Origin: Bacteroidaceae bacterium
GTDB lineage: Bacteria > Bacteroidota > Bacteroidia > Bacteroidales > Bacteroidaceae
Direction: 5' to 3'
Length of the DNA: 55,468 nt
Assembly (NCBI GenBank): GCA_045578665.1
Contig: JAZNKR010000181.1
Location: 1-55,468 of the forward strand
In this document: positions 1 through 55,468 of the stretch, piece after piece
Layout: every line of letters starts with the position of its first letter
How positions within the stretch are numbered: position 1 is the first letter of the stretch
Translations under genes and position numbers: made by a program
Notes under the pieces: model-generated
Database searches by the model: none
Seen by the model: only the letters and a program-made list of their open reading frames with translations
What the model was told of the DNA's origin: nothing

Positions 1-36
1 ATACAAGCTTGCTTGATATGGCTGAGGTGCGAAGGA

Positions 37-114
37 GAAAAACTCTGTTAAATAAGCCGAAATGAACAGCGCAAATATAGAATTATTTTTCAATAAAATT
101 CAAACAGCTTCTTA
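37..114 (-). repeat. 78-nt repeat carrying a minus-strand promoter box; second copy at 30644-30721
   Basis: Near-identical to 30644-30721 (gaaaaactctgttaaataagc.gaaatgaacagcgcaaatatagaattatttt...cttctta). Contains CAAATATA at 72-79, which is TATATTTG on the minus strand. Confidence 0.7.
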
Positions 115-120
115 GATTGA

Positions 121-2430
121 TTATTTTCCTGACAACATCTCATGCATAGAGGCAGCAGCCTTGCGACCGTCTCCCATTGCAAGAATTACGGTAGCACCGC
201 CGCGGACAATGTCGCCTCCTGCAAATATGGTGGGAATAGAGGACTGCATCTTTTCGTTGACTGCAATAGTATTCTTGCGTCCGAGTTCAAGTCCCTCGAC
301 CGATGTAGGAACAAGCGGGTTGGGCGATACACCTACGCTGACAACAGCTGTATCAATGTCGATAGTCTCTATTGCGCCTTCGATGGGCACGGGTGAACGG
401 CGACCTGAAGCATCGGGTTCGCCAAGCTCCATCTTCTGGAGGACAATCTGCTTGACACAGCCATTCTCGTCGGCAATGTACTCGATGGGGTTGTGCAGAG
501 TGAGGAATTCAACACCCTCCTCCTTGGCATGCTTCACCTCTTCGAGACGTGCGGGCATTTCTGCCTCGGAACGACGATAGATAATCATTGCCTTCTCTGC
601 TCCTAAACGGAGTGCTGTTCTTACAGAGTCCATAGCTGTGTTTCCACCGCCGACCACTGCCACGCGCTTGCCTATTCTCATGGGGGTGTCGCTCTCGGGG
701 TTGGATGCGTCCATGAGGTTGACACGTGTAAGATACTCGTTCGACGACATGATGTTTATCGAGTTCTCACCGGGGATATTCATGAAGTTGGGAAGTCCGG
801 CACCGGATGCCACAAAGACACCCTTGAAGCCATCTGCCTCGAGGTCGGCGATAGAGAGTGTCTTTCCTATCACGCAGTCCTTTACAAACTTCACACCCAT
901 CTCCTCGAGATTCTTTATCTCTACATCGACGATTGCGTTGGGAAGACGGAATTCGGGAATACCATACTTGAGCACACCGCCAATCTCGTGCAATGCCTCG
1001 AATACGGTTACATCGTAGCCCGATTTTGCCATATCACCGGCAAACGAAAGACCCGCGGGACCTGAACCTACCACAGCAACCTTTATACCGTTGGAGGGTG
1101 CCACTGTGGGAACGGACATCTCACCGTTCTCGCGAGCATAGTCGGCAGCAAAGCGCTCAAGCGCACCGATGGCTACAGCCTTTTTGCCCATCTTCAGATG
1201 CATACACTTCGATTCGCACTGCTTCTCCTGAGGACATACACGACCACAAACGGCAGGCAGTGAACTTGTCATCTTCAACACCTTTGCAGCCTTGCCGAAC
1301 TCTCCACGCTCGATATTCTTGATGAACGAGGGGATGTTGATGCTTACGGGGCAACCCTCCATACATGTGGGGTTGGGGCAGTCGAGACAACGCTGTGCCT
1401 CGGTGAGTGCCATCTCCTCTGTAAGTCCGCGGTTAACCTCTTCTCTGAGACTGCGGGCACGATATACAGGGTCGAGTTCGGGCATTGTGCAACGCTCGAT
1501 GTTTGTTCTGTCCTTAGCCTTCATTTTGCCACGGAGAGCCACGCGCCACTCTGCATTTCTGTCAATGAGCTCGGCGTCCTCGCTTACAGCTGCCTCAGCC
1601 TCGCAACCGTGCACCTCGTTGTATTTTTCAATCTCATGACGCTCCATATCCTTGAATGCGGCAAGGCGCTTGAGCATACCATCGAAATCTACCTTGTGAC
1701 CATCGAATTCGGGACCGTCGACGCACACAAACTTTGTCTTTCCGTCGACTGTAACACGGCAAGCACCGCACATTCCTGTGCCGTCTACCATGATGGTGTT
1801 CAGAGAAACCTCTGTGGGGATATCATACTTCTTTGTCAACAGGCAGACGAACTTCATCATCACTGCGGGACCAATGGCAAAACATTTGTCCACCTTCTCG
1901 CGCTTGATGACGCGCTCCACACCCTCGGTAACGAGACCTTTGTCGCCGTATGAGCCGTCGTCTGTCATTATTATAACCTCGTCGGAAACTGCACGCACCT
2001 CCTTTTCGAGGATGATGAGTTCCTTGCTGCGACCTGCAAGCACTGAAATTACTCGGTTACCAGCCTTCTTGAGGGCTGTGGCAATGGGAAGCATGGGAGC
2101 TACACCTACTCCACCGCCGGCGCAGACAACTGTTCCGTGGTTCTCTATGTGTGTGGGCTGTCCCAAAGGACCTACAACATCGAGGATGCTGTCGCCCTCG
2201 TTGAGTTCGCACAGACGTGTAGAACTCAATCCTACCTTCTGCACAACGAGAGTGATGATGCCCTTCTCGGCGTCGGATGCAGCAATTGTCAAGGGGATAC
2301 GCTCTCCCTTTTCGGCAATGCGCACAATTACAAAGTTACCTGCGCGGCAGGCGCGTGCTATGAGCGGAGCCTCTACGCAGAGACGGAATACGTTCTGTGA
2401 AAACTGCTCCTTTGATACTATCTTGTACAT
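121..2430 (-). CDS. Fusion of a PyrK/NfnA-like FAD/NAD(P)-binding Fe-S subunit with a GltD/NfnB-like NADPH oxidoreductase (glutamate synthase small-chain family)
   Basis: 769-aa ORF. The N-terminal ~280 aa form a ferredoxin-reductase-like fold ending in a Cys cluster (MCGACRV...CVDGPEF). The C-terminal ~470 aa have Fe-S Cys motifs (CLDCPNPTCMEGCP; CGRVCPQEKQCESKC) and two dinucleotide folds (VAVVGSGPAG; VAVVGGGNTAMD). Confidence 0.85.
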   Translation of the reverse strand: MYKIVSKEQFSQNVFRLCVEAPLIARACRAGNFVIVRIAEKGERIPLTIAASDAEKGIITLVVQKVGLSSTRLCELNEGDSILDVVGPLGQPTHIENHGTVVCAGGGVGVAPMLPIATALKKAGNRVISVLAGRSKELIILEKEVRAVSDEVIIMTDDGSYGDKGLVTEGVERVIKREKVDKCFAIGPAVMMKFVCLLTKKYDIPTEVSLNTIMVDGTGMCGACRVTVDGKTKFVCVDGPEFDGHKVDFDGMLKRLAAFKDMERHEIEKYNEVHGCEAEAAVSEDAELIDRNAEWRVALRGKMKAKDRTNIERCTMPELDPVYRARSLREEVNRGLTEEMALTEAQRCLDCPNPTCMEGCPVSINIPSFIKNIERGEFGKAAKVLKMTSSLPAVCGRVCPQEKQCESKCMHLKMGKKAVAIGALERFAADYARENGEMSVPTVAPSNGIKVAVVGSGPAGLSFAGDMAKSGYDVTVFEALHEIGGVLKYGIPEFRLPNAIVDVEIKNLEEMGVKFVKDCVIGKTLSIADLEADGFKGVFVASGAGLPNFMNIPGENSINIMSSNEYLTRVNLMDASNPESDTPMRIGKRVAVVGGGNTAMDSVRTALRLGAEKAMIIYRRSEAEMPARLEEVKHAKEEGVEFLTLHNPIEYIADENGCVKQIVLQKMELGEPDASGRRSPVPIEGAIETIDIDTAVVSVGVSPNPLVPTSVEGLELGRKNTIAVNEKMQSSIPTIFAGGDIVRGGATVILAMGDGRKAAASMHEMLSGK

Positions 2431-2453
2431 AATAGTGTGTGTTTTTTACTTTT

Positions 2454-3728
2454 TTAGTCAATGATATCGAATCCGCAATAGGGAACGAGTACTTTTGGTA
2501 TTCTGATACCCTCGGGAGTCTGGTTGTTCTCGAGTATGGCTGCCACTATACGGGGAAGCGCAAGGGCAGAACCGTTCAATGTGTGGCAAAGTTCTGTCTT
2601 CTTGTCGGCAGTGCGGTAACGGCACTTCAGACGGTTGGCCTGATAGGACTCGAAGTTTGAAACCGAACTAACCTCCAACCAACGCTCCTGTGCAGCCGAA
2701 TATACCTCGAAGTCGAATGTTATAGAAGAGGTGAAGCTCATGTCGCCACCGCAGAGACGGAGGATTCTGTAAGGAAGTTCGAGTTTCTTCACAAGGTTCT
2801 CCACGTGTGCTATCATCTCGTCGAGCGACTGGTAAGAGTGCTCGGGTGTATCTATGCGCACAATCTCCACCTTGTTGAACTGATGCAGACGGTTGAGACC
2901 GCGCACATCCTTGCCGTATGAACCTGCCTCGCGACGGAAACATGCCGAGTACGCACAGTTCTTGATGGGCAAAGACTTCTCGTCGAGGATTACATCGCGG
3001 TAGATGTTGGTCACGGGAACCTCTGCTGTGGGGATAAGATAAAAATCGTCGAGCTTGCAATGGTACATCTGTCCCTCCTTGTCGGGCAACTGACCTGTAC
3101 CGTATCCCGAAGCCTCGTTTACCACGTAGGGAGGCTCAATTTCCAAGTAACCTGCATCACGTGCCTCATCGAGGAAGAAGTTGATGAGCGCGCGCTGCAG
3201 ACGCGCACCTTTGCCTTTGTAGACAGGGAATCCGGCGCCGGTAATCTTCACACCGAGTTCAAAATCTATAAGATCGTATTTTTTCGCCAAGTCCCAGTGA
3301 GGCATAGCACCCTCGAAGAGTGCAGGCTTGACACCGCCTTCGCGCTCAGTAACATTGTCCTCGGCACCGAAACCTTCGGGAACCGTATCATTGGGAAGGT
3401 TGGGAATTGTGTAAAGAATCTCCTGTGTCTTCGCTGCAGCATCTTCCATTGCAGCCTCAAGAGCCTTTGCCTTCTCCTTGAGTTCGGCAACCTGTTTCTT
3501 CACCTCCTCTGCCTCGGCAATATTCTTCTCCTTCATCAGCTGACCGATTTTTGCAGCACACTGTTTGCTCTGCTGCAATGTAGCGTCGAGTTCGCTCTGA
3601 GAAGAACGACGTACCTTGTCATACTCCAGCACCTTCTCTATTGTCTCTTTTGCATTTTTGAAATGCTTCTTTTCCAATCCCTTGAGAACCTTTTCTGTCT
3701 CTTGGGTAATAACTTTAAGCGTAAGCAT
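2454..3728 (-). CDS. serS: Seryl-tRNA synthetase
   Basis: 424 aa. N-terminal coiled-coil arm followed by a class II aaRS core (FRREAGSYGKDVRGLNRLHQF; GSALALPR). Confidence 0.95.
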   Translation of the reverse strand: MLTLKVITQETEKVLKGLEKKHFKNAKETIEKVLEYDKVRRSSQSELDATLQQSKQCAAKIGQLMKEKNIAEAEEVKKQVAELKEKAKALEAAMEDAAAKTQEILYTIPNLPNDTVPEGFGAEDNVTEREGGVKPALFEGAMPHWDLAKKYDLIDFELGVKITGAGFPVYKGKGARLQRALINFFLDEARDAGYLEIEPPYVVNEASGYGTGQLPDKEGQMYHCKLDDFYLIPTAEVPVTNIYRDVILDEKSLPIKNCAYSACFRREAGSYGKDVRGLNRLHQFNKVEIVRIDTPEHSYQSLDEMIAHVENLVKKLELPYRILRLCGGDMSFTSSITFDFEVYSAAQERWLEVSSVSNFESYQANRLKCRYRTADKKTELCHTLNGSALALPRIVAAILENNQTPEGIRIPKVLVPYCGFDIID

Positions 3729-3793
3729 CTTTGTTTATCTGTTTTTAATCTATTCTTCAATCATTCGTGCCTGTCCGGCATATTTATCCATGT

Positions 3794-4253
3794 GCGAGTG
3801 CAACCTATATTCGCAACGTAGTTGCAAAGATAGTGCAAACGAGCGAGTAAAAAACTTGTTTTTATTCACAGCGAGTGCAGCCTATATTCGCAACGTAGTT
3901 GCAACTATTTTGCAAAGATAGTGCAAATCAATATGAAAACAATCAAATTTAACCTAAGATATTAAACACACAGACAAAAAACAGAACCAAAACAGCACAT
4001 TATATATTTAAATTGAGTTAAAACAATCTTTTTTTTTGTAATTTTACAACGCAATTGCATAATTAGAGGTAAATTCGCACAAATATAGAAACAAACGAGC
4101 GAGAAATATGAAGTTTACTTCGATATTTTTCACAGCGAGTGCAATGTATATTCGAGGTTATCTCAAATATAGAAACAAACGAGCGAGAAATATGAAGTTT
4201 ACTTCAATATTTTTCACAGCGAGTGCAGGAAACATTCGAGGTTTACCACAAAT
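3794..4253. repeat. Array of degenerate ~77-84-bp repeat units (about 5 units, interrupted by ~140 bp of unique AT-rich sequence)
   Basis: Units start at 3794, 3871, 4135 and 4219, with a partial unit at 4078-4134. The unit consensus is gcgagtgca..ctatattcg...caaa[g/t]ata..aaacgagcgag...ttttcaca. Units 4081-4164 and 4165-4248 are an almost exact 84-bp tandem pair. Confidence 0.8.
3825..3832 (-). promoter_or_regulatory. Candidate Bacteroidota -7 box (TATCTTTG) for serS
   Basis: CAAAGATA on the plus strand equals TAnnTTTG on the minus strand, about 100 nt upstream of the serS ATG. Confidence 0.45.
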
Positions 4254-5411
4254 ATGGCAACAAATTTACATAAAATCATAAACCACACTACAAAGTTGCT
4301 GTTGCTTGCAATATTGGTGATATTCGCAGCAACAACCGTAGAGGCGCAGACAGGCAAGCGTCCCTTCACCATTGTCATAGATGCCGGACACGGCGGCAAA
4401 GACCCCGGCGCACTCTCATCGAACAGGAAGCTGAAAGAGAAGAACATCAATCTCGATGTTGCCTTGTCGTTGGGCAAAATGATAAACGCTGCATACCCCG
4501 AAATAAAAATCGTATACACACGCAAAAGCGACAAATTCGTAACATTGGGCGACCGCGCACAGATAGCCAACAGAGCCAAAGCGGACCTTTTCATCTCCAT
4601 ACACACCAACGCCGCAAAATCGACCAGACTGAACGGCTGCGAGACATTTACCTTGGGCTCGGGCAGCAATGCCGAAGCAAAAAAGGCAGCCCAATACGAG
4701 AACAAGGTAATGGAATTGGAAGAGAACTACCGCGAGACCTATAAAAAGTTCAACTCTCTCTCCACCGAAGACTACATAGTGCTCGAAATGTTGCGCACAC
4801 ACGACATCGAAAAGAGCATCTATTGTGCCGATGCAATACAGAAAAACATGATCAGACGCAGCAAGCGCAACAATCTTGGAGTGAAAAATGCAGGCTTTTA
4901 TGTATTGCACCAGACCAACATGCCAAGCATACTCATAGAGTTGGGATTCATCAGCAACCCGGGAGACATGAAATACCTGAGTTCATCAGCCGGCAAACAG
5001 GCACTTACCAAAGGCATATTCGACGGATTCTCGGCATATTACAAACAATACGGGCACTCCAGGAACTCGGCAAAAGCACCATCCGTGCCGGTAGCAGAGC
5101 CCGAGGTTGAAGAGGCAAGCACAGGGACAACGTCATCCACTTCTGCCCCTGTTTTCAAGATACAGATACTGACGTCGGACAAAGCACTGAAAGCAAAGGA
5201 CAAAAGGCTGAAAGGTGTAAAAGCCTCATACTATAAGGAGAACGGATTGTACAAATACACCTACGGCTCCACCACCGACTACAACGAGATTCTGAGACTG
5301 CACAAAAACATCAAGAGCAAGTTCAAGGAATCGTTCATAGTAGCATTCCGTGGCGACAAAAAGATAAGTACACGCACAGCAATAGACGAATATAAAAAGA
5401 AGAAAAAATAA
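4254..5411 (+). CDS. N-acetylmuramoyl-L-alanine amidase (Amidase_3) with a C-terminal SPOR-like domain
   Basis: Signal peptide, then the amidase core (IDAGHGGKDPGA; ISIHTNA; ILIELGFISN), a Ser/Thr-rich linker and a SPOR-like C-terminus (FKIQILTS...FIVAFRGDK). Confidence 0.85.
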   Translation: MATNLHKIINHTTKLLLLAILVIFAATTVEAQTGKRPFTIVIDAGHGGKDPGALSSNRKLKEKNINLDVALSLGKMINAAYPEIKIVYTRKSDKFVTLGDRAQIANRAKADLFISIHTNAAKSTRLNGCETFTLGSGSNAEAKKAAQYENKVMELEENYRETYKKFNSLSTEDYIVLEMLRTHDIEKSIYCADAIQKNMIRRSKRNNLGVKNAGFYVLHQTNMPSILIELGFISNPGDMKYLSSSAGKQALTKGIFDGFSAYYKQYGHSRNSAKAPSVPVAEPEVEEASTGTTSSTSAPVFKIQILTSDKALKAKDKRLKGVKASYYKENGLYKYTYGSTTDYNEILRLHKNIKSKFKESFIVAFRGDKKISTRTAIDEYKKKKK

Positions 5412-6310
5412 TGAAAAAGATATTTTCACGCGAAGTAATCATAGGAGCTACGGGCATAATAGCCATACTCGTAATATACCTGTTGATAAATTTCTTTAAA
5501 GGCATCAACCTCTTCAAGCCCGACAACCACTATTATGTAAAGTTCAGCGATGTGTGCCAGCTTGTAAATTCGAGCCCTGTATTCATCAACGGATACAGCG
5601 TAGGTAACGTGCGCGACATAAACTACGACTACACCAATCCCGGGAATATCATCGTAACAATAGAAATCGACGAACGCATGAAGGTGCCCGCAGGCAGTTA
5701 CGCCACCATCACCACCCACATGCTCGGTGGCACAGACATTAGTCTTGTGCTTGCAAACAGCAACAGGATTCTCTCCCCCGGCGACACCATCACTGGAATA
5801 CCCGACAAGGGAATCGCAGCTGTAGCCGGTGAGAAGATACTCCCCGCCTTTGACCGCATGATACCCAAACTCGACTCAATACTCGGCAACCTCAATACCC
5901 TGCTTGCCAACCCCTCGCTGAACAGCACCGTTGACAATGCTGCAGCCCTGACCGAAGAGTTGAAGAAGACAACAGCAAGCATAAACAGGCTGCTCGCAAA
6001 AGATGTACCGGCAATAACCGACCGCATGGTACGTCTCGAAGACGATATGCTCGCTGTCAGCGGAGAGCTCAAGAACATCGACTATGCAAGCATAACCAAA
6101 GAACTTGAACAGACCCTTGTAAATGTAAGGAAACTGACAAGTGCCCTGAACTCCAACAACGGCACTATAGGTCTGCTGCTGAACGACACCACACTCTACC
6201 GCAACCTCTGCACCACCTGCGAACAGGCAGAATCACTGCTTGTGAACCTGCGCGAAGAGCCCAAACGCTATGTGCATTTCTCCATTTTCGGTAGGAAAGA
6301 TAAGAAATAA
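5411..6310 (+). CDS. mlaD: MlaD/MCE-family protein (outer-membrane lipid asymmetry type)
   Basis: N-terminal TM anchor followed by an MCE domain (VNSSPVFINGYSVGNVRDI). The start overlaps the amidase stop (TAATG). Confidence 0.75.
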   Translation: MKKIFSREVIIGATGIIAILVIYLLINFFKGINLFKPDNHYYVKFSDVCQLVNSSPVFINGYSVGNVRDINYDYTNPGNIIVTIEIDERMKVPAGSYATITTHMLGGTDISLVLANSNRILSPGDTITGIPDKGIAAVAGEKILPAFDRMIPKLDSILGNLNTLLANPSLNSTVDNAAALTEELKKTTASINRLLAKDVPAITDRMVRLEDDMLAVSGELKNIDYASITKELEQTLVNVRKLTSALNSNNGTIGLLLNDTTLYRNLCTTCEQAESLLVNLREEPKRYVHFSIFGRKDKK

Positions 6311-6526
6311 AAAAAGGTTCTGAATACCATTTGCGGGGCTTCTTGGTTATACGTAATCGAGCAGCCCCGCAACTATTTACTTGCCAAGACACGAAGGGGG
6401 ATACTATCATTAATAATTAGTTACTTTCCATTACAATAAGCAAAATTCACTAAAATTGTTATTGAAGCCGACTGTTTTTATAACGAACTTTGCACTCGAT
6501 AAAGACGAACAAAAACAGACAGAAAA

Positions 6527-8857
6527 ATGAACAGACTTTTAGTAGCACTGCTGCTCGCCGCACTGAGCACCAACCCGACAGATGCAACTGCGGCATTCCC
6601 CACGACAAACAGCCACGAAACCACAGAAATCAAAAAAGGCTGTTACATATCGGGACATGTAATAGAAAAGAAGAGCGAAGAGAACATACCCTTCGCCAAC
6701 ATCTACATCATCGAGACCAAACAAGGAACCGTAAGCAACGAAGCCGGACAGTTCGAGTTCAAGAACATGACACCCGGAGAATACACACTACGCGTATCGG
6801 CTATGGGTTACCGCACCGAGACAAAGAAAGTTACCGTCAGCAAGGAGTATGCCACAGTTGTGCACTTCGAAATGCTCGACGAATCACTGAAGATAGAAGA
6901 GCTTGTAGTATCTGCCAACCGCAACGAAGTGAGCCGCCGCGAAGCACCTGTAGTGGTGAACATCGCCGATCCCAAACTCATAGAGACAGTCAACTCCACC
7001 GACCTTGCCAAGACACTCAACTACCTGCCGGGACTGCGCGTAGAGAACAACTGTCAGAATTGCGGATTCCCCCAGGTAAAAATCAACGGACTCGAAGGTC
7101 CCTACTCACAGATACTCATCAACAGCCGCCCGGTAGTTAGCGCCCTCAGTGGAGTCTACGGGCTCGAACAGATACCCGTGAGCATGATTGAGCGTGTAGA
7201 GGTTGTACGCGGAGGCGGCTCGGCACTCTTCGGAGCAAACGCGGTAGGCGGCACCATCAACATCATCACCAAAGACCCTGTAAACAACTCGTTCCAGGTA
7301 TCATCGAACATCTCCAACATGAACGGCGACGCATGGGAACAATATATGGGTGCAAACGTATCGCTTGTCTCAAAAGACAACTCCTACGGCATTGCCCTCT
7401 ACCAGAGCTACCGCAACCGCAACAACTACGACCACGATGGCGACGGTTTCTCCGAACTTGGTGAGTTGAACATGAACACATTCGGTCTGCGCACATACTA
7501 CCGTCCCACCCACACAAGCCGCATCAACCTCGAATATCACACCACCAACGAAACACGACGCGGTGGCAACAAGTTCGACCTGCAACCCCACGAGGCAGAC
7601 ATAACCGAACAGACAAAGCACATAATCAACAGCGGAGGTCTCTCATACGACAAATCATGGGACGACTACAAGCACAAGCTATCGATTTATGGCTCAGTGC
7701 AGCACATCGACCGCGACAGCTACTATGGCGCGCAGCGCGACCCCAACGCCTACGGTAAGACCGACGACCTCACATGGGTAACCGGCGCCACATACACCGC
7801 AGGCATCGACAAATGTCTCTTCTCGCCCTCTACCTTCACCGGCGGACTCGAGTATCAGGAGAACAACCTCCACGACATAATGACCGGATACAACCGCGAC
7901 ATGCAGCAGGATGTGCGCATAGCCAGTCTCTTTGTGCAGAACGAATGGGACATAGACCTCTTCTCGCTGCTCGTAGGTGCACGCGTCGACAAACACAACC
8001 TCATCGACGACCCCATCATCAGCCCCCGTGTCAACCTGCTCTTCAAGCCCGAAGAGGATTTTCAGGCACGCCTCACCTACTCCACCGGCTTCCGCGCACC
8101 GCAGGCCTACGACGAGGACCTTCATGTTACAGCTGTCGGAGGAGAGGGTGTGCAGATTACCCTTGCCGACGGATTGAAAGAGGAACGCTCCAACAGCTTC
8201 AGCGGCTCTATCGATTGGACTACACAACTTGGACACTGGCAGTCGAACATTCTGCTCGAAGGATTCTACACCGGACTGAACGATGTGTTTGTACTCGAAG
8301 ACATTGGCGAGAACGCCGAGGGATATGTACTCAAAGAGCGTCGCAATGGCAGCGGAGCAAAAGTATACGGTATTAACCTCGAAGCCAAAATGGCTCACGG
8401 CAAGGACATATCAATACAGATGGGAGCTACCGCACAGCGCAGCCGATACAACAGCGAAGAGGTGTGGAGCGAAGCAGACGGCACCCCTCTCACCACAAAG
8501 CGCATGCCCCGAACACCCGATTTCTACGGTTACCTGACACTCACAACATCACCCATAAAGAACTTCGAAGCATCAATTTCGGGCACATACACAGGAGAGA
8601 TGATTGTCCCCCACTATGCAGGCTACATAGAGAAAGACCGCATGGAAGAGACTCCCGACTTTGTCGACATCAACCTCAAGCTCAACTACACATTCGTGCT
8701 TCGCGACCACATAAAGCTGCAGTTCAACACAGGTGTGCAGAACATATTCGACAGTTTCCAGAAAGACCTCGACAAGGGCGAATTCCGCGATTCGGGATAC
8801 ATTTACGGTCCCACCCAACCCCGCACAGTATTTGTAGGAGTTAAAATAATGAACTAA
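6527..8857 (+). CDS. TonB-dependent receptor with an N-terminal carboxypeptidase-regulatory-like domain
   Basis: 776 aa. Signal peptide, CarboxypepD_reg-like segment (GHVIEKKSEENIPFANIYI...YTLRVSAMGY), plug (ERVEVVRGGGSALFGANAVGGTINIITK) and a long beta-barrel. The C-terminus ends KIMN rather than in the usual aromatic residue. Confidence 0.9.
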   Translation: MNRLLVALLLAALSTNPTDATAAFPTTNSHETTEIKKGCYISGHVIEKKSEENIPFANIYIIETKQGTVSNEAGQFEFKNMTPGEYTLRVSAMGYRTETKKVTVSKEYATVVHFEMLDESLKIEELVVSANRNEVSRREAPVVVNIADPKLIETVNSTDLAKTLNYLPGLRVENNCQNCGFPQVKINGLEGPYSQILINSRPVVSALSGVYGLEQIPVSMIERVEVVRGGGSALFGANAVGGTINIITKDPVNNSFQVSSNISNMNGDAWEQYMGANVSLVSKDNSYGIALYQSYRNRNNYDHDGDGFSELGELNMNTFGLRTYYRPTHTSRINLEYHTTNETRRGGNKFDLQPHEADITEQTKHIINSGGLSYDKSWDDYKHKLSIYGSVQHIDRDSYYGAQRDPNAYGKTDDLTWVTGATYTAGIDKCLFSPSTFTGGLEYQENNLHDIMTGYNRDMQQDVRIASLFVQNEWDIDLFSLLVGARVDKHNLIDDPIISPRVNLLFKPEEDFQARLTYSTGFRAPQAYDEDLHVTAVGGEGVQITLADGLKEERSNSFSGSIDWTTQLGHWQSNILLEGFYTGLNDVFVLEDIGENAEGYVLKERRNGSGAKVYGINLEAKMAHGKDISIQMGATAQRSRYNSEEVWSEADGTPLTTKRMPRTPDFYGYLTLTTSPIKNFEASISGTYTGEMIVPHYAGYIEKDRMEETPDFVDINLKLNYTFVLRDHIKLQFNTGVQNIFDSFQKDLDKGEFRDSGYIYGPTQPRTVFVGVKIMN

Positions 8858-9095
8858 CTTAAGTTTCGTAAGACTCACAGCGTTTGACATAACTGAGTAT
8901 ATTGCCGATGCCACAGTCAAAGTAAACGGGAACAGCATTACTTTATCAAGTGCAAACAATAGCTCTGTTGCTATCTATACCACTAGTGGCTCGCTTGTAG
9001 AGAAAATAGACAGCTACACCGGCGAAGATATAATGCTTGACAAGGGTATTTACATTATCCGCATAGGAAATAAAACAATGAAAGTAAAGTTGTAA
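8853..9095 (+). pseudogene. Orphan T9SS (Por) C-terminal sorting-domain remnant with no start codon or cargo domain
   Basis: Open frame (+1 relative to the receptor gene) encoding ...ADATVKVNGNSITLSSANNSSVAIYTTSGSLVEKIDSYTGEDIMLDKGIYIIRIGNKTMKVKL*. This pattern is typical of T9SS type-A CTDs. There is no ATG/GTG/TTG before the last third of the frame. Confidence 0.55.
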
Positions 9096-9118
9096 CATTA
9101 CTCACACAAAACCACAGA

Positions 9119-9160
9119 AGTCTCTGTCTGTCCACGTAAGGGATAGGCAGAGGCTTTTTT
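9119..9160 (+). terminator. Rho-independent terminator
   Basis: Stem agtctctgtctgtc / gataggcagaggct (with G-U pairs) followed by TTTTTT. Confidence 0.6.
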
Positions 9161-9358
9161 AATTTGAGGAGTTCAAAACACAAGCAGAATAAAAAAAATC
9201 CCGGACACCAATGATATCTATCTCACCTTTTTCATACCGTACATTCACATTGTGTGTGCAGAATTTGCACAAAATTCGTGTAGAAAAGACGATTTATTCC
9301 AAAATGCTTAGAAATACGTTTTTTCTGCATTTCCTTTGTCGCAACAAAAGCAAAAGCC

Positions 9359-10690
9359 ATGAGAAAATTAACATCACTAATCATTCTGCTTGTGTCGGTG
9401 GCCGTCGTGCTTCGTGCCGAAGAGAGTCTCGCTACGGCCCCGATGACTTTGCAAGAGTGTCTTGTATATGCCCGTGAACATTCATCGGTTAATGTGCAGA
9501 ACCGATACAGATACGAACAGCAACGCATAGCCCTTGTGAATAGCGCCATGCAATTCCTGCCCTACATCAGCGCATCGGCAAATGCAAACATCAGCTTCGG
9601 ACGAGGCATCGACCCCGAAACCAACACATACGGTACCAAACAGACGCTTGGAACAGGATTCGGACTTTCAATGTCGCTCCCGCTTTTCGACGGACTTGTA
9701 AATGTGAACAATTATAAGATGAACAAGAGCTATCTCCGCGAGTCGGAAAGCAATGCCCGTATGAGGGCTGACGAGGTGTCGCTCTCGGTGATAAGGGCAT
9801 TCTACAATGTTGTCTACTGCAAGGAACTTGTCGGGCAGGTGCAGTTGGCATTGGAGGTGGCAAAGGAGAATTTGCACCAGACATGCCGACAGGAGTCGCT
9901 GGGAATGAAGTCCCGCGCCGATGTTGACGAAATGACAGCTATCGTTGCCGAGAATGAATACTCCCTTGTCAATCAGCAGAATCTGTTGGAGATTGCTCTC
10001 ATCGATCTGAAGTCGGCAATGTCGTGGCCGGTGGAAAAGGATATAGACATAGAGAGCCGTCTCCGGAATCCTGCGGAGGAGAGCCCCTTCAGTTGCGATG
10101 TGGACATTCTGGAGCTTCCGGCAGCCAGGATAGCAGGTGAGAAATTGCGCCAGCGCAAGTTGGCAGTGCGCATAGCCCGCGGCAATTTTGTCCCCTCGAT
10201 ATCACTCTCGGGCGGAATGTCGACATCCTACTACAAGACATTGAACATGAACTATGAAGCGCCACCATTCCATCGCCAGTTCAAGGACAACATAGGAAAG
10301 TCCATAAGTACCGGAATATCGATTCCTATCTTCGGTAGAATGAGCAAGTACAACAACCTCAGGAGCAGCAAACTATCCTACAAAATAGAGCAGGCGGCAT
10401 ACGACGAGACAATGCGTTCTCTCAGAACAGAGATGATGAAACTGGTGATGAACCTCGAGGGGGCACGCAAGGAGTATCTCGCCTCCATCAGCCGGCTCAC
10501 AGCCGTTGAAAGTTCCCATGCAGCCAACCAACGGAAATATGAACTCGGGAAAATATCGGCACTCGAACTCTCCACAAGCAGTTCGCGCCTTGCGCAGGCA
10601 CGTGCCACGCTCACAGGCAAACAGATACAGCTCATCATACAAAAGATGCAATACGACTACTATAACGGCAAACCATATATAAAAGAATAA
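9359..10690 (+). CDS. TolC-family outer-membrane efflux protein
   Basis: 443 aa. Signal peptide and two OEP/TolC-type repeats. First gene of the TolC-HlyD-ABC locus. Confidence 0.85.
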   Translation: MRKLTSLIILLVSVAVVLRAEESLATAPMTLQECLVYAREHSSVNVQNRYRYEQQRIALVNSAMQFLPYISASANANISFGRGIDPETNTYGTKQTLGTGFGLSMSLPLFDGLVNVNNYKMNKSYLRESESNARMRADEVSLSVIRAFYNVVYCKELVGQVQLALEVAKENLHQTCRQESLGMKSRADVDEMTAIVAENEYSLVNQQNLLEIALIDLKSAMSWPVEKDIDIESRLRNPAEESPFSCDVDILELPAARIAGEKLRQRKLAVRIARGNFVPSISLSGGMSTSYYKTLNMNYEAPPFHRQFKDNIGKSISTGISIPIFGRMSKYNNLRSSKLSYKIEQAAYDETMRSLRTEMMKLVMNLEGARKEYLASISRLTAVESSHAANQRKYELGKISALELSTSSSRLAQARATLTGKQIQLIIQKMQYDYYNGKPYIKE

Positions 10691-10694
10691 CACC

Positions 10695-11945
10695 ATGGAT
10701 AAAATAATAGAACAGAAAAAAGGATTGAAGAAGAAACATATTCCTTTCATCATCGGCGGAGCGCTGCTGGTGCTGCTCTTCGGCTGGATGCTCTTTGGCG
10801 ACCACAGCAGCAAGATGCGCATCGACACAAAGAACATAATCATCAGCAAGGTAGAGCAGGGTAGTTTCAACGACTACATCCGCATAAACGGACAGGTACA
10901 GCCGGCAACGGTGGTACACGTGTCGGCACTCGAAAGCGGCATAGTCGACTACAAACCGGTGAAGGAGGGTGCAATGGTCAAGCGCGGCGATGTAATCCTT
11001 GTACTTCGCAACCCCAATCTTGCGCAGGAGACACTCAACAGCGAGTCGCAGCTTGCCGAACGGCAGAATATGTTGCGCGATACGGAGATTAACATGGAGA
11101 AGGATAAACTATCCATGCAACAGTCGAAACTGAGCGCAATAACCGATGCCAACCGCACCCGTCGCGCCTACGAACAGATAAAGACCCTTTACGACGAAGG
11201 GCTATCCTCGCGCGAGGAGTATTTGCGTGCCAAAGAGGACTACGAACTTGCACAGAACCAGCTTGACCTGCTCATCGAGCGTCTGCATCAGGATTCGCTC
11301 TATCGCAGTGTGCAGCTTGCCAAGATGCAGGAGAGCCTGAATAATATGCAGGAGAATCTGACACTTGTGCGTCAGCGGGCAGACAATCTGAAGGTGAAGG
11401 CTACATACGACGGGCAGTTGGGCAGTTTTTCTGCCGAACTTGGGCAGAATATCGGTGCCGGAACATTGATAGGACAGATAAACGTACTTGGCGAGTATAA
11501 GATAACCGTCAACATCGACGAGCGTTACATCGATCGCATAACAGCAGGGCTTCCGGGCACATTCGAGCGTCAAGGTGTGGAGTATGCGGTGGCAGTAAGC
11601 ACAGTCTATCCCGAGGTGCGCAACGGACAGTTCCGTGCCGATCTTACCTTCAGCGACGAGGTACCCGAAAATATCCGCGTGGGGCAGACATACTACATCA
11701 ACCTTGAACTTGGCGAGCCTACTCCTGCGATGCTTATCCCGCGCGGAAGTTTCTTCGGCGTTACCGGTGGAAAATGGCTTTTCGTGGTGTCGCCCGACGG
11801 CAGCGAGGCTGTGCGCCGCGAAATAAGGATAGGCCGTCAGAATCCGCAATATTATGAGGTGCTCGAAGGCTTGTCGCCCGGCGAAAATGTTGTAATTTCG
11901 GGCTACGATAGTTTCGGCGATTCAGAGAAACTAATGCTGAAATAA
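10695..11945 (+). CDS. HlyD/MacA-family periplasmic adaptor (membrane fusion protein)
   Basis: 416 aa. N-terminal TM helix, long coiled-coil hairpin and beta-barrel C-terminus. Separated from the TolC gene by 4 nt. Confidence 0.85.
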   Translation: MDKIIEQKKGLKKKHIPFIIGGALLVLLFGWMLFGDHSSKMRIDTKNIIISKVEQGSFNDYIRINGQVQPATVVHVSALESGIVDYKPVKEGAMVKRGDVILVLRNPNLAQETLNSESQLAERQNMLRDTEINMEKDKLSMQQSKLSAITDANRTRRAYEQIKTLYDEGLSSREEYLRAKEDYELAQNQLDLLIERLHQDSLYRSVQLAKMQESLNNMQENLTLVRQRADNLKVKATYDGQLGSFSAELGQNIGAGTLIGQINVLGEYKITVNIDERYIDRITAGLPGTFERQGVEYAVAVSTVYPEVRNGQFRADLTFSDEVPENIRVGQTYYINLELGEPTPAMLIPRGSFFGVTGGKWLFVVSPDGSEAVRREIRIGRQNPQYYEVLEGLSPGENVVISGYDSFGDSEKLMLK

Positions 11946-11960
11946 GAATGTAAAAGAAAT

Positions 11961-12098
11961 ATATTCCTCCTCTTGAAGAGGAGGTGGATTCAAAAATAAG
12001 TTTTTGAAGACGGAGGAGTTCAAAAAATGCAGTAATTTTTCGCGGTATTCGGGAACTCCCTCCCCCTACGGGGACTCCCTCTTCAAGAGGGAGAATAT
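11961..12098. mobile_element. 138-bp palindromic MITE/REP-like element with ~21-bp terminal inverted repeats
   Basis: Left end atattcctcctcttgaagagg, right end cctcttcaagagggagaatat. Internal hairpins are cctcctctt/aagaggagg and tcaaaaa-taag-tttttga, plus the arm ggaggagttc...gaactccctcc. Confidence 0.6.
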
Positions 12099-12150
12099 AG
12101 AAATAAATGTTTTTTTTAACTAGGTTATAAAAATATTAAAAAATACGATT

Positions 12151-12834
12151 ATGAAACTAAGTACAGAAAATTTGGAAAAGGTGTTCCGTACGGAACTTGT
12201 GGAAACAGTTGCATTAAACGGTGTTTCGATAAATGTGAACGATGGCGAATTTGTGGCAATCATGGGTCCGTCGGGTTGTGGAAAATCCACACTGCTCAAC
12301 ATTTTGGGATTGCTCGACAACCCTTCGGCCGGCAGCTACAAGATTGACGATGTTGAGGTCGGCGCCCTCAAAGAGAGGGAGCGTACAGCCTACCGTCGTG
12401 GAAAGATAGGCTTCGTATTCCAGTCGTTCAATCTCATCGAGGAGATGACAGTGGAGGAGAATATAGCCCTGCCTCTGACCTACCTGAACTATTCGTCGAC
12501 CGAGCGCAAGAAGATGGTCGAAGAGGTTATGCTCAGCCTGAACATTGCCCATCGTGCAAAGCATTTCCCCAACCAGTTGTCGGGTGGTCAGCAGCAGCGT
12601 GTGGCCATAGCCCGCGCGGTGGTTACAAAGCCCGGCCTTATCCTTGCCGACGAGCCTACGGGTAACCTCGACTCAAAGAACGGTAGCGATGTGATGGCTA
12701 TACTCTCGGAACTGAACCGACAGGGCACTACCATTGTGATGGTTACCCACTCGAAAAGGGATGCTAAATTTGCCAACCGTGTGATTAATCTCTTCGACGG
12801 TCTTGTGGTGGATACACTTGAGGACCGCATGTAG
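12151..12834 (+). CDS. MacB/LolD-type ABC transporter ATP-binding protein
   Basis: 227 aa. Walker A GPSGCGKST, signature LSGGQQQRVAIARA, Walker B LILADEPTGNLD. Confidence 0.92.
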   Translation: MKLSTENLEKVFRTELVETVALNGVSINVNDGEFVAIMGPSGCGKSTLLNILGLLDNPSAGSYKIDDVEVGALKERERTAYRRGKIGFVFQSFNLIEEMTVEENIALPLTYLNYSSTERKKMVEEVMLSLNIAHRAKHFPNQLSGGQQQRVAIARAVVTKPGLILADEPTGNLDSKNGSDVMAILSELNRQGTTIVMVTHSKRDAKFANRVINLFDGLVVDTLEDRM

Positions 12835-12839
12835 TATGA

Positions 12840-12961
12840 ATATTCCTCCTCTTAATAGAGAAGGTGGATTCAAAAACAAGTTTTTGAAGACGGAGGAGTT
12901 CTAAAGCATATTCATTGTTGCAGATGTTAGAACTCTCCTCCTACGAGGCTTCCTTAAATAT
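12840..12961. mobile_element. Second copy of the palindromic MITE/REP-like element (right arm degenerate)
   Basis: atattcctcctcttaatagagaaggtggattcaaaaacaagtttttgaagacggaggagttc...gaactctcctcc. Begins 6 nt after the ATPase stop codon. Confidence 0.55.
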
Positions 12962-12984
12962 TTTTTATCGTAAACAATCATACA

Positions 12985-15408
12985 ATGATACGTAATTTTA
13001 TAAATACACTCAGACGCTACAAACTCTCCTCGGCATTGAATATAGTTGGGCTTGCCATAGCGATAGCCGCATCGTATATCCTGTTTGTGCAATCGACCTA
13101 CGAACTTGGCTACAACAAGAATATAAAAGATGCCGACCGCCTTTTCCGCATGGAGCAGAACTTTTACGCCGTAGGCAGCGATTACTCGGCACACTGGAAC
13201 GCTCCGCTTGCAAGAGTGCTGCTTGATGGCAATCCCGCAGTCGAGGCCTATCACTTCGGGTATATTCATGGCTCACTTGTCGACCACTGCTTTGAAAAGA
13301 CACCCGAAGCGCCATCGCTGAAACTCATCGGACTGGAATTTACAATGGAGGCTTTCAATGCGCTCGGCTTCGAACTTGTCGAGGGCAATTTTGAACCTGT
13401 GAGCAAGCGCATGGCTGTAGCCTTCAGCCGTCTGACAGCCGAAAAATACGACATAAAGGTTGGCGACCACGTTTCGTGGGGCAGCACATATAATCCTTCT
13501 GCGGCGATGCCTGTTGCTGCCATTTTCGAGGATTTTCCCGAAAATTGCGACCTTGCAGGGTTGCAGGCAGCCTACGGCGACTATTGGGACAAAATATCGA
13601 ACAACGACGGAAGCAATTGGAACAATCCCTGTTATGTGAAATTGAACAGCGCCGACGATGTTGAGGCCTTCTACGACTTTGCATGGCAACGCTTCATGGA
13701 GGATGAAGGCTCCAAAGAGCAGTTGGAACAGTGGGGTATCACACGCGAGACTCTTTACAAGAAATTGCGCCTTACACCCTTCACCGAGACATATTTTGCA
13801 TCGGGCATATCGGGCGGCGACCTTGCAACCGGCAACATCATTGCCGTATATACAATGCTGACGATGGGAATCTTGGTACTGCTGCTTGCCTTCATCAACT
13901 TCTTCAATTTCTATGTTGCGCTCATCCCCAAGCGCATACGCAGCATAAATACACAGAAAATTATGGGTGCATACACCGCTACGCTCCGCACAGGCATTCT
14001 GCTTGAGTCGCTTCTCATGTGTATGATAGCCGTGGCTGTGGCAGCTCTGTTGGTGCGTGTCGCATCGTTGAGTGGCATTGCGCAGTTGCTCTCTACCACC
14101 CTCGACTTTGGCAATCATAGGGCGCTTGCGGCAGGTATGCTGTGTGCTGTGCTGCTGTTGGCTGTGCTCACTGCACTTTACCCTGCCTACTATCTTACAT
14201 CATTTTCGCCGGCATTTGTGCTGAAGGGCAGTTTCGGTGCAAGCGCTTCGGGCAGGCTGCTGCGCAACACTCTCATAGGAGTGCAGTTTGTGGTGGCATT
14301 CATCTTCATCATCGTCGCATCGTTCATCTATTTGCAGTACCGCTTCATGCAGACGTATGACATGGGATTCGAAAAGGAGAATGTAATCGCCTTCAATCTT
14401 GGACGGGTAAGCTACAACCATACGCTGGCAGACAAGCGCGAGACGGTGCGTTCGGCATTCATGAGCAACCCCGATATTCTGGATGTTACTTTCGGTTACG
14501 AGGATATTGTGCGGGTCGGTGGAATGTCGTGGGGACGCAATTTCAGAGATAAAGAGAATATTCAGTTCAAGGTCTACCCTGTGCACTACAATTTCCTTAA
14601 GACAATGGGTATCGACATTGTAGAGGGTCGCGACTTCACTGCCGACGATGCCCGCAGTGGCAACCGCTATATTTTCAACAGGGCGGCGAAAGAGAAGTAT
14701 GGACTCAGCGTAGGCGAAATTGTGCCCGGAACCCACGATGGCGAGGCGTCCGAAGTGGTTGGTTTCTGTGAGGACTTCAATTACCGTCCTCTCTACTACC
14801 CGATAGAGCCGTATGCCTTCTACATATTCCCTCCGCACGACGAATGGCAGGGTTGCAGCTATCTTTACATAAAGACACGCCCCGGAAGTTCGTTTGCCGA
14901 AGTGTCGCAGTTCATCAAAGATGAGACGATGAAACTGAATCCTAAACTGATGTCGCTCAACGTGGAACCTGTACTCTTCGAACAACAGTTGGAAACTGCT
15001 TTCTACCGTAAGGAGTATAATCAGTTTGTAGTCATTTCGCTCTTCTCGCTGCTCTCTATTGTGATTGCTCTGCTTGGCGTGTTTGGTCTTGTATTCTTCG
15101 AGACAGAGTATCGCCGCAGCGAGATTGCCATCCGCCGTGTGAACGGTGCATTGGTAAGCGACATTCTGATGCTCTTCAGTGGTCGTTTCGTCAAGGTGCT
15201 TCTGGTCTGCTTTGCCATTGCTGTGCCCATAGCCACATATTTCATGACAACGTGGTTGCAGGAATTTGCCTATAAGACAGAGCTCCATCTGTGGGTCTAT
15301 GCAGTAGCTTTCTGTGTGGTTGTACTGCTGGTGGTTGCTGTGGTGGTAACAAGTTCGTGGCGTGTCGTTATCCAGAATCCTGTGGAGGTTATCAATAGGG
15401 TACAGTAA
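12985..15408 (+). CDS. FtsX/MacB-type ABC transporter permease (double-module, ~800 aa)
   Basis: 807 aa. N-terminal TM helix, periplasmic MacB_PCD-like domains and two FtsX-type 3-4 TM bundles. Confidence 0.85.
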   Translation: MIRNFINTLRRYKLSSALNIVGLAIAIAASYILFVQSTYELGYNKNIKDADRLFRMEQNFYAVGSDYSAHWNAPLARVLLDGNPAVEAYHFGYIHGSLVDHCFEKTPEAPSLKLIGLEFTMEAFNALGFELVEGNFEPVSKRMAVAFSRLTAEKYDIKVGDHVSWGSTYNPSAAMPVAAIFEDFPENCDLAGLQAAYGDYWDKISNNDGSNWNNPCYVKLNSADDVEAFYDFAWQRFMEDEGSKEQLEQWGITRETLYKKLRLTPFTETYFASGISGGDLATGNIIAVYTMLTMGILVLLLAFINFFNFYVALIPKRIRSINTQKIMGAYTATLRTGILLESLLMCMIAVAVAALLVRVASLSGIAQLLSTTLDFGNHRALAAGMLCAVLLLAVLTALYPAYYLTSFSPAFVLKGSFGASASGRLLRNTLIGVQFVVAFIFIIVASFIYLQYRFMQTYDMGFEKENVIAFNLGRVSYNHTLADKRETVRSAFMSNPDILDVTFGYEDIVRVGGMSWGRNFRDKENIQFKVYPVHYNFLKTMGIDIVEGRDFTADDARSGNRYIFNRAAKEKYGLSVGEIVPGTHDGEASEVVGFCEDFNYRPLYYPIEPYAFYIFPPHDEWQGCSYLYIKTRPGSSFAEVSQFIKDETMKLNPKLMSLNVEPVLFEQQLETAFYRKEYNQFVVISLFSLLSIVIALLGVFGLVFFETEYRRSEIAIRRVNGALVSDILMLFSGRFVKVLLVCFAIAVPIATYFMTTWLQEFAYKTELHLWVYAVAFCVVVLLVVAVVVTSSWRVVIQNPVEVINRVQ

Positions 15409-15425
15409 ATTTAAAATCTAATGAC

Positions 15426-17885
15426 ATGAAAGCACTAAGAAATTTATATATCACTCTGCGTAGCATGCCTGTAGTAACGGGGTTGAACATCTTTGGTCTT
15501 GCCGTCGCAATATCCGTGGCATATATGATATTTGTGCAAGTGAACCACGAACTTGGCTTCAATAAGGGGATAAAGGATGCCGACCGAACTGCTTTAATCA
15601 TGAGCGACGGCAATTTTATGGGCGAACGAAATATCAGTACCAATATGTCGCGCGGTGCGGTGGAATTTATACGCAACAGTGTGCCTATGGTTGAGAAAGT
15701 AGGATCTATAAATATTCTCGGCAACCGTCGCGGTGGTTGTACCGAGGACAATCCCGAAGGCTTTCTGTTCAATGTCAGCAACATTCTCTATCCTGCTACT
15801 ACATTGGAAATGTTTGGATTCGAAATTGTCGATGGCGACACAGCCTCACTTGCCACCTACGGCAATATGGCTGTCAGCGAGAGTTTTGCCCACCGCCACA
15901 ATCTGAAGCTCGGTTCGCGTATAGGCTACACATACAGCGAGGATATACCTATCTTCAGCGAGGCATACTGGAAGGGAACGGTTACTGCCATCTACCGCGA
16001 CTTCCCTGAAAATTGCGACCTTGCGACGCTCGATGCCATCGGCTTTTTCGACAATAACGACCTGAATGACTGGAACAACTGGAACTACCAGGTGTATGTA
16101 AAACTTGCCGATGGATGTACATTTGCCGAATTTGACAGCACACTGACGAAACTCTTTGTCGAGGAACAGGCGAGAATCAAACGCGACGGCGATCCCAAAC
16201 GCTATTTTACCGTTCCGGTAAGTGAACTTTACTATAATCAGCCGGCAGAAATCAAGTACAGCTTTCCATCGTCGAAGGGCGACCTTTCAACCACTCTGTC
16301 GCTTGCCGCCATTGCTGTGGTGTTGCTGTTGGTGGCATTCATCAACTATCTGAACTTTGTGATGTCGCTTATCCCCATGCGTACACGAAGTGTGAATACA
16401 CAACGCATAATGGGTGCGTCGGTTGAGTCGTTGCGCCTTGATTTTATCGCCGAGTCGTTCCTCTTCCTGTTGGCGGCTGTGGTGCCGGCGCTCTTCATTG
16501 TGGCGGTTGTCGGCAAAAGCGATCTTTCGTCGCTCTTCATAACCTCGGTGGATGTTGCGGAGCATTGGGACACAATGCTCGGAATAGTTGTGGCAGGTGT
16601 GCTGCTGTCGCTGCTCGTTTCGCTCTATCCGGCGTTCTACATCACCTCCTTCTCACCTGCCTTTGCGCTGAACGGCAATTTCGGACGTGGCAAAAAGGGC
16701 ATCGCACTGCGCACACTGCTCATAGGGGTGCAGTTCTTCGTATGTTTCGTGCTTATCGTGGCGGCTCTTTTCATCTGGTTGCAGAACCGCTATCTGATGT
16801 CGGCAGACATGGGCTTCAACCGCGAGCATCTCCTCACCGTGGAACTTCCTCAGAAGCTATATTTTCTTGAGGGGCAAACTCCACGCGACGAACTTGCCGA
16901 CAAATTGATGCAAGGCGGTTATGTGAAGGATGTTGCCTTCTCCAACGGCGACTTCATAGCCAACCGTCGCTGGACGGTGGGACGCACCATCAACGGCCCG
17001 CTACCCGAAAATGTAAGCAGGGACATTAACTTCTCACCATTCCAGGTGTCGTGGAATTTCCTTCAGGTGATGGGCGTAGAAATAGTCGATGGACGCGGCT
17101 TCTTGCCCGAAGATGTACAGAGTGCCTGTGGCGGGCTTGTCTTCACCGAGGCGGCAAAGGCGCAGTATAATTTGACGACGGACAACAGCGTCGCTCCGCG
17201 AGGAATGGATGTCCCCATCGTAGGTTTCTGCCGCAATGTGAATGCGCGTTCTCTGCACGAATTGCAGGGTGCCTTTGCCTTCTATTGCATGGGGCAGGAC
17301 GAAATGGGAGTACCGGGCAAGAAGTTTTATGCCATGCGCAACCTCTACATCCGCCTTGTGGCAGGTGCGGATGTAGCAGAGGCTGTGGAGCATATAAGAA
17401 AGTGTATTGTGGATTATTTCCCCGGCATTGCGCCTGCATCGTTCGATGTGGAGTTTTTCGACGATGTGCTGCGCCGTCAGTACGAGAGGGAACAGCGCCT
17501 TGCTATGATGGTGGGACTGTTTGCCGCGGTGGTGATAATTGTGTCGCTCATGGGATTGTTTGCAGCAGTGCTGTTCGAAGTCAAGTTTATGGAGCGAGAG
17601 ATTGCCCTGCGTCGTGTGAACGGTGCCATGACAACCGACATATTCATGATGATAAATTGGAAATATATTAAAATCCTTATAATAAGTTATGTGTTTGCCA
17701 CGCCCTTGTCCTGCCTGATTGTTAACGGCTGGTTGCAGTCGTTTGCCTATAGGGTGGATATTCGTCTGTGGGTGTTTGTCCTATCGTTTGCCGCGGTGGT
17801 GATGGTTGCTACCTCTGTCGTTACCTTCACTTCGTGGCGCGTGGTCAGCCGCAATCCGGTGGATGTCCTTGGCAGGGGCAATTGA
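15426..17885 (+). CDS. FtsX/MacB-type ABC transporter permease, paralog of 12985-15408
   Basis: 819 aa. Same architecture with collinear motifs (YNKNIKDADR/FNKGIKDADR; FPENCDLA in both; RRVNGA). Confidence 0.85.
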   Translation: MKALRNLYITLRSMPVVTGLNIFGLAVAISVAYMIFVQVNHELGFNKGIKDADRTALIMSDGNFMGERNISTNMSRGAVEFIRNSVPMVEKVGSINILGNRRGGCTEDNPEGFLFNVSNILYPATTLEMFGFEIVDGDTASLATYGNMAVSESFAHRHNLKLGSRIGYTYSEDIPIFSEAYWKGTVTAIYRDFPENCDLATLDAIGFFDNNDLNDWNNWNYQVYVKLADGCTFAEFDSTLTKLFVEEQARIKRDGDPKRYFTVPVSELYYNQPAEIKYSFPSSKGDLSTTLSLAAIAVVLLLVAFINYLNFVMSLIPMRTRSVNTQRIMGASVESLRLDFIAESFLFLLAAVVPALFIVAVVGKSDLSSLFITSVDVAEHWDTMLGIVVAGVLLSLLVSLYPAFYITSFSPAFALNGNFGRGKKGIALRTLLIGVQFFVCFVLIVAALFIWLQNRYLMSADMGFNREHLLTVELPQKLYFLEGQTPRDELADKLMQGGYVKDVAFSNGDFIANRRWTVGRTINGPLPENVSRDINFSPFQVSWNFLQVMGVEIVDGRGFLPEDVQSACGGLVFTEAAKAQYNLTTDNSVAPRGMDVPIVGFCRNVNARSLHELQGAFAFYCMGQDEMGVPGKKFYAMRNLYIRLVAGADVAEAVEHIRKCIVDYFPGIAPASFDVEFFDDVLRRQYEREQRLAMMVGLFAAVVIIVSLMGLFAAVLFEVKFMEREIALRRVNGAMTTDIFMMINWKYIKILIISYVFATPLSCLIVNGWLQSFAYRVDIRLWVFVLSFAAVVMVATSVVTFTSWRVVSRNPVDVLGRGN

Positions 17886-17975
17886 GAAACAGTTTTGATT
17901 TTCAATACAAAGGCCGATGCTGCCGCTTCGTCGTGAGACGCGGCGGCAATATCGGCTTTAATGCTGTTATCTGTT

Positions 17976-18031
17976 TTATAGCTTTGCTGCTCCCTCTATT
18001 ATCTTCACAATAGTCATCATTGCCTTTCTTT
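17976..18031 (-). pseudogene. Relic duplicate of the pepT 3' end (last 16 codons plus stop)
   Basis: The minus strand reads [17 protein letters not shown]. This is identical in protein to the true pepT C-terminus at 19510-19562 but differs at ~7 synonymous or flanking nucleotides. Confidence 0.75.
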
Positions 18032-18076
18032 AAGAGAAAGCAACTTCAATCATGTTAAGTAATTTATAGAACTTCT

Positions 18077-19231
18077 CTAAAGAAGTTTTTTCAGTTCTTC
18101 GACAGGAGGGAGCAATCTCTTCAAGCGTTCATCCATATCGGCTGTAGTCTTATATGTAGCCACACCCATAGGCTTGTCATAATCTTGAATTACGTATTCA
18201 ACAAATTTCTTATTAGCACTTTTGCAAAGGATAATACCTATTGAGGGATTCTCGTTAGGCTTTCGTACTTCATCATCGAGTATACGTAGGTATCCGGCCA
18301 GTTGACCCAAATATGAAGTCCTGAATGGACCGTCCTTTAACTCAACACATACAAGTGCAGCCAACTCTCTGTTGAAGAATAGCAAATCAGGAAACTCTTC
18401 TACACCGAATTTTTCCAAATGATATTGGTTGCCTACAAATGTGAAATCCTTGCCGAATGTCATAATAAACTCTTTTACATTCTGCACTATACGCTGTTCT
18501 ATCACGCGTTCGTTTCTGTCCTTATCACGAATGAAAAGTTCTTCGGTATTGATAAAATCAAGCAGATATTCATCCTTGAACATCGTGATGGCACGATACG
18601 CTTGCAATTGATCGGGAATTGTTTTCTTGAAATTATTTGGTAATTCTCCTTGATGACTATACAAATCATCATTTATAATCAGCTCCAAATCCTCAACCTT
18701 TGCTTTGGTGTCTGCCGCAAATTGAATATAAAATTTCCTTTGCTCGACATCCTTGACTTTGCTGATGATGGCATAATGGTGTGTGAAACCGATATTCATA
18801 AATGCGGCAATCGGGAAATTTGCATCTATCTTAAACTGTACAATTGGTAATTCGTTCGTTGGAACGAACGAATTACTATCAATATCTACAAATTCGTTCG
18901 TTGAAACGAACGAATTATCTGAAAGCATCTGCCACTCTTCGTAAAAAGTACGCATCTTTCGTAAACTTGCAGCAGAAAAGCCTCTTAATCCTGGTAATTC
19001 TTTGCGAAGTTGCTCGCTGACTGCTTCAATGAAGCCTTTACCCCAATTCTTATTTCGAGTATTCATTGAAACAAAGCGTCCAATTCCATAATAAAGTGCC
19101 AACTGCTCTTGGTTTATAGCAGCTAACGCACGCTGTTGACTATGCAGAATCGCACTCTTAATAGCCTGAACAGCATTGGTCAGTACCGCATGCTCTGTTG
19201 TGTTAACTATATCACTCATATTAATATTCAA
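18077..19231 (-). CDS. yhcG: DUF1016/YhcG-family PD-(D/E)xK nuclease-domain protein
   Basis: 384 aa. N-terminal helical DUF1016 region and a C-terminal nuclease-like core (PDLLFFNRELAALVCVELKDGPF). The gene is AT-rich relative to its neighbours. Confidence 0.75.
   Translation of the reverse strand: MNINMSDIVNTTEHAVLTNAVQAIKSAILHSQQRALAAINQEQLALYYGIGRFVSMNTRNKNWGKGFIEAVSEQLRKELPGLRGFSAASLRKMRTFYEEWQMLSDNSFVSTNEFVDIDSNSFVPTNELPIVQFKIDANFPIAAFMNIGFTHHYAIISKVKDVEQRKFYIQFAADTKAKVEDLELIINDDLYSHQGELPNNFKKTIPDQLQAYRAITMFKDEYLLDFINTEELFIRDKDRNERVIEQRIVQNVKEFIMTFGKDFTFVGNQYHLEKFGVEEFPDLLFFNRELAALVCVELKDGPFRTSYLGQLAGYLRILDDEVRKPNENPSIGIILCKSANKKFVEYVIQDYDKPMGVATYKTTADMDERLKRLLPPVEELKKLL
18849..18916. 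repeat. Two 26-nt perfect palindromes, 42 nt apart, inside the yhcG CDS
   Basis: aattcgttcgttGGaacgaacgaatt (18849-18874) and aattcgttcgttGAaacgaacgaatt (18891-18916). They encode the duplicated peptide NSFVSTNEF / NSFVPTNEL. Confidence 0.9.
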
Positions 19232-19306
19232 TTATTTGATTTATCTTGAATAGTCAATATCTGAAAACAAGATAAATGAAAAGATTTAGAAGCCGAAACC
19301 GCCACG

Positions 19307-19314
19307 CAAATATA
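19307..19314 (-). promoter_or_regulatory. Candidate -7 box (TATATTTG) for yhcG
   Basis: CAAATATA on the plus strand, ~76 nt upstream of the yhcG ATG. Same gcaaatata...ttttctaataaaatt context as at 72-79 and 30679-30686. Confidence 0.45.
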
Positions 19315-19428
19315 AAAACATTTTCTAATAAAATTTATATTACTGTCCGCTAAAAATAATGATCTAAGTCGCTCATATAATTGGTATGCAAAAAGTGATT
19401 CTTTTGAAAGCGATACGTTGGATTTTAG

Positions 19429-19466
19429 TAAAAAAAAGAAAGGCGCAAGTTACTTCCGCGCTTTAC
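19429..19466 (-). terminator. Rho-independent terminator downstream of pepT
   Basis: The minus strand reads aaagcgcg-gaagtaactt-gcgccttt followed by a T8 run, ~45 nt after the pepT stop. Confidence 0.65.
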
Positions 19467-19509
19467 ACTTGAGAGTAATATGTGCCTTTCTGTAGATGTA
19501 GTGTGGTAA

Positions 19510-20748
19510 TTACAACTTTGCGGCTCCCTCAATAATCTTCACAATAGTCATCATAGCCTTCTCCATCACTTGGAGCGATACAAATTCGTAGCGGCTGTGG
19601 AAGTTGATTCCTCCTGCAAACATGTTGGGGCAGGGTAGTCCCATGAACGACAACTGCGCACCGTCGGTGCCGCCGCGTATGGGCTTGATCTGTGGTGTTA
19701 CTCCCGCCTCTTCCATAGCCTTGCGTGCAAGTTCTATGATGTGCATCATAGGCTCTACCTTTTCGCGCATGTTGGCATACTGGCGCTTCACTTCCACTGT
19801 TACAACACCTTCGCCATAGATGGCATTCATCTTGTCGGCAACCTCGTTCATGTAGGCAAGGCGCTTCTCGAATATCTGCTTGTCGTGGTCGCGTATGATG
19901 TACGACACTTCTGCCTGGTCGACACCGCCGTTGATGCTCATCAGGTGGTAGAATCCTTCGTAGCCCTCGGTCTGTTCGGGTGACTCTGCGGCGGGGATTG
20001 TCTCTACAATGGCTGTCGCCACACGCAGTGCGTTGAGCATCTTGCCCTTTGCATATCCGGGGTGTACGTTGCGTCCCTGTATGGTGAATAGAGCACTGCC
20101 GGCGTTGAAATTCTCAAATTCAAGCTCGCCCTCGGCTCCACCATCGACGGTGTATGCCCAATCGCATCCGAAGAGAGGTACGTTGAAGTTGTGTGCTCCG
20201 CGACCTATCTCCTCGTCGGGGTTGAAGGCAATTCTCACTTTGCCATGTTCAATTTCGGGGTGCGCCTGCAAATATGCCACAGCTGAAATAATTTCGGCAA
20301 TGCCGGCCTTGTCGTCGGCACCCAGCAGTGTGTGTCCGTCTGTTACTATAAGGTCCTGCCCCTTGTATGCAGCAACTTCGGGGAAATCCTTTACGGTGAG
20401 CACTATGCCATCCTTTTCGCACAGTGTGATGTCGCCGCCGTCGTATGAACTTACCACGCGGGGACTGACATCCTTACCACTCATGTCTGGGCTGGTGTCG
20501 AGGTGCGAGATGAATCCTATTACGGGTATCTCCTTGTCGCAGTTGGCGGGCAGTGTGGCGTAAAGGTAGCCCTTGTCGTCGAGGGTTATTTCGGTGAGCC
20601 CCATTGCGCTGAGCTCGCTCTCCAAGTAGCGGGCAAAAGTGAATTGTCCTTCGCTTGTGGGCACTGTGGTGTTGTCGTCTACAGACTCTGTGTCGAATGT
20701 TACATATTTGAGGAATCGCTGTAACATGCTGTTTGTAATCTCTTTCAT
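19510..20748 (-). CDS. pepT: Peptidase T (tripeptide aminopeptidase, M20B)
   Basis: 412 aa. Motifs [22 protein letters not shown] and [10 protein letters not shown]. Confidence 0.92.
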
Positions 20749-20955
20749 TGTATGGTCGTTTTTGTTTGTAGCTTATGGTTACGGCTTATAAAGTTACTCC
20801 TTATGTTTGGAATGGGCAAATATTTAGGTTGTTATTTTGCCAAAGGAGAGTCATGTAACTTCATTGACAGACAATATTTCATTTTCTCTGTTTCAGGATT
20901 CATCCAATCTTTTAATCTTTTACAAAAGTCGTTTGCCTTTTTGCGTCCTTTGTTA

Positions 20956-20963
20956 TAAATTTG
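20956..20963 (+). promoter_or_regulatory. Candidate -7 box (TAAATTTG) for the nitroreductase gene
   Basis: Lies 24 nt upstream of the ATG at 20987. This supports the internal start over the 20837 start in the ORF track. Confidence 0.5.
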
Positions 20964-20986
20964 CGTTTTCGAAACTTTTGCACAGT

Positions 20987-21523
20987 ATGGATAATTTTCT
21001 TGAATTATTGAAACATAGACGCAGCTGCCGTCTTTTTACACCGCAGCCGGTGGAGGAAGATAAGGTCTGCGAATTGATGAAGGCGGCACTTATGGCGCCT
21101 TCGGGACACCGCATAAATCCCTGGGAGTTTATAATGGTTGACGACAAAGAGATGCTCCGTCAGCTGTCGATATGTAAGGCACAGGGTGCCGCTCTGCTCG
21201 AGGGTGCTGCCATGGCAGTGGTTGTCATAGGCGATACTGCCAAGACCGATGTCTGGGTGGAGGATTGCTCTATAGCGACGATACTCATTCAGCTGGCAGC
21301 CGAGGAACTGGGGCTCGGAAGCTGTTGGGTGCAGGTGCGCAAGCGCTTCGATGCCGATAGTGTCCCCGCTGACGAGAATGTTAAACGATTGCTCTCTATC
21401 CCCGACAACTATGCGGTGCTGTCGATTGTGGCTGTCGGCTACAAGGCACGCGAGAGCAAGCCTTTCGATGAGGAGAGGATGCAGTGGGAGAAGATACATA
21501 TAGGCAGTTTCGGTGGAAAATAG
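20987..21523 (+). CDS. Nitroreductase-family protein
   Basis: 178 aa from the internal Met (MDNFLELLKHRRSCRLF...). Typical nitroreductase N-terminus. The 50-codon upstream extension in the ORF track crosses the promoter region. Confidence 0.8.
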   Translation: MDNFLELLKHRRSCRLFTPQPVEEDKVCELMKAALMAPSGHRINPWEFIMVDDKEMLRQLSICKAQGAALLEGAAMAVVVIGDTAKTDVWVEDCSIATILIQLAAEELGLGSCWVQVRKRFDADSVPADENVKRLLSIPDNYAVLSIVAVGYKARESKPFDEERMQWEKIHIGSFGGK

Positions 21524-22307
21524 TCGCATAGTCTTGGTTGGCGCCGGCAATCTTGCCACCTGTCTGGGTGTTGCACTGAAGAGTGCCGGACTGTGCCCCG
21601 AAGCAGTATGGAGCAGAAGTGAAAGGTCGGCACATGCCCTTGCAACGAGATTGGGGTGCGCGGCAACAGCCGATATGGACTCCTTGCCCGATGCCGGTAT
21701 TGTGGTAACAGCAGTCAGCGACGATGCGCTTCCCGAAGTGGCAAAGCGTGTGGCGGCGAGGTACCCCGACAGTATTGTCGTACATACGGCAGGCAGTGTC
21801 TCCATTGATGTCTGGAAGGGGACACATGCCCGGAGATTTGGTGTCTTCTACCCCATGCAGACTTTCAGCAAGGGCAAGGATGTCAATTTCTCCAAAGTGG
21901 GTATCTTTGTGGAGGGGAACAGCGAAGAGGTGTGCCGACAGTTGGAGCTTTTGGCAAGGCGACTGTCGCCATTGGTCTATCGCATCACAGGCGAGCAACG
22001 TGCCTATCTGCACATTGCGGCAGTCTTTGCCTGCAATTTCACAAATGCAATGTGCTCCATTGCTGCCGAACTGCTTGAGAAACAGGGACTGCCGTTCGAG
22101 ATAATGCTCCCGTTGATAGACGAGACGGCGGCAAAACTCCATTTGCTCCAGCCCCGCGAAGCACAGACCGGACCCGCGCACAGACGCGATGCGACAATCA
22201 TCGGAAGACAGAGCAATATGCTCGCTGACGATAAAAAGGAGATATACGACCTTGTAACACGATATATCGTGAACAAGGCTTGCAAGAATATGGACAGTGA
22301 AAAATAG
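21513..22307 (+). CDS. Rossmann-fold oxidoreductase-like protein (DUF2520-type C-terminus)
   Basis: 264 aa with a GTG start overlapping the previous gene. N-terminal IVLVGAGNLA dinucleotide fold. Confidence 0.65.
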   Translation: MENSRIVLVGAGNLATCLGVALKSAGLCPEAVWSRSERSAHALATRLGCAATADMDSLPDAGIVVTAVSDDALPEVAKRVAARYPDSIVVHTAGSVSIDVWKGTHARRFGVFYPMQTFSKGKDVNFSKVGIFVEGNSEEVCRQLELLARRLSPLVYRITGEQRAYLHIAAVFACNFTNAMCSIAAELLEKQGLPFEIMLPLIDETAAKLHLLQPREAQTGPAHRRDATIIGRQSNMLADDKKEIYDLVTRYIVNKACKNMDSEK

Positions 22308-22313
22308 AGAATA

Positions 22314-22832
22314 ATGATAAACTACGACTTGACAAAAATAAAGGCATTGGTCTTTGATGTGGACGGTGTCTTGAGCAAGGAGACAATACCCATGCACCCG
22401 AGCGGCGAACCTATGCGCACAGTGAACATAAAGGATGGTTATGCTCTGCAGCTTGCAGTGAAGGCGGGCTACCATGTGGCGATAATCACCGGTGCGAAGA
22501 CCGAGGCGGTCAAACTGCGCTACCGTGGACTGGGTATCACCGATGTATATATAGGCGCATCGGTGAAGAAGGATATTTTTGAGGATTTCATGTATATGTA
22601 CGAACTCTCTCCCGAAGAGGTCATGTATATGGGCGACGACATCCCCGACTACGAGGTGATGCAGATGTGCGGTCTTCCCTGTTGTCCTGCCGATGCTGCA
22701 ACAGACATCAAGCAGATAGCAAAGTATATCTCTCCCGTAAAAGGAGGCGAGGGCTGTGGCAGAGAGGTCATAGAGCAGATAATGCGTGCCCAGGACAAAT
22801 GGATGGATGAGTCAAACGCATTCGGATGGTAA
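22314..22832 (+). CDS. kdsC: KDO 8-phosphate phosphatase (HAD-IIIA)
   Basis: 172 aa. HAD motif I FDVDGVL, motif [13 protein letters not shown], and a KdsC-like length. Confidence 0.8.
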
Positions 22833-22851
22833 ATAAACGTAAACAGGCAAT

Positions 22852-23442
22852 ATGCTCGACAATCTAAAGAACTATAAGATAATACTTGCATCGGCATCAC
22901 CGCGTCGCCGCGAACTTATGGGCGGGTTGGATGTTGTATTCGATGTGCGCACACTTCCCGATGTCGACGAGAGTTTTCCCGAAACATTGCAGGGTGGAGA
23001 GATTCCTCTCTACATCTCGCAAAAGAAGGCGGAGGCTTACCGTGCCGTTATGGCTGCCGATGAACTTGTGATAACAGCCGACACAATAGTGTGGCTCGAC
23101 GGCAAGGCTCTTGGCAAACCTGCCGATGCAGGGGAGGCACGCAGGATGCTGCACAGCCTCTCGGGAAATACCCATAATGTATATACGGGTGTAACGGTAA
23201 TGACGGCAACGGCAAGCGTGAGCTTCACTGCCTGCTCAAATGTAACATTTGCTCCCCTCGACGACGAGGAGATAGAATATTATATAGAAAAGTACAGACC
23301 AATGGACAAGGCTGGTTCATACGGTGTGCAGGAGTGGATAGGCTACATAGGAATAGAGAATATCGAAGGCTCCTACTTCAATGTGATGGGACTGCCCGTA
23401 CAACGGCTGTATAATGAACTGAAAAAGATTCCTGCATTATGA
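22852..23442 (+). CDS. maf: Maf-family nucleoside-triphosphate pyrophosphatase
   Basis: 196 aa. Motifs ILASASPRRRELM, ITADTIV and DKAGSYGVQE. Confidence 0.88.
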   Translation: MLDNLKNYKIILASASPRRRELMGGLDVVFDVRTLPDVDESFPETLQGGEIPLYISQKKAEAYRAVMAADELVITADTIVWLDGKALGKPADAGEARRMLHSLSGNTHNVYTGVTVMTATASVSFTACSNVTFAPLDDEEIEYYIEKYRPMDKAGSYGVQEWIGYIGIENIEGSYFNVMGLPVQRLYNELKKIPAL

Positions 23443-24371
23443 AGAATAAGATAGCAGATGCAATAACCGACCTCATAGGCAACACTCCGTTGCTGAGGTT
23501 GAACAACTTTTCGCAGAGAGAGGGGCTTGCCGTAGCTCCGCTTGCAAAATTGGAGTATTTCAATCCCGCAGGCAGTGTGAAGGACAGGGCTGCGCTCTAC
23601 ATGATTCTCGATGCCGAAGAGCGTGGCATATTGAAGCCCGGTGCAACAATCATAGAGCCTACCAGCGGAAATACCGGGGTGGGGCTTGCCTTCATCTGCA
23701 CCACACGCGGATATAGACTCATACTTACAATGCCCGACACCATGAGCCGCGAACGCATGAGCCTGCTCAAGGCATACGGTGCGAACCTGGTGCTTACGCC
23801 GGGGAAGGATGGCATGGCGGGCTCCATAGCAAAGGCTCAGGAACTTTGCGAATCGATAGAGGGGGCGGTAATCCTTCAACAATTCGAGAACAGTGCCAAC
23901 CCTCAATCGCACTATTGTACGACTGCCGAGGAGATATGGCGCGATACCGACGGCAAGATTGATGCCTTTGTGGCATGTGTAGGTACCGGCGGAACAATAA
24001 GCGGAACGGCACGCCGTCTGAAGGAACTCAACCCTGCTATACGGGTGATAGGTGTGGAGCCTGCATCCTCTCCTGTGCTCAACGGCGGAGAGAAAGGCGC
24101 CCACAAGATACAGGGCATAGGCGCAGGCTTTGTTCCTGCTATATACGATGCAACAGTGGTCGACGAGGTTTTATGTGTAACCGACGAAGAGGCTATGACT
24201 GCCGCACGCACACTTGCCGCTACTGAGGGCGTGTTGACTGGATTCTCTTCGGGAGCGGCATTGCATGCAGCCACCGAACTTGTCCGTCGTGGAGGTTACG
24301 AAGCCAAGAATGTGGTAGTTCTGTTGCCCGATGGCGGCGAACGCTACCTCTCTACAGAACTGTTTGCATAA
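23439..24371 (+). CDS. cysK: Cysteine synthase A (O-acetylserine sulfhydrylase)
   Basis: 310 aa. PLP-lysine motif NPAGSVKDR plus TSGNTG and GTGGTISG. Confidence 0.92.
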   Translation: MKNKIADAITDLIGNTPLLRLNNFSQREGLAVAPLAKLEYFNPAGSVKDRAALYMILDAEERGILKPGATIIEPTSGNTGVGLAFICTTRGYRLILTMPDTMSRERMSLLKAYGANLVLTPGKDGMAGSIAKAQELCESIEGAVILQQFENSANPQSHYCTTAEEIWRDTDGKIDAFVACVGTGGTISGTARRLKELNPAIRVIGVEPASSPVLNGGEKGAHKIQGIGAGFVPAIYDATVVDEVLCVTDEEAMTAARTLAATEGVLTGFSSGAALHAATELVRRGGYEAKNVVVLLPDGGERYLSTELFA

Positions 24372-24384
24372 GCAAAATAAAACA

Positions 24385-25275
24385 ATGATTATGAAAAAGA
24401 AAAATATAACAGATATATTGCCGGCAACGGTGAAGGCATTGACCGAGTGCAACCTTGACAAGGTGCTTGCCGAGTGCCAGCACGATGGCGAGCCTATGCC
24501 CTCGGGACGCGTGCTCTCCGATGTGGTGGAGCTTGTACGCTCGATTGTATTCCCAGGATTCTTCGGCGAGGCTTATAAGGACGACAGCACTCTCGAATAC
24601 AGGACCGGTCTTAATGTGGCAAAAGTGTACGATCTGCTGTGCGAACAGATTCATGCGGGATTGTGCTTTGCCAATGTAGATGGCAAGAAGGAGCGCCGTA
24701 AAATGGCAAAAGCCATGGCTGTGGAGTTTGTGGAGTCTCTTCCCGAACTGCGCCGTTCGTTGCTCATGGATGTGGTTGCAATGTACGACGGCGACCCTGC
24801 CGCAAAGAGCTATGGCGAAATAATCAGTTGCTATCCTGCCATAAAGGCTATAGGCAACTACCGTATGGCGCACAGACTGATAGAGATAGGTGTTCCGCTT
24901 ATCCCCCGCATAATATCGGAACTTGCCCACAGCGAGACGGGTATCGATATTCATCCCGGTGCAACCATAGGAAGCTATTTTGCAATTGACCACGGAACGG
25001 GTGTCGTTATCGGAGAGACCTGTATCATCGGCAATCATGTGAAGCTCTACCAAGGAGTTACTTTGGGTGCAAAGAGCTTCCCCGTCGACGAGAATGGTAT
25101 TCCTATCAAAGGAATTCCCCGTCATCCTATTCTCGAGGACAATGTTATCGTGTATGGAAATTCAACCATTCTCGGTCGCGTAACGATAGGAAAGGATGCT
25201 GTGATAGGTGCCAACATCTGGCTTATGGAAGATGTACCTCCCGGAACAAAAGTCGTGCAGAAGAAAAACATATGA
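24385..25275 (+). CDS. cysE: Serine O-acetyltransferase
   Basis: Internal start MIMKKKN placed after the cysK stop. SATase N-domain and left-handed beta-helix hexapeptide repeats (GIDIHPGATIGSYFAIDHGTGVVIGETCIIG). Confidence 0.85.
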   Translation: MIMKKKNITDILPATVKALTECNLDKVLAECQHDGEPMPSGRVLSDVVELVRSIVFPGFFGEAYKDDSTLEYRTGLNVAKVYDLLCEQIHAGLCFANVDGKKERRKMAKAMAVEFVESLPELRRSLLMDVVAMYDGDPAAKSYGEIISCYPAIKAIGNYRMAHRLIEIGVPLIPRIISELAHSETGIDIHPGATIGSYFAIDHGTGVVIGETCIIGNHVKLYQGVTLGAKSFPVDENGIPIKGIPRHPILEDNVIVYGNSTILGRVTIGKDAVIGANIWLMEDVPPGTKVVQKKNI

Positions 25276-25322
25276 TTTGACATAAAAAAATCTCGGCAGA
25301 TGCCGAGATTTTTTTATGTCAA
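25276..25322. terminator. ~48-nt perfect palindrome, likely a bidirectional terminator
   Basis: tttgacataaaaaaatctcggca-ga-tgccgagatttttttatgtcaaa. GC core stem flanked by an A7 run and a T7 run. Starts at the cysE stop. Confidence 0.7.
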
Positions 25323-25528
25323 ATTCAGTAACCTTTATGGGATGTTCTATGAATTAGGTCGCGACGATTTTGAGTTTTATTTTTAGTAGATTATTGATAT
25401 TTGGTAAGGGCTCAATGCGAGCATCGCAACAGAGCGAATATCAAAAAGATGCAAAAATAAAGCCAAAAGCGCCCGAAACAGAATCCACCATACAAAGAAC
25501 ACTAAATTACTAATTTATAGAACCTCAC

Positions 25529-26239
25529 TTATTTCAATGTACCGTTGTTGGCAGAGTTGATCATCGCCTCACTTGCATACATGTAAACCTCAACTCTTCG
25601 GTTCTGGCTGCGTCCGGCAGCTGTCGAGTTGTCGGCAACAGGCTCTTTTGAACCTTTACCCTCAACGCTTTTTATCTGGTTGGCTGATACACCAAGAGAT
25701 TTGAGATAGTTGGCAACCGAATTTGCACGGTTTACAGAGAGGGGGTCGTTGATGGCATCGCTGCCGGTAGAGTCGGTGTGTCCGTAAATTGCAACGTCGG
25801 CATCGCTATACTCCTTCAGAATCTTTGCAAACTCGCTGAGGTTGCTCTTTGCATTGCTGTTGAGGTCGTATTTGTTTGTAGCGAAGAGAACACCTGAATC
25901 GAATGTAACCTTTACTGCTGTGAGGTTGTTTGCATCGGTGATGGTCTCTACTGTTGCATTCTCAACCTGCTTTGCGGCATCGGCTGCCTTGTCCATTCTC
26001 TTGCCGATGATGGCACCTGTGCCCGCACCTACTGTAGCACCGATTGCAGCACCGATTGCGGCACCTTTACCCTTGTCGCTTCTTCCGCTTACCAATGAAC
26101 CTACAATAGCACCGAGGGCTGCACCGCCGCCACCGCCGATGAGACCGCCTTTGGCTGTATTGTTCATGCTCTGGCAACCGCTGAGTACAAAGAGTGCACA
26201 AAGTGCAACACTGAATAACTTGAATAATCTTACTTTCAT
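25529..26239 (-). CDS. OmpA-family lipoprotein with an N-terminal glycine-zipper region
   Basis: 236 aa. Lipobox LSGC, Gly-rich zipper (GGLIGGGGGAALGAIVGSL) and an OmpA_C motif (IYGHTDSTGSDAINDPLSVNRANSVANYL...NRRVEV). Confidence 0.85.
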   Translation of the reverse strand: MKVRLFKLFSVALCALFVLSGCQSMNNTAKGGLIGGGGGAALGAIVGSLVSGRSDKGKGAAIGAAIGATVGAGTGAIIGKRMDKAADAAKQVENATVETITDANNLTAVKVTFDSGVLFATNKYDLNSNAKSNLSEFAKILKEYSDADVAIYGHTDSTGSDAINDPLSVNRANSVANYLKSLGVSANQIKSVEGKGSKEPVADNSTAAGRSQNRRVEVYMYASEAMINSANNGTLK

Positions 26240-26311
26240 AATTGTTTAGCTTTTATAGTTATAAATTGTTATTTCTGTGGTGAAAGCCCGCTTCCGGGCA
26301 TCTCGCAACTG

Positions 26312-26319
26312 CAAAGATA
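26312..26319 (-). promoter_or_regulatory. Candidate -7 box (TATCTTTG) for the ompA-family gene
   Basis: CAAAGATA on the plus strand, ~73 nt upstream of the start at 26239. Confidence 0.45.
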
Positions 26320-26383
26320 GTGTAATTTGGATATAAAGCGAACAATCGTCCGCTGTTTTTTTCGTAAATTCAACGTTTCTGCG

Positions 26384-26391
26384 TAAATTTG
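26384..26391 (+). promoter_or_regulatory. Candidate -7 box (TAAATTTG) for proS
   Basis: 44 nt upstream of the proS ATG. Confidence 0.5.
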
Positions 26392-26434
26392 CAGTTCGTA
26401 AATAATGCAGAATAATATATAGCTATAATAAACT

Positions 26435-27913
26435 ATGGCAGAACTTAAAGATTTGACAAAGAGAAGTGAGAATTACTCACAATGGTATAACGAACTGGTA
26501 GTTAAAGCCGACCTCGCCGAGCAGTCGGCGGTGCGCGGTTGTATGGTCATCAAACCCTATGGCTATGCAATCTGGGAGAAGATGCAGCGTATCCTCGATG
26601 ATATGTTCAAGGCAACGGGGCACTCGAATGCATACTTCCCCTTGCTCATCCCCAAATCATATCTCAGCCGCGAGGCAGACCATGTGGAGGGATTTGCAAA
26701 GGAGTGCGCTGTGGTAACCCATTATCGTCTGAAAAACTCGACAGACGGCAAGGGTGTCGTTGTTGACCCTGCTGCGAAACTCGAGGAAGAGATGATTATC
26801 CGCCCCACATCGGAGACTATTATCTGGAGTACATACAAGAACTGGATACAGTCCTATCGCGACCTTCCCATCCTTTGCAACCAGTGGGCAAACGTGTTGC
26901 GCTGGGAGATGCGTACCCGCCTTTTCCTGCGTACCGCCGAATTCCTCTGGCAGGAGGGACACACCGCGCATGCCACACGCGAAGAGGCTGAGCAGGAGGC
27001 AAACACCATGCTCCACGTGTACAACGAATTTGCCAACAAACACATGGCTGTGCCTGTGGTGATGGGTGTAAAATCTGCCAACGAGCGTTTCGCAGGAGCT
27101 CTTGAGACCTACACAATCGAGGGATTGATGCAGGACGGCAAGGCTTTGCAGTGCGGAACATCGCACTTCCTCGGACAGAATTTCGCAAAGGCATTCGATG
27201 TTCAGTTCATAAACAAAGAGAACAAGCTCGAATATGTGTGGGCAACATCATGGGGCGTATCTACACGATTGATGGGAGCGCTCATCATGACACACTCCGA
27301 TGACAACGGTCTTGTACTTCCTCCCGCTCTTGCTCCCATTCAGGTGGTAATTGTTCCCATCTACAAGAATGCCGAGCAGCTTGCAGTTATAGACAGTAAG
27401 GTAAATGTACTTGTTGAGGAACTTAAGGCGTTGGGTATAAGTGTCAAGTATGACAATGCCGACAACCGTCGTCCCGGATTCAAGTTTGCCGATTACGAGC
27501 TCAAGGGTGTCCCCGTACGTCTTGTACTCGGTGCACGCGACATAGAGAACGGCACAATAGAGGTTATGCGTCGCGATACTCTCGAGAAGATTACACGCCC
27601 CATCGAAGGCATCACAGAATTTGTGAAGGCACTTCTCGACGAGATTCAGCTGAACATATATCACAAGGCTCTGAAGATGCGCGAAGAGAACACCCGTTCG
27701 GTAGACACATACGAGGAGTTCAAGGAGGAGATAGAGAAGGGTGGTTTCATCCTTGCCCATTGGGACGGTACTCCCGAGACTGAGGAGCTCATAAAGGCAG
27801 AGACAAAGGCTACTATACGTTGTATCCCCTTGTCGGGCGACAAGACCCCCGGTTTCTGCATGGTAACAGGCAAACCCTCTGCTCAGCGCGTACTCTTTGC
27901 AAGAGCATACTAA
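26435..27913 (+). CDS. proS: Prolyl-tRNA synthetase (archaeal/eukaryote-like type)
   Basis: 492 aa. Class II core, anticodon-binding domain and the C-terminal Zn-like extension ending ...FARAY. Confidence 0.95.
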
Positions 27914-27970
27914 AGTCTACGTAGTGTATAACTGTGGGGATAGTTTCCTTGCAGGTATATTCAAACAAAA

Positions 27971-28017
27971 AAGATTCCCATTACTGATTGGTTCAGTATG
28001 GGAATCTTTCTGTTTTT
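27971..28017 (+). terminator. Rho-independent terminator after proS
   Basis: aagattccca...tgggaatctt stem followed by tctgtttttt. Confidence 0.65.
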
Positions 28018-28106
28018 TCAGAGTGACCTGAGGTAATTTGAGTTGATTTATTTACTATGGTTAAATAAAAACGATTGTTTTTGTTTGATGGTGATAAATA
28101 AATGCA

Positions 28107-28114
28107 TATCTTTG
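28107..28114 (+). promoter_or_regulatory. Candidate -7 box (TATCTTTG) for the AAA ATPase gene
   Basis: 29 nt upstream of the ATG at 28143. Confidence 0.5.
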
Positions 28115-28142
28115 CAACAGAATCGATATTAGAGTATCTTGT

Positions 28143-29417
28143 ATGAACAAAGATGTATTTAAGACTTTAATAGTTGAAGGACAGGAAGAATTGCAAGAAG
28201 TGGAGTTATATCAGCGCCCCTTTGAGTTTGAAGAGGAAGGACGCTATGTATTGGTGGGTATCAGGCAAGCGGGAAAGTCTTATTTGCTATATCAACGCGC
28301 CAAACAATTGATGTTGCAGGGACATGGCGTGAAAGATATGATATACATCAACTTTGACGACGAACGCCTGCTGGGCATGACTGCCGATGACTTTGACCTT
28401 ATCTTGCAAGCCTATAATAGCATGTATCCGGGCAAGCCTATCTTGTTCTTCGACGAGATACAGAACATAAGCGGATGGGAGCACTTTGCCCGCCGATTGG
28501 CTAACCAGAAATATAGAGTGTACATCACAGGCAGCAATGCCAAGATGTTGAGCCGCGATATTGCCACCACCTTAGGGGCACGATACTTTGACGAGAAGAT
28601 ATTCCCCTATTCGTTCCGCGAATATATGGAGGCTCAAGGCGTATCACTCGGCAAGGAGTGGATGTATGGCAAGCAAAGGAATACCGTGCAGCAGATGATG
28701 AACACCTATTTCCGTTGGGGTGGATTCCCCGAACTGCTCATGTATCGCAATAAGCGACATTGGCTCAATGGCTTGTATGAGAAAATAATATTGGGCGATG
28801 TGATACAGCGCAATGGTATCAAGAACGAACAAGCGCTGCGACTTGCCGTCAAACGACTGGCTGAGAATGTGAAGCAACCTACAGCCTACAACCGTTTGGC
28901 CAATATGGTGAAGAGCACCGGTGTGTCTACCAATACTGCCTCCATCATAGACTATATCAGATTGACCAAAGAGGCCTGCCTTATATTCTCTATCGACAAC
29001 TATGCTTCTAAATTTGTTGAGAAAGAGACCGTAAAGAAGCATTATTTTACCGACAATGGGTTGCTGAGTATATTCTTGACGAATCAAGACACTTCTCTGT
29101 TGGAGAACCTTTGTGCGATAGCTTTATATAAGAAATATGCGAGTGATGATGAACCTCGCCTATATTATTATAACAAGAATGTAGAGGTTGATTTCTATAT
29201 ACCCGAAGAAGAAATGGCTATACAAGCTTCATATACTCTCTGCGATGAGGAAACCCGAAAGCGCGAGGTGGGAGCACTCGTGGCGTTGCATAAGTTGCAC
29301 CAGCTTAAAAAAGCAGTAATTGTTACTTATGACGAAGAGGATACTTTAGTTATAAATGGCTTGAATATCGAGGTGGTTCCTATATGGAAGTGGCTGCTTG
29401 CTTCCGAGATGCGGTAG
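28143..29417 (+). CDS. AAA-family ATPase (AAA_14 plus DUF4143-type architecture)
   Basis: 424 aa. Walker A GIRQAGKS, Walker B ILFFDEIQ. The C-terminal half resembles the DUF4143-type domain common in Bacteroidales ATP-binding proteins. Confidence 0.75.
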   Translation: MNKDVFKTLIVEGQEELQEVELYQRPFEFEEEGRYVLVGIRQAGKSYLLYQRAKQLMLQGHGVKDMIYINFDDERLLGMTADDFDLILQAYNSMYPGKPILFFDEIQNISGWEHFARRLANQKYRVYITGSNAKMLSRDIATTLGARYFDEKIFPYSFREYMEAQGVSLGKEWMYGKQRNTVQQMMNTYFRWGGFPELLMYRNKRHWLNGLYEKIILGDVIQRNGIKNEQALRLAVKRLAENVKQPTAYNRLANMVKSTGVSTNTASIIDYIRLTKEACLIFSIDNYASKFVEKETVKKHYFTDNGLLSIFLTNQDTSLLENLCAIALYKKYASDDEPRLYYYNKNVEVDFYIPEEEMAIQASYTLCDEETRKREVGALVALHKLHQLKKAVIVTYDEEDTLVINGLNIEVVPIWKWLLASEMR

Positions 29418-29618
29418 CTTAGAATTTCAGTTCTTCGCCCAAATTCTCCAAGCGCTCTATGGAAAATAGTCGAGTAAGTCTATTAATGGTATATGCAGAA
29501 ACCGGGAATTGCCGTACGTGTGGGGTGAAAGACGCTTGTTTAGGTGAAAAATGGCAAAGAGAAATAAACCACAAAGCCTGTCTATCCCTTGTGTGGTTAG
29601 GCAGGCTTCTGTGGCTTT

Positions 29619-29862
29619 CCTGTCCATCCGCATTTATAATGCGGATGGATTGAGTATTAGCATTTGCAATGCGCTTACATCTGATAATCCAATTGAACCT
29701 GCATAAACGGAAACAGATTCGTATATTATTGATAATTTCAGTTCCCACAATATTGTTATGGGTATAATCAATCTTTTACAGAAAGCCTATTGTGTAAATA
29801 TCTTCTCGTTTAAGCGCATCACAGATGCTTATACTCAATCCTTCGCGTTACAAACGCGAAGG
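29619..29862. repeat. Structured dispersed repeat, copy 1 (147-nt core 29619-29765, extension shared with copy 2, terminal hairpin)
   Basis: Starts cctgtCCATCCGCATttataATGCGGATGG (10-bp stem hairpin at 29624-29648). The core ends ...gttatgggtat. The extension runs to gatgcttatactc (29836), followed by hairpin ccttcgcgt-tacaa-acgcgaagg (29840-29862). Confidence 0.85.
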
Positions 29863-30019
29863 GGCGGAGAAAGCATTGTCTCCAATGCTTGTAATTCCTT
29901 AATATTATTTTGTAGTTTCGTTACATATTAGTAATTTTGTGCATATATAAATTTATACTTTACAATTGTGAAAAGCCACTTTGTAAATCAAGAATAAGAT
30001 TAACCTATTTTTTTGTATT

Positions 30020-30403
30020 ATGTGGTTAGCCTTTGCACAAAGAAACAGTTGCCATCACAGGGAAGCTCTGATGGAACTTGGTTATATAAATTGGACAATG
30101 CACCGAACCAATTTTGAAGTTGGTGATATTGTATTCCTTTTTATGTCTGATGAAAGAAAAGTTGCTTTCAAAACAAAAGTAGTTGCCAAAGATTGTGATA
30201 GAACAGATATTGCTTATTGGCAAGTTAAGCCCAATATGCACTTTACTTACAAGTTGGAATTGGTCAAGGAATACACAGGAAACAAGTTGGATGAAGATGA
30301 TCTAATCCAGCACGGTTTCAAGGGTGGTAGAAGCATACAACATCCTTTGAAGAACAATATTGAATTGCTAAGTTACATTGATTCAGTTTTTGATGAAGAT
30401 TAA
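30020..30403 (+). CDS. Hypothetical small protein (possibly a PUA/EVE/ASCH-like fold; unverified)
   Basis: 127-aa AT-rich ORF (possibly starting at the internal MELGYINW). The stop codon TAA at 30401-30403 is followed after 1 nt by repeat copy 2. Confidence 0.4.
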   Translation: MWLAFAQRNSCHHREALMELGYINWTMHRTNFEVGDIVFLFMSDERKVAFKTKVVAKDCDRTDIAYWQVKPNMHFTYKLELVKEYTGNKLDEDDLIQHGFKGGRSIQHPLKNNIELLSYIDSVFDED

Positions 30404-30404
30404 G

Positions 30405-30640
30405 CCTGTCCATCCGCATTTATAATGCGGATGTATTGAGTATTATCATTTGCAATGCGCTTACATCTGATAATCCAATTGAACCAGTATAAGCGGAGAC
30501 AGATCCGTTTATTAGGGATAATTTCAGTTCCTGCAATATTGTTGTGGGTATAATCAATCTTTTTACAGAATTCCTATTGTATAAATATCTTTGTGTTTAA
30601 TCGCATCGCAGATGCTTATACTCGTCCCTTTGGAAGGGAC
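30405..30640. repeat. Structured dispersed repeat, copy 2 (core 30405-30551, extension, terminal hairpin)
   Basis: Same 5' hairpin and core as copy 1. The extension runs to 30623, followed by hairpin gtccctt-tgg-aagggac (30624-30640). Confidence 0.85.
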
Positions 30641-30643
30641 GGG

Positions 30644-30721
30644 GAAAAACTCTGTTAAATAAGCAGAAATGAACAGCGCAAATATAGAATTATTTTCTAA
30701 TAAAATTCAAATAGCTTCTTA
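30644..30721 (-). repeat. 78-nt promoter-bearing repeat (second copy of 37-114)
   Basis: Contains CAAATATA at 30679-30686, which is TATATTTG on the minus strand and points into repeat copy 2. Confidence 0.7.
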
Positions 30722-30945
30722 ATACTGTTCTGTTATTATCTCATTTCTTGTTATTTCCTTGTTGTTTTTCTTATATTGCTGATTATTAAATATATAAAAC
30801 TTTAAAGGAATAAAAGAATGAAGATTTTCGACCACTCAGGGTGCATTATGTGGGTTAAAAAGTGAGATAATGCACGATTTGTGGTCAAAAACTTTGGTTT
30901 TGGAAAGAAAAGAAGTTACATTTTCGATAGAAAAACAGCAGTGAT

Positions 30946-30990
30946 ATGAATGAATTGATTGGAAGAAACAGGGAGTGTGCAGAACTTGCC
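30946..30990 (+). pseudogene. 15-codon N-terminal stub of an ATPase-like gene, truncated at the repeat boundary
   Basis: ATG AAT GAA TTG ATT GGA AGA AAC AGG GAG TGT GCA GAA CTT GCC encodes MNELIGRNRECAELA, an IGRxxExxxL-type N-terminus of Bacteroidales ATP-binding proteins. It runs directly into cctgtccatccg of copy 3. Confidence 0.45.
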
Positions 30991-31135
30991 TGTCCATCCG
31001 CATTTATAATGCGGATGTATTGAGTATTAGCATTTGCAATGCGTTTGCATCTGATAATCCAATTGAACCAGCATAAGCGGAGACTGATTCGTTTATTAGG
31101 GATGATTTCAGTTCCCACAATGTTGTTATGGGTAT
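30989..31135. repeat. Structured dispersed repeat, copy 3 (core only)
   Basis: The 147-nt core is collinear with copies 1 and 2. It diverges after ...gttatgggtat. Confidence 0.85.
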
Positions 31136-31245
31136 CCTCAATTTTTTGGCGTATAGCTCATTTTCAACCATCGATTTGTACTCTGAAACATTTGAACCTC
31201 TCAATACACCTGTAGGAATGCATGTTTGAGAGGGGTCGCACCCTG

Positions 31246-31253
31246 CAAAGTTA
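31246..31253 (-). promoter_or_regulatory. Candidate minus-strand -7 box (TAACTTTG) pointing into repeat copy 3
   Basis: CAAAGTTA on the plus strand. On the minus strand it is followed by hairpin cctctcaa...ttgagagg (31197-31233) and then the repeat core. Confidence 0.4.
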
Positions 31254-31519
31254 CATTCTGCTATTTTGAGTTATTTGCAGGCGAAATTCTCACGAATTCC
31301 GCCCGACTATTAACATTCTTTAGATTTTCAAGAGCAAAATGGGTTTCGGAGCGATGAATTATATCGAACTCGCGTTAAGATAGGAACATTTTGCTGTTAT
31401 ACTCAGTGTGCAATTTTTGCACATTGTGCATGAAGAAAATGCATAAAGCCCCCCCCAAATAGCATCTTTAACGATTTTACTTCGTATATTAGCGGAGGAA
31501 TAATAATAAGAAGAATAAT

Positions 31520-32095
31520 ATGTACAACTGTCATATTCTTGCAATTGACGACAACGAGGCTCTGCTTCAGACATTGAAGATTATACTGAAAAAGGAGTTT
31601 GCGGTGGTAGGGACAATCTCGCGTCCCAACCTCATTGCAGCCGTACTCAACGGTGGCGACGTAGATGCCATTCTGCTCGATATGAATTTCGACAAGGGCA
31701 GACTCGACTGTGAGGAGGGACTCTATTGGCTCGATGCAATAAAACAGCGCCCCAATCCTCCGGCGGTGATACTGATGACTGCCTTCGGCGACATTGACAT
31801 TGCGGTGCGTGCAATGAAGAAAGGTGCTGACGACTTTGTTACAAAGCCGTGGGACAACAACGAGCTGATAGAGAAAATCGTTGCGGCTGTAAAGAAGCGC
31901 CGCACCGCAATCGGGGAACAGAAGCAGGAACTGAGGGAGGTGCGCGACAACGATACTGCCACCCTCAAGGAACTGGAAAGAGATAGGCTACAGAGGGTGC
32001 TAAAGGAGACGGGGCGCAACATCACCAAAACGGCTGAGATATTGGGAGTGTCGCGCCGCACACTATACAACAAAATAGAGAAATATGGCCTATAG
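31520..32095 (+). CDS. Response regulator: receiver domain plus Fis-type HTH (no AAA+ module; ActR/RegA-like layout)
   Basis: 191 aa. REC motifs (ILAIDDN; ILLDMNF; TAFGD; KPW) and a C-terminal HTH (NITKTAEILGVSRRTLYNKIEKYGL). Confidence 0.85.
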   Translation: MYNCHILAIDDNEALLQTLKIILKKEFAVVGTISRPNLIAAVLNGGDVDAILLDMNFDKGRLDCEEGLYWLDAIKQRPNPPAVILMTAFGDIDIAVRAMKKGADDFVTKPWDNNELIEKIVAAVKKRRTAIGEQKQELREVRDNDTATLKELERDRLQRVLKETGRNITKTAEILGVSRRTLYNKIEKYGL

Positions 32096-33071
32096 CAACT
32101 ATCGCATACAACTGACATTGTATATCGTTGCCATTATAGCCTGCACTGTTGCAATGACACTGTTGGCAAAGGAGGGCGACGACCTCTTGTGGCTGTCGGT
32201 TCCGGCCGCCGCACTGTTGCTGTGTATGTCAAGGCTGGTGAGGCTGATAAACTATCCGATAAGGCAGGTGAAGATGTTTCTGCTCGCTATACGCAGCAAC
32301 GACCACATGGTAAGGATGCCCGAGGCAAAAGACCGTATGTTGCGCGACATGTACGACAACATGAACAAGATTTTGGCACACTATCACGAGAACGAACTTT
32401 CGATTGAGACGAAGAAGCTCTACTACGACCGCATACTGCGCATAATGACGCATGAGATAAGAAACACCGTAACCCCCATCATCACCCTCTCGGACTACTA
32501 CATCGAGAATGGCGCCACGGCAGAGCCCGAAGACATAAAGGAGGGAATGGGAATTATAAACAGCCAGAGCAAAAGCATAAAGCAGTTCCTCGATTCGTAT
32601 CACACTCTCACCCATCTGCCACTGCCCGAGCCTGTGGGTATCTCTATCCCCGAGCTGTTCAACGAAATGTACAGACTCTTCGAAAAGGAGTCGGAGAATG
32701 TAAAGCTGACCATCCACTACCCCGACATGCAGATAACCGCCGACCCTTCGGGCATACGCATCGTTCTCAGCAATCTACTGCGCAACGCGTTGGAGTCGGC
32801 CGCCGCATACGGGGACGGATGTGTGGAGTTGCGTGCCACACTGTGCGAAGGCTATCCGCAGATAACGGTAACAGACAATGGCTGCGGCATCCCCCGTAAC
32901 CGCATAGAGGATATATTCTTTCCTTTCTACACCACAAAAGAGCATGGCAACGGCATTGGGCTATGTCTCAGCCGTCAGATAATGAGGCTCCACGGTGGCG
33001 ACCTCATTGCCGAGAGTTATCCCGATAAACGGCACACCATCTTCACAATGAAATTCGAAACTGCCGGATAG
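32085..33071 (+). CDS. Sensor histidine kinase (2 TM, HisKA plus HATPase_c)
   Basis: 328 aa. H-box THEIRNTVTPI, N-box LLRNALES, G-boxes DNGCGI and GNGIGL. Overlaps the regulator gene by 11 nt. Confidence 0.85.
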   Translation: MAYSNYRIQLTLYIVAIIACTVAMTLLAKEGDDLLWLSVPAAALLLCMSRLVRLINYPIRQVKMFLLAIRSNDHMVRMPEAKDRMLRDMYDNMNKILAHYHENELSIETKKLYYDRILRIMTHEIRNTVTPIITLSDYYIENGATAEPEDIKEGMGIINSQSKSIKQFLDSYHTLTHLPLPEPVGISIPELFNEMYRLFEKESENVKLTIHYPDMQITADPSGIRIVLSNLLRNALESAAAYGDGCVELRATLCEGYPQITVTDNGCGIPRNRIEDIFFPFYTTKEHGNGIGLCLSRQIMRLHGGDLIAESYPDKRHTIFTMKFETAG

Positions 33072-33224
33072 GCTGCCCCGAAACACAAAATTTCTCCTTC
33101 CCCTGGGAACCAAACAGACCGTTGCTTGTTGTATAGATAACCGGATAACCTGCCCTATGCGCATAACACTGCTTTGCAGAGTGAGTGGCAGGTTATCGCG
33201 GTTGTCTACTTATTAACAAGATAG

Positions 33225-34481
<1,257 letters not shown>

Positions 34482-34485
34482 AGAG

Positions 34486-34535
34486 CTGAACAAGAAACGA
34501 TAGACTCAAAAATGGGTCTATCGTTTCTTGTTCAG
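34486..34535 (+). terminator. 20-bp perfect-stem hairpin after eno
   Basis: ctgaacaagaaacgatagac-tcaaaaatgg-gtctatcgtttcttgttcag. There is no clear U-tract, so intrinsic termination is uncertain. Confidence 0.5.
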
Positions 34536-34565
34536 GGTACATGTTAAAGTTTATTTTTATAGCCG

Positions 34566-34613
34566 AGGCGACGCCTATATTCTCAAAAGATAGTGCAAAC
34601 CGAGTGCAATGCG
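34566..34613. repeat. Isolated degenerate copy of the 3794-4253 repeat unit
   Basis: gacgcctatattctcaaaagatagtgcaaaccgagtgcaatgcg compared with gcaacctatattcgcaa...caaagatagtgcaaacgagcgag. Confidence 0.55.
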
Positions 34614-34655
34614 AAATAAAATAGCAATAAGTTCTATTATTAAGAATAAAAACAT

Positions 34656-34663
34656 TAACTTTG
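34656..34663 (+). promoter_or_regulatory. Candidate -7 box (TAACTTTG) for ilvA
   Basis: 42 nt upstream of the ATG at 34705. Confidence 0.5.
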
Positions 34664-34704
34664 CAATCACACTATAAAATAACTTTAACATAAAAGTTAC
34701 CATT

Positions 34705-35901
34705 ATGCTCACACTTGACAGAATCTATCATGCAGCCTACGTTCTTCAGAACGTAATCAGACGCACAGACCTAATCCATGCGCCTAAGCTCAACCCCGCA
34801 AGCAACATATACCTGAAGCCTGAGAATCTTCAGCTTACAGGTTCGTTCAAAATCAGAGGCTCATACTACAAGATTTCGCAGCTCTCTGACGAAGAGAAAG
34901 CCAAAGGAGTAATCGCCTGCTCGGCCGGTAACCACGCGCAGGGTGTTGCTCTCGGAGCAACAAAGAACGGTCTTAAGAGCATCATCTGTCTCCCCAGCAC
35001 AGCCCCCATCTCAAAAGTAGAGGCCACAAGAAACTACGGAGCAGAAATCTGCCTTGTAGACGGTGTGTACGACGATGCCTACCAAAAAGCTCTGGAGCTG
35101 AAAGAGGAACACGGATACACATTCGTACACCCCTTCGACGATGTATCGGTAATCGCAGGACAGGGAACAATCGGTCTTGAACTTATCAACCAGTTGCAGC
35201 AGATCGACGCAGTGATAGTACCCATCGGCGGTGGCGGTCTTATCTCAGGCGTAGCATACGCAATCAAGTCGCTCAACCCCAACATCAAGGTGTACGGTGT
35301 ACAGTCAACAGGTGCTCCCAGCATGTTCAACTCCATCAACAACCGTAAGATTGAGCGTCTGAAATATGTATCTACCATCGCAGACGGCATCGCGGTAAAA
35401 GAGCCCGGTGTAAACACATACGACATCTGCAACAAATATGTAGACGACATTGTAACCGTAACAGACGACGAAGTATCATCTGCAATCCTCAGCCTCATCG
35501 AGCAGCAGAAGCTCATTGCAGAAGGCGCAGGTGCTGTATCAGTGGCAGCGGCCATGTTCAACAAAGTACCCATCGAAGGCAAGAACACAATCTGCCTTGT
35601 TTCGGGAGGTAACATCGACGTAAACATCCTCGACCGAGTAATCAAGCGCGGTCTGCAGACAGCCGGAAGAAACTGCGTACTTACAGTGGAGCTTATCGAC
35701 CGTCCCGGACAGTTGATGAAGGTATCGAGAATAATCTCCGAGAACGGCGGTAATGTCATCGGTGTTCACCACGAGCGTTCAAATGCCAACAGAGACATCA
35801 ACGGATGCTTCCTGCGCATGAACCTCGAGACACGTAACTTCGAGCAGATCGAGAACATCAAGAAGGCCCTCACTGACGAAGGTTTCCACATCTGTCAATA
35901 A
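34705..35901 (+). CDS. ilvA: Threonine ammonia-lyase (short form with one ACT-like regulatory domain)
   Basis: 398 aa. PLP lysine motif TGSFKIRG, plus SAGNHAQG and [13 protein letters not shown]-like C-terminus. Confidence 0.88.
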
Positions 35902-35932
35902 CCATAACAGTATAACCATTAAAAATAGAATC

Positions 35933-36310
35933 ATGATAAAGAAAGTTCACACAGACAACGCGCCTCAGGCAATCGGCCCCTACTCACAGGCAATCATCTG
36001 CGGCAACATGCTCTTCACATCAGGTCAGATAGCAATCAACCCCGCTACAGGTGATGTAGAGGCAACAGACATCGACGGACAGACAACACAGGTGATGAAA
36101 AACCTCGAAGCAGTACTCACAGAGGCTGGAACATCGTTCGAGAACGTTGTGAAGACCACATGCTTCCTCAAGGATATGGGCGACTTTGCTGCATTCAACA
36201 AAATTTACGGCGAGTATTTCACAAGCAAACCCGCCCGCTCATGCGTTGCAGCAAAAACTCTCCCCAAAGATGTGCTTGTTGAAGTTGAGGTAATTGCCGT
36301 TATTAAATAA
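35933..36310 (+). CDS. ridA: RidA/YjgF-family enamine/imine deaminase
   Basis: 125 aa. Motifs [11 protein letters not shown] and [22 protein letters not shown]. Functionally coupled to the upstream ilvA. Confidence 0.88.
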
Positions 36311-36368
36311 ATAAGCACTTACACAATAAAAATTAACCACTTTTCTTGTCTATTCTGAAAAAAAAATC

Positions 36369-36376
36369 TAACTTTG
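36369..36376 (+). promoter_or_regulatory. Candidate -7 box (TAACTTTG) for rpmH
   Basis: 55 nt upstream of the ATG at 36431. Confidence 0.5.
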
Positions 36377-36430
36377 CAAGCCGAAAAGCAATCTTGCATA
36401 GATTAGTAAACATAAAAACAATATATAAAG

Positions 36431-36592
36431 ATGAAAAGAACATTCCAACCCTCTAACAGAAAGAGAAAGAACAAGCACGGTTTCCGTGAGAGAATGGCGA
36501 CAAAGAACGGTCGTCGCGTATTGGCAGCCCGTCGAGCAAAAGGACGCGCTAAGCTGACAGTTTCAGACGAGTACAATGGAAAGAAAAAATAA
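36431..36592 (+). CDS. rpmH: 50S ribosomal protein L34
   Basis: 53-aa ORF, below the ORF-track cutoff: [53 protein letters not shown]. Confidence 0.9.
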
Positions 36593-36610
36593 AATCAACT
36601 TCCAAAGCAA

Positions 36611-36648
36611 AGCGGCTGTGTCAAAATCTTGACACAGCCGCTTCTTTT
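36611..36648. terminator. Hairpin terminator between rpmH (+) and the minus-strand efflux operon
   Basis: agcggctgtgtcaa-aatc-ttgacacagccgct followed by tcttttat. Confidence 0.65.
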
Positions 36649-36718
36649 ATAGCTTTTATAGCGGAATCTCATTGACTGTTTGACTATTCCCAAGGGACAG
36701 AGCCCACAAACATCGGTA

Positions 36719-37429
36719 TCAGATAAAATTTTCGCGTTTCTGCAAATTGAGCAGTCCCAACATCATCCACGCTATGCTGCCCACGACAAGGAATATACGG
36801 TTCTTTAGCACTGTATCGCTCCAGATGACTGCATGGATGTTATCGGGCATCGAAAGAGGATTGAGCGTAACATCCCACATGCTGTTCTTTGTAAGCCCCG
36901 TGGAGAAGACAACAGCCACTATGCCGCAGATGATGATGAGTATGGCTGTGGCATTTCCATTGCGCGTTACAGTTGAGAGAAAGAATGCAAGGTTTCCCAT
37001 GAACAGCACAGGATACATCAGCTGATAGGCTATCTCGAACTGATTGACGGGGTATATCAGGTATTTGGCAATCCACGCATAGAGCACCAATATAAAGAAT
37101 ATCTCTATGTAGATGAGAATGAGCCTTGCAAACCACACTTTATACTTGTAGTCGGGTATTCCGAAGAGTATCTCCAGAATGCGGTTGTCGGCATCGTTCT
37201 GTATGCCGAAGACTGCGGGATAGAAAACCAGCAGCAGCGACGGGAAGAAGAGGAAACGGTATACATGCTCGTCGCCGGGGAGCTCGCCACGATAGGCGCT
37301 GTCGAACATGAAGTAGCCGAACAGCGCAAAGGCGGCAAGAAGGAACCATATGAATTTCCCTCCGAAGATTATCTTCATATTATAGACCGATAAACGGAAA
37401 AAGGCTCTGCCTATATTTAATATCTTCAT
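36719..37429 (-). CDS. ABC-2-type integral membrane permease (6 TM), last gene of the operon
   Basis: 236 aa from the internal Met (MKILNIGRAFFRL...), 14 nt after the stop of the upstream gene. The longer ORF-track start at 37513 would overlap that gene by 70 nt. Six hydrophobic helices. Confidence 0.7.
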   Translation of the reverse strand: MKILNIGRAFFRLSVYNMKIIFGGKFIWFLLAAFALFGYFMFDSAYRGELPGDEHVYRFLFFPSLLLVFYPAVFGIQNDADNRILEILFGIPDYKYKVWFARLILIYIEIFFILVLYAWIAKYLIYPVNQFEIAYQLMYPVLFMGNLAFFLSTVTRNGNATAILIIICGIVAVVFSTGLTKNSMWDVTLNPLSMPDNIHAVIWSDTVLKNRIFLVVGSIAWMMLGLLNLQKRENFI

Positions 37430-37443
37430 ATCTCTACTGTGTG

Positions 37444-40400
37444 TTATAGGTTCTTGAGCAGGCAAAGGTATGCATCCTCGAGGTTCTCCTCTACCCTCTC
37501 TGCATTCTCGCACGGTTTCTCGCGCGAGATGTAACGGACTCTTATCTTGTCACCGTTCATCATGTTGTTAACAATAAGTTTCTCGTCGAGTGTATCGAAT
37601 TTTTCGGGTTCGATATCGAACACCCACACTTTGTTCTCGGCAAACTTTGTCATATCGAGCGGGTCGCCATAGTATTTGAGTTCTCCGCGATTGATGACTG
37701 CAACCTGGTTACATGAGCTTGCGATGTCCTCGATGATATGCGTAGAGAATATCACAATGCGGTCACGGCTGAGCTCCACAAGCAGGTTGCGGAAGCGTAT
37801 ACGTTCGCGGGGGTCGAGTCCGGCTGTAGGCTCGTCGACAACAAGTATCCGCGGCAGATGCAACAGTATGAGGGCAATACCTATACGCTGCTTCATACCA
37901 CCCGAGAAGGAGCCTATCTTATGGTCCTTGCGTTCGTACATGTGAACAGCCTTGAGTACATATTCGAGACGCTCCTTGCGCACGATAGGATCGGTGATAC
38001 CCTTGAGCATCGCCTGATAGTCGAGGAATTCCCATGAGGTCATGCTCTCGTACATGCCGAACTCCTGGGGAAGGAATCCGATGAGGCTCTGCAACTCTTC
38101 GCGATACTCGTTTGTATTGAGACCGTTTATCCACACTGTACCGTAGCTCTGTTCGAGGATACCGGTGATGATGCGCATCATAGTAGACTTGCCGGCACCG
38201 TTGGGACCGAGAAGTCCGAACATACCTGTCTTTATCTTGAACGAGACACCTCTGAGTGCCATAAAGGGTGTGCGGCGCTTACCGATGATGGGAATACTCT
38301 TGATGGCTATGAAGAGGCTTCTTCTTGTCTCGGCAAATCTACCGGTGAGACGCTCCACATTTATTCTATGTGCATAGAGATAGTCGGATGTAACCTTCAC
38401 AGCAATGCCCAATGCCCACAAGAGACCGATGACTATTGTTGCCGGAATATTGTCTATCCCGTCGGAGATTATCATCAGGGTTATCAAGGGGAGCAGCAAT
38501 GACACGACCTTGTGCACAAGGTTCACAACACCCTTGTAACGGGTGGTATTGTATTTTAGGTATTCTCTCACCTTCTTCCACAGGTCGTAGAAGCCTGCAC
38601 AGACTGCGAAGGACAACATTATTATCCAGAACTTGTTTTCGAGATAACATGTTACCATGTAGAGTAGGAACAGATATATCACCACCTGCCACAGTACAGA
38701 GACAAAGTCCTTGAGGTGGTGGAACTCGCTGTGCAACCCCAATCGTTTGCGCAGTTTTATTCCGCTCTCCCACTGACGGGTGAACTTGTTGGACCAATCG
38801 TATATCTTTACAAGGTTGCGTATCTCTATCACAATAGGCTCGTTCTCGTCAATAATCTTCTTGTCTGCCATTCGCATCGATGTCTTGATGAAGTATGTGC
38901 AGCCGGGAATGAGCACTGTCAATGCCATTACATAGAGCAGTTGCATGAAGACACCGCTTACATAGAAATAGATGTAGAAGACTCCGAAGAGATAAATCAC
39001 CAGATGCAGGAGGTGCATGGGACGGCTGAGCGAACGGTACCACTTGAGAATATTCTCCAGCGAGAGGTAGACTGTGGGAATGAGTATCAATGTCAGCAGT
39101 GCCGAGAATGTGAGACCACCGATGACCGTCACCGCAAAAGGTGCTCCGATTGCCCCGGCATAGTCCGCATCGCCCATAGCCATAGGCAACATGGCGATTA
39201 CCGTGGTTGCTGTGGTGATAAGTATGGGACGCAGACGGGAATATCCGCTGGTGATGAGTGCCCTGTTGCGGTTATATCCTCTTTTGCGCAAGATGTTCGA
39301 GTAGTCTATGAGGATGATACCGTTGTTCACCACCACTCCCAAAAGTATGAGGAAACCTGTCATGGTGTTGGCATTCATCAGGCTGTTGCCGGTGATGAAG
39401 AGTCCGAGCAGTGAACCTATTGCAGCCAAGGGTATAGTGAAGAGCAGCACAAAGGGAGTGGAGACCGACTCGAAGACAGATGCCAATATCATGAATATGA
39501 GTATCAGCGATGCTATAATCAGGAAGTTGAACTCGCTGAGCGACTCCTCGGTGCGCTGCGTCTCTATGGCTATGCCACTGGGGACGTTGTAGCTTGCTAT
39601 AAGCTGGTCTATCTCGTCACGGTAGCCGTTGAGCACATCTTTGGGCAGATCTTCACTCTGTGTTATACCGTAGAAGATTGTTATCTCGCGGTCGCGGTTG
39701 ACACGGCGTATGCTCGAAATGTCGCGTGTGTATTTTATCGATGCCAACTGCTGCAATTCGTGCAGACCGCCGTTGGCATCGGGAATCATCACCCGACGAA
39801 GGTCTTCAACTGTTTTCTGAATCTTCTTCTGCTTCTTCTCCTCCTCTTCGCTCAGGTCCTCCTTGATGACTATAGCAAATTCGTCGTTATTCAGTTTGAG
39901 ATAGCTGTTAGTCGTCATCTCCTTGTTGAGCGAACTGAGTCCGTTTGTGATGTTCTGCCTTGTTATATTGTATGATGCCAGCAGGATGGGGTCGAAGACA
40001 AGGTGTATCTCGTTGCGGCGACCCGGGTTTGTTGCCCAGTTCCATGCCACAAAATCCATCTCGCGCAGATTGTAGCGTATGTTGTCGGCAATGATGTCCA
40101 TCATATCGAAGTCGGAGCCCTTGATTACAATGCGTTCGCTGTTGTCGCCCACACCAAGCACCCTCATGAAGCGGTTCATGGTGGATGCTGCACTGCTCTG
40201 TCCGCTGTTGGAAGAGCCGGTAGATATGCGTATATCGACGTTGGGCAGCTGCATCAGTTTGTTCAGTTCCTCGACAATTGTGGAAATCTTTCTGCCGCTG
40301 TTCTTGTAGTAGTCGTCCTTCAAGACCAATGTTATGGATGCAGCATCCTCCTGTATGCGGCAGATGACCTCCTTCTTCTCGGGGAAGCTGTCGAGTTTCT

Positions 40401-42135
40401 CTTCGAGGATGGATACCATGCGGTCCGAGTATTCCAATGTGCTCGACGAAGGCATGGTCAGGGTCATGTTCACTCTGTCGGCATTGACCGGTTTGCTGCT
40501 GTCGGTGTTCGTCGAAAGGACAATCATCCACATGGCAATAAGTACCACCACGCAGCCTGTTATGCAGATTGCGGGCTTGCGGAGGCTGGTCTTCAGAAGC
40601 ACGGTGTATATCTGCAAGGGACGCTGGTTGATGGAGAGTTTCTCGTGGAATACACTCTTTCCCTTGTTATTCTTCAGCATCACATAGGTAGACATGGGGA
40701 TGAACAGCAATGCCACTGTGAGCGAGAATAGCAACGTCGCTATGATGGAGATGCCTATGTGCTCTCCTATGAGACGTATGAACACCTCCTCGGAAAAGAG
40801 GAAGGGCAAAAAGACGGTGATGGTTGTGAGCGTAGATGCAAGGATAGACTTCCACACCTCGCGCGTTCCCTGCGTAACTGCCTGTTCGGCACTCTTTCCG
40901 TGTGTAAAGAGACGGTATATATTCTCGAGAACGACTATACTGTTGTCGAGCAACATACCTATTGCAAGAGCCATACCTACAAGGGTGAGGCTGTTGATGG
41001 ATATGTTGTAGTAGTAGAAGAGGTTGAATGCCGCCATTATGGATATGGGCATCGAGAGCGCGATGAAGAACACAAGATGTATGTTGCGCAGGAAGAACCA
41101 TAGCACCACTACAGCAAGCAAGGCACCGCTTATACCCAACTCCACAATCTGGTCGATGTTCTTCTCTATCTCATCGGCAGAATTGGACTGAATGACAAGC
41201 TCTATTTCCTGCGAAAGGAACTCCCGGTTGAGTGCTTCGAGACGCTTTTTCGTCCTGTCCGAAAGTTCCAGGATATTTACCTGCGCGTCGTTGACGAGGG
41301 CTACGGATATCGCCTCCATTCCATTCACGCGGCTCAGCGTGGTTTCGTCCTTGAGGTCGAAGAATATTTCGGCTACGTCCTTAAGGTATATAGGTCCGGG
41401 AGCCACTATCACATTCTCTATCTCGGAGATGTGGTCGTAGTTGGCATCGAGATGGACATAGTAGCGCAAATCGGGGGCATTTATATAGCCGAGGAATGTG
41501 CGTTCCTGGTTGTACTGTCCCAAGATGTCCCTTATGCGCGATGGGGTAAGTTTCAGCGCAGAAAGGGCTTCTTCGTTGAAGCGTATCTCTATGGCCTTTT
41601 CGCGTCCGCCATATACATTCACAGCCGCAACACCGTCGATATTCTCGAGTTGCGGTTTTATATCCTTGTCGACAAGCGCACGCAATCTGTCAACTCCTCC
41701 GGTGCCACGCACCTGCAGGGTCATGAAGTTGTTGTTCACTCCATTGATGTTTGCCCTCTCTATGTTCACTGTGAAGCCATCGGGCAATGAGGGAAGGACA
41801 CTGTTCACCCTCTCCTGCAATTTAAGGGTGGTATATTTAAGATTCATCCCTTTCTTGAAGTTGACGCGAATCTCGCCCTGCCTGTTCCTTGCGGTAGCCT
41901 CCATGTTCTCCACTCCTTCGATGGTGCTGATGACACCCTCGAGCGGAATGACAGCCTGCGACTCCATGTATGCCGGTGTTACGTCCCTGTCAGATGATAT
42001 GTGTATGAACAGCATCGGCAACTCTGCATTGGGCAGAATCTCTACCTTCAGTTGTTTATAGGAGACATATCCCAAGAGGGAGATGGCTATAAACAGCATA
42101 CATATGGTTATCTTGCGTTTTATTATGAAATTCAT
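37444..42135 (-). CDS. RND (AcrB-like) efflux permease fused to extra TM helices and a C-terminal ABC ATP-binding domain
   Basis: 1,563-aa uninterrupted ORF. The RND part is aa 1-~1035. The ABC NBD motifs are GPNGAGKST, FSGGMKQR, ILVVDEPTAGLD and STHI at aa 1310-1467. Confidence 0.85.
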   Translation of the reverse strand: MNFIIKRKITICMLFIAISLLGYVSYKQLKVEILPNAELPMLFIHISSDRDVTPAYMESQAVIPLEGVISTIEGVENMEATARNRQGEIRVNFKKGMNLKYTTLKLQERVNSVLPSLPDGFTVNIERANINGVNNNFMTLQVRGTGGVDRLRALVDKDIKPQLENIDGVAAVNVYGGREKAIEIRFNEEALSALKLTPSRIRDILGQYNQERTFLGYINAPDLRYYVHLDANYDHISEIENVIVAPGPIYLKDVAEIFFDLKDETTLSRVNGMEAISVALVNDAQVNILELSDRTKKRLEALNREFLSQEIELVIQSNSADEIEKNIDQIVELGISGALLAVVVLWFFLRNIHLVFFIALSMPISIMAAFNLFYYYNISINSLTLVGMALAIGMLLDNSIVVLENIYRLFTHGKSAEQAVTQGTREVWKSILASTLTTITVFLPFLFSEEVFIRLIGEHIGISIIATLLFSLTVALLFIPMSTYVMLKNNKGKSVFHEKLSINQRPLQIYTVLLKTSLRKPAICITGCVVVLIAMWMIVLSTNTDSSKPVNADRVNMTLTMPSSSTLEYSDRMVSILEEKLDSFPEKKEVICRIQEDAASITLVLKDDYYKNSGRKISTIVEELNKLMQLPNVDIRISTGSSNSGQSSAASTMNRFMRVLGVGDNSERIVIKGSDFDMMDIIADNIRYNLREMDFVAWNWATNPGRRNEIHLVFDPILLASYNITRQNITNGLSSLNKEMTTNSYLKLNNDEFAIVIKEDLSEEEEKKQKKIQKTVEDLRRVMIPDANGGLHELQQLASIKYTRDISSIRRVNRDREITIFYGITQSEDLPKDVLNGYRDEIDQLIASYNVPSGIAIETQRTEESLSEFNFLIIASLILIFMILASVFESVSTPFVLLFTIPLAAIGSLLGLFITGNSLMNANTMTGFLILLGVVVNNGIILIDYSNILRKRGYNRNRALITSGYSRLRPILITTATTVIAMLPMAMGDADYAGAIGAPFAVTVIGGLTFSALLTLILIPTVYLSLENILKWYRSLSRPMHLLHLVIYLFGVFYIYFYVSGVFMQLLYVMALTVLIPGCTYFIKTSMRMADKKIIDENEPIVIEIRNLVKIYDWSNKFTRQWESGIKLRKRLGLHSEFHHLKDFVSVLWQVVIYLFLLYMVTCYLENKFWIIMLSFAVCAGFYDLWKKVREYLKYNTTRYKGVVNLVHKVVSLLLPLITLMIISDGIDNIPATIVIGLLWALGIAVKVTSDYLYAHRINVERLTGRFAETRRSLFIAIKSIPIIGKRRTPFMALRGVSFKIKTGMFGLLGPNGAGKSTMMRIITGILEQSYGTVWINGLNTNEYREELQSLIGFLPQEFGMYESMTSWEFLDYQAMLKGITDPIVRKERLEYVLKAVHMYERKDHKIGSFSGGMKQRIGIALILLHLPRILVVDEPTAGLDPRERIRFRNLLVELSRDRIVIFSTHIIEDIASSCNQVAVINRGELKYYGDPLDMTKFAENKVWVFDIEPEKFDTLDEKLIVNNMMNGDKIRVRYISREKPCENAERVEENLEDAYLCLLKNL

Positions 42136-42163
42136 CTGTCCGTTTTTTGTAGCTGTTTATGCT

Positions 42164-45100
42164 TTATTTCTTGAACGAGGCTTTCATCTGTTCAAAAAGG
42201 GAATATACACAGGGGATTACGATGAGACTCAACAGCGTGGAGGTTACAAGACCACCTATTACGGCTATCGCCATGGGTGCACGCAACGATGCTCCGTCGC
42301 CGAAGGCTATTGCCATGGGCAGAAGCGAGAGTATGGTAGTGATGCTTGTCATGAGGATTGGTCTGATACGCTGCTGTGCAGCCTCTACTATAGCCTCTGT
42401 CAGCGGCATTCCTCCGTCCTTCAGCTGGTTGATTCGGTCGACAAGTATAATGGAGCTGTTCACGGCAATACCCGACAGCATGATTACACCTATGACTCCC
42501 ATGATGTTGATTGTTGTTCCCGTAACGAAGAAGAGCAATATGGCGCCTACCAGCGCAAGAGGTATTGTCAGCAGGATGGTAAAGGGATGGAGCAACGACT
42601 CGAACTGTGATGCCATGACCATATACACAAGCACTACAGAGAGTATGAGCGCGAAGATGAGTCCTCCCATCGACTCCTGACGTTTCTCCTCCTCACCGGT
42701 GATGTCTATCGAATAGTTTGCCGGCAGATCTATCGCTTCGAGGGTTGTGCGGATATTCTCAGAGACCTTGCTCAGGGAATATCCCTCCTCGAGGTTGGCT
42801 GTAACCTTGGCGATACGGCTCTGGTTGCGGCGGAATATCTCCTTCGGAGCCACGTCGCGACGGATGTCGGCAAGCTCGGCGAGACGGAACTGCTTGGCAT
42901 CGCTTGTGATGACAATGTCGTTGAGCTGCGACAAAGGAATCTCGGGCACTTTTATCATGATGTCGCGCATCTCGCCCTTGTAGTCCATCTGTCCGGCACT
43001 CTTTCCGGAGAGCTGTTCCTGTATCTGAGTTACTATGGTAGTTACGTTAAGATTGTTCATTCCTGCCAACGCACGGTTTACGGTTATGACAATCTCGGGC
43101 GCACCATCCTCTATGGAATTGCTCAAATTGTAGATACCGGGAACACCTTTTGCAAGTTCGTTCACCTGTGCCGTAATGTCTGCTATCTCGTCGAGCTCTT
43201 CTCCCTTGATTTCTATTACCACAGGGGCATCTTCACTTCCTAAGAGTGCACCCATCGAGTTGCGGTCCTGCATAAAGGAGAGTTCGAGGCCTTCGATGTC
43301 TGTGGTGTTGGCAAACAGCTCTTCCATCAACTCTTCGGGAGTATATTGCGATTCGGGCGAAAGTATCACCTTCAACGATGCTGTGTTGTCGCCCGAGAAG
43401 ATGTTGCTTCCCGAACTGTAGCCCGGACCTATGTGGCTGTATATGGTACATAGCGAATCCTTGGTGATGGAGTATATGAGGTTCTCGATGGATTCCACTG
43501 TTGAAGCTGTGCGTTCGAGACGTGTTCCCTCCTGCATCTTCACCTCTATACTGAATGAGTTGTTCTCGGCTTTAGGCATGAATTCGGCACCTATAAAGGG
43601 AAGCAGACAATATGTACCGCATACAAGAAGCACGGAGAGACCTACTACAAGCCAGCGTCTCCGGAGAATTGCACGCAACATATTGGAGTAGCCTTCTATT
43701 CTTATGGATGACTCCTCCCGGGCAGCCTGTGTCTTCTTTGTCTCCTTTTTGTTGCGGAACATCCTTTCGTAGAGAGTGGGGATTACCAGAATGGCGACAA
43801 AGAGTGACGATACAAGCGAGAATGTTACCGTCCATGCCTGGTCTTTGAAAAGCTCACCCGAGACACCGTGCAGGTATACGATGGGCAGGAACACCACAAT
43901 GGTCGTAAGTGTAGAAGCCGTTACCGCTCCACCGACTTCGCTCGCTCCTTGCACTACTGCATCCTTTACGGAGAGTCCCTTTTCCTGATTTCTGAAAATG
44001 CTCTCGATAACCACAATGGCATTGTCGACAAGCATACCTGCTCCCAATGCAAGACCTCCCAATGTCATTATGTTCAGTGTAAGGTCGTTGAAGAACATCA
44101 GATTGAAGGTGGCTATGATGGATATCGGCATTGCCAACGATATGACAAGTGTTACCTTCAAACGGCGCAGGAAGAGGTAGAGCACTATCACCGCAAGCAG
44201 GATACCCAGCACTGCACTGTCCTTAACCTCGCCGATTGCGCTGTTGATGAATGTTCCCTGGTTGCTTACCACATCGAACTTGTAGCCGGGCAACGCCTTC
44301 TCAATCTCGGCGAAACGCTTCACCACTCCTTCGACTGTCTTTACCGTATTGTGCTGCATCTCTTTGTAGACCGACAAGCCTATACATCGTTTGCCGTTTA
44401 TGCGCACGATATTTTCGGGGCGCTCATTCTCGAAAGAGATCTCTGCAAGGTCCTTCAGATAGATGGGAGCGCGGTCGTCTCCTGCAGCAGCCTGAGCGGT
44501 TGCTGTACCCGTTGCCGATGCCTCTGTCTTTTTATAGCTTACGATGATATTGCCAAAATCCTCTTCGCTCTTAAGGATATTGACACCGCTTACAATGTAC
44601 TGTGTTCCCATCTCGGTAACACGACCTCCCGAAAGGCGTTGGTTCTCCTCTGTAATCTGGCGGCTTATGGCATCCATTGTCAGGTTATACGCTGCCAGTT
44701 TGTAAGGGTCGGTCTTGATGACAAGATTGCTTACTTCACCACCCGTCAGGGTAACATCGGCAACTCCCTCCACGCGGATGAGTTCGTTGCGGATATATGA
44801 GTCGGCAATCTTGCGCAACTCTGCCATATTGGTGAAATAGTCGTGCGACATGCCGACGAGAACAATCGGATCGGTATTGGGATTGTTCTGGGTTATTTCG
44901 AGTTTGGTCAGTTTTTCGTCCTGCACAAAAGAGTTCATCGCCTTTTGCAGGTCGAGGAAAGCCTCGTCCATATCCTTGTTCCAGGCATACTCTACTGTAA
45001 TTTGTGCCGAGCCCGCCTTGATGACTGAAGATACGGTGGTGACGTCGCGCTGACGTATAGCCATCGACTCCATCCTCTTCACGAAGAGTTTCTCTATCTC

Positions 45101-45274
45101 TTCGGGCGGTCTCTCGCCTGCTGTTATATCGACATAGAGCTTGGGATTATTAAGCTCGGGCAACAGGTCGACACTGAGTTTGTCGTATGATATTTTGCCC
45201 AGCAACATTATACCCAGCACTGCCATGAGTATGGTAACCGGGTTGTTGACGGCGAATTGTATTAGTTTTTTCAT
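42164..45274 (-). CDS. RND (AcrB/HAE-like) efflux permease
   Basis: 1,036 aa. 12-TM RND layout with two large periplasmic loops. TM4 motif GAGMLVDNAIVVIESI. Confidence 0.9.
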   Translation of the reverse strand: MKKLIQFAVNNPVTILMAVLGIMLLGKISYDKLSVDLLPELNNPKLYVDITAGERPPEEIEKLFVKRMESMAIRQRDVTTVSSVIKAGSAQITVEYAWNKDMDEAFLDLQKAMNSFVQDEKLTKLEITQNNPNTDPIVLVGMSHDYFTNMAELRKIADSYIRNELIRVEGVADVTLTGGEVSNLVIKTDPYKLAAYNLTMDAISRQITEENQRLSGGRVTEMGTQYIVSGVNILKSEEDFGNIIVSYKKTEASATGTATAQAAAGDDRAPIYLKDLAEISFENERPENIVRINGKRCIGLSVYKEMQHNTVKTVEGVVKRFAEIEKALPGYKFDVVSNQGTFINSAIGEVKDSAVLGILLAVIVLYLFLRRLKVTLVISLAMPISIIATFNLMFFNDLTLNIMTLGGLALGAGMLVDNAIVVIESIFRNQEKGLSVKDAVVQGASEVGGAVTASTLTTIVVFLPIVYLHGVSGELFKDQAWTVTFSLVSSLFVAILVIPTLYERMFRNKKETKKTQAAREESSIRIEGYSNMLRAILRRRWLVVGLSVLLVCGTYCLLPFIGAEFMPKAENNSFSIEVKMQEGTRLERTASTVESIENLIYSITKDSLCTIYSHIGPGYSSGSNIFSGDNTASLKVILSPESQYTPEELMEELFANTTDIEGLELSFMQDRNSMGALLGSEDAPVVIEIKGEELDEIADITAQVNELAKGVPGIYNLSNSIEDGAPEIVITVNRALAGMNNLNVTTIVTQIQEQLSGKSAGQMDYKGEMRDIMIKVPEIPLSQLNDIVITSDAKQFRLAELADIRRDVAPKEIFRRNQSRIAKVTANLEEGYSLSKVSENIRTTLEAIDLPANYSIDITGEEEKRQESMGGLIFALILSVVLVYMVMASQFESLLHPFTILLTIPLALVGAILLFFVTGTTINIMGVIGVIMLSGIAVNSSIILVDRINQLKDGGMPLTEAIVEAAQQRIRPILMTSITTILSLLPMAIAFGDGASLRAPMAIAVIGGLVTSTLLSLIVIPCVYSLFEQMKASFKK

Positions 45275-45296
45275 TATTCAAATTTTAAGCAGCTTC

Positions 45297-46355
45297 CTAC
45301 TTCTGAATTTTTACCTTGCTGTTGTCGCGCAATGTCTCATATCCTCTGGTTATGAGCTGGTCCTCGACCTTGAGTCCGCGCAACACCTCAACATTGTCAT
45401 TGTCCTCTATGCCGATGTGTATGTCGCGGACTTTTGCAAAGCCCTTTTCAACGATATAGACATATTTGCGGTTGCGGTTGCTCATCACAATCTCTTTAGG
45501 AATGACGATTGCGTTCTCTGCCTTCTTCACTACAATATCTGCCTTGACGAACATTCCGGGACGCAGTTTCATCTTTTCGTTGTCGATGATGAGTTTGCCC
45601 TTGAAAGTGCGTGTTTCGGGGCTCACGGCAGGAGAGAGTTCGCTTACGGTAGCCTTGATTGTGTCGCCGGGAAGTGTGTAGTGCGTGATGAAGACATTCT
45701 GTCCTGTCTTCACTTCGTTTATTGCACTCTCGGGGAGGTTTATCTCCATCACCATCTTGGAGTAGCTCATGATTGAGACGATGGATGTTCCCGATGCGAG
45801 CTGCACCGATGATGTGTAGTGGGGAAGATTGACGATTACACCTGAGAATGGTGCCTTGATGCTCATCTTCTCGAGATTCAGTTTACCATTCTCGTAGCTG
45901 TATTTTGCATTGGTGATTGCTACCTCGGCATTTCTCAGTTCGCGAAGTGTAACACCGCCTTTCTCGCGGAGAGCTCTGGTGTTTGCCTCCTCCTGCTCGG
46001 CAATCTCAAGACTCAGTTTCTTGGAGTCTATGGCTATATCGTTCTCGTATTCCCGGTTTTCGAGCTTTACGATGACTTCACCTGCCATCACCTTGTCGCC
46101 AAGTTTGTAAGGGGCTCCTGTGCGAGGGTTCCTTTGCAATTTGTACTTGCCGGCAACCTCCGATTTCAGTTCCACCTCCGAGAAAGAGAGGGCTGTTCCC
46201 GATGTGCTGTTGTATTTGCTTATCGAACGTTTGGTCACCTCGGTTACCGATACCGGTGAGGCCAATTCTGTTGAACCTTCCTGTCTCTGTTTGTTGCAAG
46301 CTGTCAGTACAATGGATGATACAGCCATCAATGCTATAATTTTATTTATCTTCAT
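45297..46355 (-). CDS. RND periplasmic adaptor (membrane fusion protein), lipoprotein
   Basis: 352 aa. Lipobox LTAC, then lipoyl/barrel-sandwich and beta-barrel segments. Confidence 0.88.
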   Translation of the reverse strand: MKINKIIALMAVSSIVLTACNKQRQEGSTELASPVSVTEVTKRSISKYNSTSGTALSFSEVELKSEVAGKYKLQRNPRTGAPYKLGDKVMAGEVIVKLENREYENDIAIDSKKLSLEIAEQEEANTRALREKGGVTLRELRNAEVAITNAKYSYENGKLNLEKMSIKAPFSGVIVNLPHYTSSVQLASGTSIVSIMSYSKMVMEINLPESAINEVKTGQNVFITHYTLPGDTIKATVSELSPAVSPETRTFKGKLIIDNEKMKLRPGMFVKADIVVKKAENAIVIPKEIVMSNRNRKYVYIVEKGFAKVRDIHIGIEDNDNVEVLRGLKVEDQLITRGYETLRDNSKVKIQK

Positions 46356-46397
46356 AGTATTCTTGTATTTGTAATCTTTATTCTATTCTCTATATGT

Positions 46398-47924
46398 TTA
46401 TTTCTCTTCTGCGGGAACAAGGTTCATCGGCAGGATGGGCTTGTTGTTCTCGAAATCGTAGAGTGTCAATATCTTCATATTGAGCAGCTCTTTCTTGTAA
46501 TCTATGATGGTAGATACGTATGACATCTTCTTGTTTGACAGCTGGGTCTGGAACTGGTTCATCTCCATACCTGTGAGCTCGCCATTGCGGTATCTCTCTG
46601 CATTGAGGTCGTATGTAAGCTGTGCGTTCTCAACGCTTTTCTTTGCTATTGAAATCTGTGTGAGCAGGTTGGTGAGACTGCGATAGCTCTTTCTTATGGC
46701 TATCTCTATAGCCTTGCGCTCTTCGTCGGTGTCGAGGTTGTGCATCTCTATGGCTATCTCCTGTGCCTTTATGCGGGCCTTTCTTTCGCCCCAGTCGAAA
46801 ATGGGCACGTTGAACGAGAGCGATACGCGGGGATTGTTTGTCGGTGTCCTGTATATGTCGCCGAGTCTTTCGTTGTCGCCGGTGATACCTATCGACATGG
46901 AGAGCTCGCCGTTAAAACTGTTGGACTCCTTTATCTGCTTCATCTGCAAATCGAGCTCGGTACGGGAGATTTCGCGTTGCTTGAGTTCGAGACGCGAGCT
47001 CATGGCATTTGTTATTGCCTTGCCAAGATCGACCGTTACCGGGTCTGCCGTCACCTGGGCTATTATCTCTATGTCGGTGTCGAGGCTGATGCCGAGAATC
47101 TTCTTGAAATCGTCCTTGGCATTTTCGAGTGCCACAATGCGATTGTCCACTGTGCTGCGCGCTGTTGCGAGGTTGAGCTCCGCCTGATAGAGTTCGTCCC
47201 TTGTAGAGAGGTCGGCATCGACCTTGTTCTTTATTACATTGAAGTTTGCCTCTGCATCCTTCAGTTCCGCCTTGCTTATTTCGAGGTTGTTCTGCGCTAT
47301 GTAGACGCTGTAGAACTGGTTGGTTATTGAGTTTTCGAGGTTCAGACGCTGGAGGGCGTAGTTGATGAGCGCATTCTCGTAATCGAGCTCTATGCTCTTG
47401 AGGTCGAACTTTATCTGGTTGTAGCGGAAAAGCGGCTGCGAGATGCTCAGATAGAGGTCGTTGCTGTATGCGCTGTTGTCGTTGTCAACACCACCGGTTA
47501 TGCTCGACTTGTTGTTCTGCCATCCGAAACGGTTGTTCAGCGAAACGGTTGCTCCTGTCCAGATGATGGGCTGCGATATACTGAATGTTCCCGAACTCGA
47601 GAAAGATTCGTTGGTATACCACTCGGAGAGACGGTTCTCGAAATAGCGGTTACGGTTGTACGTTACGGGGTTGAGCGTCAACGAGAACCTCGACTTGAGC
47701 GAAGCTCTCTGTGCATTGAGGCTGAATCGGTATCGCCTGAGGTTCATCAACGCATTCTTTAGTGCGGGACTGTTCTCGACGCTGTAGCTGAGGGCATCGT
47801 CCAATGTCATGCTTATCTGGGCACTGGCATCTATGCTGAGGAAGCATAGAATCGACACAATCCACATCAATTTGGTTTTTAGTCGTAGCATATCTGTATG
47901 GCTTTTCTGTTTAGGTCGTTCCAT
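46398..47924 (-). CDS. TolC-family outer-membrane efflux protein
   Basis: 508-aa ORF. The real start is possibly Met12 (MLRLKTKLMWIVSILCFLSIDASA signal peptide, nt 47891). Two OEP repeats. Confidence 0.85.
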   Translation of the reverse strand: MERPKQKSHTDMLRLKTKLMWIVSILCFLSIDASAQISMTLDDALSYSVENSPALKNALMNLRRYRFSLNAQRASLKSRFSLTLNPVTYNRNRYFENRLSEWYTNESFSSSGTFSISQPIIWTGATVSLNNRFGWQNNKSSITGGVDNDNSAYSNDLYLSISQPLFRYNQIKFDLKSIELDYENALINYALQRLNLENSITNQFYSVYIAQNNLEISKAELKDAEANFNVIKNKVDADLSTRDELYQAELNLATARSTVDNRIVALENAKDDFKKILGISLDTDIEIIAQVTADPVTVDLGKAITNAMSSRLELKQREISRTELDLQMKQIKESNSFNGELSMSIGITGDNERLGDIYRTPTNNPRVSLSFNVPIFDWGERKARIKAQEIAIEMHNLDTDEERKAIEIAIRKSYRSLTNLLTQISIAKKSVENAQLTYDLNAERYRNGELTGMEMNQFQTQLSNKKMSYVSTIIDYKKELLNMKILTLYDFENNKPILPMNLVPAEEK

Positions 47925-48101
47925 TCAATTAGTAAACTATATCTCTTTGCCGGGTATATTCTGTTTTGGTTGTCATTTGTTTCATTCCAGTATTTTCTTC
48001 ATTCTTACTCAGTTGCTGCCAAAGGTTGTATCGTCGTAAAAACGAACAGGAGTCTCGAAACTAATTCAAAATCACTTCATCCAAATTTATAGAACTACCC
48101 T

Positions 48102-51100
48102 TTATTCTTTTCGTTTTACAAGCTTCACGGCATCTGCCGAAATATATCTCAGTCTTGTCTTGTTCGTAAGGGTTACACGCATTGTGTCGCAGTTGACATC
48201 GAATGTTCCTATCAGCGACCAACCGTTGTCGGCGCGACGTATATTTATTTCGTGTTCCTCTTCGTAGTCGTCGGTCTCTACCCTGAAGTTGTACATCTTG
48301 CGGCCTCTGTTGTGCCATCCTCCCCAATAAACCTCGCCGGGTTTGCGCACATAGTAGTAGAGTTCGTATCGTCCGGGCTCGGGAACGGGAATGTTCCATC
48401 TTGCATACTCCTCGCCATCGCCCGAACGGATGATAGCTGCCGAGCGGATGGATTTTCCATAGTATCCGCCGTCGGTAGTCAATGTCCATCGCATAGGCGG
48501 ATTCCACTCCATGATGCCAGAGTATTTGAAATCTTCGTCTATGCTCTTTTTCTTTATCCACTCGTTGAGCATGCCCGAGGGAGGAGGTGTGGAGAGTTCG
48601 AAGAATCTTTCATCCTCGTTGTCCACTATTATCTCATCCTTTTCGAGCAGATAGTCCGATGAAAGGGGATATTCTCCTTCGGGTATGAGCGTCTTTTCGT
48701 TTTCTATCTTTCCGCTGTTCGATGCTATCTGCATAGGCAGGTTCTTGGAGAAGAGCGCCTTGCAGATGAAGATATTGGGTGCCTCTTCCCAATGCGTTAT
48801 TATGCGTTTGGTCTCTTTGGGACCGAAATTGATTATCCACTCTGTCGGTTTCTTTTCGCCCTCGAATGTCTGATTGTCGCCGTTGCGTGTCCAGAATACA
48901 AGCTTCATATTAACATTGCCGGGCTTGTCGGAGATGTTGGAGATTACAATGTCGCCCTGATATACCTCCTTCTTGGCTGTCGTTACCTTTGTTACGATGG
49001 GGGTACCGAAGAGGAATTCGGACACCTCTATAGGTTCTTCCCAATGCTTCAATGCCGAACGCAGATCGCTGTCGGTGAGACGTCCCATGGTGTCGAGCAG
49101 AGTCTCGAAAGAGAGATTCTCGAAAGCGTGTGCCTTTACATAATTGAAGAGTGAATCGCGGAATGCACTCACACCCAATGCCTTTTCGGCATCGAGGAAG
49201 AGATGTTTGCCCTCTACCTCTATGATGTTGTTCATGAGGTTGCGAAGCTCTACATCCTTGAGCAGTTCCTTGAATGGGCGTTCCTGCAGCAGAAGCACGC
49301 ACTTCTCTTCGTTGCTGAGTCCGTTGACGTTGCGTTGCATGAAGTTGTTCCAGAAGGGCAGCTTGCTCAGCCTTATCTCTACGAGTCTGTTTGCCACAGA
49401 CCACTCCGACGAGTAGATGTTGTACTTGAAGTTATACATCTGCGGGAAGAGATAATAGGGGCTCTCTTCTATCGTTACGGAGCGGCGTCCCATACGTCCT
49501 TCGTCGAACTTGACACTTCCATTCTGGTCGGTAAGCAGCCATTTGAGCATTGCAAAGACTTCTGCTTCTATCTGCAGATTGGTCATTATTCTTCCGCCAT
49601 GGTTCTTGTTGTGCTCGCGTCTGTCCTTGCGCCATTTGATGTGCCAGTTGAAGTCGAACTGCCACAATCCGAATCCGCGCTCGGGGAGGAAGAGCATTTC
49701 GGGTTGCTGACGCTCCTGTGAGCGTGTCCATGTGCGGGAGAAACTTGCAAAATGGACGGGTACCTCTACGAAAGAGAAGCGTTTGAAGGGGTAAGGCAAT
49801 TCGAACTCTTTCTCTATGTCGCGGCGCATCTCCTTTATGAGTTTGGGCAACGTATCCTGCAGTGAGTCGAAGTTCTGTCTGAAGTAGTCGTGTCCCTCGA
49901 GATACCATGCCGAGTAGATGGTGCTGTCCGACTCCACCGATATGCTGTGATAGTCGCCTATGAGCAGCGAGAGCGACTGCAAGGGGTATTCGAGTGTAAA
50001 GCGTGTGCTCAGCGAATCCTCGCTCACTCTTATCTCTCCTTGCGACAGAGGGGTGAGCCCGGGGTTGGGTGTTACCTTCATGCCGAAATGGGTGAAGTAG
50101 TTCTGCTGCCAGTCGGGACTCTCGTCGCTGTAGCACACTCCTGGACGAGGATACCAATAGCTCTCGGGGGTGAGCATCGTGTAGTCTGCTGTCTGGAATG
50201 CGTAGCGCTTGCCCATCTTGTATTTACTCAGTCCGGCGCTCTCCACAAGCAGTTCTTCGGGAATATCGAGATAGCAGATGCGTTCGTCCACTACACCATT
50301 GTACTTCAGCGTGAAGCTGATGGTGTCTTCAGTTGTCTTCTCTTCGGGGAATGTGAGTTTCAGAAGATGGTGTTCGCGCTCTATCTCCAATGGTGCACCA
50401 TTGCACTCTGCCTCTGTAACAGCGAAGCCGGGATTGAGTGTGAATGTGAATTGTCGGGACTCCTTTGTAGGACGACCCACTATGTTTGTCTCGAAAAAGA
50501 GTTTGTCGCCCTGCTGCACTACCTCTATGCCGCAACTGTCTGTTACTATTTTGGGATTGGCGACATTCCGGTTGTTCAGGTTTATAAGATTGCTTCTGTA
50601 GTCGTCCTTTTCGGCATAATTGTATACATGCAGGAAGCCGAAGAAGAGAGCTGCGACGAATACCACCACCGCGAAAATTCCCCAGGGAAGCAACGCGTAA
50701 TGCGAGTTGGGCAGACGTCTGAACATCAATATGCTGAAGAGTATGAAGCTGAATCCCAGCAGCAGATAGAGCATCCGGTGTATAATGAGTGAGGGGAGGT
50801 CGGCAAAGCCTGTGATTGTCGACTCCATCAACGGCACATTATAGCACATGTAATCGAACAGATAGTAGTATTTGTCGCCTATGTAGTAGACTGTGAGTCC
50901 AATGTACCCCAGCAATATGACGAACGTGAGTGCCTGATTCTTGATGATGAGCATCAGTATGGTCGACAGACCTATAATATATATGAGTGTGGGCAGGTTC
51001 AGCAACAGGAAGTATTTGAAGAAACTGCCGACATCCACCGCCGCTCCCATCTTTGCATAGCCGCAGACTGTTCCCACTATTATGACAAGGAAATTGAGCA

Positions 51101-51446
51101 GCAAGAAGACGCGTATCGTTCCCCACATCTTTCCGAGCAGATACTCGGCATTGCTCAAGGGACGAACATAAAATATCTCGGAGGTGTCGAGTTGCTTGTC
51201 GCGCTTGAGATATTCCGATGCAAGGAAAATGGAGACGATTGCCTGACCTATGTTGAAGGTAAGCATCAGGGAGTAGCCAAGCAGCGTGGGTATGCTCTCT
51301 ACATAGCGCGACTCTCCCAATGTGGTGAAAGCGGTAAATATTGTCGCCAGAATGGTGAGAGTGGCAAATACCTTAAAGAACCAACTCCGGTAGAGTAGTT
51401 TCGATTCGTATTTTGATACAGATTGTATGTTTTTCAGAAAGAGCAT
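48102..51446 (-). CDS. ABC-2-type permease (7 TM) fused to an ~830-aa extracytoplasmic region with a golvesin-like C-terminal domain
   Basis: 1,114 aa. Seven N-terminal hydrophobic helices (aa ~20-280). The large soluble region has no HEXXH. The C-terminus (ARWNIPVPEPGRYELYYYV...GWSLIGTFDV...ADAVKLV) resembles golvesin/Xly-type C-terminal domains. Confidence 0.7.
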   Translation of the reverse strand: MLFLKNIQSVSKYESKLLYRSWFFKVFATLTILATIFTAFTTLGESRYVESIPTLLGYSLMLTFNIGQAIVSIFLASEYLKRDKQLDTSEIFYVRPLSNAEYLLGKMWGTIRVFLLLNFLVIIVGTVCGYAKMGAAVDVGSFFKYFLLLNLPTLIYIIGLSTILMLIIKNQALTFVILLGYIGLTVYYIGDKYYYLFDYMCYNVPLMESTITGFADLPSLIIHRMLYLLLGFSFILFSILMFRRLPNSHYALLPWGIFAVVVFVAALFFGFLHVYNYAEKDDYRSNLINLNNRNVANPKIVTDSCGIEVVQQGDKLFFETNIVGRPTKESRQFTFTLNPGFAVTEAECNGAPLEIEREHHLLKLTFPEEKTTEDTISFTLKYNGVVDERICYLDIPEELLVESAGLSKYKMGKRYAFQTADYTMLTPESYWYPRPGVCYSDESPDWQQNYFTHFGMKVTPNPGLTPLSQGEIRVSEDSLSTRFTLEYPLQSLSLLIGDYHSISVESDSTIYSAWYLEGHDYFRQNFDSLQDTLPKLIKEMRRDIEKEFELPYPFKRFSFVEVPVHFASFSRTWTRSQERQQPEMLFLPERGFGLWQFDFNWHIKWRKDRREHNKNHGGRIMTNLQIEAEVFAMLKWLLTDQNGSVKFDEGRMGRRSVTIEESPYYLFPQMYNFKYNIYSSEWSVANRLVEIRLSKLPFWNNFMQRNVNGLSNEEKCVLLLQERPFKELLKDVELRNLMNNIIEVEGKHLFLDAEKALGVSAFRDSLFNYVKAHAFENLSFETLLDTMGRLTDSDLRSALKHWEEPIEVSEFLFGTPIVTKVTTAKKEVYQGDIVISNISDKPGNVNMKLVFWTRNGDNQTFEGEKKPTEWIINFGPKETKRIITHWEEAPNIFICKALFSKNLPMQIASNSGKIENEKTLIPEGEYPLSSDYLLEKDEIIVDNEDERFFELSTPPPSGMLNEWIKKKSIDEDFKYSGIMEWNPPMRWTLTTDGGYYGKSIRSAAIIRSGDGEEYARWNIPVPEPGRYELYYYVRKPGEVYWGGWHNRGRKMYNFRVETDDYEEEHEINIRRADNGWSLIGTFDVNCDTMRVTLTNKTRLRYISADAVKLVKRKE

Positions 51447-51518
51447 GCTTCCGATATTGCTTTTGGGTTCAGTTGTTTGTGTTTATATTATGATAGTTGT
51501 TCGGGAAAAGGATGTTTG

Positions 51519-52412
51519 TCAATCGTTAAGCCACAGATTGAGACTCTTTTCCATGAAGTAGACGTAGGCATGTTCGAGGTTGGGTGGCATATTCTCTGCC
51601 TCGTATTCATCGAAATTGTCTGCGACCACCTGTATATCCCACATATCGCCTTTGGGTATTGTGGCTATGATAGGATATTTGTTGTTTATGGCATTGTATT
51701 GTTCGTCGTCCACGCACAAACGCCACACCTTGCCCTCGGCACGTTTGAGCATCTCTTCGGGAGAGCCTCTGAAAGATATTTCACCCTTGTTGAGAAGCGC
51801 CATGTCGTTGCACGAACTGGAAATATCTCCCACGATGTGGGTTGAGAGTATGATGGTGGTGTCGTTGCCGCTGACCTGTGTCAGCAGGTTGCGGAAGCGG
51901 ATGCGTTCCTCGGGGTCGAGACCGGTTGTAGGTTCGTCTACTATTATCACCTTCGGTTCGTGGATAAGCGCCTGTGCAATGCCCAATCGGCGCTTCATAC
52001 CTCCCGAGAGGTTTGCGGCATAGCGTTCGCGCACCTCGTAGAGACCTACCTTCTCGAGCATGTCGGCAACTGCTTTCTTGCGCACCTTGCCATTGTTCAT
52101 TCCCGAAAGACGCGCTGCATAATCGAGGAACTCTATCACCTTGTACTTTGCAAAGAAACGAAAATCCTGCGGCAGATATCCCAATATGCGTCTCACCTCC
52201 CTGCGCTCTTTCAACAGATTGCATCCATACATCTCTATCTCGCCCGATGAGGGTTCCATGAGAGCCACAAGTATACGCATAAGCGTTGATTTACCGGCTC
52301 CATTGGGACCAAGCAAACCAAACATTCCTGACGGTATCTCTAAATTTATATCCTTCAGTGCATGATTCCCGTTGGGATATACTTTATTTAGATTCTTTAT
52401 TTTTATTGACAT
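51519..52412 (-). CDS. ABC transporter ATP-binding protein (first gene of the operon), paralog of the NBD fused to the RND pump
   Basis: 297 aa. Motifs GPNGAGKST, LSGGMKRRLGIAQA, VIIVDEPTTGLD and STHI. The C-terminal extension (KVWRL...LEHAYVYF) parallels KVWVF...LEDAYLCL in the fusion protein. Confidence 0.9.
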   Translation of the reverse strand: MSIKIKNLNKVYPNGNHALKDINLEIPSGMFGLLGPNGAGKSTLMRILVALMEPSSGEIEMYGCNLLKERREVRRILGYLPQDFRFFAKYKVIEFLDYAARLSGMNNGKVRKKAVADMLEKVGLYEVRERYAANLSGGMKRRLGIAQALIHEPKVIIVDEPTTGLDPEERIRFRNLLTQVSGNDTTIILSTHIVGDISSSCNDMALLNKGEISFRGSPEEMLKRAEGKVWRLCVDDEQYNAINNKYPIIATIPKGDMWDIQVVADNFDEYEAENMPPNLEHAYVYFMEKSLNLWLND

Positions 52413-52709
52413 TTTTATCTACGTCTCGCAAGAGATATAATAGGTGCAATTTACAATGTTTATTTTATGACTGTAAAAGTACTGCTAAGTTTAATGAACA
52501 ACGCATATTTAGTCTTTTTTAACACAAGAAAAAAACTTATTATAGGCTTTTCTGCATCACTACATGAAAAGCAGCGAAAGCATTCCTTTAAAAACATGCC
52601 ATCGAAGTTCTTCCACCGGGAACAACTTTCAGCCATATCCGTTTTAATATTGGAGATAATACAAATAGAGGCAAGACCTCATTACTAACCCTAAAAAACA
52701 AGAGAGAAA

Positions 52710-53996
52710 ATGAAACGGATATTATTATTTTCGGCAATGTTGGTTACCCTATTTTCGGCAACGAGGGGACAGACAATTATCCCGGACGGGTACACCACCG
52801 CACACAGCGACAGCAACTGGCAGGTAATTCTCAGCTATTACATCGACGACATTCCGGCAGACAAGCAGTTGGAGATGCAGTGCTGCATATATTGCGCCGA
52901 CAGTTGCATCAACGATACCGCACGTTGCTTTCAGGGAAAGAGATTCCGCAGTAAGAGAGCACGCACCGGCGATGGATACACCCCTATAATGAGCCGACTC
53001 GGCATGCAGCGCTGCACACTGATAATCCCCGAAGGGATGGCGGGCGACAGCATGATGAGCGTAACGAGATACACATTGACAGACAAGAACGGCACCACAG
53101 TGGAGTACGACTCGTCGTATGTCTACCTGCCTGCCGTTTCACCGCTCAGTTGCCACCGAGTCAACGACACCGAGAGCAACGCCGACCGCATCTCGTATCG
53201 CCATCGATGCATACTCCCAATGGCTTACTACGAACCACTCACCATAAACAGCATCCCGCCCTACAGCGAGAGCCGGTACGCTGTAAACTTCCGCCCTGCA
53301 AATTATCTGTTGGAGAACAGTTATATGCAGAACAGCACTCTGATAGACACACTCGCCAATCTAATAGCAGCGATGACAGCCGATTCACTTGCACAGATCG
53401 AAGTTGTGCAACTTGTGGGCTACACGGCGCCAAACGAGAAACAGCAGGGATTGGGCATGAAACGTGCCACCTCTCTACGCGACAAACTGAAATATTACTG
53501 CAATCTGCCCGACTCGGTATTCGAGGTGCTCGATGGCGGCAGAAACTGGGAACTTATATACGAATCCATGAACGGCAGTAATATTGCCGGTGGAGACTCT
53601 ATGGTAACCATTTTGCGTGCCGAAAAATCTCCTGCACGCAGAGAGACACTCATCAGCGGCAATCTGAGCAACGACATGTTGCGCAAGCTGGGCGAGAACG
53701 CTCTCAACAGCCACCGCCAAGCCTGCTGTGCACGCATATATTACCGCAACAGCCCCGACACCATTGCCCCCAAGCTCAACAGGATTGTGAATGAGCTTGC
53801 CACCAACGAGACGCCCGACTACGCTGCGATGCTCAACGAACTGCAACAATACAGCGACGATGCCCGCGCACTGAACCTGATGGGAGTGATTGAGTATCGC
53901 CGCCATAAGCGTGGTGCTGCCAAAAAAGCCTTTACAGAGGCTGCCATGATGGGTGACGAGCAGGCCATGACCAATCTTATGATTATATCAAGATGA
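52710..53996 (+). CDS. Secreted protein of unknown function with an OmpA-like GY(T/A)xPxE...RA motif and a Sel1/TPR-like C-terminus (DUF3868-like guess)
   Basis: 428 aa. Signal peptide, VVQLVGYTAPNEKQQGLGMKRATSLRDKL, and a C-terminal AAKKAFTEAAMMGDEQAMTNL. Confidence 0.5.
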   Translation: MKRILLFSAMLVTLFSATRGQTIIPDGYTTAHSDSNWQVILSYYIDDIPADKQLEMQCCIYCADSCINDTARCFQGKRFRSKRARTGDGYTPIMSRLGMQRCTLIIPEGMAGDSMMSVTRYTLTDKNGTTVEYDSSYVYLPAVSPLSCHRVNDTESNADRISYRHRCILPMAYYEPLTINSIPPYSESRYAVNFRPANYLLENSYMQNSTLIDTLANLIAAMTADSLAQIEVVQLVGYTAPNEKQQGLGMKRATSLRDKLKYYCNLPDSVFEVLDGGRNWELIYESMNGSNIAGGDSMVTILRAEKSPARRETLISGNLSNDMLRKLGENALNSHRQACCARIYYRNSPDTIAPKLNRIVNELATNETPDYAAMLNELQQYSDDARALNLMGVIEYRRHKRGAAKKAFTEAAMMGDEQAMTNLMIISR

Positions 53997-54012
53997 GGTA
54001 TTAACGCGGGAT

Positions 54013-54052
54013 AAGGGGCTGTTTGAATTTTGCAAAATTCAAACAGCCCCTT
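54013..54052 (+). terminator. 19-bp perfect-stem hairpin terminator
   Basis: aaggggctgtttgaatttt-gc-aaaattcaaacagcccctt. Confidence 0.65.
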
Positions 54053-54236
54053 AAATATACACAAATACACACCATTGATTATCAACGCATTACCCCCCAA
54101 AAAAAAACAGTGTAATTATTTGAAATATTATAAAATGTTTTGCTAATTTTGTGCAAACAACACATTGGAGGCAGCCTTTAATGATATTCTGACTACTCGT
54201 CGATTTTAAAATGAATTTATAGAACTACCCTTAAAT

Positions 54237-54680
54237 ATGAGAAATGCTGTATTATTAACGTTTGTATTGTTATCTTTTTTCGGATGTGAAGAAGATTACA
54301 GCTCTGGTATATATATAAAAAATGAGAGCAATGACACCATTTACCATTATTGCAATCTTATATCATACCCGGACACTGTTGTAAAAACATTTGATATTTG
54401 TGACTTATTAGTCTTAGAGGGGTATGATGAGACAGCACCTGGAGCAAAAAGTTATGCCTTATTCGAAACAGATTTCAAATTGTATAATGACACAATAATG
54501 ATATACATTTACAATAAAGAGACTCTAAAAACACACACACTGCAAGAAATTTATGAAAATTATTTGATAGCAGCCAGATACGATTTAAGCTTTGACGATG
54601 TAAGAATCTTGAATTACAGAATTCCATATCCTCCCACTGAAGATATGAGCGAGATGAAAATTTATATTCCGAATAAATAA
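54237..54680 (+). CDS. Small lipoprotein of unknown function (paralog A)
   Basis: 147 aa. Lipobox FFGC. AT-rich. Shares the C-terminal motif RYDLSFDDVRILNYRIPYPP with the next ORF. Confidence 0.65.
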   Translation: MRNAVLLTFVLLSFFGCEEDYSSGIYIKNESNDTIYHYCNLISYPDTVVKTFDICDLLVLEGYDETAPGAKSYALFETDFKLYNDTIMIYIYNKETLKTHTLQEIYENYLIAARYDLSFDDVRILNYRIPYPPTEDMSEMKIYIPNK

Positions 54681-54689
54681 TTTAACAAC

Positions 54690-55199
54690 ATGAAAAAACA
54701 CATTATAAGAATTGTAACGGCGCTTTTTGTCATATACACATTCTCATTTACGACATGCAATTTAGAAGAACCGCCATACAACTATGAATTCACCAACAAT
54801 AGCGACAGCGGTATTATTGTTCACATTTCCAATTTTTACCCCGATACTATTCCTTATTTCTCGGAGTATGAGCGAGAAGTAGATGATAAAGAAGGATATA
54901 ATAAAAGATATGTTGCCCCAAACAGCATAAACGACACCGTTCTATTCCAATTAGATATACCATCAAGTACATCCTATTGGCGGTGGTCTGATACTGTTTC
55001 GTGCTTTATTATAGACGAAAAAGTATATAATGAGTGTGGTTTATTGAAAGTTCAATTATACTATTTGGTAAAGCAACGGTACGACCTTAGCGAAGACGAC
55101 ATGAAGTATCTCGACTATAAACTAACCTACCCGCCCTCGCCCAAAATGCGTGGAATGAAAATGTTTCCGCCATACGAAGAGGCAATAAAAGTGGAATAA
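54690..55199 (+). CDS. Small lipoprotein of unknown function (paralog B)
   Basis: 169 aa. Signal/lipobox ...FSFTTC. C-terminal motif RYDLSEDDMKYLDYKLTYPP. Confidence 0.65.
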   Translation: MKKHIIRIVTALFVIYTFSFTTCNLEEPPYNYEFTNNSDSGIIVHISNFYPDTIPYFSEYEREVDDKEGYNKRYVAPNSINDTVLFQLDIPSSTSYWRWSDTVSCFIIDEKVYNECGLLKVQLYYLVKQRYDLSEDDMKYLDYKLTYPPSPKMRGMKMFPPYEEAIKVE

Positions 55200-55407
55200 A
55201 CAATAAACTGTAAAAACGCAACAATAAGCAAAAAAATAAGACTGCACTAAAGACTAATTGACGAATACCCGAACTGCGAGCAAGGTCGAAGTACTTATAC
55301 ATTCGACCTCAGCTTATGCAAGTTCAAATGGATTATTTTTCAATAAAATTTTATTTGTGTCCGGTTAATTTTCATTCTGCGTATAGGAAAAAACATACTA
55401 CGCGAGA

Positions 55408-55468
55408 AAAACCCCTCCGTCTTCAACTGCGATAGCAGTTGAATCCACCTCCCCTTGAAGGGCAGGAG
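55408..55468. mobile_element. Third (inverted, window-truncated) copy of the palindromic MITE/REP-like element
   Basis: The reverse complement ctcctgcccttcaaggggaggtggattcaactgctatcgcagttgaagacggagggg aligns with 11965-12018. The central hairpin has a different sequence but still pairs. Confidence 0.55.

Follow-up and report, generated by a model that had tools for sequence, protein, structure and literature searches.

A palindromic 250-base DNA repeat bordering exchanged and truncated gene modules at a variable locus of ruminant-gut Bacteroidales

What kind of element can stand, in several copies of one orientation, between genes that are cut off at its ends, and how do such arrays arise? 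The question is raised by a Bacteroidaceae contig, of which a stretch of 55,468 nucleotides (the window) was analysed. Three copies of a repeat, named R here, lie within 1.5 kb of this DNA, and none elsewhere in the 55 kb. The initial annotation had read them as a cassette-like array of a structured unit of about 147 nt, either a novel non-coding RNA or a recombination element, an interpretation that is partly supported by the results below. R is a previously undescribed palindromic DNA repeat of 250 bases, which borders gene modules that have been swapped, truncated or deleted.

Anatomy of the repeat

The three copies are real. They start at positions 29619, 30405 and 30989 with the same sharp left edge, CCTGTCCATCCGCATTTATAATGCGGATG, as first described, and are 90% identical to R1 over 163 nt. 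Two probes, of 22 and 24 nt, each occurred exactly three times in the window, for 0 expected. The copies, and the parts of the complete one, are as follows:

29619-29868, plus strand: R1, complete unit (298 bits over the full model of R)
Parts of R1: left terminus CCTGT; left hairpin 29624-29648; right hairpin 29840-29863; right terminus GGCGG
29644-29677 and 29811-29844: arms of the long stem of R1 (34 nt each, 85% complementary)
About 29744-29762: central hairpin of R1
30405-30644, plus strand: R2, "c2-type" copy (249.6 bits over positions 1-251 of the R model)
30989-31147, plus strand: R3, left 159 nt only; its left edge lies behind codon 14 of an ATPase_2-type gene, which it truncates

The bounded core of the 147-nt unit is indeed shared, and the full unit is larger: R1 is 250 nt long (CCTGTCC...GGGGCGG) and ends at 29868. 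Its ends align as an imperfect terminal inverted repeat of about 57 nt, the 34-nt arm with its 85% complementarity included. Each terminal inverted repeat contains a hairpin of its own, and a stem of about 30 bp closes a core of 130 nt. The two terminal hairpins are unlike in sequence, with perfect pairing in both (ATCCGCAT/ATGCGGAT versus CTTCGCGT/ACGCGAAG).

A hairpin of unrelated sequence had been reported distal to the core of each copy. These hairpins were found at 29840-29863, 30624-30640 and 31198-31233, and they differ in nature. That of R1 is the mirror image of its left hairpin. R1 and R2 run on together for about 70 nt beyond the shared core, at 84% identity, up to ATACTC at 30623; from there on the right terminal hairpin of R2 is remodelled into GTCCCTT-TGG-AAGGGAC (30624-30640), followed by GGGG. 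The same c2-type variant was found at position 3442 of the related locus L003 and at position 3813 of L013. For the hairpin beyond R3, homology is not demonstrable: similarity to R is gone after 31147, and the right half scores no better than shuffled sequence. The reading of R3 as divergent but full-length, its hairpin being compensated, was rejected.

When 14 distinct full copies were compared, the termini came out as the most conserved part of R. Internal polymorphisms form mosaics, as expected from exchange between copies, and template-switch-type variants are present in the hairpins. Of about 20 distinct copies, only 3 are truncated.

R is non-coding. Translations of both strands gave no Pfam match, and the longest stop-free stretches had no real homologue among 1.84 billion representative proteins, nor was an ORF conserved. 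A concatenated six-frame peptide query, meant to reveal R copies by way of miscalled ORFs, matched none of 5.8 billion sequences, and the 66-aa ORF on the minus strand of R3, searched exhaustively with HMMER, returned only a spurious tandem-repeat protein. A protein-coding origin was rejected on these grounds, the frames being open only because of the palindrome.

Distribution, modules and junctions

R was found in two other GTDB species, on one contig each, and on about 20 metagenome contigs, always in the same variable locus, with 2 to 4 copies per contig in a single orientation. Its hosts are a few uncultured ruminant-gut Bacteroidales, which carry it at this one hypervariable locus. As the flanks differ in the other genomes, the copies are not a purely local duplication, the outcome that the initial annotation had named as a possible refutation. 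Plasmid and phage BLAST searches with R gave no match, nor did the conserved R cores in two scans of JGI metagenomes and one of viral contigs; JGI contigs obtained by another route do carry R, so the scanned JGI collection evidently lacks those contigs.

The genes and gene pieces around the copies of the window are listed here; they include the small ORF and the gene stub that had been noted between the copies.

28143-29417, plus strand: AAA_14/DUF4143 ATPase gene
29456-29618, plus strand: segment B, native 3' flank of the AAA_14/DUF4143 gene, with a terminator-like hairpin at about 29576-29609
29869-29898, minus strand: LRR_5 gene fragment (ITSIGDNAFS) abutting the right edge of R1
30020-30403, plus strand: ORF127, gene between R1 and R2 (TAA at 30401-30403, then one base, then R2 at 30405)
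30645-30722, minus strand: promoter-bearing module abutting R2 (TTTG 30711-30708, 21 nt, TATATTTG 30686-30679, facing R2)
30947-30988, plus strand: stub of an ATPase_2/AAA-type gene, 14 codons encoding MNELIGRNRECAEL, truncated by the left edge of R3

Defence-type genes at the locus include the AAA_14/DUF4143 ATPase, the ATPase_2-type gene, a Schlafen-like ATPase, LRR_5 genes and a candidate GmrSD partner; ORF127 homologues pair with GmrSD in defence islands. The locus content varies between strains, and the module borders marked by R differ between related genomes. The ATPase_2-type gene is intact in L003 (475 aa, 3982-5409), segment B is present or absent between the AAA_14/DUF4143 gene and R depending on the genome, and in L003 and L018 this gene lies alongside a 3' proS fragment, bracketed by R copies. 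The promoter module has a second copy at 31-114 of the window (84 nt, 93% identical), and is also found at 1241-1324 of L001 and 3674-3757 of L003. Across the R loci, a given left flank is combined with various right flanks, and vice versa, a pairing across the 250 nt of R that in these short-read metagenome assemblies may sometimes be artefactual, which does not apply to the half-junctions; at least three shuffled architectures recur in independent assemblies. At this place R can cause breaks or wrong joins in short-read metagenome assemblies, which calls for caution with MAGs of these organisms.

Counted by eye over about 20 contigs, there are 14 distinct left and 12 distinct right junctions of R. 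Nine could be compared with repeat-free references, and in all 9 the flank identity stops between -2 and +1 nt from the canonical end. The junctions form nested series. In the 3' flank of the AAA_14/DUF4143 gene, the left edge is found at window positions 29436, 29446-29449, 29455, about 29606 and 29618. The right edge lies 30, 66 or 211 nt from the fixed far border of the LRR_5 fragment (30 nt in the window, 66 nt in L019, 211 nt in L014, L016 and L022), at two positions 134 nt apart in a 345-aa module, at two positions about 348 nt apart in another module, and on the SLFN side at position 1238 or 1678 of L001. In L003 a full copy cuts proS at 27869; in L018 a partial copy does so at 27736. 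Other genes cut at R ends are an IS4/5-type transposase gene, the ATPase_2-type gene and the SLFN gene, and R also abuts a DUF4838 gene.

The left flanks end in different ways (..CTTT, ..TAAG, ..CTTG, ..CTTC, ..GCGC and others). Microhomology was rejected as the cause of the junctions, since flank identity is lost 0-2 nt from the ends and no overlap is consistently seen. No target-site duplication was seen at the 11 full copies with both flanks readable. No copy had both flanks contiguous in a repeat-free reference, hence every R copy seen may be rearranged.

In agreement with the initial annotation, no recombinase domain was detected among the 26 of 35 large ORFs of the window that were scanned, which include all but four of those lacking a homologue with an annotation in related loci. 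Around R in the fetched related loci, no integrase, other recombinase, TnpB, IscB, RT or Y1/HUH transposase was called. No transposase with R-like ends was seen there; the only one nearby is the truncated IS4/5-type gene of L003, whose upstream end is unlike R.

How the array may have arisen

The explanation we favour, which in our judgement could equally prove right or wrong, is an IS26-like one: R would be a transposon-like, non-autonomous element; deletions of adjacent DNA would be made by its ends, and the modules would be shuffled by recombination between copies. A putative enzyme encoded in trans would recognise both ends of R, and would fuse them flush with DNA close by in the molecule itself, or with a sister molecule. 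Joining would create new copies close by, with loss of the DNA adjoining either end, and the copies would end up co-oriented within a few kilobases. Homologous recombination between copies, or a conservative reaction by the same enzyme, could then excise, swap and re-insert units made of one repeat and one module. The outcome would be the hypervariable locus downstream of proS, in which R copies of one orientation stand between defence-type genes and gene fragments. We infer that a transposase-like enzyme made the junctions in trans, and that homologous recombination did the shuffling.

Several observations count against a transposon-like element. There is no target-site duplication and no documented simple insertion, nor was a transposase found whose ends match R. 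Each genome has few copies, all at a single locus, where a typical MITE is dispersed. All copies also share a single orientation, which is not given by random transposition.

A more speculative possibility, to which we attach little weight, is that R serves in cis as the site of an unrecognised system that shuffles cassettes in Bacteroidales. An enzyme provided in trans would act on a folded, four-way-junction form of R, capturing, removing and exchanging defence-gene modules at a chromosomal locus dedicated to this. Functionally, such a system would parallel integrons or IS26 arrays, with a non-coding element as its basis.

R could also be an integron-like site, a folded or duplex target of 250 nt at which a trans recombinase inserts and excises circles made of a module and R, thereby producing a cassette array. 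The copies share one orientation, about 90-96% identity and an imperfect dyad symmetry, they lie at one locus with mostly single-gene modules between them, the single-stranded DNA folds with z = -8.3, and the locus content is strain-variable. However, no integrase or other recombinase was seen in the scanned window ORFs or in the flanks of the fetched loci, and the ends are CCTGTCC/GGGGCGG rather than RYYYAAC/GTTRRRY, on a site of 250 nt versus about 57-141 nt for attC. Both R ends show series of junctions, as against the single crossover point of attC. One gene is joined to R at five positions, and the modules include gene fragments, from which it follows that the modules are not discrete cassettes. 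We consider an integron-like site improbable. Of the cassette-like array first proposed, what stands is that R lies at module borders which differ between genomes; the modules themselves are chunks of chromosome with truncated genes, and the description as cassettes of an ORF plus an element is not supported, the same gene being joined to R at several positions.

Equally doubtful is that R is a passive local duplicate spread by homologous recombination only, the variable junctions being illegitimate deletions. Such an origin would agree with the low copy number and single locus, with the mosaic polymorphisms and template-switch-type hairpin variants, and with the lack of target duplication and transposase. 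Yet random deletions would end inside or outside R, whereas on both sides the junctions that were checked independently, at least 9, lie no more than 2 nt from the same two terminal bases, and truncated copies are only 3 among the 20 or so. Moreover, unrelated sequences abut R (a transposase gene, proS, SLFN and the DUF4838 gene), and recombination between existing copies alone cannot create these junctions.

Less likely still, R would be a structured RNA, either a minus-strand sRNA made from the adjoining promoter or a 3'-UTR element of upstream plus-strand genes. The strong fold of this sharply bounded unit was confirmed, with z = -7.6 and -7.8 for the two RNA strands and -8.3 for single-stranded DNA. 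A canonical Bacteroides-type promoter (TTTG-N21-TATATTTG) faces c2-type copies in three genomes, and R2 begins 1 nt beyond the ORF127 stop codon. The central hairpin, CC[C/T][A/G]CAAT..GTT[A/G]TGGG, also carries the wobble changes noticed at first: its linked C>T and A>G changes leave G.U pairing intact on the plus strand (30 plus-wobble cells versus 2). Against an RNA, none of the 83 predicted pairs of R shows compensatory changes, and neither strand is favoured by the G.T and A.C mismatches of the three main helices (20 versus 27 cells). As expected from the annotation, no known RNA family was recognised: an Rfam search of the whole window gave 0 matches at the gathering score and nothing real at permissive thresholds, the best sub-threshold match, a plant miRNA model with 37 bits versus a 211-bit threshold, reflecting only the long hairpin. 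No terminator-like site was found in R, and its hairpins were rejected as intrinsic terminators. The promoter module stands beside c2-type copies only. The R family is confined to a narrow clade and is absent even from the contexts of ORF127 homologues; divergent relatives, sought beside more distant ORF127 homologues to gain covariation power, were not found there. Finally, an RNA leaves the flush junctions with truncated genes unexplained. The guide-RNA arrangement once suggested is not supported either: the minus-strand TAnnTTTG boxes at 30679-30686 and 31246-31253 exist, but the motif is common (42 in the window versus 31 expected), the promoter is convincing beside the copy-2 type only, and no TnpB, IscB or RT gene was called in the scanned window ORFs or the fetched loci. 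We conclude that the RNA and guide-RNA readings of R are poorly supported.

Comparison with known systems

Guide (omega) RNAs adjoin a TnpB or IscB gene, and none adjoins R in the scanned window ORFs or fetched loci. REPIN/RAYT elements and the PATEs derived from IS200/IS605 resemble R in their subterminal hairpins at both ends, the absence of target duplication and the strand or orientation bias. R differs from them in having no conserved tetra- or pentanucleotide at its left flank, in its long true inverted repeats and low copy number, and in that no Y1/HUH transposase gene was called in the DNA around it.

The co-oriented array of R recalls the Vibrio cholerae repeats of chromosomal integrons. 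Like these attC sites, the copies are co-oriented imperfect palindromes between mostly single-gene modules at one chromosomal locus, with a strong potential for single-strand folding. Unlike attC arrays, R has no nearby integrase, attI or Pc, and no RYYYAAC/GTTRRRY cores; it is twice as long, both its ends are recombinogenic, and its modules are gene fragments with variable borders.

MITEs, as defined in PMC11602168, are similar to R in structure. R falls within their range of 50-800 bp of non-coding DNA with terminal inverted repeats of at least 10-15 bp; it shows neither a target-site duplication of 2-10 bp nor dispersed multiple copies. Like MITEs of the Correia, ERIC and RUP type, it is small (250 bp) and non-coding, with long terminal inverted repeats and a long hairpin, and it sits next to and inside genes without a transposase of its own. 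Unlike them, its copies are few, clustered and co-oriented, and the fetched loci showed no parent IS that shares its ends.

The organisation of the locus resembles that of IS26, which forms co-oriented copies without target duplication and with flush adjacent deletions (PMC4196232). As in IS26 arrays, R copies are direct and separate unrelated gene segments, target duplications are absent and deletions are flush; units of one R copy and an adjacent segment occur in different contexts, as IS26 translocatable units do (PMC4196232). IS26 itself is 820 bp long, with its own DDE transposase and 14-bp inverted repeats, whereas R has 250 bp, no conserved ORF and unrelated end sequences, and any enzyme would need to act in trans. 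If its ends are processed by an enzyme, R would show in compact form how a non-coding repeat can organise a variable locus in which defence-type genes abound, and array building of the IS26 kind would be possible by a 250-bp element without a transposase.

Anatomy of the repeat

The three sharp-edged repeat copies of the initial annotation were confirmed and extended. The copies of this repeat (R) are co-oriented, begin at 29619, 30405 and 30989, and share the left edge CCTGTCCATCCGCATTTATAATGCGGATG. Over 163 nt, copies 2 and 3 each share 90% identity with copy 1, and between copies 1 and 2 the similarity runs on for a further ~70 nt. Core probes occurred exactly three times in the 55-kb window, against 0 expected. 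The hairpins listed in that annotation, its two minus-strand TAnnTTTG boxes, its small ORF and its gene stub were all found. Comparison with related loci (L numbers, followed by positions therein) gave a complete unit of 250 nt, CCTGTCC...GGGGCGG, organised as follows.

29619-29868: copy 1, complete 250-nt unit
29644-29677 with 29811-29844: ~30-bp stem of copy 1, 85% complementary
30624-30644: variant right terminus, copy 2 type

The two ends mirror each other over ~57 nt, each consisting of 4-5 terminal bases, then a hairpin, then one arm of the long stem, which encloses a ~130-nt core with a small hairpin of its own. The terminal hairpins (9-10 bp, 5-nt loop) are perfectly paired on the left (ATCCGCAT/ATGCGGAT) and on the right (CTTCGCGT/ACGCGAAG), with unlike sequences. 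Copy 2 is a variant, also present in L003 and L013, whose right hairpin is rebuilt as GTCCCTT/AAGGGAC, a stem that pairs with R's own terminal bases. Copy 3 contains the left 159 nt of R only; past 31147 its similarity to R is no higher than for shuffled sequence, so that its distal hairpin, noted earlier as lying at a position equivalent to those of the other copies, cannot be called homologous.

Other altered ends were seen at L016 3932-3960, where a shift of register has turned the left hairpin into a perfect palindrome extending to the terminus (CCTGTCCATCCGCATTGCGGATGGACAGG), and at L018 1740-1761, where the 11-nt terminal sequence CCTGTCCATCC is present twice in tandem. These termini and the copy 2 type look like the products of template-switch events at R ends.

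Distribution and neighbouring sequences

The Rfam search suggested in the initial annotation returned no match to R, and none was found in plasmids, phages, viral contigs or the JGI metagenome collection. A 22-mer of the R core was present in 2 of 185,579 species-representative genomes: SIG131 and a Bacteroidaceae MAG from buffalo cecum. Both belong to uncultured Bacteroidales, and in each a single contig holds all matches. Searches that started from two proteins encoded in the window, namely the AAA_14/DUF4143 ATPase (gene 28143..29417, plus strand) and ORF127 (30020-30403, plus strand, between copies 1 and 2), retrieved ~20 additional contigs from independent assemblies. The collected contigs yielded 14 distinct full-length copies, 90-96% identical, and 3 truncated ones, all in the same orientation, with 2-4 copies per contig spaced by 0.3-3 kb. 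R was always confined to the same variable locus. Where the left border of this locus is visible, proS and the ATPase gene are found upstream of it; in several genomes its right-hand border genes are a Schlafen-like ATPase, an HTH gene and a rhamnosidase.

ORF127 has no Pfam match. Its homologues, ~54% identical, always precede a gene for GmrSD type IV restriction by 3 nt (L030-L045). The surrounding defence islands also contain an AAA_15+DUF4435 pair, Thoeris ThsB/SIR2 and RhuM. In the window, copy 2 begins at the place expected for the GmrSD start. ORF127 may be an uncharacterised GmrSD partner. A covariance model built on the 14 copies detected no R relatives near more distant ORF127 homologues.

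Other repeats were noted in these genomes. A 51-nt direct repeat (17976-18026 and 19510-19560, 88% identical) flanks a YhcG/DUF1016 PDDEXK nuclease gene (18080-19219); the arrangement resembles an insertion by which the 3' end of the adjacent M20 peptidase gene was duplicated. At 4078-4264, just upstream of an amidase gene (start 4254), an 84-nt unit is present in 2.2 tandem copies (88% identity), each with a minus-strand TATATTTG box; related sequence is found at L016 3759-3872. A 49-nt intergenic repeat (11977-12025 and 12857-12905, 94% identical) flanks an ABC ATPase gene, and its AGTTTTTGAAGACGGAGG motif is also the left flank of the R copy at L014:738 (L014 about 713-737). It appears to be another small family of repeats, besides R.

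Junctions between R and flanking DNA

The junctions are the main result. Counted by eye, there are 14 distinct left and 12 distinct right junctions. Nine were measurable, the flank being available without the repeat in another contig, and in all nine flank identity ended between -2 and +1 nt from the canonical R end. In several cases an R edge meets one and the same stretch of DNA at successive points, giving nested series:

29436, 29446-29449, 29455, about 29606 and 29618: left R edge, 3' flank of the ATPase gene
30, 66 and 211 nt from the fixed far border of an LRR_5 gene fragment: right R edge
two points 134 nt apart: right R edge, 345-aa module
two points about 348 nt apart: right R edge, another module
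L001 1238 or 1678: right R edge, Schlafen (SLFN) side

Genes are cut at R ends: proS at 27869 in L003 (full copy) and 27736 in L018 (partial copy), an IS4/5-type transposase gene, a Schlafen-like gene, and an ATPase_2-type gene, of which a 14-codon stub remains at 30947-30988. A given left flank pairs with various right flanks, and vice versa. Three such architectures were seen again in independent assemblies; with short reads, flank pairing across the 250-nt repeat may be misassembled, but this cannot apply to the half-junctions that underlie the nested series. No target-site duplication was seen at R copies, and no copy was found whose two flanks are contiguous in a repeat-free reference.

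proS is an essential gene. Fragments of its 3' end, together with the ATPase gene, were observed at L003 1855-1900 (45 nt) and L018 1863-2040 (178 nt); they are bracketed by R and away from intact proS, which implies that this segment was duplicated or moved.

Nature of the element

Because the junctions are flush, repeated and two-sided, they point to R ends being cleaved and joined by an enzyme, and such flush, two-sided junctions are transposon-like behaviour. The nested series could be produced by adjacent deletions at R ends or, alternatively, by local insertions, after which co-oriented copies recombined. The enzyme, if any, would be encoded elsewhere: the scanned ORFs of the window and the flanks retrieved contained no recombinase gene. 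The earlier suggestion of a recombination element is supported in spirit, by a mechanism that we infer. R is a lineage-restricted, undescribed family whose behaviour is unusual for a small palindromic element.

An integron-like site is less likely than this transposon-like activity, since R has no integrase beside it and the wrong ends, both of them active, and the module borders are variable.

The evidence does not favour an RNA gene, the other half of the earlier proposal. R does fold strongly relative to shuffled sequence (z -7.6 to -8.3), as RNA of either strand and as single-stranded DNA. Among 14 copies, 0 of 83 predicted pairs had compensatory changes, and in the terminal hairpins and long stem G.T and A.C mismatches are even between strands (20 vs 27 cells). 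Plus-strand wobble pairs are favoured only in the central hairpin, through essentially one linked CA>TG change, and R has no terminator-like site. A good Bacteroides-type promoter, TTTG-N21-TATATTTG, is aimed into copy-2-type repeats only; it is part of a distinct 84-nt module, absent from the other R copies. The guide RNA proposed initially is poorly supported.

31-114 (very start of the window) and 30638-30721 (adjoining copy 2), minus strand: 84-nt module with canonical Bacteroides promoter, 93% identical
L001 1241-1324 and 3670-3784, L003 3674-3757: further sites of the module

An RNA gene is at odds with the absence of covariation, and would leave the junctions unexplained. A purely passive repeat likewise fails to explain flush junctions. 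Protein coding was rejected, the open frames resulting from the palindrome and having no homologues.

We describe R as working like a non-autonomous transposon. Its size, non-coding nature and inverted repeats are those of a MITE (PMC11602168), but it is not filed as one because it shows neither target duplication nor dispersal and has no known parent IS. Although R differs from IS26 in being 250 bp long and coding for nothing, IS26 is its closest parallel: both have co-oriented copies free of target duplications, moving units made of one copy and a neighbouring segment, and confinement to one region (PMC4196232).

Follow-up and report, generated by a model that had tools for sequence, protein, structure and literature searches.

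RND pumps draw their substrates from the periplasm or the outer leaflet. The described systems closest to the locus reported here are MdtABC-TolC and AcrAB-TolC, with which it shares a full-length ACR_tran domain, one adaptor, a TolC-type channel and, as in the Mdt type, two tandem RND paralogues, MdtB being among the solved chains closest to its RND domains. RND heterotrimers are rare, MdtBC being the example (PMC8277102). The present locus, found in a 55,468-nucleotide contig of a Bacteroidaceae bacterium (the window, meaning the whole stretch of DNA analysed), differs from both systems in that one RND protein bears a C-terminal ABC ATPase and six extra transmembrane (TM) helices, and in that a second ATPase and two putative ABC-2-type permeases are added; unlike AcrAB, it has Asn at the positions equivalent to D408 and K940. 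Its RND proteins score far under the NCBIfam cutoffs of every named RND subfamily.

MacAB-TolC likewise combines an ATP-driven inner-membrane component with an adaptor and TolC, but the ABC parts of this locus are not of the MacB/FtsX type VII, their ATPase domains (NBDs) belonging to the ABC-2 group (GldA/DrrA/NosF/ABCA-like), and RND pumps are additionally present. A genuine MacAB-type operon lies elsewhere in the same window (9359-17885). The type V (ABC-2) systems NosDFY, GldAFG and YbhGFSR offer parallels in the C-terminal extension of the NBD (similar in NosF and TM_1403, with GldA nearest by profile), in PF12679-type six-TM permeases and in a large extracytoplasmic domain associated with the permease. 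In contrast to these systems, the GldA score here stays below its cutoff, the external domain has a predicted M1 fold and is fused to the permease, and one NBD is joined to an RND protein and split by a TM insertion; to our knowledge, none of the three includes an RND pump.

A precedent is set by the RND-superfamily protein SecDF, a proton-driven periplasmic 'pull' device that works alongside SecYEG and the SecA ATPase, so that an RND-superfamily step and an ATPase-driven one cooperate at one site of the membrane, although substrates and components are different, the parts are not covalently fused and there is neither adaptor nor outer-membrane factor (OMF). Finally, the M1 aminopeptidases PepN, ERAP1 and IRAP resemble in fold a region (approximately aa 300-810) of one protein of the locus, which however lacks HEXXH and GXMEN and shares its chain with an ABC-2-like membrane domain of seven TM helices. 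Our literature search found no paper on an RND-ABC hybrid of this kind. We propose, at roughly even odds, that the locus encodes a composite ABC-plus-RND envelope exporter acting as a relay, an arrangement suggested by its gene content.

Organization of the gene cluster

The genes, named g1 to g7 in their order on the minus strand, and the associated intergenic elements are as follows.

52413..52709, minus strand: intergenic region upstream of g1, bounded on its other side by the divergent gene at 52710; presumed to hold the promoter
51519..52412, minus strand: g1, free ABC ATPase, 297 aa (ABC_tran, 108 bits)
48102..51446, minus strand: g2, membrane protein with a large periplasmic part (Golvesin_C and a weak Peptidase_M1 match)
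47925..48101, minus strand: g2-g3 spacer, 177 nt, unusually long in this genome
46398..47924, minus strand: g3, TolC-like outer-membrane factor with signal peptide (OEP, 145 bits)
45297..46355, minus strand: g4, lipoprotein periplasmic adaptor, MFP (TIGR01730, RND_mfp)
42164..45274, minus strand: g5, stand-alone RND permease, 1036 aa (ACR_tran, full length, 741 bits)
37444..42135, minus strand: g6, whole fusion ORF (ACR_tran and ABC_tran in one ORF)
36719..37429, minus strand: g7, six-TM membrane protein, 236 aa (putative divergent ABC-2 permease by transitive homology)
36610..36643, no strand assigned: palindromic hairpin with a 15-bp stem, directly 3' of g7 (terminator scan)

The first-pass annotation had described a minus-strand train of seven genes without internal terminator. 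An ORF check of the window recovered all seven ORFs where they had been placed and reproduced exactly the claimed gaps between successive genes (72, 177, 42, 22, 28 and 14 nt from g1 to g7), and the terminator scan agreed with the rest of the description, detecting no convincing minus-strand terminator within the train and just two 5-bp stems, both in coding sequence. The hairpin beyond g7, whose stem is followed by a T-rich tail when read on the minus strand, is likely a bidirectional terminator that serves rpmH, which converges on the operon, as well as the operon itself. Given the tight spacing, the lack of an internal terminator and the terminal hairpin, g1-g7 are read as one conserved operon. 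The region upstream of g1 (52413-52709) contains no more than near-consensus boxes of the sigma-70 type (52477-52448), and visual inspection revealed no perfect copy of the Bacteroides TAnnTTTG box. The g2-g3 spacer measures approximately 20-35 nt in three related loci (L010, L002 and L003) against 177 nt here, and its sequence is unique within the window and the fetched loci.

An RND pump fused to a split ABC ATPase

The g6 product is composed of the following segments.

39046..42135, minus strand: RND domain, aa 1-1030 (ACR_tran at aa 2-1026, 519 bits)
38878..39027, minus strand: extra two-helix TM hairpin, approximately aa 1037-1086, after RND TM12 (AF2 and hydropathy)
38800..38832, minus strand: NBD strand β1, aa 1102-1112, VIEIRNLVKIY, detached from the remainder of the NBD (DSSP)
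38269..38799, minus strand: intra-NBD insertion, approximately aa 1113-1289, with one amphipathic and four TM helices (AF2)
37444..38268, minus strand: NBD remainder and C-terminal extension, aa 1290-1563, plus stop codon (ABC_tran)

The solved chains closest to the RND domain are MdtB, CmeB, MexB and AcrB, whereas the ATPase part, in which ABC_tran covers aa 1294-1438 (92.7 bits), gave Foldseek matches to TM_1403 (4yer), NosF and ABCA NBDs. In an AF2 model of the linker, of moderate confidence (pLDDT 74, pTM 0.50), the hairpin helices occupy fragment residues 8-28 and 32-56 (pLDDT 82-90, in agreement with hydropathy), a DSSP strand corresponding to β1 lies at residues 73-80, and the helices of the insertion follow at 87-101, 111-134, 138-166, 171-197 and 200-225. 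The detached strand aligns with IKIKNLNKVY of g1 and with the contiguous β1 of a short-linker fusion, P0339, and its residues I, N, L, V, K and Y do not vary among 36 sequences. An insertion of approximately 175 aa between NBD strands β1 and β2 is directly visible in the g6/g1/P0339 alignment, the distance from β1 to Walker A being 207 aa in g6 and 32 aa in P0339, and the NCBIfam GldA match to the part of g6 downstream of the insertion begins at profile position 15. The fused ATPase is thus split, its β1 parted from the rest by a 4-TM insertion with a two-helix hairpin preceding, and the six extra TM helices (2 + 4) are predicted to anchor it in the membrane. The 4-TM interruption is absent from the first-pass account. 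These helices showed no homology to ABC-2 membrane domains, to g2 or to g7. Because Walker A, the Q-loop, the signature, Walker B-E and the H-loop are all invariant in the 36 sequences, we read the fused ATPase as active.

The free ATPase g1, the best-conserved gene of the cluster (75-97% across Bacteroidales loci), also has intact motifs; it is an ABC-2/type V ATPase whose C-terminus bears an extension of the regulatory type. GldA is its best NCBIfam match, but the score of 200.8 bits falls short of the 402.6-bit cutoff, so that g1 is not a GldA equivalog. The earlier proposal that the two NBDs are paralogues sharing a C-terminal extension is well founded: g1 and the fused NBD are 43% identical over 271 aa, a match that takes in the extension (KVW...NLE.AY). 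In sequence profiles both come closest to GldA and DrrA, and PDB and fold comparisons place them beside NosF and ABCA; the free and fused forms make up separate lineages in Bacteroidales and Acidobacteriota.

Adaptor, outer-membrane channel and RND proton-relay residues

The locus encodes a single adaptor and a single OMF. That g4 is a lipoprotein MFP, as had been proposed, is borne out by the RND_mfp model TIGR01730 (189 bits, cutoff 94.9) and by a lipobox (...VLTAC, LTAC); HlyD_D23 also matches. The TolC and NodT families match g3 below their cutoffs, and its true start is probably M12 at 47891, as in orthologues.

The stand-alone RND g5 shares 27-37% identity with the RND domain of g6. Among 30 family members, the equivalents of AcrB D408 and K940 are replaced in all, whereas the D407 equivalent is kept in every one and the equivalents of R971 and T978 in all bar one or two; g5 itself has D-N in TM4 and N in TM10 and retains R and T in TM11. 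Since the canonical HAE-1 residues D408 and K940 are replaced throughout the family, proton coupling is not assured, and it could be supposed that the RND is driven or gated by ATP: the fused NBD would dimerise, its partner being g1 or another g6, and so act on the RND TM domain via the six extra helices, ATP replacing or gating the proton-motive cycle, with g2 and g7 serving as accessory stators. Such coupling would fit with the link of only approximately 25-40 aa between TM12 and the NBD in relatives such as P0339, with the three points at which the AF2 model ties the g6 NBD to the membrane, and with invariant residues within the insertion across the 36 sequences, which imply that it is under selection. 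Nevertheless, unfused partner RNDs show the same D-N/N variant as the fused ones, which makes it a lineage trait and not a result of fusion, and the conserved D407, R971 and T978 equivalents suggest that proton coupling persists. Moreover, a dedicated ABC-2 permease, the normal partner of an NBD of this type, follows the fusion in most contexts examined, the minimal form included, and we know of no RND that is ATP-driven. We therefore regard an ATP-driven or ATP-gated RND as quite unlikely and retain the relay, with an RND step of its own.

The putative ABC-2 permeases and the external domain of g2

Three regions were delimited in g2.

50565..51446, minus strand: membrane domain, aa 1-294, ABC-2-like (hydropathy and AF2)
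49017..50549, minus strand: periplasmic M1-aminopeptidase-like region, approximately aa 300-810, catalytic motifs absent (Foldseek)
48117..48491, minus strand: C-terminal golvesin-C-like β-sandwich, aa 986-1110 (PF25275)

The 7-TM ABC-2 permease with a giant external domain described earlier stands as regards topology, as hydropathy and AF2 both place an N-terminal amphipathic helix and six TM helices before a seventh that puts the remainder of the protein outside (AF2 helices 2-20, 22-44, 54-88, 99-133, 139-168, 171-187, 217-241 and 249-294). The ABC-2 assignment is less direct: the membrane domain of g2 has no Pfam match itself, and PF12679 (ABC2_membrane_2, cutoff 27.2 bits) is matched sub-threshold by two orthologues (24.4 and 19.6 bits) and faintly by the Acidobacteriota homologue (12.8 bits, E 0.071). 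The six TM helices previously assigned to g7 were likewise found, but its ABC-2 label has no direct match behind it in Pfam, NCBIfam or PDB; g7 is a candidate ABC-2 permease through transitive homology, given that HHalign relates it (probability 99.5%) to its positional counterparts in the Acidobacteriota, KSB1 and L028 contigs, and that the L028 protein matches PF12679 at 35.2 bits, above the cutoff. Orthologues support an ATG start for g7 at 37429, the longest ORF running instead from a GTG at 37513. In both proteins the cytoplasmic TM2-TM3 loop is the most conserved segment (invariant S77...E90 in g2, where a type V coupling helix would sit, and invariant E86 in g7). Neither contains an FtsX or MacB_PCD domain, and no mutual homology was detectable between g7 and the g2 membrane domain; the extra helices of g6 resemble neither of them, which leaves the composition of the ABC membrane domain uncertain.

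The periplasmic domain of g2 (approximately 830 aa) is fast-evolving. Foldseek aligned its M1-like region with IRAP, ERAP1 and PepN (E down to 1e-17, approximately 650 aligned columns) at a sequence identity of just 9-12%, Peptidase_M1 matching weakly at aa 712-802, while HEXXH at the expected position and GXMEN were absent from all 33 orthologues. At the C-terminus, Golvesin_C reaches 43.9 bits (cutoff 31.6) and the AF2 model is all-β across aa 986-1110. The external domain thus appears to be mostly an M1-aminopeptidase fold devoid of zinc motifs, plus a golvesin-C-like domain; the latter being only the last ~125 aa, it gives a weak hint as to substrate, despite the weight previously placed on it.

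A large, fast-evolving domain of peptide-binding fold lacking a catalytic motif could also indicate that the ABC module is a mechanotransducer instead of a transporter, as in NosDFY/LolCDE: ATP hydrolysis would move the M1-like/golvesin-C domain, which would load, unload or remodel a periplasmic or cell-surface molecule, e.g. a peptide or glycoconjugate, that the RND exports or removes. The NosF-like NBD fold, the weak or transitive matches of g2 and g7 to PF12679 (which we take to be a NosY/GldF-type family) and the presence of 7-TM proteins with big external domains beside the fusion in other lineages are consistent with this idea. However, the proposed ligand is purely putative, g2 is absent from minimal systems, and the scheme overlaps the relay model, the sole difference being whether the substrate crosses the inner membrane. 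We consider a mechanotransducer very unlikely and keep to the relay.

Conservation and distribution

The top 120 relatives of the fusion (59-100% identity) all have PF00873 and PF00005, with lengths of 1544-1580 aa in nearly all cases (typically ~1565 aa). More than 100 full-length fusion clusters occur in Bacteroidales, with both domains in one ORF, and leave the previously claimed fusion in no doubt. Approximately 35 further 50%-identity clusters are fusion-like by length and C-terminal NBD match, ACR_tran and ABC_tran being confirmed by Pfam in 6/6 of those tested. The seven-gene order was identical in the 10 Bacteroidales loci with full coverage (10/10), five loci truncated where the contig or the fetched region stops agree with it as far as the sequence runs, and in Bacteroides bouchesdurhonensis it is kept as far as the fetched sequence extends. 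Thus no Bacteroidales locus with sufficient sequence departs from the order, at fusion identities from 94% down to ~58%, with flanking genes unrelated from locus to locus. Because fusion and gene order recur in many genomes with differing flanks, the ABC/RND adjacency is not fortuitous, and the idea that the modules belong together withstands the synteny check that the first-pass annotation had named as able to refute it.

A frameshift, an assembly artefact or an accidental ABC-RND neighbourhood was also considered; nothing was found in its favour and it is practically inconceivable. It is refuted by the recurrence of the ~1565-aa ORF in more than 100 clusters, which are independent and come from many assemblies and sources, by the presence of the fusion in a cultured species whose genome is complete, and by the order kept in all informative loci.

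The fusion was found in at least three phylum-level lineages (Bacteroidota, Acidobacteriota and KSB1). A contig of Acidobacteriota UBA4820 has the order NBD / golvesin-C protein of 1136 aa / MFP / RND / fusion / 246 aa, the OMF (TolC-like gene) being absent; a candidate division KSB1 contig has MFP / RND / fusion / 235 aa; L029 has a 7-TM 908-aa protein / NBD / 248 aa / MFP / RND / fusion, analogous 7-TM proteins with big external domains thus accompanying the fusion in other lineages; and a minimal form, L028, has the fusion and a PF12679 permease. Since the g1/g2 half is missing in some relatives, it would be dispensable for core function.

This variation in module combinations (fusion plus permease alone, no g1/g2, no OMF) would also be expected if the products were two or three independent transporters, merely co-expressed and co-localised: a g1-g2 ABC, a g6C-g7 ABC and a g5/g6 RND, serving the same pathway or a common adaptor/TolC with no hand-over or mechanical coupling, the fusion existing for stoichiometry or targeting only. 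ABC-2 systems with their own adaptor do exist, e.g. YbhGFSR, and in both NBDs every motif follows the consensus, whereas a degenerate site is common in obligate heterodimers. Even so, without physical cooperation it would be difficult to account for a covalent fusion conserved across these lineages, a difficulty increased by the elaborate conserved membrane anchor of the NBD, and the single adaptor, the single OMF and the strict retention of gene order point the same way, so that we judge independent transporters to be rather unlikely. Where the first-pass annotation had suggested a hybrid machine or two engines sharing one duct, synteny and the fusion in more than 100 clusters support the part stating that ABC and RND modules belong together; the accompanying hint about substrate is weak.

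Proposed mechanism

In the composite exporter that we favour, the scaffold would be an RND-type tripartite system made up of the RND proteins g5 and g6 (N-terminal 1030 aa), the adaptor g4 and the TolC-like channel g3, a g5/g6 hetero-oligomer being plausible, as in MdtBC. A type V (ABC-2) ABC module would be joined to it via the ATPase fused to the C-terminus of the g6 RND, its other parts being g1, the free paralogue of that ATPase, and the permeases g7 and g2, which are unrelated to each other; each RND trimer may go with a single heterodimeric g1/g6C ABC, or g6C may form a homodimer and g1-g2 a separate transporter. Using ATP, the ABC module would move an amphipathic substrate from the cytoplasm or inner membrane to the periplasmic side, where binding or hand-over would probably take place on the dead-peptidase platform of g2. 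The neighbouring RND pump would then pick the substrate up, in the periplasm or the outer leaflet, and expel it via g4 and g3; protons probably still drive this step, by way of the Asp of TM4 and the Arg of TM11 that have been retained, and the fusion would hold the ABC and RND steps within one complex. The operon pairs an RND pump of the proton-driven type and an ATP-driven ABC motor in one protein, in a gut Bacteroidaceae genome and in other phyla.

Organization of the seven-gene locus

The minus-strand locus at 36719-52412 is a conserved operon encoding a composite system, in which a tripartite scaffold of the RND type carries a covalently attached type V ABC module. The first-pass annotation had read it as a train of seven genes combining ABC and RND parts, and all seven were found at the positions it assigned to them, with measured intergenic gaps of the same values (72, 177, 42, 22, 28 and 14 nt). 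From first to last these genes encode a free ABC ATPase (g1), a seven-TM protein with a large external domain (g2), a TolC-like outer-membrane factor or OMF (g3), an MFP adaptor (g4), an RND permease (g5), an RND protein fused to an ABC ATPase domain or NBD (g6, the fusion) and a small putative ABC-2 permease (g7). It had also reported no internal terminator, and a scan of the train likewise gave no convincing terminator on the minus strand. The features next to g7 and inside the train are the following.

36435-36590 (+), small unlisted ORF converging on g7, read by eye as ribosomal protein L34 (rpmH)
36610-36643, 15-bp palindromic hairpin 3' of g7 and facing the convergent rpmH, from the terminator scan
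47925-48101, spacer between g2 and g3

The hairpin between rpmH and g7 could act as terminator for both genes. The g2-g3 spacer is about 20-35 nt long in close relatives but measures 177 nt here, a length that rises to 210 nt should g3 begin at M12 (47891), the start used by its orthologues. The extra sequence is unique, with no repeat identity, and might be an internal promoter. A sigma-70 scan, which is uninformative for Bacteroidota, gave no assignable promoter. Base composition across the locus is not unusual, and searches against Rfam and for tRNAs gave no matches. The neighbouring genes are housekeeping genes (enolase, a PALP/ACT enzyme, RidA and L34), and three ORFs upstream of g1 had no Pfam match; the flanking genes, being either housekeeping or Pfam-less and variable between genomes, were set aside as a pointer to function.

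RND permeases, adaptor and outer-membrane channel

Both g5 and g6 matched ACR_tran, the 12-TM permease with two large periplasmic loops, over its full length (741 and 519 bits, respectively). The adaptor g4 belongs to the RND adaptor family TIGR01730 (189 bits, cutoff 94.9) and has the lipobox LTAC, and g3 is an OEP/TolC-type outer-membrane factor (145 bits). The two RND proteins stand in tandem, are 27-37% identical and have a single MFP, an arrangement that is conserved. The nearest RND tripartite pump is MdtABC, and the locus is predicted to work likewise but without the canonical proton relay. The RND scores fall far under every NCBIfam RND subfamily cutoff.

The canonical HAE-1 relay consists of D407 and D408 in TM4, K940 in TM10, and R971 and T978 in TM11, and it was found in neither g5 nor g6. 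When aligned to solved pumps, g6 keeps D407, R971 and T978, and has Asn at the positions of both D408 and K940; g5, 20 other fusions and 8 partner RNDs show the same pattern. Among these 30 sequences, g6 included, the D407 position is always Asp and the K940 position always Asn (30/30 each), and two sequences have Ser instead of Asn at the D408 position. The residues corresponding to R971 and T978 are Arg and Thr in all but one or two. Judged from this alignment, the D-N/N pattern is a family trait and a distinct variant of the proton relay, setting these pumps apart from canonical HAE-1 members. By itself this variant does not show that proton coupling has been lost. It bears on the rival explanation that the RND is directly driven or gated by ATP, but the loss of D408 and K940 was not taken to favour ATP drive, since partner RNDs that are not fused carry the same change.

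Two ATPases and the anatomy of the fusion

Both NBDs have a full set of ATPase motifs. In g1 the Walker A, Q-loop, signature, Walker B plus Glu, and H-loop motifs read GPNGAGKST, LPQ, LSGGMKRR, VDEPTTGLD and STH, and in the g6 NBD they read GPNGAGKST, LPQ, FSGGMKQR, VDEPTAGLD and STH, being invariant across 36 sequences. The two NBDs had been described as paralogues sharing a C-terminal extension, which agrees with their 43% identity over 271 aa, extension included. With this extension the g6 NBD resembles those of TM_1403, NosF and ABCA, the type V/ABC-2 group, in both sequence and fold. The GldA equivalog TIGR03522 (cutoff 402.6 bits) was not reached by either g1 (200.8 bits) or g6 (178.9 bits). 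The ABC parts of the locus are of the NosFY/GldAF/YbhFSR kind, yet fall in no curated equivalog. A less likely, rival explanation for the ABC module is a NosDFY-like mechanotransducer.

The g6 ORF is 1563 aa long. An AF2 model of aa 1031-1563 (pLDDT 74) and the domain matches give the following parts of the protein.

aa 2-1026, ACR_tran
aa 1038-1086, two TM helices (AF2)
aa 1103-1110, β-strand (AF2), with an amphipathic helix after it
aa 1141-1255, four TM helices (AF2), with the NBD body after them
aa 1294-1438, ABC_tran

The g6 segment VIEIRNLVKIY is strand β1 of the NBD, given that it aligns with IKIKNLNKVY of g1 and with IEVRNLTKIY of P0339, a homologous fusion with a short linker. The distance from β1 to Walker A is 207 aa in g6 versus 32 aa in P0339, the latter as in ordinary NBDs; the β1 residues of g6 are invariant across 36 sequences, and the match of the GldA profile to the downstream part of the NBD begins only at profile position 15. 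This displaced β1 indicates that some 175 aa have been inserted into the g6 NBD and split it; the insertion contains four TM helices, which are conserved within the fusion family. Counting the preceding hairpin as well, the protein is predicted to have about 18 TM helices, with three points of membrane attachment for its ATPase. A degenerate ABC-2 membrane domain was dropped as a reading of the six extra helices, because HHalign detected no match to g7 or to the membrane domain of g2.

The external domain of g2 and the putative permeases

In g2 a domain scan identified Golvesin_C (aa 986-1110) and a weak match to Peptidase_M1. In the AF2 model (pLDDT 80) an amphipathic helix at the N-terminus precedes six TM helices and then a seventh, beyond which some 830 aa form the external domain; the last 125 aa are a golvesin-C-like β-sandwich. 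Foldseek assigned an M1 fold (β-domain plus thermolysin-like domain) to aa ~300-810, with matches to IRAP, ERAP1 and PepN (E values from 1e-17 to 1e-14, about 650 aligned columns). It took the AF2 model with Foldseek to reveal this fold, a PDB sequence search with g2 having returned only noise. The exopeptidase motif GXMEN is present in 0/33 g2 orthologues, and with respect to the zinc site HEXXH-(18)-E, the HEXXH is missing in 32/33 and stands at the expected position in none, the sole HETKH (in the orthologue P0172) lying at residue 885, beyond the M1-like region. An active peptidase was therefore rejected, and the motif losses point to the M1-like region being a pseudo-peptidase scaffold. 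Two hints at the substrate, neither of them strong, are the M1 fold (peptides) and the golvesin-C domain (glycans).

The membrane domains of g2 and g7 are less readily classified. PF12679 (ABC2_membrane_2) gave no match to g2, and its orthologues reached at most 24.4 bits, under the cutoff of 27.2; these sub-threshold matches lie at the N-terminus of two g2 orthologues and are far fainter in the Acidobacteriota homologue. The g7 protein has six hydrophobic segments, and searches with it against Pfam, NCBIfam and PDB sequences were empty, as was Pfam with eight of its orthologues. It is nevertheless homologous to the same-position genes elsewhere, with HHalign probabilities of 81-99.6%, and of 99.5% against those of the Acidobacteriota, KSB1 and L028 contigs, and the L028 counterpart matches PF12679 above threshold (35.2 bits). 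The best-conserved segment in both g2 and g7 is the cytoplasmic TM2-TM3 loop, where the NBD-coupling helix of type V permeases sits. No relationship was detectable between g7 and the g2 membrane domain (HHalign probability <1%), and neither protein has FtsX or MacB_PCD domains.

Conservation in Bacteroidales and in further lineages

Among the 120 best-matching relatives of g6, at 59-100% identity, nearly all are 1544-1580 aa long and every one contains both PF00873 and PF00005. Their sources are Bacteroidales/Bacteroidaceae assemblies in NCBI, ENA, JGI and Logan, mostly from animal guts. When the seven proteins were compared by tblastn with all fetched loci of relatives, the order g1-g2-g3-g4-g5-g6-g7 was identical in 10/10 Bacteroidales loci covering the region (L002-L006, L008, L010, L011, L022 and L023), and in five loci ending within it (L001, L024-L027) the order agrees as far as the sequence reaches. 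Represented among the loci compared are a cultured species, Bacteroides bouchesdurhonensis, by its complete genome (LT707006.1), and Parabacteroides, by a MAG. An artefact or a chance adjacency is ruled out by this recurrence of both the fusion and the gene order, and since the flanks vary from locus to locus, the conserved unit is the seven-gene block. The best-conserved gene of the block is g1 and the worst is g2, with 43-57% identity where the fusion has 58-76%. Two relatives have a small called ORF within the cluster that the window lacks, one of 49 aa between g2 and the OMF (L023, 4214-4363) and one of 71 aa between the RND gene and the fusion (L027, 19080-19295).

An exhaustive search with g6 aa 1031-1563 against 1.84 billion cluster representatives yielded some 35 additional clusters at 50% identity, 1340-1600 aa long and matching at the C-terminus. 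One of these is annotated as candidate division KSB1, and all of those tested (6/6) contain ACR_tran plus ABC_tran. The gene contexts in five distant loci are listed below.

Gene contexts of the fusion in distant loci
L028: fusion and a 243-aa PF12679 permease only
L029: 908-aa 7-TM protein / NBD / 248 aa / MFP / RND / fusion
L030 (Acidobacteriota UBA4820): NBD / 1136-aa golvesin-C protein / MFP / RND / fusion / 246-aa protein
L031 (KSB1): MFP / RND / fusion / 235 aa
L032: RND / 872-aa 7-TM Peptidase_M1 protein / fusion

The L030 order is that of Bacteroidales minus the OMF, and the 1136-aa protein there is homologous to g2 over the full length (22% identity, E 4e-45). From these varied contexts, the core of the system is the RND-NBD fusion, usually followed by the small permease. 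Added to this core as blocks are a partner RND plus adaptor, a free NBD plus 7-TM big-domain protein, and the OMF. A rough neighbour-joining tree placed free NBDs from both Bacteroidales and Acidobacteriota in one group, separate from the fused NBDs, a split indicating that the two paralogues have been kept as distinct lineages. In the place of g2, L029 has its 908-aa 7-TM protein (1413-4139), which had no Pfam match, and L032 its 872-aa 7-TM protein (3427-6045), with the Peptidase_M1 match and no HEXXH. These sequences suggest that the RND-NBD fusion is recurrently paired with a 7-TM protein bearing a domain of the dead-M1 type.

Other features of the window

A classical ABC tripartite efflux operon of the MacAB type lies apart from g1-g7 at 9359-17885 (+).

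9359-10690 (+), OEP
10695-11945 (+), HlyD adaptor
12151-12834 (+), ABC ATPase
12985-15408 and 15426-17885 (+), two FtsX/MacB_PCD permeases

The type VII FtsX/MacB permeases of the window belong to this operon, and the g1-g7 system is not of the MacAB-TolC type. Between the MacB-type permeases and a gene for an M20 peptidase, GC content dips locally (0.406) at a YhcG/DUF1016 PDDEXK-nuclease gene, 18077-19231 (-), which may have entered as a small insertion of foreign DNA. A 163-nt repeat, containing inverted arms of 34 nt, occurs in three direct copies, 90% identical (29615-29777, 30401-30563 and 30985-31147), in a low-GC (0.39-0.41), ORF-poor stretch adjoining an AAA_14/DUF4143 ATPase gene (28143-29417); it had neither an Rfam nor a tRNA match.

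A possible mechanism and its significance

Tripartite efflux and secretion systems are classed by a single inner-membrane engine, either ABC, RND or MFS (PMC8277102). For the present locus we infer that the whole system acts as a relay, in which the ABC module would use ATP either to present an amphipathic substrate or to export it from the cytoplasm or inner membrane. In the periplasm this substrate would be bound by the dead-M1 platform of g2, and the adjoining RND would take it and expel it through g4 and g3. By analogy with MdtBC (PMC8277102), the RND is plausibly a g5/g6 hetero-oligomer. Two stoichiometries fit these parts. In one, each RND trimer has one fused NBD, which pairs with g1 over g2 and g7, and this fits L029 and L030 because both hold two NBDs and two membrane partners. 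In the other, two g6 NBDs per trimer act over a g7 dimer and g1 with g2 is a separate transporter, in agreement with the minimal forms of L028 and L031. A less likely, rival explanation is that the locus encodes independent, co-expressed pumps.

We consider it possible, if rather unlikely, that the fused and free NBDs form a pair mechanically coupled through the six extra TM helices to the relay-variant RND trimer, with ATP either driving or gating the RND cycle or feeding substrate directly into it. If true, this would be the first efflux machine with both energy sources in one complex, and a third tripartite class, distinct from pumps driven by protons alone or by ATP alone.

No description of an RND-ABC fusion or of this operon was found in the full-text literature, a scope that leaves subscription-only papers and TCDB outside; the same literature had nothing describing an M1/ABC-2 permease system, and 'golvesin' led mainly to Dictyostelium cell biology and to nothing about a bacterial transporter. 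The g2 protein is named 'xanthan lyase' or 'golvesin C-terminal-like domain-containing protein' at NCBI, and the system as a whole is concealed by annotations such as 'efflux RND transporter permease subunit', 'xanthan lyase' and 'hypothetical'. The architecture is unexpected, widespread and masked by generic annotation. It places a predicted primary (ATP) and a predicted secondary (proton) transporter in a single polypeptide, with two new predicted structural elements, an NBD interrupted by inserted membrane helices and a dead M1 peptidase as periplasmic platform, and the fusion operon spans from gut Bacteroidaceae to Acidobacteriota and KSB1. Because it occurs in the cultured Bacteroides bouchesdurhonensis, the system is open to testing. 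If its parts cooperate, it would reveal the way in which a single machine couples two steps of transport, or two sources of energy, and would represent an unrecognised type of efflux for gut and rumen anaerobes.
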